DNA from: an uncultured Anaerolineales bacterium | GTDB taxonomy: Bacteria; Planctomycetota; Phycisphaerae; FEN-1346 | Assembly: GCA_964353455.1 (NCBI GenBank) | Contig: CAYGWP010000511.1 | Coordinates: 1 to 15,054 of the forward strand | Direction: 5' to 3' | Length of the DNA stretch: 15,054 nucleotides | Shown: positions 1 to 15,054 of the stretch, one piece after another | Numbering within the stretch: the stretch's first letter is position 1 | How the letters are laid out: each line of letters begins with the position of its first letter | Notes under the pieces: model-generated | What the model saw: only the letters and a program-made list of their open reading frames with translations | Database searches by the model: none | What the model was told of the DNA's origin: nothing | Program-made: the position numbers and the translations under genes

Positions 1-1307
1 ACGGGTTTCGGCGACGGCGTGGCTAGCGCTGGCTTTACCTCAACCGGTTGCGGCGCGGGGGGCTTGGGCGTCGCGGGCGGTGGACGGCCTGCCGACGGTG
101 TACCGGCAACCTGAGAGGGCGCGAGGGCGGGTCCGCCGACAACGGGCGCAGTGTGCGAGCGCGGCAACGGCGGCGCGGGAGCCGGAGAGGGTGCGGGAGG
201 CACGGGCGCGGCTGGCGCCTTGGCGTCCGGCGTCCTCTTCTCGGATGGCGTAACAGGCCCGGAGGTAGGAGTGCTCAACGCCCAGTACACGACAAAGCCT
301 ATGACCACGAAGGCCGCAAGGCTGATGCCGGCGGCCATGGCTCCGTAGCGGCGGACATCGGTGGCCTCTGGCGCCCCGGCCTCGGCCGGCGGGAGTTTCG
401 TCGGTGCCGCCTCCACCGGCAAGAGCGCAGCGCACGTCGCGGGACGCTTGCGCGGGTCTTTCTCCAAACCGGCCATCAAGGCATCCACAACCGCCCCGCC
501 GCGCTCGGGCCGGGCGGCAGGCACGTGCTCGATCTGGTGCGGAATCTCGCCGCGGTGGAAGGGCGGGTTGCCTGTCAGGCACTCGTACATGGTGGCGGCA
601 AGGCTATAGACGTCCTGGGCGGTGGCGGGAGCGTCGCCGCGCAACTGTTCGGGAGACATATACGGCAGCGTGCCGCTGGTCACCTTGCCCGTGGTGCGGG
701 TGTAGGAGTCGCGCATCTCGCGGGCTATGCCGAAGTCGGTGACGAGGGGCGTGCCGTCGGCGGCGATGAGGATATTGGAGGGCTTCAAGTCGCGGTGGAT
801 GACCTTCTTGGAGTGGGCGAAATCTATCGCCTCGGCGACGGGCCGGAAGAGGCGGAGGACCTCATCTTCGGGCAGCGTGCCGCGCTCAGAGAGAACTTCC
901 TCAAGCGTGCGGCCATCGACGTAGTCCATCACCAGGAAGACGCCGTCGGCCGTCTCCTCGAACGACCGCAGCGTGACGATGTGCGGGTGCGAGAGTTGCA
1001 TGGCCAGCAGGGCCTCTTGCTTGAGGTTCCTGACGGCCCGCGGGTTTCGGGCGAGGACGGCGGCAGGCATCTTGACGGCGACGGGGCGGTCGTCGAGTTT
1101 CCGGTCCGCGGCCAGATAGACCGTGCCCATCGCGCCGCGCCCCAGTTCGCGGATAATGCGGTATCGGCCGGCGAGGATCGTCTCGCCCTTCAGTGTGGGG
1201 GCGGAGTCGAGGGTGTCGCCCGCGTCGCGGCCCGCTGCGTCCTGCGCGCGCTGCGTCTCGCCGAGGTCCAGGTCGTCGAGGTCGTCGTTATGGTTAGCGC
1301 CGGGCAT
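1..1307 (-). CDS. Hanks-type Ser/Thr protein kinase, partial. It reads N-terminal kinase domain, one TM helix, then a Pro-rich extracytoplasmic tail. The C-terminus runs off the left edge of the window.
   Basis: ATG at 1307..1305. Manual minus-strand translation gives MPGANHNDDLDDLDLGETQRAQDAAGRDAGDTLDSAPTLKGETILAGRYRIIRELGRGAMGTVYLAADRKL...VAVK, with a Gly-rich loop and the VAVK lysine. The catalytic loop AIDFAHSKKVIHRDLKPSNI is encoded around 784-843, followed by DFGIARE and an SPE motif. A predicted TM follows (AGISLAAFVVIGFVVYWAL, ~positions 250-310) and then a P/A-rich sequence. I checked every in-frame codon from 1307 down to position 3 and found no stop. The gene is absent from the ORF track, presumably because it has no stop inside the window. 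Confidence 0.85.
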   Translation of the reverse strand, partial: MPGANHNDDLDDLDLGETQRAQDAAGRDAGDTLDSAPTLKGETILAGRYRIIRELGRGAMGTVYLAADRKLDDRPVAVKMPAAVLARNPRAVRNLKQEALLAMQLSHPHIVTLRSFEETADGVFLVMDYVDGRTLEEVLSERGTLPEDEVLRLFRPVAEAIDFAHSKKVIHRDLKPSNILIAADGTPLVTDFGIAREMRDSYTRTTGKVTSGTLPYMSPEQLRGDAPATAQDVYSLAATMYECLTGNPPFHRGEIPHQIEHVPAARPERGGAVVDALMAGLEKDPRKRPATCAALLPVEAAPTKLPPAEAGAPEATDVRRYGAMAAGISLAAFVVIGFVVYWALSTPTSGPVTPSEKRTPDAKAPAAPVPPAPSPAPAPPLPRSHTAPVVGGPALAPSQVAGTPSAGRPPPATPKPPAPQPVEVKPALATPSPKP

Positions 1308-1334
1308 AGTTGGTCAAGCCCACCCCTCACCCTA

Positions 1335-1357
1335 CCCTCTCCCGCAAGGGGAGAGGG
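1335..1357. repeat. Palindromic repeat family B, copy 1: CCCTCTCCC-GCAA-GGGGAGAGGG, a 9-10 bp stem with a 4-nt loop.
   Basis: An exact inverted repeat seen directly in the sequence. It lies in the 119-nt spacer between the coiled-coil gene stop (1427) and the kinase start (1307). On the plus strand the loop reads GCAA. Confidence 0.8.
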
Positions 1358-1426
1358 ATGAAACGGCCAGCCACGGCGAGATTCTTCGGTCGCCGCGGCG
1401 ACCTCAGAATGACAGACTCACGCCGG

Positions 1427-2041
1427 CTATTCGTACTCGGTCTCAAGTTGCTTCAGGCGGTCCTGGGTTTCCTTCGAGAGGCCGGGGGCGGACTTCTCCT
1501 TGTCGGTCCCCTCCATCTCGCCCAGGCGCTGGTCGATGTCAATCGCCTCGCGCTCTTCCTCCTTGAACGTCTCCTTCATCATATCGCGGGTGGCGCGAGA
1601 CTGGGTTTCGAGGACCTCGAACTCCTCCTGCGCCTCGATGGCCACGGTATCGACCTCATCCTCGCTGGCCCCGCGTTCGCGCGCGGCCTTGATCTCGCCG
1701 ATCTTCGACAGCACCGCCGAGACCTGCCGGATGTTGCGCGAGATGATCCGGTGCCGCTCAAGGACGCGGTCGATCTCCTCGAAGGTCCGCTCGATCTCCT
1801 CAGCAATGACCTTGCGTGCAGAGCCTTTGGTCTTCTCGAACTCCTCTTTCTTCTTGAGCGCCCGCGTCTCAAGGCCGTGTATCTCCTCCTTGATTTCCTC
1901 CTCGCGGTCGTGGTTGGCGGCCTTGGCCCCGATGAGTCGGGCCTTGAGGTCCTCAAGGCGCTTGACGTCCGAAAGCCCCAGGCCCACCTTCTCGGCCAGG
2001 CGGCTGATGACGCTGCGAAGTCCCGCTGGAATCTCGGCCAT
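1427..2041 (-). CDS. Highly charged coiled-coil protein of 204 aa. A PspA/IM30 or ESCRT-III-like membrane-remodelling role is possible but unverified.
   Basis: ATG at 2041..2039 is preceded by GGGAGAGGAA (reverse complement of 2048-2057) with a ~6-nt spacer. The start lies 3 nt after the TAA stop (2045-2047) of the upstream peptidase gene, which suggests translational coupling. The protein is E/K/R/I-rich with heptad-like periodicity and no Cys or Trp. It does not look like an R/P/S-rich shadow ORF. It lacks the canonical PspA N-terminal amphipathic helix, so the family is unresolved. Confidence 0.75.
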   Translation of the reverse strand: MAEIPAGLRSVISRLAEKVGLGLSDVKRLEDLKARLIGAKAANHDREEEIKEEIHGLETRALKKKEEFEKTKGSARKVIAEEIERTFEEIDRVLERHRIISRNIRQVSAVLSKIGEIKAARERGASEDEVDTVAIEAQEEFEVLETQSRATRDMMKETFKEEEREAIDIDQRLGEMEGTDKEKSAPGLSKETQDRLKQLETEYE

Positions 2042-2044
2042 GTG

Positions 2045-4441
2045 TTATTCCTCTCCCTCTTTGAGGCGGCTCGCAAGCCGCTTCGTGACCACGCCCGTTG
2101 CATAGACCTGTGCGGCCCCAAATATGATGCCGCCTATGGTAATCGGAGTGCCGTTCACTCCCAACTGTAAAAGTTGCGGGACCACGGCTGCGGCGGCGGC
2201 AACCGCCACGCCGCCGGCGCACGTGCGGGCCACCTTCGAGGCCGTGCTGGGACCGGCGATGCGTATGCCGCCCTCGCCCATGCGCTTGTCGATCGCCAGG
2301 TGTCCGTCGCGCGTCCGGTAGATGCGGTATCCGCCGCGCCCCTGCATTGCCGCAAAGGCGTCGCGGATGGCGCTGCGGCGGTAGCCGGTCTCGCGCTTGA
2401 CGAGTTCCAGGTGCACGTTGCCGCCGTAGTGCGAATCCAGAAGGGCATCGACCTCGGTCTTGATGACCGAGATGCGGTGCTGCCGGGTCTCGGGCACAAG
2501 GCGGTCGAGGAAATCGGCCAGGCTCACGCGGTCGGCAAAGCGCGGCGGCTTACGGACCTGCCATCCGCCCTCCCCTTCGGGCGACGAGCAGACCACCCAA
2601 TGGTCGCCCCCCGCCACGCCGCGCACCGCGCTTTCCCACGCCACGGGCGCGGCCAGCGTGTAGAACGTAAAACGCGGGGCGGCGATGCTCTCGGCCTGCC
2701 GCCACTTCTCGTAGAGCGACCTCGCGAGGTCCACGAGTTCCGCGCTAGGAGTCGGCACGGCGGGGGCTTTGTCTTTCGCCATCACCAGCGGCGTGATGTG
2801 GGCCGCAACCACGTGCACGTCGGCCGAGAGGCCGCGGACGGTATAGACCCGCATCGCGCTGGTGGCGGCAAGTCGCTCCTGGAAATCTGCCGCCCACTTC
2901 AGGCCCGCCGGCACTCCCGCCCGGCCGCGCAGGGCCGAGAGCAGCCGGTCCGTCAGGTCCGCCGGCGGCGAGACATTGCGGATCTTCGGCTCGAACGGCA
3001 GATACGACCAGAACTTCGGGGGATTCACCTCCGGGAACGGCTGCCCCGTGGCGGTCGTCATGTTCTCATCAATGGCCGCAAGGAACCGCTGCTTGTGTGC
3101 TGCGGCGGCCGAGACGGCAGCGCGGAATTCATCCGGCCAGTCGCCCTGCGCGGGAAAGTACGCGGCCGCCTGCGCATCGGGGCTCCACGTGAAACCCATC
3201 CCTGCGAAGCGGCGGCGGTTCGCGGGCGTGTCTTCCATGATGCGGTCCGGGGCGTCGGGCGCGGCGAGGACGGCCGTGCCTGCGGGGAGGAGGCGGCCTT
3301 CCAGGTCGCGGGCGGGCTTGGCGAGGCGACGGACCAACTTGTCGATGTCGCCGCCCGACTCGGCGTGCGCGGCCGACGGCCCGACGAGCGGCCCCGTGAA
3401 CGCCTCGACGGCGTACTTCTCGACATAAGCATACGGCATGAGCGCGTGGCCCGGGGCCTCGGGGCAGTCGGTCGCCCAGGCGTCGCCCCAACTGTTGCGG
3501 ACGATGAAGTACCCTCCGCCGGGCACGTCGGCGTCATCGACGAACCCGACGATGCACCAGGCGTGGCCGACGGGCTGCGGCGTCTCGCCGGGCAGCGGCA
3601 TGGTGATCTTGCCGGTCCGGTTCGTCTCGGCCGACTGGTGCCAACTGGCGAAGACGGCCGTTGCGAAGACGACCGGCATTCCGGGGGCCTCGCCGTCGCC
3701 GGCCAGGGCATGCTTGTATTGATCGACATACGAGGGTTCGACCGTGCGGGCCTCGGGCATCCGGAACTGGCGGGCCTCATCGACCGCGCCGTCGGGAGGC
3801 GGACCTTGAGACTCGTTCCCCGTAACGTTCCGCGGATTATAGGGCCACGTGCCCGCCTGGCAGATGCCGTACTCGTTGAACGCGGCCATCGCCGTATGGA
3901 CATACGACCCCGGCCCCTGGACGCCGTCCAACTCCTTGCTCGCCCAGTACAGGAACTGCTCGGAGAGGGCCGCGCCGGGCCCGGCCAGAAATTCCCGCAG
4001 GGCCGTCGAGGCGAAGGCGGTGCACGTCGGCCGCTCGCCCTGGTTCTTGACGGGCGGGAGTTGATGCATGAGGCGGGCCGCCGCCGGGAGCGCCGGGCGC
4101 TTGCCGGCCCCAGGGGCGGGGCGGCGGCGGGCGGGCAACTCCGCGGCGCGCGCAAGCGCCCCCAGGACCTCGGCGTCAATCAGGCACCCCAGCGGACCGC
4201 CCGGCCGGGGGGCGGCGAGCGCGGCAAACCGCGGACCGAGGATCGTCGAGGCCGTCCGGTGCATCGTGCCGGCTGCGCCCGACGGGAACGGCAGGGCCTT
4301 CTCAAGGAGCGCCGGCTCGGCCGCCGCAACCAGGGCCACATATTCCTCGATGCTCTCGATCCAGAGCGACCGGAGGCGCTCGCGGACGGCCGGCGGAAAC
4401 GCCGCCATCCGCTCAAGCGGCGTGTGACCTTCGATTCTCAT
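2045..4441 (-). CDS. Papain-like (MEROPS C1 family) cysteine peptidase domain, fused to a ~400-aa domain of unknown function and a C-terminal hydrophobic TM anchor. 798 aa from the ATG at 4441.
   Basis: The track ORF begins at a GTG at 4486. An in-frame ATG at 4441..4439 is preceded by a perfect AGGAGG (reverse complement of 4449-4454) with a 7-nt spacer, so I take it as the start. The motif PPVKNQGERPTCTAFAS matches the papain oxyanion-hole Gln plus catalytic Cys region (papain: PVKNQGSCGSCWAFS). GHAWCIVGF supplies the catalytic His and YFIVRNSWGDAWA supplies the catalytic Asn with the NSWG motif. This peptidase domain is encoded at ~3330-4020. There is no N-terminal signal peptide. The C-terminus ends in VAVAAAAAVVPQLLQLGVNGTPITIGGIIFGAAQVYATGVV followed by a basic tail, which I read as a tail anchor. 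Confidence 0.85.
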   Translation of the reverse strand: MRIEGHTPLERMAAFPPAVRERLRSLWIESIEEYVALVAAAEPALLEKALPFPSGAAGTMHRTASTILGPRFAALAAPRPGGPLGCLIDAEVLGALARAAELPARRRPAPGAGKRPALPAAARLMHQLPPVKNQGERPTCTAFASTALREFLAGPGAALSEQFLYWASKELDGVQGPGSYVHTAMAAFNEYGICQAGTWPYNPRNVTGNESQGPPPDGAVDEARQFRMPEARTVEPSYVDQYKHALAGDGEAPGMPVVFATAVFASWHQSAETNRTGKITMPLPGETPQPVGHAWCIVGFVDDADVPGGGYFIVRNSWGDAWATDCPEAPGHALMPYAYVEKYAVEAFTGPLVGPSAAHAESGGDIDKLVRRLAKPARDLEGRLLPAGTAVLAAPDAPDRIMEDTPANRRRFAGMGFTWSPDAQAAAYFPAQGDWPDEFRAAVSAAAAHKQRFLAAIDENMTTATGQPFPEVNPPKFWSYLPFEPKIRNVSPPADLTDRLLSALRGRAGVPAGLKWAADFQERLAATSAMRVYTVRGLSADVHVVAAHITPLVMAKDKAPAVPTPSAELVDLARSLYEKWRQAESIAAPRFTFYTLAAPVAWESAVRGVAGGDHWVVCSSPEGEGGWQVRKPPRFADRVSLADFLDRLVPETRQHRISVIKTEVDALLDSHYGGNVHLELVKRETGYRRSAIRDAFAAMQGRGGYRIYRTRDGHLAIDKRMGEGGIRIAGPSTASKVARTCAGGVAVAAAAAVVPQLLQLGVNGTPITIGGIIFGAAQVYATGVVTKRLASRLKEGEE

Positions 4442-4486
4442 CGTGCGGCCTCCTGCGGTCCCGCGCCTCGGCGCGGCACCGTCCAC

Positions 4487-4509
4487 CCCTCTCCCGCAAG
4501 GGGAGAGGG
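4487..4509. repeat. Palindromic repeat family B, copy 2: CCCTCTCCC-GCAA-GGGGAGAGGG.
   Basis: The same 23-mer as copy 1. It sits in the leader between the small ORF stop (4567) and the peptidase ATG (4441), and overlaps the GTG-extended portion of the track ORF. Confidence 0.8.
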
Positions 4510-4528
4510 TTAACGCCGCTGCGGCGCC

Positions 4529-4556
4529 GCGCGGCGGGTCTCCCGACCCGCCGCGC
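4529..4556. repeat. Palindromic repeat family A: GCGCGGCGGGTC-TCCC-GACCCGCCGCGC, a 12-bp stem with a 4-nt loop.
   Basis: A perfect 12-bp inverted repeat. It lies 20 nt from B copy 2, in the leader of the peptidase gene. The loop is the complement of the loop at 7525-7528, so this copy is inverted relative to the copy at 7513-7540. Confidence 0.8.
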
Positions 4557-4566
4557 AGATGTCAAA

Positions 4567-4890
4567 CTACTGAATGCCGAACCGCCGCTTCTGCTCGTCC
4601 GTCAGGAGCGCCCCGTCGGGCGGGCGGCCGGCGTCGGGCTTCTCGAGGGCGGCGGCGCGCTCGCGGCCGACGGCCGACCGCAGCAATTCAAGCATCCGCG
4701 CGAGGCCCGGCTCGCCGAGTTCCAGAAGTCTCCGCAGCCCCTCTCGCCCCTCGGGCGTGGAGGCAAGGGCCAGGGCCTGCTCGGCCGTGCCGACCCACTG
4801 CCCCGCGAGTCGCTCGAGGGACGCGGCATCGAGGCCCACGACGTCGGCAAGCGGATGGTCCCGGCCCGGCTTTTCGCTCTTCGCTCCCAC
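4567..4890 (-). CDS. Small hypothetical protein of 107 aa with a GTG start.
   Basis: GTG at 4890..4888 is preceded by AAGGA (reverse complement of ~4896-4902). It lies 15 nt downstream of the kinase stop (TAA at 4906-4908). The composition is protein-like and Leu/Glu/Ala-rich rather than Arg/Pro/Ser junk. It fills the gap between two well-supported genes. I found no recognisable domain. Confidence 0.45.
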   Translation of the reverse strand: MGAKSEKPGRDHPLADVVGLDAASLERLAGQWVGTAEQALALASTPEGREGLRRLLELGEPGLARMLELLRSAVGRERAAALEKPDAGRPPDGALLTDEQKRRFGIQ

Positions 4891-4905
4891 GGCGGCATCC
4901 TTAAG

Positions 4906-7491
4906 TTATTGCTGCTGAATCTGTCCCACCGGGTTCCCGGCGGCGGTGTTGTCGGCGGCGATACTGGGCGAAGCGCCGCGCCAGAACTCGATGCCGTACC
5001 GTCCGTTTGAGTTGCACTTGTTGCGGCGGAGGGCCGGCGCCGTGCCGTCGCCCGATGCCGCGATGCCGCACGACTTGTTATTGCTGCATGTGTTCCCATC
5101 GGCCGTGCCGCCGGCCCCCTGGGCGAAGCAGATGCCGTGCTGCTCGTTGCCGGAGCAGACGTTGTCCTTCAGGGTCGGCGCGGTGCCGGCGTCGAGGACG
5201 AGGATGCCTGTATCCTTATTTTTGTCGCAGGTGCTGCCCTGTGCGATGCCTGCGGCGCCCTCGCCGAAATAGATGCCGCACTTCAAGTTCTCGGTGCAGA
5301 CGTTGCTCACGAGGCTGGGCGCGGCCCCGGCGCCGGTCACGGCGATGCCGGACCACTGGTTGGCCTTGCAGGTGTTCCCCTGGGCGGTGCCGCCGGCGCG
5401 TTTGCCGTAGGCGATGCCGTGATGTCCTGAGCCGACGGCGATGTTGTCGTTGATGATGGGCGTGGCATCGTCGCCGACGCGGATGCCGTCAAGCGCGCTC
5501 CCCTCCACGAGGCACTCGTGGATGAGGGGGCTGCACGCGCCCGTGATTGAGATGCCGCAGCCTGCGGCGGAGGCGATGCGGCACCGGAAGACTTCAACGG
5601 TGCTCGATACGATTTGGAGCGGGGACGGCCGCGCGGCGGCGCCCGATGCGCCCGCGCCGGCGTGCTGGAGCGTGAGGCCCGTCACGAGTCCGGACGAGCA
5701 GTTCCTCACGAGGAGGACGTCGGCCCGCGAGCCGTCCGAGCGGATGGTGACGCGGTCGTACCCTTCGCCGATGAGCCGCACGCCGTCCTTAAGTATAAGC
5801 GATTCGTCATAAGTTCCGGCATTGATGCGTACGGCGTCGCCGGGGCGGGCGGCATCTATGGCCGCCTGTATGGTCCGGTACTCGCCGGGCACGGCGAGTT
5901 CGGCCGGCCCCAGCAGGGCCTTGACGCGGGCCTGCATCCGGAGGGCCTCGGCGTGGGCCGGGTCGAGGCGGAGGATTTCGTCGATGGCCTTCATGGCGGC
6001 CTCGGCCTTCTCGCGGCCGTCGTTGGCCTTGGCGGCGGCCAGGAGTTTCCCGATCGTGATGCGCCGGTCCGCGGCGTCGCGCATCCGGCGGGCCTCCGCG
6101 TTGGCCGGGTCAACCTTGAGGAGTTCATCGAGTTTGGCGACGGCGGCGGCATCGTCCTTTTCGGACTTGGCGGCCGCCAGGAGTTGTGCGATTTTCTCTT
6201 CGCGTTTCTCGGCCGGGGACTCCTGCTTGGCGACTTCGCGGACCGGGGCGGCCTGCTCGCGGCGCTTGGCGTCGCCGGCGCCGCTGGACAGAAGGCCCTG
6301 GATGGCGGGCCATGCCACGAAGTAGATGCCGCAGGCCGCGCCGCCCAAGACCAGGACAAGCAGCACAAGGACGACCGGCCGGAGGGCGCGGCGTCTCGGC
6401 GCCTCTGGGGCGGCGGAAGACGAAACGGCCGCGTCGGTCAGCGGCAAGCGCGGCGGCTCCGGCTCAAGCGGCATATCGACCGGCACCACGGGCGCCGTGA
6501 CGGCAGCGATCTCGTCGGGCGTCTCGACGACTTCCACGGGCGGCGGGGCCGACGCCAGAAGCCCCACGAGGTCCGCGGCGGAGCGCGGCCGGCGCTCGGG
6601 CGTCTTCGCCAGCGCCCGGTGCAGGGCCGCGTTCATGTGGTCCGCGAGGCCCTGAATGGGGGGCGGCTCGGCATGGAGCAACTGATGCCCGATCGCCCCG
6701 CGGTAGAACGGCGGGTGCCCGGCAAGGCACTCATACAGGGTGGCCGCAAGGGAGTAGATGTCTGACGCCGGCGTCGGGTCCTTGCCGGAGTATTGCTCAG
6801 GCGACATATAAAGAAGGGTTCCGGTGGTCTCGCGGCCGGTTACGCGGGTGACCGAGTCCTTGAGTTCGCGGGCGATGCCGAAGTCGAGGACCTTGGCCGT
6901 GCCGTCGGACGCGACCATGATGTTGGAGGGTTTGACGTCGCGGTGGAGGACCGGCGGCCGCAGGTCGTGTGCGTAGTCGAGTGCGGCGGCCACATGGCGG
7001 GCGATCGGCTCCAGCATCTCCCACGGGAGACGGCGGCCGGGCTGCGCGGCCAGGATCGCCTCGAGCGTGCAGCCGGAGATGAACTCCATCACGAGGAACT
7101 TCGTGTCGGCGTCGGCGTGAAAATCGTGGAGGCGGCAGACGTGCGGGTGCGCGAGGCGCAGGCTGATGGCCGCCTCGCGCTTGAGGCCCGCGACGCTCGG
7201 CTGGTTCCGCGCAAGGACCATCGGCAGGACCTTGACGGCGACCGCGATGCCGAGTTCGCCGTCCTCGGCCTTCCAGACCTCGCCCATGCCGCCGGAGCCG
7301 GCCTTCTCGACGATCTTGTACCGGCCGGCCAGGACCGTGCCGGGCCCGATGGGCTCAGCGACAACGGTGTCGCCGTCGAGCGATTCGCCGCCGGTCGCCC
7401 GCCGCGGGGTCTGCGTGCTGAGGTCCGCCCCGCACGCGGTGCAGAACCGCACGCCGTCCGAGTTTTCCTGTCCGCACTTGCCGCAGAACAT
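4906..7491 (-). CDS. Multidomain Hanks-type Ser/Thr protein kinase. Order: N-terminal zinc ribbon, kinase domain, single TM helix, two TPR-like repeats, then a C-terminal right-handed parallel beta-helix (PbH1-type repeats).
   Basis: ATG at 7491..7489 gives MFCGKCGQENSDGVRFCTACG, a zinc ribbon. The track ORF extends to an upstream ATG at 7554. I reject that start because the extension would translate a palindromic repeat that also occurs intergenically at 4529-4556. Kinase motifs are GSGGMGEVWKA, AVKVL, HRDVKPSNIM, DFGIARE and GTLLYMSPEQ, encoded at ~6640-7330. The TM helix is RPVVLVLLVLVLGGAACGIYFVAWP at ~6330-6400. Two ~45-aa A/K/E-rich repeats lie at ~5930-6200. Repeating ~23-aa G-x-A-x-G-N-x-C units are encoded at 4906-5880. 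Confidence 0.9.
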   Translation of the reverse strand: MFCGKCGQENSDGVRFCTACGADLSTQTPRRATGGESLDGDTVVAEPIGPGTVLAGRYKIVEKAGSGGMGEVWKAEDGELGIAVAVKVLPMVLARNQPSVAGLKREAAISLRLAHPHVCRLHDFHADADTKFLVMEFISGCTLEAILAAQPGRRLPWEMLEPIARHVAAALDYAHDLRPPVLHRDVKPSNIMVASDGTAKVLDFGIARELKDSVTRVTGRETTGTLLYMSPEQYSGKDPTPASDIYSLAATLYECLAGHPPFYRGAIGHQLLHAEPPPIQGLADHMNAALHRALAKTPERRPRSAADLVGLLASAPPPVEVVETPDEIAAVTAPVVPVDMPLEPEPPRLPLTDAAVSSSAAPEAPRRRALRPVVLVLLVLVLGGAACGIYFVAWPAIQGLLSSGAGDAKRREQAAPVREVAKQESPAEKREEKIAQLLAAAKSEKDDAAAVAKLDELLKVDPANAEARRMRDAADRRITIGKLLAAAKANDGREKAEAAMKAIDEILRLDPAHAEALRMQARVKALLGPAELAVPGEYRTIQAAIDAARPGDAVRINAGTYDESLILKDGVRLIGEGYDRVTIRSDGSRADVLLVRNCSSGLVTGLTLQHAGAGASGAAARPSPLQIVSSTVEVFRCRIASAAGCGISITGACSPLIHECLVEGSALDGIRVGDDATPIINDNIAVGSGHHGIAYGKRAGGTAQGNTCKANQWSGIAVTGAGAAPSLVSNVCTENLKCGIYFGEGAAGIAQGSTCDKNKDTGILVLDAGTAPTLKDNVCSGNEQHGICFAQGAGGTADGNTCSNNKSCGIAASGDGTAPALRRNKCNSNGRYGIEFWRGASPSIAADNTAAGNPVGQIQQQ
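5935..6191 (-). repeat. Tandem duplication of ~110-120 nt, two copies about 147 nt apart and ~70% identical, inside the kinase gene. It encodes two TPR-like A/K/E-rich repeats.
   Basis: Copy 1 at 5935-6054 (CATCCGGAGGGCCTCGGCGTGGGCCGGGTCGAGGCGGAGGATTTCGTCGATGGC...) and copy 2 at 6082-6191 (CATCCGGCGGGCCTCCGCGTTGGCCGGGTCAACCTTGAGGAGTTCATCGAGTTTGGC...) are visibly similar. The matching protein repeats are IAQLLAAAKSEKDDAAAVAKLDELLKVDPANAEARRM and IGKLLAAAKANDGREKAEAAMKAIDEILRLDPAHAEALRM. Confidence 0.55.
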
Positions 7492-7512
7492 CAGTTGTCG
7501 GCCCTTACCCCG

Positions 7513-7540
7513 GCGCGGCGGGTCGGGAGACCCGCCGCGC
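7513..7540. repeat. Palindromic repeat family A: GCGCGGCGGGTC-GGGA-GACCCGCCGCGC.
   Basis: The stem is identical to 4529-4556, in the opposite orientation. It lies 22 nt upstream of the kinase ATG (7491). Confidence 0.8.
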
Positions 7541-7575
7541 AAAGCATGAAGCAATGTTGTCGAGAGGCTCCGTCA

Positions 7576-7600
7576 CCACGGGTTGACGAGTGACCCGTGG
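7576..7600. repeat. Stem-loop CCACGGGT-(9 nt)-ACCCGTGG.
   Basis: An 8-bp perfect inverted repeat in the structured leader between repeats A and B upstream of the kinase gene. Confidence 0.5.
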
Positions 7601-7625
7601 CACTCAAACGGCCCCCTCACCCCGG

Positions 7626-7648
7626 CCCTCTCCCGCGAGGGGAGAGGG
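7626..7648. repeat. Palindromic repeat family B, copy 3: CCCTCTCCC-GCGA-GGGGAGAGGG.
   Basis: The stem is identical to copies 1 and 2. The loop is GCGA instead of GCAA, so the orientation is the same. It lies in the 207-nt spacer between the SPFH gene stop (7699) and the kinase ATG (7491). Confidence 0.8.
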
Positions 7649-7658
7649 AGACAACACG

Positions 7659-7676
7659 CGGCGGACAAGTCCGCCG
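7659..7676. repeat. Stem-loop CGGCGGA-CAAG-TCCGCCG, a 7-8 bp stem.
   Basis: An inverted repeat 23 nt downstream, on the minus strand, of the SPFH gene stop. It may be a terminator or processing hairpin, but no U-tract follows it. Confidence 0.4.
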
Positions 7677-7698
7677 GCTAAATGTTAAGTGTGAGTCA

Positions 7699-9525
7699 TC
7701 ATTTCTGCGGCTTGCCGCACTGGGAGCAGAAGGCGCCGTCGCCCTCGAGTTGGGCGTTGCAGTGTCTGCAACACGGGACGTTGATGACGACGGGCGGCCC
7801 CATGCCGCCACCGCCGGTCACGACCGTTTGAGCGGCATGGTGCGGCGCCTGGGCGCGTGTGACGGCCACGCCGCCCATCTCGTGCATGGCGACGCGTGCG
7901 ACGCGCTCTGTCCGGTTCGCCTCGTTCTGGTAGATGGAACGGATCTCGGCCAGATGTTCCTTGAGTATCCGCGCCTCGCCGACCGCCACCTGCCCCTCGG
8001 CCTCGTACTTCTTGGCGAGCGCTGCGGCGGCATCGGGGGAGGCGGCAGAGAGCACGGCCAGTATCTGTTCGGGGGTCATGTTCTGCTGGGCGCGGAGTTC
8101 CTCCAGGCGTGCGATGCGGTCTGCGGCCGGGCCATCGACGATTGAAAGGAGGGCTGCGGCGGTGGCCTTGCCGCGGGCCTCGAGGGTCCTGGCCTCGACC
8201 TCCTGTGCGTCGAGGGCGCGTTTGTGGTCGAGTTCCTCGACCTCCTCGCGGAGGCGGAGCGCCTCCTCGGCCTGGCGGATGTCCTCGATGTTTTCGAGGC
8301 GCTCGAGTTCCAGTTGGATTTTGCGTTTCTCGGCATCAGTCTTAGCGGTTTCGAGTTCGCGGCGGAGTTGTCGTGTGTGCCCCTCGTCGCGCTGCCGCTC
8401 CTCGGAGATGAGTTCTTCCCAGGCCCTGTCCCGGCGGGCCTTGTCGGAGATGGTTTCGATTTCGATCCGCCGCAGGAGTCCCTCGCGGTCGCGCTCGAAG
8501 CGGAATCGCTCCTTCAGGCGTTCCATCTCGTCTTCGCGGATGACCTGCTTGATGCCGAGTTCATGCTCGGTCTGGCGGACGAAGTCCTCGAAGTCCTTCT
8601 CGGTCTTGAAGGCGTGCATCTTGTCTTCGGTGAGGTTTTCGCGCAGCCGCTGGCCGAGGCGTGTGCGTGCGATCGTAAGTTCGGCCTCCTCCTCAGCGAG
8701 CCTCAGTTCGGCCTTCTCGCGGCGGATCTTCTCGTACGCCTCGCCGAAGAAGCGGATGAACCTGAGTTGCACCAGTTCCAGGCCCAGCCGCGTCAGGGTC
8801 CGCGCAATCGTCTCGCGGAGGTCCTGCTCGATGCGGTTGCGGATCTCAAGTTTCGTAAAGAGGTCCACGGTCGGGTACTGGTGGACGATGCCCGCGAGGA
8901 GCATCTGTACTTCGCCGGCCATCTGCGATTCGAGGTCCGCCAGTTCGACGCGGTTCCGGCCCTTGAAGAGGTTGACGAACATGGCGTCGGGGTCGCGTGC
9001 GCGGAAGACGAGGCGCTCGGCGGTGCCGACCTCCTGGCCGTCTTCGGTCCAGAGGTCGCCGTTCTCGACGTCGATGATGACGTCGCCGGCATCGCAGATG
9101 ATGGCGCTGGCGGGCTCGTGGACGAGGAAGTTGCGGAGTTTGCTGAGGAAGCCGCCCATGTCGTAGCGTCCCTCGCCGAGTTCGCCCTTGAACTCGCCGT
9201 TCTGGAAGAGGAGCGCCCGCGTTCCGTGCTCGACGATGAGGGGCTTGGTGAGCCAGCCCTGGATGTCCTGGTCATCGACGCGGACGGCGAAGTCTTCGGG
9301 CCTGCGCGACCAGCGGTCCTCGATGAGGATGGGCTTGCTCATGATCGCCAGGTCGGCCCCGCACCGCCAGCAGAACTTCGAGGCGGTGCTGACCTCGGCC
9401 TTGCAAGCCCCGCACATGGCCAGGCCCCTGGGGGCGTTTCCGCCGCAGTGCGGGCAGAACCGCGAACCCTTGCGGACCCGCATGTTGCACTCCGGGTTCC
9501 TGCACTTGTCGGTGAAGATTCCCAT
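7699..9525 (-). CDS. SPFH (band-7/flotillin-like) domain protein with two tandem N-terminal zinc ribbons, a long charged coiled coil and a C-terminal zinc ribbon. 608 aa.
   Basis: ATG at 9525..9523 has a strong RBS, AAGGAG with a 6-nt spacer (reverse complement of 9532-9537). The N-terminus carries CRNPECNMRVRKGSRFCPHCG and CGACKAEVSTASKFCWRCG. The central region matches SPFH-core features (...LIVEHGTRALLFQNGEFKGELGEGRYDM..., ...VDLFTKLEIRNRIEQDLRETIARTLTRLGLELVQLRFIRF...), followed by an E/R/A-rich heptad region typical of flotillin/HflK tails. The C-terminus is CCRHCNAQLEGDGAFCSQCG. Confidence 0.8.
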   Translation of the reverse strand: MGIFTDKCRNPECNMRVRKGSRFCPHCGGNAPRGLAMCGACKAEVSTASKFCWRCGADLAIMSKPILIEDRWSRRPEDFAVRVDDQDIQGWLTKPLIVEHGTRALLFQNGEFKGELGEGRYDMGGFLSKLRNFLVHEPASAIICDAGDVIIDVENGDLWTEDGQEVGTAERLVFRARDPDAMFVNLFKGRNRVELADLESQMAGEVQMLLAGIVHQYPTVDLFTKLEIRNRIEQDLRETIARTLTRLGLELVQLRFIRFFGEAYEKIRREKAELRLAEEEAELTIARTRLGQRLRENLTEDKMHAFKTEKDFEDFVRQTEHELGIKQVIREDEMERLKERFRFERDREGLLRRIEIETISDKARRDRAWEELISEERQRDEGHTRQLRRELETAKTDAEKRKIQLELERLENIEDIRQAEEALRLREEVEELDHKRALDAQEVEARTLEARGKATAAALLSIVDGPAADRIARLEELRAQQNMTPEQILAVLSAASPDAAAALAKKYEAEGQVAVGEARILKEHLAEIRSIYQNEANRTERVARVAMHEMGGVAVTRAQAPHHAAQTVVTGGGGMGPPVVINVPCCRHCNAQLEGDGAFCSQCGKPQK

Positions 9526-9558
9526 GCGTTTCTCCTTAACCGCGCCGGAGCCCGGCGG

Positions 9559-10242
9559 CTACAGCGGCCGCGCGGCGTGCCGGACCGCGCGCGTCAGGCC
9601 GCGCAATATGAGCAGGATGATGATCAGCGCCAGGAGCGCCCCGATCAGCAGCAGCGGGTAGCGCCAGAACTCCATGATGGCATCGCTCCAGTGGATGTAC
9701 GCCTCGCCGACCACCGGGCCGCTCGACCAGAGTATCTGGCCGGTCTCAACGTCGGCCATGCGGACGGTCATCTTGACGTAGCCGCGTATGCTCCAGAGGT
9801 TGAGGCCCGATTCCCAGATGTCGCCGTACAGGATGGCATCGACGCCCTTGATCTTGCCGAACTTCTGGACCGTGGCGGAGTCCATCACGTCCTCTCGCTT
9901 GACGCCCCACTCGATCTCGGCCAGCAACTTGTCCCACGTCTCATCGAGGCGCGTGAACAGTTTGAACTGGGACTTCGTGAGGGCGGTCTTCATGGCGTTG
10001 GTGGCGTAGAGGTTGTCGGTGTCGCGCCGCAGCGGGATGACCGCCACGTTCGGCACGTCGGCGAATCGTTTGGGGTCTTCGGCCCGCCTTGCAGCCAGGC
10101 TGTCCTGGACCTGTGCAACGGCGACATCCATGGCCCGCTGTACGGTGTCTTCCTCGCTGGCGGCGGCCGGCGGCGCCGATGCCAGGACCGTCACGAAGAG
10201 TCCGAGGAGGATTGCGGCAGAAAGTCGTGCATGCGTTCTCAT
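9559..10242 (-). CDS. Exported protein of 227 aa with a CsgG/LpoB-like fold. It has an N-terminal signal peptide and a C-terminal TM anchor.
   Basis: ATG at 10242..10240 is preceded by GGGAGA with a 7-nt spacer. The signal peptide is MRTHARLSAAILLGLFVTVLASAPPAAAS. The core VAVIPL...LFTRLDETWDKLLAEIEW...GKIKGVDAILYGDIWES...YVKMTVRMADVETGQILWS follows the CsgG/LpoB/TolB-N pattern (buried [IV]-x-[IV]-x-P, a G-x-D-x-[IL]-x-G strand, and a terminal V-x-L-[IV]-D-x-x-TG-x-[IV]-x-W-S). The C-terminal hydrophobic stretch is LLLIGALLALIIILLILRGL. Confidence 0.7.
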   Translation of the reverse strand: MRTHARLSAAILLGLFVTVLASAPPAAASEEDTVQRAMDVAVAQVQDSLAARRAEDPKRFADVPNVAVIPLRRDTDNLYATNAMKTALTKSQFKLFTRLDETWDKLLAEIEWGVKREDVMDSATVQKFGKIKGVDAILYGDIWESGLNLWSIRGYVKMTVRMADVETGQILWSSGPVVGEAYIHWSDAIMEFWRYPLLLIGALLALIIILLILRGLTRAVRHAARPL

Positions 10243-10283
10243 GGCGTGATCTCCCTATGGTTTCGCGTGGTCTTTGGCAACGG

Positions 10284-11294
10284 TTATTGCCAGTGCCTGC
10301 GTCGGGCGTCGATGACCTCGCCCTTGCGTTCGATGCGTTTGATCTCTATGCCGCCCCTGCGGAGTTCCGACACGTAGGCCGTCAGGAACCGTTCGACGTC
10401 GAAGCGGCAGAGAACTTCGTACACGGCCAACTGCTGCTTGTCGTCCCAGAATTCGAGCGATACGTAGTAGATGCCCGGCCGGGCCTGGAGCCCGACGCGC
10501 AGGTCGTCGGCCTGGTCGGCATTGTCGATGTTGCCGACATACATGCTGACGCGCACGAGGCTGGTGGCCTCCCACTTGCGGACGACCTCGTCCGTCAGGT
10601 AGGTGGCGAGGTCCTTTGCGGCTGATTCCTGCGCGTCCTCGGCGGCCTGTCGCTCATCGAGGGCCCTGCGTCCGCGCTTCAGGATCGTCCGCGACGCGAT
10701 CACCTGGTGCGTCGCCAGGTTCAGCACCTTCGCGTTCATGTTGCTCTCGAAGGACCAGAAGTTGCCGAACTTGTCCTGCTTCTTCGAGTCGCCCTGGACG
10801 ACGATTGCGATATTGCAGTCGTTCGCCTTTCGGAACGCATCCTGCATGCTCTCTGAGGGCGCCGAGCCCATGCTGGACGTGCTCTGGATGACCTTGAAGC
10901 CCAATTCGGCCAGTTTCTGCGTGAGGGCGTTGCGTGCGGCGTCCGACGGCTCGATGCCCGTCGAGAGCACCAGCCGCTCATCCGCGCTCACGATGAGGCG
11001 CTGGAGGTTAAGGAGCGTCTGCTCGATGATCCGCTGCTTCTCGGCGTCCGACATCTGGCCCTTCAGCGGCGGACGGAAACCCGTCACCACGTCGGGCCGC
11101 TGGGCCGGCGGATGCACCGGCACCACCTCCTGCGGCGGCGGAGGAGGCGGCGTCTGGAACTCCGGCCCGGGCCGCACGGGCTGCGCACGCGGACCCGGCC
11201 AATCCGGCTCGTGCCGCCGGTCCGGGCCGCATCCTGAGAGCATTGCGGCCGCCACCACGACAAGAATCCCGATCGCAACTCTGTGCGGCGTCAT
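10284..11294 (-). CDS. Lipoprotein of 336 aa. It has a Pro-rich disordered linker and a C-terminal globular domain of unknown function, possibly an LpoB-like fold.
   Basis: The track ORF starts upstream at 11345. An in-frame ATG at 11294..11292 is preceded by AAGGAG (reverse complement of 11302-11307) with a 7-nt spacer. It gives MTPHRVAIGILVVVAAAMLSGC, a classic SPase II signal with lipobox LSG|C. A ~50-aa Pro-rich tract follows, PGPRAQPVRPGPEFQTPPPPPPQEVVPVHPP. Lipobox plus Pro-rich linker plus globular domain is the LpoB-type layout. The downstream domain is protein-like but I do not recognise it. Confidence 0.75.
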   Translation of the reverse strand: MTPHRVAIGILVVVAAAMLSGCGPDRRHEPDWPGPRAQPVRPGPEFQTPPPPPPQEVVPVHPPAQRPDVVTGFRPPLKGQMSDAEKQRIIEQTLLNLQRLIVSADERLVLSTGIEPSDAARNALTQKLAELGFKVIQSTSSMGSAPSESMQDAFRKANDCNIAIVVQGDSKKQDKFGNFWSFESNMNAKVLNLATHQVIASRTILKRGRRALDERQAAEDAQESAAKDLATYLTDEVVRKWEATSLVRVSMYVGNIDNADQADDLRVGLQARPGIYYVSLEFWDDKQQLAVYEVLCRFDVERFLTAYVSELRRGGIEIKRIERKGEVIDARRRHWQ

Positions 11295-11341
11295 GGTCCG
11301 TCTCCTTTCACCGTTAGATGAATCGTTTTCAATAGGTTCGG

Positions 11342-12604
11342 TCACGTCCTGGAAATCACCAGCCCGGAGTCCTTGGCCTCATATAGCGTGAATTCCCCGC
11401 CGCGGGCAAGTTCGCCGAACGCGGCGCGGACCCAACTCGCGTCGGCCCGGCAGGACCGGACCGCACCGGCCAGCGTCACGGCGTTCTTGCGCTGGACGGC
11501 CTCGCGGATCTCCTCGATGCACCGGGCCAACTCCGCGGCATACCGGGCAGGGGCGACCAGCGGCCAGAACGGCCAGAGGCGCTTGTCGGATTCATCCATG
11601 ATGACCCGGTCGGCCGCAAGGTCCCCGAGCGCCAGGGCGGCCCGCCGGTCGCGGAACGCCTTCGCGTGATGCCGCTTGGCGACCACGGCCGCCGCATCCT
11701 CTGTCCAGCCCGTCGGCGAGGCCACGACGACGACGCGGAAACCTTCCTTGCCCTCGGTCCCGACGATTAAGGAATTCAGATATGCACTAAGTTCTGATTC
11801 GCCGACCGGCTCGACGTCGTACCCCTGCGTGCGGAGCGTCTCGGGCCGCGCCAGAAACCGCGCCTCAAGCACCAGGCACCCCTTGGGCTTTCCCCAGCCG
11901 CCGGTGCGAAGGGTGAAGCGGCTGGCGCGGTTCAGGGGCCCGTGGCCGTCGTCGCGCTGGGGCGATTCGATCTCGTGCGCCACGCGGGCGTCGCGCAGCG
12001 GAATCGCCAGACCTGACAGCGGGTCCGGCAGTTCGTCGATCTCGTCGAGCCGCTGGCCGAACGACCGGAGGAACGTCTCCTCCGCGAGGCGCGCCTCGGC
12101 CGCCGTCGCGACGGGCCGGCCTTCGGCACGCAGCCGCGCGACCGTCTGCTCGACCGTTTCCCTCGCGGCCGGCCTCTCGACCGGCGCGGGGGCAATGGAA
12201 GCAGCCGAGCCCGCCGCGGGAGCGGCGGGGCATATTTCAGTCGATTCCTCCGGCTCTTCCGCCGGGTGCTCTTCGCAAACCCTGATTTTCCGTATCGACC
12301 AGCAGGCCTGGCAGATCTCGCCGCCGCACTCCTCGCATGGGCCGCCGACCGACAATTCGCTCACCATCGCCTTGCCACAGGCCCCGCACCGCAGGCCCTC
12401 CAGGGCCGTCAGGCCGCGCTTGGCCTCGGTGGCGACCCGCTCCTTCTGCTTCTCGAAGTAGGCGTCGAGGTCCTCGGCCCGGACGCGGTAGATGCGACCG
12501 ATCTTGCCGGCGGGTATCTCGCCGCCGCGGACCAGGCGATAGATGGTCTTGTACTCGACCCCAAGCCGGTCCGCCGCTTCTTCCAGTGTCAGATAGTCAG
12601 CCAT
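11342..12604 (-). CDS. Putative DNA-binding protein of 420 aa. It has an N-terminal excisionase/MerR-type helix-turn-helix, a zinc ribbon, and a C-terminal domain of unknown function.
   Basis: ATG at 12604..12602. The N-terminus MADYLTLEEAADRLGVEYKTIYRLVRGGEIPAGKIGRIYRVRAEDLDAYFE is a textbook excisionase-family HTH_17 signature. The zinc ribbon is CGACGK...CEECGGEICQAC at ~12300-12390. The C-terminal ~270 aa is unrecognised. An AT-rich intergenic island lies upstream. Confidence 0.8.
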   Translation of the reverse strand: MADYLTLEEAADRLGVEYKTIYRLVRGGEIPAGKIGRIYRVRAEDLDAYFEKQKERVATEAKRGLTALEGLRCGACGKAMVSELSVGGPCEECGGEICQACWSIRKIRVCEEHPAEEPEESTEICPAAPAAGSAASIAPAPVERPAARETVEQTVARLRAEGRPVATAAEARLAEETFLRSFGQRLDEIDELPDPLSGLAIPLRDARVAHEIESPQRDDGHGPLNRASRFTLRTGGWGKPKGCLVLEARFLARPETLRTQGYDVEPVGESELSAYLNSLIVGTEGKEGFRVVVVASPTGWTEDAAAVVAKRHHAKAFRDRRAALALGDLAADRVIMDESDKRLWPFWPLVAPARYAAELARCIEEIREAVQRKNAVTLAGAVRSCRADASWVRAAFGELARGGEFTLYEAKDSGLVISRT

Positions 12605-12795
12605 GACAGGATTCCGTAGAGATGTCCCCTTTCCAATTGCCGTGGAGTCTGTCGCAATGAGATACGCAAGTCAAGGACTTTTCTTGCCTCACTTACCCGG
12701 AATATCCCTCTCTTTCCCGAGATTTTCATAAGTCGTTGTCGCAAAAGGAATTATGGCCCTCGATATGAGGCACAAACTGCCCCCATGCCAACACG

Positions 12796-12813
12796 CGGTC
12801 GCCAAGGCGACCG
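12796..12813 (-). terminator. Hairpin CGGTCGCC-AA-GGCGACCG downstream of the FHA gene. Possibly an intrinsic terminator-like structure without a U-tract.
   Basis: A perfect 8-bp inverted repeat 24 nt after the FHA gene stop (TGA at 12839..12837). It lies at the edge of the only AT-rich island in the window. Confidence 0.35.
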
Positions 12814-12836
12814 GCTAAATGGGGGCTTCGGGGGTT

Positions 12837-14549
12837 TCACCGCCCGATCTGCTGAAACTCCTTCACGGTGCCGCCCATGTTGCCGAAGGTAACCTTCATG
12901 CCGAGCGCCAGGGGGCACGCGCAGCCACGAGGCACGCCGATGCCGTCGGCCGTCACGCCCTTGTCCTGGACGAGGCTTTCGAGCCAGAACTGGCCGCCAA
13001 GGCGGATGATGCGGACGTGCGCGCGGCGGAGGCCCGCCGTCGGGTCGCGCACCAGCAGTTCGCTGCCTTGCCCGCGGCCGACGTTGGCCCAGCGATAGAC
13101 GACGAGGTACTTCTCATCCTCGGCCAGGTTATCGACGCGCCGGATCATGAGCGACCGTAGTTTCAGGCGCGCCGCCGTCTGCCACAGATCGTCGGCGGAA
13201 CCCAGGGCGCTGTAACGCTTCGGGTCCAATCCCGGCTGGTCTTCAGCATCCCTGAACGGAATCAGCCGCAGGCGCAGTGCCTTCGCCACGTCCACGACGG
13301 ACGGCTGGTCAAGCGGCACCTTGACCTCGCCGCGCACGGCATGGCCGTTAAGTTCCGTGCCGTTCCTGGTGTCCTGGTCGGCGAGGAAAAGGCCGTCGGA
13401 CCGAAGCGACAGGACACAGTGCGGCCCCTTGTGGCCGCTGATCAGAAAAGACAACTTGTCGTTCTCCGGGTTCCTCGGCAGGACGACCAGCGAGATGTCG
13501 CTATTGGATCGGCTGCGGCCCAGGCGAATCTCGGGGATGCCGAGGAGGCACACGCGGGGGGCGTCGGGCTCGGCGGACGAGATGATGGCGGCCCGGTCCA
13601 TCGGCGCGCGCGGCGGCACATGGCCCCTGACGACGCGGACGGGCCGGCCTTCCTTGTCGCGCTGGCGGCGGGTCTCATCCTCGTCGAATGCCAGCGACAG
13701 CGCCGTCCACTGGTCGCTGAACGACCGGTGCATGATCTGGTTCACGTCCTTGACGAGGCCCTCGGAGATGACCTGCTTGGCCTCCTGGCTGACGCTGCTG
13801 CCGAAGATCTTGCTCCCGCCCTCGGGGCGGACGCTCTGGTCGATCTGGACAACGAGGCTCTGGAGGTTCTCAGGCCGCGCCAGCACCATGAGCACCGCCT
13901 GGGCGGTCCAGCAGAACGGCTCGCCGCCGAGTTCGTACTTCAGGGCAAGGTCCACAAGCATCTCGCCGGGAATATCGAGCCTCAACTGCATCCGGTGCCG
14001 CGCATCCCTGTGCGCGGCCAGACGCATCGTACACTCTTGCACCGCGCCGACGAGTTGCCCCGTCACCCTCAGGCAAACGTTGTTCAGGGCCTGGTCGGTC
14101 CCGTTGACGAAACGGAAGTCAAGGACGGCGGCCATATTTTCCATGTAGAAATGGTTATCATTGATTTCGATCGCGACGGCGGGCGGGCGGCCCTCGTCGT
14201 CGCAGACATCGGCCTCGCCGGCCGGGGCAGAGAGCGCCTCCTGCTCCTCGGTCCGGGCCTCCTCCTGCGTCAGACGCAGGTGGTCCCGCTTCTCATCCAG
14301 CGCCCGGCGGTCGTGACCGTCCAGGACGCCGTCGGACCACCGCTGGAGGACTTCCTGGCGGTACTCGGCCACGGCCTTGGCCTTGTCGCGGGGAATCGTC
14401 TCGGCCTGCTCCATAAGATCGCCCGCCGGAGCCGCCGCAGGCGCCCCGGCCGCCGCAGGCGCTGCCGCACGCAGCGCCCCGCCGCACGCGGCGCAGAACG
14501 ACTCCTTGTCGTCGTAGGCCTCCGACCCGCACTTCTCGCAACGTTTCAT
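12837..14549 (-). CDS. Zinc-ribbon protein of 570 aa with two FHA (forkhead-associated, phospho-Thr-binding) domains.
   Basis: ATG at 14549..14547 is preceded by AAGGGGG with a 6-nt spacer. The N-terminus is MKRCEKCGSEAYDDKESFCAACG, a zinc ribbon. FHA domain 1 is LGRSRSNSDISLVVLPRNPENDKLSFLISGHKGPHCVLSLRSDGLFLADQDTRNGTELNGHAV, with the G-R...S..H..L....NGT..NG hallmarks, at ~13340-13570. A second FHA-like region lies at the C-terminus, ~12840-13150 (AHVRIIRLGGQFWLESLVQDKGVTADG...). Confidence 0.85.
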   Translation of the reverse strand: MKRCEKCGSEAYDDKESFCAACGGALRAAAPAAAGAPAAAPAGDLMEQAETIPRDKAKAVAEYRQEVLQRWSDGVLDGHDRRALDEKRDHLRLTQEEARTEEQEALSAPAGEADVCDDEGRPPAVAIEINDNHFYMENMAAVLDFRFVNGTDQALNNVCLRVTGQLVGAVQECTMRLAAHRDARHRMQLRLDIPGEMLVDLALKYELGGEPFCWTAQAVLMVLARPENLQSLVVQIDQSVRPEGGSKIFGSSVSQEAKQVISEGLVKDVNQIMHRSFSDQWTALSLAFDEDETRRQRDKEGRPVRVVRGHVPPRAPMDRAAIISSAEPDAPRVCLLGIPEIRLGRSRSNSDISLVVLPRNPENDKLSFLISGHKGPHCVLSLRSDGLFLADQDTRNGTELNGHAVRGEVKVPLDQPSVVDVAKALRLRLIPFRDAEDQPGLDPKRYSALGSADDLWQTAARLKLRSLMIRRVDNLAEDEKYLVVYRWANVGRGQGSELLVRDPTAGLRRAHVRIIRLGGQFWLESLVQDKGVTADGIGVPRGCACPLALGMKVTFGNMGGTVKEFQQIGR

Positions 14550-14593
14550 CCGCGGCCCCCTTGATTGGACTTGGCGGCGCCGGCTGCGGCAGT

Positions 14594-14622
14594 AGTGTAC
14601 AGTACCCCCGCGCTGCGGGCAA
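14594..14622 (-). promoter_or_regulatory. Putative promoter for the FHA gene, read on the minus strand.
   Basis: On the minus strand: TTGCCC (reverse complement of 14617-14622), a 17-bp spacer, then TACACT (reverse complement of 14594-14599). The palindrome GTACAGTAC at 14597-14605 overlaps it. It uses the same TTGCCC -35 hexamer as the divergent promoter. Confidence 0.25.
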
Positions 14623-14645
14623 GCGGCTCATTTCGCCGAACGGAT

Positions 14646-14674
14646 TTGCCCTTGCGGCCTGCCGACGCTATGAT
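14646..14674 (+). promoter_or_regulatory. Putative sigma70-like promoter for the plus-strand gene starting at 14719.
   Basis: TTGCCC at 14646-14651, a 17-bp spacer, then TATGAT at 14669-14674. It is ~45 nt upstream of the ATG and the AAGGAGG RBS. It was found by eye and has no experimental support. Confidence 0.3.
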
Positions 14675-14718
14675 GCTTGCACCCAGGCGTCGGGCCGCGC
14701 GCCCGAAAGGAGGCTGCC

Positions 14719-15054
14719 ATGTGCCATCCGGTCGCCCTTGTCCGGTCCGTTTCCATTGCGGCGGTTGCGGCGTGCGCACTGGTCATCCCCTCGGCCGGGC
14801 GTGCGGCCGCGCCCGCCGGCGCCGAGGCGATGCTCAAGCAGATCGGCTCGACGCGCGGCGTGGTCGCCCTGCTTGATGATACGCAATGTGAACTCGCCCT
14901 TGCGCTGGCAAAGGCAAGCGAACTCGTGATCTACGTCCAGTTGTCCGACCCTGCCGCCGTGGACTCCGCCCGGCGCGCGGCCGATGCCGCCGGACTCTAC
15001 GGAACCCGAATCTTCGTGGAGCGCGGCGACCCGCCTGCGGGCCGTAGCCCTACG
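14719..15054 (+). CDS. Secreted or membrane protein, N-terminal fragment only (112 aa visible). Function unknown. It continues past the right edge.
   Basis: ATG at 14719 is preceded by AAGGAGG (14707-14713) with a 5-nt spacer. The N-terminus is MCHPVALVRSVSIAAVAACALVIPSAGRAAAPA, which looks like a signal peptide. There is no stop before the window end, so it is absent from the ORF track. It is divergent from the FHA gene. Confidence 0.6.
   Translation, partial: MCHPVALVRSVSIAAVAACALVIPSAGRAAAPAGAEAMLKQIGSTRGVVALLDDTQCELALALAKASELVIYVQLSDPAAVDSARRAADAAGLYGTRIFVERGDPPAGRSPT

Follow-up and report, generated by a model that had tools for sequence, protein, structure and literature searches.

Two gene cassettes side by side on a bacterial contig, with possible ties to an ESCRT-III-like membrane system

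Introduction

What might a bacterium do with membrane kinases, an FHA protein, an SPFH protein, periplasmic envelope proteins and a papain-like protease encoded side by side? The question is raised by ten closely spaced minus-strand ORFs at positions 2-14549 of a 15,054-bp contig from a planctomycete metagenome-assembled genome; the window analysed here is that whole contig, and its left end is an assembly break. A sequence-only reading had taken the ten genes together as one system; the comparison of neighbourhoods described below does not bear out their conservation as a single syntenic unit. Our preferred reading, to which we assign a probability of about one half, is that two cassettes are combined in the window as a hybrid, both from one undescribed bacterial family of systems that are membrane-associated, phospho-regulated and built on ESCRT-III-like proteins and a Vps4-like AAA+ ATPase. 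In bacterial relatives of this locus, Snf7 (ESCRT-III)-like and Vps4-like ATPase genes share operons, a pairing that recent reviews have called absent from bacteria. The earlier impression that no such combination has been described still stands: PADLOC returned generic kinase and HTH matches only on the window, and the literature that we searched held no matching system.

Results

Layout and borders of the cluster

The ten co-directional genes read from the sequence were recovered unchanged by a gene call based on conservation and GC3. In coordinate order from K1 to FHA570, the intervals are 119, 3, 80, 15, 144, 33 and 41 nt, a 4-nt overlap and 232 nt. At the right, a divergent plus-strand gene for a signal-peptide protein (14718-15054, read from the sequence, its ATG following GAAAGGAGG and its end cut by the contig) is the upstream border of the cluster and lies outside the system. 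Domain calls were all confirmed by Pfam, catalytic residues or AlphaFold. Two modules can be delineated: module A comprises FHA570, HTH420, p353, Lpo227 and SPFH-ZnR (7699-14549), followed by the kinase K2 (4906-7554), and module B comprises a 107-aa protein (s107), a peptidase (C1pep) and a 204-aa coiled-coil protein (CC204) at 1427-4890.

REP-like palindromes and terminator-like hairpins separate these modules, exactly at their borders. A repeat search found three intergenic copies of the palindrome CCCTCTCCCGCAAGGGGAGAGGG, with none expected in shuffles: copy 1 at 1330-1358; copy 2 at 4482-4510, which together with a second palindrome (4529-4556) lies between s107 and C1pep (4482-4556); and copy 3 at 7621-7649. 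The third copy falls in the block between SPFH-ZnR and K2 (7513-7684), along with another palindrome (7513-7540) and a 33-nt hairpin element (7652-7684) containing a terminator-like stem at 7676-7659; the same element (repeat D13, 82% identity) recurs right after the FHA570 stop at 12789-12821.

Kinases and module A

Both predicted Hanks-type Ser/Thr kinases are borne out, as are their extracytoplasmic parts. K1 (2-1307; Pfam Pkinase 1.5e-48) continues into a TM helix and, outside the cytoplasm, a Pro-rich region, and is truncated where it runs off the left contig end. K2 (Pkinase 1.2e-40, Beta_helix 2.6e-37, NosD 8.4e-17, Zn_Ribbon_1 1.7e-8) consists of a zinc ribbon, the kinase, a TM helix, an extracytoplasmic TPR-like region and a right-handed beta-helix; its true start is likely M22 at 7491. 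The two kinase domains are paralogous, with a 271-nt repeat (D1) at 70% identity.

The protein SPFH-ZnR (7699-9525) is laid out much as had been proposed: its SPFH/Band 7 domain is preceded by two zinc ribbons at the N-terminus and followed by a long charged coiled coil, which leads to another zinc ribbon at the C-terminus (Pfam Band_7 6e-7, DZR, Zn_Ribbon_1). It is without a TM segment. Its 100 homologue clusters come from Planctomycetota wherever a source is named, and their alignment shows all of the Cys ligands to be invariant. Upstream of it lie a lipoprotein and an LpoB-fold protein; both had been recognized, and which is which is corrected here. The lipoprotein is p353 (10284-11345), with the lipobox LSGC and a Pro-rich linker; its two periplasmic domains are conserved and of unassigned family (no Pfam match, and a weak TrbH match at 0.0049), and it likely starts at M18. 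Lpo227 (9559-10242; Pfam LpoB 4.9e-7 and family sequences) instead has a signal peptide without Cys and a periplasmic LpoB-like domain, and its C-terminal TM helix leads to a short cytoplasmic tail that is conserved (...RP[LIR]). It is related (HMM 2.5e-17) to f11, a TM protein that is encoded next after the AAA ATPase in peptidase-type loci and itself matches Pfam LpoB at 1.4e-4.

HTH420 (11342-12604) combines HTH_17 (Pfam 2.2e-16), a Cys-rich zinc ribbon (73-109, from Cys motifs), as had been anticipated, and a C-terminal domain of ∼260 aa with a conserved SPTGW motif that has no PDB match and no Pfam match. Alignment A9 shows that HTH420 unites the products of two genes found apart in the related loci L008-L012, where the gene for the C-terminal domain lies directly upstream of the f16 and AAA ATPase genes. 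FHA570 (12837-14549) had been described as a zinc-ribbon protein with two FHA domains. The zinc ribbon (4-23, from a Cys motif) and a canonical FHA domain (342-418; Pfam 4.4e-8) stand, but the second FHA-like region (∼488-556) is degenerate and has only a weak NCBIfam TagH match (1e-3). A conserved middle domain (∼121-291) also occurs solo, or fused to a zinc ribbon and an FGE-sulfatase beside a bAvd gene.

The protease triad

C1pep (2045-4486) is indeed a C1 cysteine peptidase with a membrane tail. An N-terminal helical domain (∼22-113) precedes the papain-like peptidase (∼127-365; Pfam Peptidase_C1 1e-7), a mixed alpha/beta middle (380-660) and a winged-helix-like domain (668-733), and a membrane hairpin of two helices (749-812) makes up the C-terminus. 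Q149, C155, H308, N331 and W333 are invariant in an alignment of 101 sequences, and the AF2 model (pLDDT 91) has a papain fold, with Foldseek matches to xylellain (1.3e-14), cathepsins and papain. From the alignment, the true start is likely M16 at 4441. Xylellain (PDB 3ois) and other bacterial papain-like C1A peptidases share the fold, the Gln-Cys-His-Asn catalytic set and an extension ahead of the mature domain; unlike a secreted single-domain protease, however, C1pep faces the cytoplasm from a membrane anchor, has several domains over its 800 aa and belongs to a fixed three-gene cassette. The C1pep N-terminal domain has a free-standing paralogue in the small protein s107 (4567-4890; BLASTP E 0.005 against C1pep residues 23-98). 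By tblastn the C1pep N-terminus matches s107 genes in six loci, and of the 31 loci that could be assessed, 30 have s107 upstream of C1pep, directly or at a short distance.

CC204 (1427-2041), whose ATG lies 3 nt past the C1pep stop, is a charged helical protein. On the basis of AF2 and family alignments, an N-terminal helix leads into a long helical hairpin and another helix, and a disordered linker then connects to the C-terminal helix, which bears a MIM1-like motif (LSxETxxRLKxLE). CC204 has 114 representative homologues; its gene sits directly downstream of C1pep in 17/22 loci and mostly directly upstream of Snf7-like and AAA genes. The model (pLDDT 76; hairpin >90) has an ESCRT-III/PspA-like helix order and a MIM-like tail, but homology to PspA or ESCRT-III, which the earlier reading had put up for testing, is not detectable by sequence: there is no PspA_IM30 or Snf7 Pfam match and no PDB profile match, and comparisons with PspA and Snf7 at the sequence and profile level gave nothing significant. 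Fold searches were non-specific, with generic helical hairpins on top and Vipp1, CHMP and Snf7 structures among the matches. CC204 is the positional counterpart of f16 of the SPFH operons and matches it weakly and in register by hhalign (E 5e-4 and 8e-4), and a C-terminal RLKxL motif is common to CC204 and the Snf7-like f6.

Relatives of the two modules and their common partners

Module A is found again in 20 Planctomycetota loci and module B in ∼30 loci scattered patchily across several phyla, but the two occur together nowhere outside this contig: a full peptidase is encoded in 0/20 SPFH loci, and SPFH, Lpo and p353 in none of ∼35 loci with a full-length-type peptidase. The cluster is thus not one conserved unit. 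Each half is nonetheless conserved. Among 18 SPFH loci, Lpo lies directly upstream of SPFH in 12, p353 is present in 13, an HTH-ZnR gene or the HTH420 C-terminal domain in 15 and an FHA570-like gene in 11; a membrane kinase directly follows SPFH in nine related loci.

Relatives of both halves are operonic with Snf7-like and Vps4_C AAA+ ATPase genes, which bears out, beyond what the sequence alone could show, the earlier idea that a membrane-remodelling core is joined to phospho-Thr signalling. The SPFH operons carry f16 in nine cases, AAA_f2 in nine and Snf7_f19 in six; one locus (L103) reads FHA, HTH420, f16, AAA, SPFH, ZnR-kinase, FGE-sulfatase, Snf7, AAA, a 356-aa protein and FHA-PP2C. Where module B loci have enough flank, Snf7-like and AAA genes are present in 15/17, and CC204 comes first in a string of CC204, Snf7, AAA ATPase and LpoB-TM. 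The f6 profile finds yeast Snf7 in the PDB at 1.1e-6, Pfam Snf7 matches stand at 3.5e-5 and 6.2e-4, and f19 matches f6 with 86% probability (hhalign). The partner ATPase has a single AAA domain and a Vps4_C motif (23.1 bits, cut-off 21.3); its AAA domain is by sequence closer to Cdc48/p97 D2 than to Vps4, and its N-terminal domain has no significant MIT match.

The accessory genes common to relatives of both modules are AAA_f2, Snf7-like, the LpoB-TM family, f23, zinc-ribbon FGE-sulfatase proteins and bAvd. From the alignment, HTH420 is a Rosetta-stone fusion linking the SPFH sub-operon with the f16/AAA sub-operon. In one locus (L005), a protein with the C1pep middle domain only comes after SPFH. 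Kinases are rare beside the triad elsewhere (2/30 loci); they flank the peptidase in L054 and follow a short-form C1pep homologue in L066. Caspase-like Peptidase_C14 genes occur in 13/30 peptidase-type loci and FGE-sulfatase zinc-ribbon proteins in 8/30, and some of these loci hold DGR parts (bAvd and reverse transcriptase); FGE-sulfatase occurs in 11/21 SPFH-type loci, including fusions to kinases, with bAvd in L006 and L102.

Discussion

How might these parts work together? In the two-cassette reading, the lipoprotein p353 and the TM-anchored Lpo227 would form a periplasmic sensing or tethering arm, which Lpo227, through its TM helix and its conserved tail in the cytoplasm, could join to the soluble SPFH-coiled-coil-zinc-ribbon protein, a putative scaffold oligomerising beneath the inner membrane. 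K2, with its periplasmic beta-helix as input domain, would phosphorylate Thr on components, and FHA570 would read the marks. The C-terminal domain of HTH420 may couple module A to the coiled-coil/AAA/Snf7 unit, and its HTH may add transcriptional feedback. C1pep is predicted to be an active protease held at the membrane by its helical hairpin, with s107, the free duplicate of its N-terminal domain, likely a regulator or decoy, and CC204 is probably translationally coupled to C1pep. The output could be either membrane repair or remodelling, or protease-mediated cell suicide, and may serve envelope repair or conflict.

The domains, the catalytic residues and fold of C1pep, the synteny of each module and the Snf7/Vps4_C identity of the common partners all argue for the two-cassette reading, as do the inter-module ties (Lpo227-f11, the HTH420 fusion, CC204-f16 and the RLKxL motif). 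Against it, the window stops 1.4 kb past the CC204 gene and contains neither a Snf7-like nor an AAA gene; we link this locus to Snf7/AAA because of the association in other genomes, and such genes would presumably be found elsewhere in this organism. The lack of significant CC204 similarity to PspA or Snf7, its generic fold matches and the Cdc48-like leaning of the partner AAA domain, with an N-terminal domain not significantly MIT-like, also count against it. So do the separation of the modules in all other loci and the palindromes and hairpins between them, with which a chance adjacency would agree. Precedent comes from archaeal ESCRT loci (the 'Main', 'Halo_FHA' and 'Meth_adaptin' groups), in which Vps4 and ESCRT-III are accompanied by Ser/Thr kinase, phosphatase, FHA, winged-helix and SPFH-coiled-coil-zinc-ribbon partners (Makarova et al. 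2024, PMC10936438). Membrane Ser/Thr kinases, FHA, SPFH-coiled-coil-zinc-ribbon and winged-helix-like domains are shared with this locus, and its relatives add a Snf7-like gene directly beside a single-domain AAA+ with Vps4_C, and an FHA-PP2C phosphatase (L103). In contrast to the archaeal loci, the hosts here are bacteria of the Planctomycetota and further phyla, adaptin-like and ESCRT-II proteins were not found, the Snf7/AAA genes are absent from the window, and the ATPase is termed Vps4-like only; the periplasmic LpoB-like and lipoprotein parts, the HTH_17 protein, the papain-like protease and, only in related loci, caspases and DGR-linked FGE-sulfatase proteins are extra.

A second explanation, possible though on the doubtful side, is a conflict or defence island in which kinases with variable ligand-binding ectodomains sense invaders, FHA570 is the relay, the protease is a death or immunity effector like the caspases of related loci, and membrane damage is either inflicted or kept in check by the SPFH and ESCRT-III-like parts. 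Multicellular bacteria have conflict systems that are NTP- or kinase-regulated, with caspase/trypsin effectors and DGR-diversified FGE-sulfatase/C-type-lectin sensors, the diversified kinase/FGE-sulfatase proteins being proposed antigen sensors (Kaur et al. 2020, PMC7159879; Dore et al. 2024, PMC10907252). The caspase, FGE-sulfatase and DGR genes of the related loci, the patchy spread of the triad and the doubling of the effector domain as the small, free, adaptor-like s107 all fit. However, genes for DGR, caspase, nuclease, TIR or STAND NTPase functions and a MoxR-vWA core are all missing from the window, PADLOC gave generic kinase and HTH matches only, a search limited to plasmid sequences found neither protein at full length, and the apparently phylum-restricted, stably ordered SPFH module is more like a cell-envelope system. 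Snf7/Vps4-like, SPFH, LpoB-like and ∼800-aa C1 peptidase proteins are not described in those two papers.

Alternatively, two or three unrelated co-directional operons (the SPFH envelope module, the protease triad and stand-alone kinases) may adjoin incidentally in a gene-dense genome, with no functional link. The complete separation of the modules elsewhere, the palindromes and hairpins at their borders and the rarity of kinases beside the triad speak for such incidental adjacency, which we consider unlikely given the common accessory gene pool, the CC204-f16 correspondence, the SPFH-linked protein of L005 and the kinases of L054 and L066.

Last, a classical phage-shock-like envelope stress operon with CC204 as PspA is already disfavoured and very improbable: the SPFH protein with its C-terminal zinc ribbon, the many zinc-ribbon proteins, the CC204 model and the Vipp1, CHMP and Snf7 structures among its fold matches recall it, but CC204 matches neither PspA_IM30 nor Snf7 in Pfam and no PDB profile, YdjG-like, YdjH (TPM), PspB, PspC and PspF genes are missing, and CC204 is genetically tied to protease and Snf7/AAA genes, not to the SPFH gene. 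The parallel drawn earlier with B. subtilis pspA-ydjGHI, where the SPFH protein YdjI recruits PspA (PMC11237479), is still apt as to theme: ESCRT-III-superfamily proteins, an SPFH protein with a C-terminal zinc ribbon and further zinc-ribbon proteins beneath the membrane. Unlike that operon, this locus is without PspA_IM30, YdjG (NTF2-like) and YdjH, its SPFH protein is extended by zinc ribbons at the N-terminus and by a ∼300-aa coiled coil, and it adds Hanks kinases, FHA, periplasmic LpoB-like proteins and a protease.

Two cassettes in one gene cluster

All ten of the co-directional minus-strand genes proposed by the sequence-only reading are present, at intergenic distances that run from a 4-nt overlap up to 232 nt, and the same ten ORFs are chosen by a gene call weighted on cross-locus conservation and third-position GC. 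This call replaced a greedy longest-ORF call, which selected shadow ORFs in DNA of ~68% GC. The window is an entire MAG contig of 15,054 bp, and the Hanks-type kinase K1 (2–1307) is open at its left end. The right boundary is defined by a divergent plus-strand gene upstream of FHA570, encoding a signal-peptide protein and preceded by a good Shine–Dalgarno sequence, which starts at 14718 and is cut by the contig end (14718–15054). Pfam bears out the SPFH, FHA, C1-peptidase, LpoB-like, HTH, and kinase assignments of the earlier reading, with two Pkinase domains, one each in K1 and K2; NCBIfam added nothing specific for the window proteins.

Do these ten genes form one conserved module, as had been claimed? 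In a synteny test across related loci, they separate into an SPFH-anchored module (FHA570, HTH420, p353, Lpo227, and SPFH, followed by K2) and a protease triad (s107, C1pep, and CC204), each conserved apart from the other, and the two are never found together in the sampled loci. Full-length C1pep or CC204 is found in 0 of 20 SPFH loci, and because none of the examined peptidase-type loci, i.e. those anchored on C1pep, carries an SPFH, Lpo, or p353 gene, the ten-gene cluster is composite when judged by synteny. The arrangement in the window, where the triad neighbors the SPFH module and has a kinase on either side, is unusual. Our main reading, to which we assign a probability of about one half, is that the window is a hybrid of two cassettes that belong to one family of phospho-regulated membrane systems linked to ESCRT-III and AAA proteins.

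The SPFH module

FHA570 (12837–14549) carries a zinc ribbon read from Cys motifs (residues 4–23) and an FHA domain at residues 342–418 (4.4e-8, 33.9 bits vs the Pfam cut-off of 20.7) with conserved Gly-Arg, Ser-x-x-His, and Asn-Gly motifs. The dual-FHA assignment made earlier stands for this canonical copy; the second copy (~488–556) is degenerate, without the Ser and Asn-Gly motifs, and gives a weak match to TagH. HTH420 (11342–12604) matches HTH_17 (2.2e-16, Pfam) and has a zinc ribbon at residues 73–109, also read from Cys motifs. The lipoprotein and the LpoB-fold protein of the sequence-only reading are both present and differ in detail: the lipobox is in p353 (10284–11345), and Lpo227 (9559–10242) has a signal peptide without Cys and a C-terminal transmembrane anchor instead of a lipobox. 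The LpoB domain of Lpo227 spans residues 80–174 (4.9e-7, 30.2 bits vs a Pfam cut-off of 22.3), and for the LpoB equivalog TIGR02722 of NCBIfam the score is 29 bits (cut-off 110.55); judged by these profiles, Lpo227 is a member of the LpoB fold family but no LpoB orthologue. SPFH (7699–9525) matches Band_7 at residues 97–285 (6e-7, 30.1 bits vs the Pfam gathering score of 23.6), its family profile finds no sequence match in the PDB, and its C-terminal CxxC...CxxC, a Zn_ribbon_15 match at residues 583–604, has invariant Cys residues. K2 (4906–7554) joins its kinase domain to a right-handed beta-helix, and Pfam places zinc ribbons on both K2 and SPFH.

Homologues of SPFH form 100 clusters and come from Planctomycetota wherever the source is named. 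One 51%-identical gene lies on a contig filed under a "Mollicutes bacterium" MAG (PWYL01000047.1), a label that is probably a binning error since the distribution is otherwise confined to Planctomycetota. Neighborhoods were compared in 17 genome loci and three metagenome loci, with genes mapped by tblastn and family HMMs. Counted as lower bounds, as are the locus counts for the triad, because the scans were pattern-limited and metagenome contigs are fragmentary, one or two Lpo copies lie immediately upstream of SPFH in 12 of 18 assessable loci, p353 is found in 13/18, an HTH-zinc-ribbon gene or the C-terminal domain of HTH420 in 15/18, and an FHA570-like gene in 11/18; a membrane kinase immediately follows SPFH in 9 loci. 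HTH420 itself is a fusion. In five loci (L008–L012), two genes encode its parts: the HTH-zinc-ribbon part lies immediately upstream of p353-Lpo-SPFH, and the ~260-aa C-terminal part immediately upstream of a coiled-coil gene (f16) and an AAA gene. In another locus (L014, 4132–6507), the C-terminal domain is fused to a Hanks kinase in a 791-aa protein, encoded immediately upstream of f16, an AAA ATPase, and a Snf7-like gene. No PDB or Pfam match was found for this domain.

The protease triad

C1pep (2045–4486) matches the C1 family of Pfam (1e-7, 32.7 bits vs a cut-off of 20.7), and Gln149, Cys155, His308, Asn331, and Trp333 are invariant among 101 sequences. In an AF2 model (pLDDT 91), the papain domain is matched by Foldseek to xylellain, cathepsins, and papain, with a TM-score of ~0.75 to xylellain and papain. 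From the Pfam match, the catalytic Gln-Cys-His-Asn set, and the predicted papain fold, we conclude that C1pep is a family C1 papain-like cysteine peptidase. Other parts of the model are a helical domain at the N-terminus, a large alpha/beta region in the middle, a unit resembling a winged helix (residues 668–733), and, at the C-terminus, two long hydrophobic helices. The 107-aa protein s107 (4567–4890) repeats the N-terminal domain of C1pep as a separate polypeptide.

More than 120 full-length homologues of ~800 aa were found, in phyla named by their sources as Planctomycetota, Verrucomicrobiota, Thermodesulfobacteriota, and Hydrogenedentes, and a plasmid collection matched the bare peptidase domain only, with SPFH unmatched. 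In neighborhoods drawn from database look-ups and 80 metagenome loci, s107 is upstream of C1pep in 30 of 31 assessable loci, and CC204 (1427–2041 in the window) is immediately downstream in 17 of 22, typically 3–9 nt past the stop codon.

The more distant C1pep matches (L058–L101) span residues 22–364 only. Among them, L082–L101 (e.g. L086, 9989–12796) constitute a distinct C1 peptidase family that shares the N-terminal and papain parts of C1pep; the surroundings of these ~935-aa peptidases are of a RecO/SMC/PNP housekeeping kind, and we excluded L082–L101 as having no relation to the cassette. Their gene order is fixed: RecO, a bPH-SHOCT protein, a purine-nucleoside-phosphorylase-like protein, the peptidase, and a STAS protein, with SMC adjoining. 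Unlike these, L066 has a short C1pep match followed by kinases.

Snf7-like and AAA partners in related loci

Beyond CC204, the usual order in peptidase-type loci continues with f6 (~218 aa), the AAA ATPase f2 (~375 aa), whose start overlaps the f6 stop, a transmembrane protein (f11), and a DUF4384 protein (f15); this continuation is seen in 15 of the 17 loci with enough flank. The f6 profile matches yeast Snf7 structures in the PDB at 1.1e-6 and Snf7 of Pfam at 3.5e-5, under the gathering score. A second family, f19, matches Pfam Snf7 at 6.2e-4, likewise under the gathering score, and aligns to f6 with 86% probability in hhalign. By these profile comparisons, a Snf7-family protein is present in related loci and none is present in the window. 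The Snf7/AAA association comes only from other genomes, because the window contig stops 1.4 kb past CC204.

How close is the ATPase to Vps4? The architecture of f2 is one AAA domain, an AAA lid, and Vps4_C in Pfam, the last scoring just above its cut-off of 21.3 in one locus (23.1 bits, L041) and only 17.1 bits in another (L010). In the PDB, Cdc48/p97 D2 and VAT match best, with Vps4B at 5e-44. The N-terminal helical domain matches the MIT region of Vps4B at E 4.1 only, a non-significant value. Our label "Vps4-like" is based on architecture and context; by sequence, the AAA domain of f2 is nearest to Cdc48/p97 D2.

SPFH-type loci hold an equivalent set within the same operon: f16 in 9, the f2-type AAA gene in 9, and the Snf7-like f19 in 6. 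The coiled-coil protein f16 (~210 aa) shows no relation to the Snf7 families, and its profile finds nothing in the PDB. An example of the order (L103) is FHA570, HTH420, f16, AAA, SPFH, a zinc-ribbon kinase, an FGE-sulfatase, Snf7, AAA, a 356-aa protein, and FHA-PP2C. This last gene (18017–19708), at the end of the locus, encodes an FHA-SpoIIE (PP2C) phosphatase that completes a kinase/phosphatase/FHA set resembling the one in archaeal ESCRT loci. Bacterial operons with Snf7-like proteins beside a Vps4_C-bearing AAA+ ATPase recur in this locus family.

Is CC204 itself a PspA or ESCRT-III protein, as the sequence-only reading raised? Sequence comparison does not support this identity: CC204 has no Pfam match, profiles of 19 and 92 homologues retrieve generic coiled coils from the PDB and no ESCRT-III or PspA chain, and hhalign gives a probability below 1% against the Snf7-like f6 and f19. 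An exhaustive HMMER search found 114 representative homologues, nearly all ~200 aa; a word-indexed search had returned one match only. The AF2 model (pLDDT 76, hairpin >90) has helices at residues 6–18, 23–70, 74–121, and 127–155, a disordered linker, and a confident C-terminal helix (190–203), and as modeled this helix order resembles the ESCRT-III layout; in a Foldseek fold search, the best E was 0.37 and ESCRT-III was not singled out. The C-terminal consensus LSxETxKRLKxLE resembles MIM1 in sequence and is similar to the RKRLKxLL end of f6. CC204 homologues lie immediately upstream of the Snf7-like and AAA genes in most loci, with no AAA gene in the window, and CC204 aligns weakly and in register with f16 (E 5e-4 and 8e-4). 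Because CC204 combines the predicted layout and the motif but lacks significant sequence similarity, we treat it as a putative ESCRT-III-like or ESCRT-III-partner protein.

Competing explanations and significance

The alternative that fares best is a conflict or defense system in which the protease is the effector, a possible though rather doubtful reading in our estimation. It is favored by caspase and DGR neighbors in related loci: peptidase-type loci have caspase-like genes in 13/30, DGR reverse transcriptase in 2/30, FGE-sulfatase in 8/30, and kinase in 2/30, and the corresponding counts in SPFH-type loci are 2/21, 0/21, 11/21, and 14/21, the FGE-sulfatase there being often fused to a kinase or zinc ribbon. 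Published conflict systems include caspases, kinases, and DGR-diversified FGE-sulfatase sensors, and those papers do not cover Snf7, Vps4, SPFH, or a C1pep-type protease (PMC7159879, PMC10907252). The window has no caspase, FGE-sulfatase, or DGR gene, and PADLOC v2 returned generic kinase models (PD-T4-6, mad6, PglW) and the mad1 HTH only, with no system-specific protein set of an anti-phage system and 7 of the 10 window proteins without any match. The wiring of the conflict reading overlaps that of the hybrid membrane system; the output differs. In one SPFH-type locus (L006, 2656–4707), an FHA570 paralogue retains the zinc ribbon and middle domain and has a zinc ribbon and FGE-sulfatase in place of the FHA domains; its product is probably a DGR-diversified variable protein, because a bAvd gene directly follows.

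Incidental adjacency of unrelated operons is improbable; accessory families common to the loci of both modules speak against it. Family f23 and bAvd occur in both locus types (bAvd in L006 and L102 of the SPFH type and in L020 and L033 of the peptidase type), and f11 carries an LpoB domain and is related to Lpo227 (2.5e-17). Apart from the window, SPFH was found linked to a domain derived from C1pep only in L005, where an ORF (2050–2781) right after the SPFH gene encodes the C1pep middle domain only (residues 380–567, 41% identity), without the peptidase. A classical PspA/YdjI-type operon is very improbable: SPFH does have the C-terminal zinc ribbon of YdjI, and PspA-YdjGHI is linked to Band-7 (Ravi et al., PMC11237479), but none of the ten window proteins matches PspA_IM30, a YdjG-like protein, or the TPM domain of YdjH from Bacillus subtilis pspA-ydjGHI.

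The hybrid reading finds its closest parallel in archaea, where ESCRT loci contain kinases, phosphatases, FHA and winged-helix proteins, and an SPFH-coiled-coil-zinc-ribbon protein (Makarova et al., PMC10936438); the bacterial locus family shares the kinase, FHA, and SPFH-zinc-ribbon partners. A bolder proposal, which we offer as speculative and would not bet on, is that Planctomycetota and several other bacterial phyla hold genuine ESCRT-III(Snf7)/Vps4-type membrane-remodeling machines, connected in archaeal style to Ser/Thr kinases, FHA readers, and scaffolds of the SPFH-zinc-ribbon type, to which bacteria would have added trans-envelope sensors resembling LpoB and proteases of papain or caspase type, with the SPFH and protease arms of the window feeding one machine. 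ESCRT components have been described as identifiable in archaea "but not in bacteria" (PMC10936438), and a 2025 review states that a Vps4-like ATPase "appears absent in bacteria" (PMC7619361); Ravi et al. report that Vps4-like ATPases have been transferred only sporadically, to some bacteria in which snf7 is displaced, and that transporter operons contain some homologues of Snf7 together with AAA+ ATPases (PMC11237479). If true, the proposal would contradict the current view that Vps4-like ATPases are absent from bacteria and would provide a candidate membrane scission or repair machine in a phylum of unusual membrane biology. Confirmation would also yield a testable bacterial model of regulated ESCRT-III dynamics, tie flotillin-like scaffolds and periplasmic sensors to ESCRT-III machinery, and establish the membrane-anchored papain-like proteases as a new family. 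For annotation, two reusable cassettes can be distinguished, the SPFH module and the s107-C1pep-CC204 triad, both "hypothetical" at present and neither described in a full-text literature search.

Intergenic elements

A REP-like palindrome, CCCTCTCCCGC(A/G)AGGGGAGAGGG, occurs in three intergenic copies (1330–1358, 4482–4510, and 7621–7649), where 200 shuffles gave an expectation of 0; its core motif is found in only two of the 104 fetched loci (L088 and L100), and in ORF lists the copies produce spurious "PLPxGERG" peptides. A second, perfect palindrome pair of 28 nt (4529–4556 and 7513–7540) flanks K2 and s107. A 33-nt element (7652–7684 and 12789–12821), a GC hairpin with a T-poor tail, lies ~15 nt 3' of the SPFH and FHA570 stop codons and may act in attenuation or RNA stability. 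All of these elements fall at the borders between FHA570, the HTH420-to-SPFH block, K2-s107, C1pep-CC204, and K1, and their positions suggest that the cluster comprises several transcription or processing units, not a single ten-gene operon. Within the coding regions, a 271-nt direct repeat (534–804 vs 6682–6952, 70% identity) is due to the paralogous kinase domains of K1 and K2.

Follow-up and report, generated by a model that had tools for sequence, protein, structure and literature searches.

A papain-type protease apparently retained inside the bacterial cell and, in related loci, co-encoded with Snf7-like and AAA ATPase proteins

Textbooks present papain-family proteases as secreted or lysosomal enzymes, and the question raised by this locus is what such an enzyme might do when it stays inside a bacterial cell, coupled to a coiled-coil gene. 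We analysed a stretch of 15,054 nucleotides (the window), in which one gene encodes what is, judging from its sequence, an apparently active papain-type protease that remains inside the cell. It is fused to an apparently undescribed membrane-anchoring module. In many bacterial phyla this module is co-encoded with an AAA ATPase and ESCRT-III-like (Snf7) filament proteins, an association that suggests protease-controlled membrane remodelling. The kind of enzyme is known; we did not find the genomic context or the ESCRT-like machine described in the literature searched. What the family adds is a conserved, apparently cytoplasm-facing and membrane-tethered version with three C-terminal domains, one of them lacking a significant match among solved structures. 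The constant partners, namely an apparent homologue of Snf7 and an AAA ATPase of the classical type, matter more than this variation on a familiar enzyme.

The protease gene and its active site

The gene ends with the stop codon TAA at 2045–2047 and starts with the ATG at 4441 on the minus strand (Table 1), a start backed by the N-termini of homologues, whose consensus MxxxGxTPL aligns there in an alignment of 87 sequences. The 132 homologues found are mostly about 800 residues long, match over most of the protein and come from several phyla, including Planctomycetota, Verrucomicrobiota, Victivallales, Hydrogenedentota and Thermodesulfobacteriota. An exact-sequence look-up returned no record of the window peptidase or of P0029, and an NCBIfam scan gave no matches for the peptidase or for the 107- and 204-residue proteins encoded on either side of it. 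A scan of positions 1200–5200 for promoters (Sigma-70) and intrinsic terminators found none exceeding the shuffled background. The AlphaFold2 (AF2) model of the 798-residue protein is confident overall (pLDDT 91.3).

Table 1. Positions of the protease gene, its parts and its neighbours in the window
Feature	Position	Strand	Basis or remark
Ser/Thr kinase gene (context), start ATG 1307, runs off the window	1..1307	-	translation
204-aa coiled-coil gene, downstream, 3 nt after the peptidase stop	1427..2041	-	ends in C-terminal RLKQLE motif (MIM1-like)
Protease gene (798 aa), encoding in order N-domain, C1 peptidase domain, alpha/beta domain, winged helix and hydrophobic hairpin	2045..4441	-	ORF list and sequence
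C-terminal hairpin, two long hydrophobic helices (residues 734-763 and 769-797), charged tail	2051..2242	-	AF2 secondary structure, Kyte-Doolittle
Winged helix domain, residues 653-719	2285..2485	-	
Middle alpha/beta domain, residues 365-650, without known relatives	2492..3349	-	
Papain-family (C1) peptidase domain, residues 113-350	3392..4105	-	Pfam PF00112, PDB phmmer, Foldseek
Asn316 codon AAC, within RNSWG	3494..3496	-	N316, S317, W318 invariant
Catalytic His293 codon CAC, within VGHAW	3563..3565	-	invariant; aligned to xylellain GHA
Catalytic Cys140 codon TGC, within PTCTAF	4022..4024	-	invariant; aligned to xylellain catalytic Cys region
Gln134 codon, oxyanion hole, equivalent to papain Gln19	4040..4042	-	invariant in 87 sequences
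N-domain, residues 1-100, helical, at the propeptide position	4142..4441	-	pLDDT 87-97
GGPLG motif, residues 81-85, candidate processing or active-site-docking site	4187..4201	-	alignments
Shine-Dalgarno-like AGGAGG, 7 nt before ATG 4441	4449..4454	-	read from sequence
Spacer between 107-aa gene and peptidase, with two palindromes rich in GC at 4482-4510 and 4529-4556	4482..4556	.	repeat families D4, D6/I1
107-aa gene, free-standing paralogue of the peptidase N-domain, upstream of the peptidase	4567..4890	-	hhalign

The assignment to family C1 rests on several lines of evidence. Pfam Peptidase_C1 (PF00112) matches with 32.7 bits, well above its threshold of 20.7 bits (E 1e-7, profile positions 13–196 of 220), and the same model is found in every listed full-length homologue except P0119. 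The bacterial enzyme xylellain (PDB ID: 3OIS) is both the top PDB sequence match of the peptidase (E 1e-9) and the best fold match of the domain in Foldseek (E 3e-14), while mature papain, cathepsin and Der p 1 structures give TM-scores of 0.70–0.76. Together with these matches, the AF2 model shows the two-lobed papain fold (pLDDT 92–98 for residues 121–350). Across the 87 sequences, which come from several phyla and share 31–52% identity, Q134, C140, H293, N316, S317 and W318 are invariant, and Gln, Cys, His and Asn follow one another in the order required for family C1, with motifs that align to those of xylellain. The papain-like nature of the peptidase and the intact Cys/His/Asn triad that had been noted in the initial annotation are both borne out.

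A papain fold could also be kept purely as a binding scaffold, and inactive enzyme domains are indeed carried by some conflict systems (PMC7159879). We consider such a pseudo-protease very improbable here, given that none of the 87 sequences has lost Gln, Cys, His, Asn or the Ser-Trp next to it, despite their modest overall identity.

The nearest solved relatives, xylellain from Xylella fastidiosa and Legionella Lpg2622 (PDB ID: 6A0N), are likewise bacterial papain-family proteases with the same catalytic motifs, and xylellain superposes on the peptidase domain with a TM-score of about 0.72. However, the two are only about 21% identical to the peptidase studied here, have no equivalent of its 100-residue N-domain, alpha/beta domain, winged helix or hairpin, and are not part of an operon with 107, 204, Snf7-like and AAA genes.

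Additional domains and cellular location

Residues 1–100 had been passed over as containing no recognisable pro-region or prodomain. This view has to be revised, as they form a conserved, confidently folded helical domain in the place where papain carries its propeptide, paralogous to the product of the 107-aa gene (hhalign probability 99.1%, E 1.4e-18). The domain is conserved both in the long forms and in short Chloroflexi forms of about 363 residues, and nearly every long-form locus with room for it has a 107-like gene immediately upstream of the peptidase. At this locus the two genes are separated by a spacer of 125 nt, compared to a 4-nt gene overlap in many others. The only invariant residue across the family formed by N-domain and 107-aa protein is a Gly of GGxLG; in the window peptidase this motif is followed by a low-confidence linker in the AF2 model (residues 100–120). 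There were no Pfam matches to an I29-type propeptide on residues 1–120 at E≤1, and because no Pfam family matched at all, the N-domain is without a match to any propeptide or inhibitor family. Matches of its profile to TALE repeats were discarded, since the whole-sequence E-values are inflated by summation over repeats and single repeats are insignificant, leaving a resemblance in short motifs.

At the other end of the protein, what had been described as an unknown domain of about 400 residues turns out to be unknown only in its first part. This alpha/beta domain gave no significant match in a PDB comparison, whereas the remainder is a winged helix followed by a hydrophobic hairpin. We considered a nuclease-like reading of the alpha/beta domain, based on its alpha-beta-beta-beta-alpha-beta order, and dropped it because the 87-sequence alignment contains no conserved acidic or lysine residues there. 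The proposed single C-terminal transmembrane helix, or tail anchor, also needs correction. A tail anchor consists of one transmembrane helix right at the C-terminus; here there are two helices, which are only moderately hydrophobic and flanked by basic residues on both sides. Values above 1.5 on the Kyte-Doolittle scale are reached by both helices in 43 of 87 homologues, by one in 35 and by neither in 9. The presence of a hydrophobic anchor at the C-terminus is nevertheless supported.

No hydrophobic segment precedes residue 730, with either the ATG at 4441 or an alternative GTG at 4486 as start, so that the earlier statement that the protein lacks a signal peptide holds for both. Classical secreted C1A zymogens combine a signal peptide with an I29 propeptide, and neither is found. 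The papain Cys22–Cys63-type disulfide of these zymogens is missing as well: the position of papain Cys22, the first partner in it, is occupied by an invariant arginine (Arg137, in QGxRxTC) throughout the 87 sequences. These observations support the conclusion that the C1 peptidase must fold in the cytoplasm, with a hydrophobic anchor at its C-terminus.

One could still imagine an ordinary exported or periplasmic protease, anchored C-terminally, whose true start or signal had been missed, as most C1A enzymes are secreted and both xylellain and Lpg2622 come from pathogens. This seems hardly credible to us. Neither start yields a hydrophobic N-terminus, all 87 homologues begin at the same MxxxGxTPL with the folded helical domain, the first papain disulfide has been lost to the invariant Arg, a hairpin of two helices keeps both ends on one side of the membrane, and signal peptides are absent from the partner proteins too.

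The C-terminal module also occurs on its own. About 30 of 136 representatives are peptidase-less proteins of 420–480 residues, and two of the corresponding loci (L167 and L169) retain the 204-family, Snf7-like and AAA genes. What is joined to the module at its N-terminal side varies, being a C1 peptidase, nothing, or a biotin-lipoyl-like region. As the peptidase-less modules keep the same partners, the module is the constant core of the system and the protease an accessory.

Operon partners

The gene tables of five loci (L001 and L003–L006) and an HMM census of 166 loci show a nearly constant cassette, consisting of a 110-aa paralogue of the N-domain, the peptidase, a coiled-coil protein of 200 residues and then usually a Snf7-like protein and a Cdc48-like AAA ATPase. 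In the window, the ATG of the 204-aa gene at 2041 follows the peptidase stop after a 3-nt gap, and similar tightness is seen in most homologous loci. The suspected link between the two genes proves to be real when checked by co-occurrence, with the 204 family directly downstream of the peptidase in about 20 non-redundant loci from several phyla, though one Verrucomicrobia subclade has no gene of this family detectable in the census. The other neighbours originally stressed fare less well, as no more than one or two other loci have homologues of the window's SPFH protein and kinases close to the peptidase. The set of conserved partners comprises the 107-aa paralogue, the 204-aa protein, the Snf7-like protein and the AAA ATPase.

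For the 204-aa protein itself, no similarity to Pfam families, PDB entries or Snf7 was detected, and a profile search of a large protein database with its family retrieved 16 proteins of about 200 residues without Pfam domains. Its sequence gives no sign of a relationship to ESCRT-III or PspA: hhalign against the Snf7-like family gives a probability of 0.3%, and a PDB profile search returns designed coiled coils only. The 204 and Snf7-like families do have RLKxLE C-termini in common.

Where the sequence continues downstream for 3.7 kb or more, 13 of about 15 loci contain the pair of Snf7-like and AAA genes. No such gene lies inside the window, which ends in the kinase gene, and their presence at this locus is thus a prediction from synteny with a Victivallales locus (L003), where two Snf7-like genes and then an AAA ATPase gene come after a kinase in the same position. 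The 216-aa Snf7-like proteins of related loci have precomputed matches to PF03357 (L003 genes), a direct scan scoring 21.7 bits, below the cut-off of 27.3, and the family profile matches yeast Snf7 structures with E 2e-4. The partner AAA ATPase of related loci has a single AAA domain with lid. Whether the whole ATPase or its C-terminal part is compared, the best PDB matches are to p97/Cdc48 D2, those to Vps4/CdvC being weaker; Vps4_C reaches 18.7 bits, below the cut-off of 21.3, with a precomputed match labelled weak in L169. We thus do not maintain a firm identification as Vps4, as p97/Cdc48 D2 scores far better. A helical domain of 75 residues at the N-terminus of the ATPase has a MIT-like pattern by eye, with a best PDB E-value of 0.3–0.8 and no match to Pfam MIT.

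This arrangement bears on whether the protein might be a general cytoplasmic housekeeping peptidase, an aminopeptidase similar to bleomycin hydrolase or PepC, that is membrane-bound by chance and has unrelated neighbours. Cytoplasmic C1 peptidases do exist, namely those of subfamily C1B, which likewise lack a signal peptide, and the short Chloroflexi forms occur without the 107 and 204 partner genes. C1B enzymes, however, are soluble, self-compartmentalising oligomers with neither a membrane module nor conserved operon partners, and in our Pfam scan the C1B model did not match, PF00112 being the sole family at E≤0.01. The gene order of 110-aa protein, peptidase and 200-aa protein is strictly conserved across phyla, with overlaps or gaps as small as the 3 nt seen here, and the fused module has the same partners even in versions that lack the protease. 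A housekeeping role is thus improbable.

Possible functions of the module

The reading we favour, and think somewhat probable, is that of a latent, membrane-tethered regulatory protease at the cytoplasmic face of the inner membrane, belonging to a bacterial ESCRT-III-like machine. The C-terminal module would be the membrane adaptor of a filament system made up of the 204-aa and Snf7-like proteins, with the protease tethered to it, and the RLKxLE tails of both proteins could dock the AAA ATPase. The N-domain, in the place of a papain propeptide, would keep the attached protease latent, and the free 107-aa paralogue may act in trans, much as cathepsin L is inhibited by free propeptide-like proteins. 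Papain-type S2 pockets favour Leu at P2, and the Leu-Gly of GGxLG would be a likely docking or cleavage site with this Leu at P2. On a trigger, which might come from the neighbouring kinase or FHA proteins, the protease would first cut either itself or its inhibitor, and a co-encoded filament protein next, thereby switching assembly or turnover of the polymer at the membrane. That the protease serves its module as effector or as processing enzyme is plausible, and the physiological role would be either envelope stress repair or a conflict (phage-defence) response.

Several known systems offer parallels. Papain and cathepsin L zymogens and the free propeptide-like inhibitors of MEROPS family I29 (CTLA-2, BCPI, crammer) combine an N-terminal domain with a separately encoded paralogue, the same logic as proposed for the N-domain and the 107-aa protein, though the N-domain showed no relation to I29 by any test run; it may represent a new kind of pro-domain that also occurs as a separate gene. 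The closest functional analogy would be to calpain-7 and fungal PalB/Rim13, which act on ESCRT-III (Snf7) platforms, and to CdvB of Sulfolobus, whose turnover is controlled by the proteasome. In each, proteolysis (for the calpains by a clan CA cysteine protease) is coupled to ESCRT-III and an AAA ATPase. Calpains, however, belong to family C2 rather than C1 and are recruited by MIT domains instead of being fused to a membrane adaptor, and these systems are eukaryotic or archaeal.

The same genes can be read differently, with the protease as a death or alarm effector, or an activator, in a biological-conflict island of the anti-phage, abortive-infection type. Infection would then unleash the protease, which would destroy proteins of the cell or activate a partner that disrupts the membrane, and the Snf7-like protein and ATPase would be a membrane effector rather than a repair machine. 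Bacterial gasdermin operons likewise place a protease gene beside a membrane-active partner, and a protease-activated pore-former had been suggested as an analogy for this locus. That analogy finds no counterpart, as Pfam scans of the window genes and the gene tables of related loci contain no gasdermin-like or other pore-forming domain, and no nuclease effector was recognised either. The distribution of the family is patchy, over distant phyla at 40–50% identity, and related loci are rich in caspase-like C14 peptidases, FGE-sulfatase and zinc-ribbon proteins, with a bAvd (DGR) gene, a DO-GTPase, or an integrase with an HTH_17 gene in individual cases. The variable N-terminal part on a constant module also resembles the swapping of effectors in defence systems. 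Set against this, PADLOC models match none of the peptidase, 107-aa, 204-aa, SPFH and FHA proteins (only generic kinase and HTH matches came up, for neighbours), the plasmids and phages searched contain peptidase domains of about 30% identity and no full-length relative, and core genes of these kinds (Snf7-like, AAA, SPFH) typically belong to membrane maintenance. We regard a conflict island as rather unlikely; it differs from the latent regulatory protease mainly in physiological role and not in molecular mechanism.

A broader reading, which as a joint claim is possible but doubtful, is that the related loci encode a bacterial ESCRT-like membrane-remodelling machine with protease-switched filaments, spread through several phyla by horizontal transfer. 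A new membrane adaptor of alpha/beta domain, winged helix and hairpin would stand in for ESCRT-II or CdvA. There would be two filament proteins with MIM-like RLKxLE tails, one from the 204-aa family and the other a true Snf7 homologue, and a Cdc48/Vps4-like AAA ATPase would be a further part. In most versions the adaptor would have a built-in papain-like protease and a propeptide-like inhibitor paralogue, so that proteolysis would switch filament assembly or turnover, as a bacterial counterpart of calpain-7/PalB acting on ESCRT-III or of proteasome-controlled CdvB. If true, protease-controlled ESCRT-III-like dynamics could be studied in a tractable bacterial model, a new membrane adaptor fold would be added, and the evolutionary range of Snf7-type machinery would be wider.

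Archaeal and eukaryotic ESCRT systems consist of an adaptor (ESCRT-II or CdvA), ESCRT-III and Vps4, and the related loci likewise pair Snf7-like proteins with a classical AAA ATPase of a single AAA domain and encode a membrane-bound protein containing a winged helix, namely the C-terminal module of the protease. They differ in that the ATPase is nearer to Cdc48 D2 than to Vps4, with no demonstrable MIT domain, and in that the 204-aa protein is not detectably ESCRT-III. According to one survey, bacterial pairs of Snf7/PspA and AAA genes are only sporadic (PMC11237479). Zinc-ribbon SPFH coiled-coil proteins, like the one encoded in the window, have been noted in archaeal ESCRT loci (PMC10936438).

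A papain-family peptidase with a folded N-domain

The window is high in GC content (64-74%) and carries all its clear genes on the minus strand; the finding matches minus-strand ORF 2045-4441, which encodes a peptidase of 798 aa. The start chosen in the initial annotation, ATG 4441, is right, since AGGAGG precedes it at 4449-4454 and the N-terminus MRIEGHTPL fits the MxxxGxTPL consensus of 86 homologues; an alternative start at GTG 4486 adds merely 15 polar residues.

That the peptidase domain is a papain-family enzyme is supported by concordant evidence. It matches Pfam Peptidase_C1 at 32.7 bits (curated cut-off 20.7), and among solved structures xylellain from Xylella (3OIS, E 1e-9) is nearest in sequence. 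An AlphaFold2 model built from an 87-sequence alignment has a mean pLDDT of 91.3 (92-98 for the peptidase domain), and its Foldseek neighbours are xylellain (E 3e-14) and mature papain-family enzymes (target-normalised TM 0.70-0.76). The catalytic triad is intact as proposed: Cys140, His293 and Asn316, together with Gln134, Ser317 and Trp318, are invariant in 87 of 87 sequences that are 31-52% identical to the query. Papain Cys22 is replaced by an invariant Arg137, and therefore the first papain disulfide cannot form, a loss that, judged from the alignment, fits a reducing compartment. The absence of a signal peptide likewise holds, as the Kyte-Doolittle mean over 19 residues stays below 1.5 throughout the sequence before residue 730, and the protease folds in the cytoplasm. 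Architecture and context make the peptidase a new variant within a well-known enzyme family.

The claim that the protein has no recognisable pro-region fails. Residues 1-100 form a helical domain with a confident fold (pLDDT 87-97), followed by a low-confidence linker (residues 100-120) and the motif LPxxxRLMxxLPPVKNQG, the counterpart of the mature N-terminus in papain-like enzymes; an equivalent of a pro-region exists, of a type matching no Pfam family. This N-domain belongs to a much wider subfamily, a relative being encoded by 354 species-representative genomes, and the Chloroflexi relatives are mostly about 363 aa long and consist of N-domain and peptidase only. By sequence comparison, the 107-aa gene lying upstream (4567-4890) is a paralogue of the N-domain: pairwise BLASTP gives E 0.001, and a profile-profile comparison gives a probability of 99.1% (E 1.4e-18, 88 columns). 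Across 24 free and fused copies, the sole invariant residue in the joint alignment is the Gly of P-G-G-x-L-G (Gly85 in the peptidase, Gly93 in the 107-aa protein).

This family (4142-4441 and 4567-4890 in the window) also has a 21-residue stretch, TxEQxVAxAATxxGRxGLxxL, that is like one TAL-effector repeat; TALE proteins appear in the PDB profile search with inflated whole-sequence E-values, every single repeat being insignificant. At one related locus, L005 (6528-6893 and 5077-6243), a cystatin-family gene (PF00031) is placed some 3 kb upstream of the C1 peptidase gene. Cystatins are a classical inhibitor family of C1 peptidases. Its immediate neighbours, a small HTH_17 gene and a phage-integrase-like one, hint at a mobile island.

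The C-terminal module and its membrane anchor

Residues 351-798, modelled separately (pLDDT 91.4, pTM 0.88), fold into three parts, namely an alpha/beta domain (365-650), a winged helix (653-719) and a hydrophobic hairpin. The alpha/beta domain has no Pfam match at E<=1, no PDB match by Foldseek at E<=0.001, and no conserved polar residues suggestive of catalysis. In the hairpin, two helices of 30 residues each (734-763 and 769-797) pair, with basic residues before the first and after the second, and a charged tail, for instance INRRAxEEKE, closes the protein. Hydropathy exceeds 1.5 for both helices in 43 of 87 homologues, for one in 35 and for none in 9. The hydrophobic C-terminus noticed initially is there, though the anchor is a hairpin with both ends cytoplasmic rather than a single-pass tail anchor.

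With the last 433 residues as query, exhaustive phmmer searching gave 136 cluster representatives, about 44 of them fusions of roughly 800 aa and about 30 the module alone (420-480 aa). Ten of ten peptidase-less proteins inspected start with Met and lack the peptidase. Other arrangements occur: P0171, a homologue of 706 aa, has its middle domain duplicated in tandem, and P0184 (992 aa; 6001-8979 of the related locus L169) has a TM-rich, biotin-lipoyl-like and IF2_N-like N-terminal region in the peptidase's place. A small separate biotin-lipoyl protein is encoded just upstream of the latter gene.

A cassette with Snf7-like and AAA proteins

The large protein database holds 132 homologues, mostly of about 800 aa, which cover most of the query at 33-52% identity, and one additional homologue at 95% identity. 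They come from Planctomycetota, Phycisphaerae, Verrucomicrobiota, Hydrogenedentota, Thermodesulfobacteriota and others, with Victivallales and Kapaibacterium added by a genome scan, and are annotated at most as 'C1 family peptidase'. Gene tables of five distant members all show the same order, a protein of 107-114 aa, the peptidase and a protein of 197-226 aa, with a protein of about 216 aa and then an AAA ATPase of about 378 aa further downstream.

We scanned 166 fetched loci with an HMM for each part of the cassette. A 107-like gene stands directly upstream in nearly all long-form loci with room for it, in many cases with a 4-nt overlap onto the start of the peptidase, and the 204-aa family follows directly downstream in about 20 non-redundant loci, mostly after a gap of 3 nt; one Verrucomicrobia subclade, whose peptidases measure 830-900 aa, has no detectable member of it. 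The pair of 216-aa and AAA genes is found in 13 of about 15 loci having at least 3.7 kb of downstream sequence. The peptidase gene is tightly operon-coupled to the N-domain paralogue and the coiled-coil gene, and across the family it is associated with genes for a Snf7-like protein and an AAA ATPase. Two peptidase-less module proteins share this context: at L167 the module (443 aa) is followed after 3 nt by a 204-family gene (E 2.6e-82), a caspase-like C14 protein, a Snf7-like protein (218 aa) and an AAA protein (378 aa), and at L169 the 992-aa protein precedes 204-family, Snf7-like and AAA genes. The constant core therefore comprises the module, the ATPase and the 204-family and Snf7-like proteins, and the C1 peptidase with its N-domain and free 107-aa paralogue is an optional unit attached to the module.

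The 216-aa proteins of related loci are, on sequence evidence, probably Snf7 homologues: both copies at the Victivallales locus L003 carry precomputed PF03357 matches, a direct scan is sub-threshold (21.7 vs 27.3 bits), and the family profile finds yeast Snf7 structures (E 2e-4). The ATPase has a single AAA domain and lid. Among PDB structures it matches p97/Cdc48 D2 best (E 1e-97) and not Vps4, for the C-terminal part, too, p97 (1e-10) outscores Vps4/CdvC (1e-5), and Vps4_C is a weak match only; the helical N-domain of 75 residues looks MIT-like by eye, without statistical support. The helical 204-aa family has no similarity to Pfam, PDB or Snf7. It ends in LSxxTxxRLKxLExE and the Snf7-like family in IGEGRxRLKxLxExxK, sharing an RLKxL core that resembles MIM1, the motif through which ESCRT-III tails bind MIT domains.

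In the window, the 3-nt gap reported between the peptidase stop TAA (2045-2047) and the ATG of the 204-aa gene (1427-2041) is confirmed, and a Ser/Thr kinase gene follows, starting at 1307 and continuing beyond the left end; no Snf7-like or AAA gene is visible. Gene order at L003 is locally the same, the peptidase being followed by a 197-aa gene, a kinase, two Snf7 genes and the ATPase. Upstream, L003 has FHA and kinase genes as well as homologues of two further window proteins, the zinc-ribbon SPFH protein (24% identity over 476 residues, E 2.5e-18) and the LpoB-like lipoprotein (31% identity, E 1.4e-20). Because L003 shares the window's order and neighbours, we predict Snf7-like and AAA genes past the left end. 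The SPFH and kinase association put forward initially is not general: besides the window, it is seen at just one or two loci.

The finding is real and exceeds chance. The initial annotation has to be corrected on three points: the pro-domain, the hairpin and the identity of the conserved partners. Its most interesting part is a putative Snf7/AAA machine with a built-in protease, partly outside the window and resting on synteny. According to a 2025 review (PMC7619361) a Vps4-like ATPase appears absent from bacteria; a 2024 PSP survey (PMC11237479) describes Vps4-like ATPases transferred to some bacteria and sporadic PspA or Snf7 genes beside AAA ATPases, and contains neither of the terms papain and caspase. 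ESCRT or a cytoplasmic C1 peptidase is unmentioned in a survey of conflict systems in multicellular prokaryotes (eLife 2020; PMC7159879), and full-text searches returned nothing relevant linking papain-like or cysteine proteases with Snf7, Vps4 and bacteria. Neither the cassette nor the protease architecture appears to have been described in the literature searched.

Proposed mechanism and genomic neighbourhood

The mechanism that we propose is a reasoned hypothesis. The module would tether the protease to the inner face of the membrane and act as adaptor for 204-aa and Snf7-like filaments, a winged-helix membrane adaptor that recalls ESCRT-II and CdvA, and the ATPase could bind onto the RLKxLE tails. 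The N-domain may hold the protease latent, with the free 107-aa paralogue giving extra inhibition or serving as a decoy in trans, much like the free propeptide-like inhibitors of cathepsin L, which act in trans. Since the selectivity of papain-type enzymes depends chiefly on a hydrophobic P2 residue, the invariant Leu-Gly is a candidate site for docking or cleavage. Once activated, the protease could switch the dynamics of the polymer by cleaving one of the filament components or its own tether. By way of analogy only, proteolysis acts on ESCRT-III where calpain-7 and PalB/Rim13 work on Snf7 platforms and where the proteasome removes CdvB in Sulfolobus.

The biological role may be envelope repair or a conflict response. 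Caspase-like peptidases, FGE-sulfatase and zinc-ribbon proteins crowd many related loci and a bAvd gene, DO-GTPase or integrase occurs at one or another, which leans towards the latter, though no defence model matches the cassette core and known plasmids or phages carry no full-length copy. The bAvd gene lies in L001 (14111-14455 and neighbours), amid zinc-ribbon/FGE-sulfatase proteins just downstream of the cassette. bAvd is an accessory protein of diversity-generating retroelements, and such an element may diversify proteins encoded nearby.

In the window, unlike in many relatives, 125 nt separate the 107-aa gene from the peptidase, and this spacer contains two GC-rich palindromes that are repeated in further intergenic spacers. 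Three such families, for instance CCCTCTCCCGCAAGGGGAGAGGG, lie between minus-strand genes that in related loci overlap; they resemble REP-type or hairpin elements, and both copies of the 28-nt element are complementary at 100%.

Coordinates of palindromes, repeats and neighbouring genes in the window
Feature	Position	Remark
Palindrome family	1330-1358, 4482-4510, 7621-7649	Intergenic spacers
Palindrome family	4529-4556, 7513-7540	Intergenic spacers
Palindrome family	7652-7684, 12789-12821	Intergenic spacers
Direct repeat, 271 nt	534-804, 6682-6952	70% identity; paralogous Ser/Thr kinase domains flanking the cassette
Zinc-ribbon / Ser-Thr kinase / TPR-like / beta-helix gene	4906-7554 (-)	
SPFH/Band-7 protein, 608 aa	7699-9525 (-)	N-terminal double zinc ribbon, long coiled coil, C-terminal zinc ribbon
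LpoB-like lipoprotein with C-terminal TM helix	9559-10242 (-)	
HTH_17 protein (excisionase/MerR-type), 420 aa	11342-12604 (-)	Then Cys-rich zinc-ribbon-like stretch
Zinc-ribbon protein with FHA (PF00498)	12837-14549 (-)	Pfam and NCBIfam matches listed at residues 342-418, 488-556

N-terminal zinc ribbons on otherwise unrelated proteins are a recurring theme of the island, seen in several of these neighbours, among them the FHA protein and the LpoB-like lipoprotein. The true start of the zinc-ribbon/kinase gene is probably an internal ATG near 7491 (MFCGKCG...); its listed N-terminal extension overlaps one copy of the second palindrome family. The HTH_17 domain of the 420-aa protein also matches the MADS MAD1 HTH model, and a full-length homologue (25% identity, E 2.6e-24) is found in the related locus L022, where its neighbours are an AAA ATPase and a short-form peptidase with the 107-like gene that belongs to it.

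Follow-up and report, generated by a model that had tools for sequence, protein, structure and literature searches.

The window analysed here, that is, the whole stretch of 15,054 nucleotides to which all coordinates below refer, holds a conserved Phycisphaerae gene cluster encoding, in order, an FHA protein; an HTH protein, a lipoprotein, a bitopic LpoB-like protein and an anchorless SPFH protein; and Ser/Thr kinases. All four proteins that bear Cys4-type sites (FHA, HTH, SPFH and one kinase) belong to this cluster. The genes and their zinc motifs are as follows.

12837..14549, minus strand: FHA protein, 570 aa, with an N-terminal ribbon, a beta-rich middle domain ('IEINDNHFYME...'), an FHA domain at aa 342-418 and a second FHA-like region at about aa 488-556
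14481..14540, minus strand: FHA N-terminal ribbon (aa 4-23), CEKCGSEAYDDKESFCAACG; C-x2-C-x11-C-x2-C, acidic, mean net charge -2.0
11342..12604, minus strand: HTH_17/excisionase-type protein, 420 aa, with a wHTH, a Cys7His zinc module, a disordered linker, an alpha/beta domain and a C-terminal winged helix
12266..12388, minus strand: HTH eight-ligand zinc module (aa 73-113), CGACGKAMVSELSVGGPCEECGGEICQACWSIRKIRVCEEH; C-x2-C-x13-C-x2-C-x4-C-x2-C-x8-C-x2-H
10284..11345, minus strand: lipoprotein, 353 aa, with lipobox LSGC, three Cys and no ribbon
9559..10242, minus strand: LpoB-like bitopic envelope protein, 227 aa, with a signal peptide, a periplasmic domain, a C-terminal TM helix and a short basic cytoplasmic tail; no Cys
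7699..9525, minus strand: anchorless SPFH/Band 7 protein, 608 aa, with a double ribbon, an SPFH domain, a helical region of about 300 aa, a disordered linker and a C-terminal ribbon
9442..9504, minus strand: SPFH R1 (aa 8-28), CRNPECNMRVRKGSRFCPHCG; C-x4-C first knuckle, strongly basic, mean net charge +3.3
9358..9414, minus strand: SPFH R2 (aa 38-56), CGACKAEVSTASKFCWRCG; basic, charge +1.6, conserved Trp
7714..7770, minus strand: SPFH RC (aa 586-604), CRHCNAQLEGDGAFCSQCG; C-terminal ribbon, near neutral, charge +0.3
4906..7491, minus strand: Hanks-type Ser/Thr kinase, 861 aa from MFCGKCG, with a ribbon, a kinase domain, one TM segment (aa 373-391), periplasmic helical repeats and a right-handed beta-helix
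7429..7485, minus strand: kinase N-terminal ribbon (aa 3-21), CGKCGQENSDGVRFCTACG; the clearest Zn_Ribbon_1 member
1..1307, minus strand: second Ser/Thr kinase, running off the contig, which begins MPGANHNDDLDD and continues into a kinase domain and a TM segment

There is a 4-nt overlap between the lipoprotein gene and the HTH stop, the spacings within the cluster are -4, 41 and 33 nt, and hairpin repeats lie downstream of the FHA and SPFH genes. The order FHA, HTH, lipoprotein, a protein of about 220 aa, SPFH and kinase is repeated in two related loci (L010 and L012), and the core of lipoprotein, bitopic protein and SPFH protein in four more (L003, L005, L007 and L009). A lipobox was found in 7/7 loci; the lipoprotein itself matched no Pfam family. 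The bitopic protein (LpoB, 30.2 bits) has its TM helix and basic tail in all seven loci and is always encoded immediately upstream of the SPFH gene. In the FHA protein, the FHA domain scored 33.9 bits (Pfam FHA) and aa 488-556 gave only a weak TagH-FHA match; orthologues align over the full length at 36-44% identity. The ribbon-bearing kinase combines Pkinase (140 bits) with Beta_helix (128 bits), and a 98%-identical database protein begins at the same Met. The second kinase shares a 70% DNA repeat (D1) with the kinase domain of the first.

The four minus-strand proteins carry six Cys4-type sites; 5000 shuffles gave a mean of 0.012 and never more than 1, and the three plus-strand frames had no such site. 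The motifs reported in the preliminary description are thus real and non-random. Ribbons do lie at the extreme N-terminus in three of the proteins (FHA, SPFH and kinase), and the cytoplasmic location ascribed to them is soundly inferred, since no TM segment was detected in the FHA, HTH and SPFH proteins and the kinase ribbon precedes the single TM segment. The four proteins are not consecutive, as had been described, because the two ribbon-less envelope genes intervene between HTH and SPFH. Around 60 unrelated flanking genes were essentially ribbon-free; the two exceptions are both pieces of the FHA protein, one split off and one duplicated.

Five of the sites (SPFH R1, R2 and RC, kinase and, less surely by its profile scores, FHA) are ribbons and generic members of the Zn_Ribbon_1 (PF13240)/DZR (PF12773) families, an already-catalogued kind. 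As in these families, about 10-11 residues separate two CxxC knuckles, each knuckle is followed by a Gly and the second is preceded by an aromatic residue, and the ribbons sit at protein termini in many architectures; all five have knuckles (CxxC or CxxxxC) spaced about 8-14 residues apart. They differ in that FHA, R1, R2 and RC each fall just under the cut-off when taken singly, and in the C-x4-C knuckle of R1. The kinase ribbon scored 41.6 bits against Zn_Ribbon_1 alone and 34.5 bits in context (cut-off 25), and the whole SPFH protein also exceeded the cut-offs (Zn_Ribbon_1, 32.7 bits; DZR, 31.7 bits against 27.3). Individually, R1 reached 24.5 bits and RC 22.1 bits (both Zn_Ribbon_1) and R2 23.3 bits (DZR). 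The FHA ribbon of the window, with 18.1 bits for Zn_Ribbon_1 and 21.1 for DZR, stayed below the cut-offs of the generic ribbon models (18-22 bits overall), although its orthologue in L005 passes that of Zn_Ribbon_1 at 27.4 bits. A weak match was also obtained to NF045510, the '4-Cys prefix' kinase domain of NCBIfam (16.6 bits, where the cut-off is 24).

The ribbons of the FHA and SPFH proteins were kept in every orthologous locus examined. Each full-length FHA orthologue carries the FHA ribbon, which segregates with the middle domain and not with the FHA domains. Among 100 SPFH homologues, R2 is kept in 93 and RC in 87. In a set of 65 homologues, both Zn_Ribbon_1 and DZR were matched at E<=0.01 in 65/65; the consensus sequences are C.NPeC..RVrKGakFCPkC for R1 and CG.CGaeV..sSKFCWkC for R2. 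Public annotations already name such proteins 'SPFH domain/Band 7 family protein/double zinc ribbon protein'.

The sixth site, in the HTH protein, is not the same motif as the other five. It has an x13 spacing, lacks the F-C, and includes three further conserved Cys and one His. No ribbon family was matched at E<=0.1 by the window HTH protein or by any of its 48 homologues, and the best ribbon model for the isolated segment was DZR_2 (E 2.1). Across 48 sequences, C73, C76, C90, C98 and C101 are invariant, and C93 and H113 are both kept in 35, both lost in 12 and discordant in one, counts that come from related sequences and do not represent independent events. From this correlated loss and the spacing of the motif, the module is most likely a cross-brace two-zinc finger, with C73/C76/C98/C101 forming site 1 and C90/C93/C110/H113 forming site 2. 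It has in common with cross-brace fingers the eight ligands and a C-x2-C-G-x3-C-x2-C core, and the co-loss fits interleaved sites. Its spacing also seems to resemble that of the binuclear fingers of FYVE, B-box, RING and Prok-RING domains, a likeness that we treat as a lead. The isolated segment gave B-box at E 0.56, FYVE at E 0.84 and a similarly weak RING match. Homologues gave weak matches to FYVE, FYVE_2, zf-CRD and Prok-RING_4 (FYVE_2 at E 0.033 in 6/48), and no match to a named cross-brace family (FYVE, B-box, RING or Prok-RING) was significant (E 0.03-5). Judged by its sequence, the module appears to be an uncatalogued two-zinc finger unrelated to the Zn_Ribbon_1 ribbons; in L007, a module of the same Cys7His type is fused to a caspase. 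The recurrence of a small zinc module, as noted in the preliminary description, stands for one kinase and for the FHA and SPFH proteins; the module of the HTH protein most likely belongs to a different, binuclear class.

The preliminary description suggested a shared docking or co-assembly function, in which the ribbons would serve as a common handle for tethering the kinase, FHA, HTH and SPFH proteins to each other or to the membrane. The concentration of ribbons on cluster proteins, set against their near absence from the flanking genes, is striking, and generic modules alone leave it unexplained. The conservation of the FHA and SPFH ribbons and the lack of a TM segment in the SPFH protein also fit such a handle, as does the presence of zinc motifs on both Bacillus subtilis SamI and its membrane recruiter SamG (PMC9239133). 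The acidic FHA and kinase ribbons would moreover permit hetero-docking by charge with the basic R1 and R2. However, when the family-defining Cys/Gly/Phe positions are excluded, the window ribbons are only 0-33% identical over 12 positions. Ribbons of different classes are no closer within a genome than between genomes (same-genome vs cross-genome identity of 0.224 vs 0.191, 0.149 vs 0.139 and 0.100 vs 0.104), compared with 0.48/0.37/0.23 within classes at orthologous positions, and this identity comparison gave no same-genome excess similarity or co-evolution between classes. Their surfaces are also unlike, ranging from strongly basic to acidic (mean net charges by class of +3.3, +1.6, +0.3, -2.0, 0.0 and -1.2, the first four being R1, R2, RC and FHA), and the type-B kinase ribbons are acidic.

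The distribution of the ribbons points the same way. An N-terminal ribbon occurs on 45/104 (43%) of the closest kinase representatives with an N-terminal kinase domain, yet the translated second window kinase has no Cys4 motif, and only about 4-5 of 16 kinases across the examined loci, in two unrelated subtypes, bear a ribbon. Most cluster-adjacent kinases lack one; therefore, ribbon-bearing kinases do not show the co-variation with the FHA ribbon that the shared-handle proposal had led one to look for. The FHA ribbon follows its middle domain rather than the phosphopeptide-reading part of the protein, and the invariant neighbours of the SPFH gene encode two proteins without ribbons. Because the ribbons were separately inherited and look chemically unlike, and the HTH finger is of another kind, a single shared docking handle is unsupported and we consider it unlikely; by the conditions for refutation that the preliminary description itself had set, the proposal fails. 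We favour, as the probable explanation, that each ribbon is an old, vertically inherited and position-specific part of its own host, with its own loop sequence and charge, and that the cluster holds five generic ribbons and an unrelated Cys7His module.

Other functions for the ribbons were weighed against the same data. If the cluster were an anti-phage or conflict system, the ribbons could be effector-associated adaptor modules. PADLOC matched the kinase to PD-T4-6 and mad6 and the HTH protein to mad1, and related loci hold a caspase-Cys7His fusion, DUF4384, FGE-sulfatase kinases, bAvd genes and an OLD nuclease. The PADLOC matches are, however, to generic kinase and HTH domains, six of the eight window proteins have none, and the NCBIfam scores lie far under the cut-offs (MADS1, 33.6 vs 80; MADS6, 125 vs 460). 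With a conserved core of SPFH scaffold and envelope proteins that includes no effector, this reading is very unlikely. A role of the ribbons as nucleic-acid-binding or regulatory elements, as proposed for the TFIIB type, would give the cluster, beside its HTH protein, a further link to DNA or RNA. The strongly basic R1 and R2, the two winged-helix domains of the HTH protein and the description of the YdjG zinc ribbon as a DNA-binding type (PMC9239133) are in line with it. Yet RC is neutral, the ribbons of the FHA protein and of the type-B kinases are acidic, the host proteins either work at the membrane as scaffold and kinase or read phosphopeptides, and the ribbons are unaccompanied by any nucleic-acid-related domain, so that we regard this role as highly improbable. 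Hardly credible is a redox or zinc-sensing switch that tunes the cluster under oxidative or metal stress, as the examined neighbourhoods hold no thioredoxin, peroxiredoxin or metal-transport genes, the sequences give no such sign, and the pattern of conservation suits structural zinc equally well.

The favoured reading, in which each ribbon serves its own protein, centres on the SPFH protein. It matches Band_7 (PF01145) at 30.1-33.8 bits (cut-off 23.6), and its AF2 monomer model (pLDDT 79.6) retrieved stomatin, prohibitin, HflK/C, flotillin and erlin in Foldseek (E 2.5e-9 to 1e-5). Like these cage-forming proteins, the model passes from an SPFH alpha/beta domain into long helices (aa ~262-557), which lead through a disordered segment (553-582) to the C-terminal ribbon. 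Cage-forming SPFH proteins have an N-terminal TM or hairpin anchor, whereas neither a TM nor a hydrophobic anchor segment was found in the window protein, which carries the basic double zinc ribbon in that position.

Two known systems offer parallels. B. subtilis SamI/YdjI, of the pspA-ydjGHI operon, is likewise a cytosolic anchorless SPFH protein with a long helical/low-complexity region and a C-terminal zinc motif (PMC9239133; PMC10936438), and the membrane proteins that recruit it are SamG, itself a zinc-ribbon protein, and SamH (bioRxiv 10.64898/2026.02.06.704340; PMC9239133). In both cases, the SPFH gene directly follows genes for membrane proteins that could recruit its product, and a zinc ribbon is also found on a partner. 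The window protein differs in its extra N-terminal double ribbon and in matching Band_7 instead of the SamI/YdjI-type Band_7_1 (PF13421; 13.2 bits against a cut-off of 24), which is matched by 26/65 of the SPFH homologues at E<=0.01. The upstream partners are identified as a lipoprotein and an LpoB-like bitopic protein rather than as SamG and SamH, the cluster adds FHA, HTH and Hanks kinase genes, and no window protein matched PspA_IM30. Archaeal ESCRT loci also encode proteins that combine SPFH, coiled coil and zinc ribbon, and in other such loci FHA domains and kinases are found (Makarova et al. 2024, PMC10936438). This combination, and the association of FHA with Ser/Thr kinase in loci for membrane remodelling, are common to both settings (PMC10936438), but the present cluster is bacterial. 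In L005 and L011, the cluster is joined by a small coiled-coil protein and a classic AAA ATPase, neither of them encoded in the window. For this pair, the Snf7 match was insignificant (E 0.078), Vps4_C was marginal (22.4 vs 21.3) and the best PDB match was Cdc48/p97.

Membership in Zn_Ribbon_1/DZR explains the structure of the ribbons and not their role, because these families carry no assigned function. In the mechanism that we propose, the SPFH protein would assemble into an oligomeric cage of the stomatin/HflK type that lies against the inner membrane from the cytoplasmic side. The basic, Trp-bearing double ribbon R1-R2 would replace the missing anchor and touch anionic lipid, the cytoplasmic end of the bitopic protein, or both, and the C-terminal ribbons would collect at the cage apex. 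It is plausible that the SPFH ribbons would help to attach the anchorless scaffold to the membrane, although a charge-based contact with the bitopic tail is not obvious because the tail is basic too. The kinases would sense the periplasm, the FHA protein and HTH regulator would read phosphorylation, and the FHA and kinase ribbons may act as small zinc-stabilised interaction knobs, each serving its own protein. In a bolder version, which we consider improbable, the basic double ribbon, placed at the rim of the SPFH cage nearest the membrane, would receive the acidic ribbons of the FHA protein and of some kinases. This complementary docking would create a Planctomycetota-specific phospho-signalling platform, in some genomes coupled to a coiled-coil protein and an AAA ATPase resembling ESCRT-III/Vps4, to which the HTH protein would add an uncatalogued bacterial cross-brace finger.

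The zinc-ribbon prefix itself is very common in bacteria and functionally uncharacterised, and its detection here is mostly a rediscovery. The useful product is the context: an anchorless SPFH scaffold that has gained a basic double ribbon in the anchor position, and whose gene neighbours encode several sensor kinases, an FHA reader, two envelope proteins and an HTH regulator. The cluster is a tractable second case, after B. subtilis SamI/YdjI, in which to ask how SPFH proteins without an anchor are brought to the membrane, and it offers a concrete test of the role of the Zn_Ribbon_1 domain. If the ESCRT-like gene link in related loci held, it would also bear on membrane remodelling in Planctomycetota.

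A scan of the window with the pattern C-x(2-4)-C-x(8-14)-C-x2-C recovered six sites, all in real reading frames, and the same scan of the three plus-strand frames recovered none. Shuffled controls of nine proteins (5,000 shuffles) gave a mean of 0.012 sites and a maximum of one. Hence, the motifs are real, and the recurrence noted in the preliminary description is not random. The sites are as follows (coordinates verified):

14481-14540, minus strand: FHA protein ribbon, CEKCGSEAYDDKESFCAACG
12266-12388, minus strand: HTH protein site, CGACGK...CEECGGEICQAC...C..H
9442-9504, minus strand: first N-terminal SPFH ribbon (R1), CRNPECNMRVRKGSRFCPHCG
9358-9414, minus strand: second N-terminal SPFH ribbon (R2), CGACKAEVSTASKFCWRCG
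7714-7770, minus strand: C-terminal SPFH ribbon (RC), CRHCNAQLEGDGAFCSQCG
7429-7485, minus strand: kinase ribbon, CGKCGQENSDGVRFCTACG

No hydrophobic segments were found in the FHA, HTH, and SPFH proteins, and the single TM segment of the kinase (aa 373-391) lies C-terminal to both its ribbon and its kinase domain. On this topology, all six sites should be cytoplasmic, in agreement with their earlier placement.

The observation is nonetheless over-unified, having been described as the same motif throughout, on four consecutive proteins. The genes for a lipoprotein and an LpoB-like protein, both ribbon-less, lie between the HTH and SPFH genes, the R1 knuckle is C-x4-C, and the HTH site has other spacing, no F-C, and extra ligands. 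The credible genes of the window (GC ~68%) are all on the minus strand:

12837-14549, minus strand: FHA protein, 570 aa, N-terminal ribbon
11342-12604, minus strand: HTH_17/excisionase-type protein, 420 aa, Cys7His module
10284-11345, minus strand: lipoprotein, 353 aa, without ribbon
9559-10242, minus strand: LpoB-like protein, 227 aa, without Cys
7699-9525, minus strand: SPFH/Band 7 protein, 608 aa, three ribbons
4906-7491, minus strand: Hanks-type Ser/Thr kinase, 861 aa, N-terminal ribbon, periplasmic beta-helix
4567-4890, minus strand: small ORF (orf107), 107 aa
2045-4486, minus strand: papain-like (Peptidase_C1) protein, 813 aa, C-terminal hydrophobic segments
1427-2041, minus strand: coiled-coil protein (cc204), 204 aa
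1-1307, minus strand: second Hanks-type kinase, partial (off the left contig end), without ribbon

Spacing within the HTH-lipoprotein-bitopic-SPFH run is -4, 41, and 33 nt, vs 232 and 207 nt outside it, and FHA and SPFH are each followed by GC-rich hairpin repeats, which together suggest three transcription units. Three families of short GC-rich palindromes (e.g., CCCTCTCCCGCAAGGGGAGAGGG) occur in intergenic positions only, downstream of cc204, orf107, SPFH, and FHA (1330-1358, 4482-4510, and 7621-7649; 4529-4557 and 7513-7541; 7652-7684 and 12789-12821), and look like REP-like or terminator hairpins marking likely transcription-unit ends. The second kinase (start MPGANHNDDLDD) has one TM segment and a Pro-rich tail, and the DNA for its kinase domain forms a 70% repeat with that of the first (534-804 vs 6682-6952). 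The 813-aa protein carries a weak Peptidase_C1 (papain family) domain (aa 142-339) followed by a large uncharacterised middle region, and the coiled-coil gene at 1427-2041 starts just 3 nt past its stop. The Cys-free product of that gene matched no PspA or Snf7 profile, leaving a PspA/ESCRT-III identity unsupported; it has a weak likeness (pairwise E 0.008) to a 214-aa protein encoded between the HTH and lipoprotein genes of a related locus (L005).

Each site was scored alone against Pfam, where the Zn_Ribbon_1 (PF13240) cut-off is 25 bits. The kinase ribbon reached 41.6 bits for Zn_Ribbon_1, R1 24.5 bits, and RC 22.1 bits, while R2 scored 23.3 bits for the double zinc ribbon (DZR) and the FHA ribbon 18-22 bits for several generic ribbon models. 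The whole SPFH protein was above the cut-off for Zn_Ribbon_1 (32.7 bits) and DZR (31.7 bits), both models were matched by 65/65 aligned SPFH homologues, and the FHA orthologue of L005 was above the cut-off at 27.4 bits. The window kinase also weakly matched the NCBIfam '4-Cys prefix' kinase model. Collectively, these scores assign five sites, all but that of the HTH protein, to an established ribbon group of very wide distribution, the assignment of the FHA site, below the cut-offs in the window protein itself, being the more tentative. Nothing was found in the literature on the function of PF13240, and zinc is nowhere mentioned by Scholz 2021.

Membership of one group does not make these ribbons a specific shared module, as had been claimed. 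Class-specific signatures are kept among 100 SPFH homologues (R1, C.NPeC..RVrKGakFCPkC; R2, CG.CGaeV..sSKFCWkC; RC, C.hCga.le.gg.FCP.C). After masking the four Cys, Gly, and Phe, identity between orthologous ribbons was 0.48, 0.37, and 0.23, vs 0.10-0.22 between different classes. Between-class identity is the same within a genome as across genomes (0.224 vs 0.191, 0.149 vs 0.139, and 0.100 vs 0.104, respectively), so that recent shuffling or concerted evolution of the window's ribbon set was rejected, and the window kinase and FHA ribbons are no nearer to the SPFH ribbons of the window than to those of other genomes. Mean net charge also differs by class (R1 +3.3, R2 +1.6, RC +0.3, FHA ribbon -2.0, kinase type A 0.0, kinase type B -1.2). 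Taken together, the masked identities and charges indicate old, separately maintained, and chemically distinct ribbons, which refutes a specific shared module on the preliminary description's own terms. A shared docking handle, the role first proposed, is less likely and finds no support in these data, although charge complementarity would permit acidic ribbons to dock on basic ones.

The window kinase was searched against 1.84 billion representatives, yielding over a million matches; of the best 150, 104 carried their kinase domain at the N-terminus, and a Cys4 ribbon was N-terminal in 45 of these 104 (43%). Two kinase-ribbon subtypes occur (CGKCGxEN.DGxRFCxxC and CPYCAEEIQDEAVKCKHC). Of the 16 kinases in the loci surrounding the cluster, only ~4-5 bear a ribbon, and the second window kinase has none. 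Kinase ribbon prefixes are thus common yet sporadic; the FHA ribbon is always present, and the two do not co-vary. As read from gene architecture, the FHA ribbon is part of a larger unit. The L009 FHA protein is split into a gene for the ribbon and middle domain and a separate gene for two FHA domains. At L010, a second copy of the ribbon and ~220-aa middle domain (66% identity) is joined to another ribbon and an FGE-sulfatase domain; this is the one clear recent duplication, and in it the ribbon was copied along with its ~220-aa neighbouring domain. The L010 duplication covers the bAvd gene pair and, in both downstream proteins, the initial ~220 residues, in a tandem (5715-9627) of bAvd, ribbon-middle domain-ribbon-FGE-sulfatase, bAvd, and FHA protein. 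Domains of the bAvd and FGE types are characteristic of the targets of diversity-generating retroelements; the L010 locus itself showed no reverse transcriptase.

The HTH module (aa 73-113) is a separate zinc finger, apparently uncatalogued. A profile search of the window protein and 48 homologues gave zero matches to ribbon families. The zinc families touched were cross-brace binuclear fingers only, none significantly (FYVE, FYVE_2, zf-CRD, and Prok-RING_4 across the family; B-box, FYVE, and RING with the isolated segment). The full ligand pattern is C-x2-C-x13-C-x2-C-x4-C-x2-C-x8-C-x2-H, in which C73, C76, C90, C98, and C101 are invariant and C110 and W102 nearly so. By pattern match, 16/59 homologues seemed to have lost the Cys cluster; alignment showed that these retain the five invariant Cys and are missing C93 and H113, at times C110 too. 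Among related sequences, C93 and H113 were both present in 35, both absent in 12, and discordant in 1, which, allowing for that relatedness, argues for their sharing one site, with C90 and C110. C73/C76 would then pair with C98/C101, so that two zinc sites interleave; in that case, the four Cys originally grouped together would not make up one zinc site. In the AF2 model, which is of high confidence (pLDDT 90.5), a wHTH is followed by the zinc module, a disordered linker, an alpha/beta domain lacking any solved relative, and a winged helix at the C-terminus. Neither this protein nor the SPFH protein gave informative results in PDB sequence searches. The module is found on a 129-aa HTH-only protein in L009, and at the C-terminus of a Peptidase_C14 caspase in L007 (6818-7834; CGNCGKRIVSELGIVGRCQVCQAALCAEC), a fusion that indicates mobility between architectures and whose gene lies immediately upstream of the lipoprotein-LpoB-like-SPFH core.

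Seven related loci were compared (L003, L005, L007, L009, L010, L011, and L012). Window order (FHA, HTH, lipoprotein, ~220-aa protein, SPFH, kinase(s)) is exactly kept in L012 and in L010, the latter on a contig of 2.17 Mb. The lipoprotein-bitopic-SPFH core is found in L003, L005, L007, and L009, where FHA, HTH, and kinase genes lie close by but differ in order, and L011 has the HTH gene and no SPFH gene. In every case, the gene immediately ahead of SPFH encodes a signal peptide, a C-terminal TM helix, and a short basic tail, and the gene preceding it always encodes a lipobox. A protein 100% identical to the window SPFH protein is on public record, although an exact-sequence query of the contig index came back empty. 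Named relatives came from Planctomycetota, Phycisphaerae, and Sedimentisphaerales MAGs; the contig scan found only two distant loci (Verrucomicrobiota, 31% identity), which were left out of the comparison, and many HTH and SPFH homologues were on contigs of equal size. In L005 (12004-12597 and 12604-13746) and L011 (15955-16557 and 16554-17699), the cluster is followed by genes for a ~200-aa coiled-coil protein (weak Snf7 match, E 0.078) and a single-domain classic AAA ATPase (marginal Vps4_C match, 22.4 bits vs a cut-off of 21.3), possibly a bacterial ESCRT-III/Vps4-like pair beside SPFH. A specifically Vps4-like identity of the L005 ATPase is unsupported, its best PDB matches being Cdc48/p97 D2.

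Structural comparison of the SPFH model (pLDDT 79.6) gave matches to stomatin, prohibitin, HflK/C, flotillin, and erlin, all of which assemble into cages attached to the membrane, with an N-terminal anchor and C-terminal closure (PDB entries). Unlike them, the window protein has a basic, Trp-bearing double ribbon in place of the N-terminal anchor, and a third ribbon at the C-terminus. The closest studied case is Bacillus subtilis SamI/YdjI: SamH and the zinc-ribbon protein SamG, both membrane proteins, recruit it, and it itself recruits PspA (PMC9239133). Archaeal ESCRT loci likewise encode SPFH + coiled-coil + Zn-ribbon proteins, and other loci FHA domains and kinases (PMC10936438). Based on these comparisons, the likeliest roles of the SPFH ribbons would be attachment to the membrane or a partner and closure of the cage, and the FHA and kinase ribbons may be private interaction knobs, each for its own protein. 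Nucleic acid binding and redox sensing by the ribbons find little support, as does an anti-phage role for the cluster: a PADLOC search gave generic kinase and HTH matches only, and defence-system membership was rejected. The ribbons themselves are of a known family; the object of interest is the conserved anchorless-SPFH signalling cluster.
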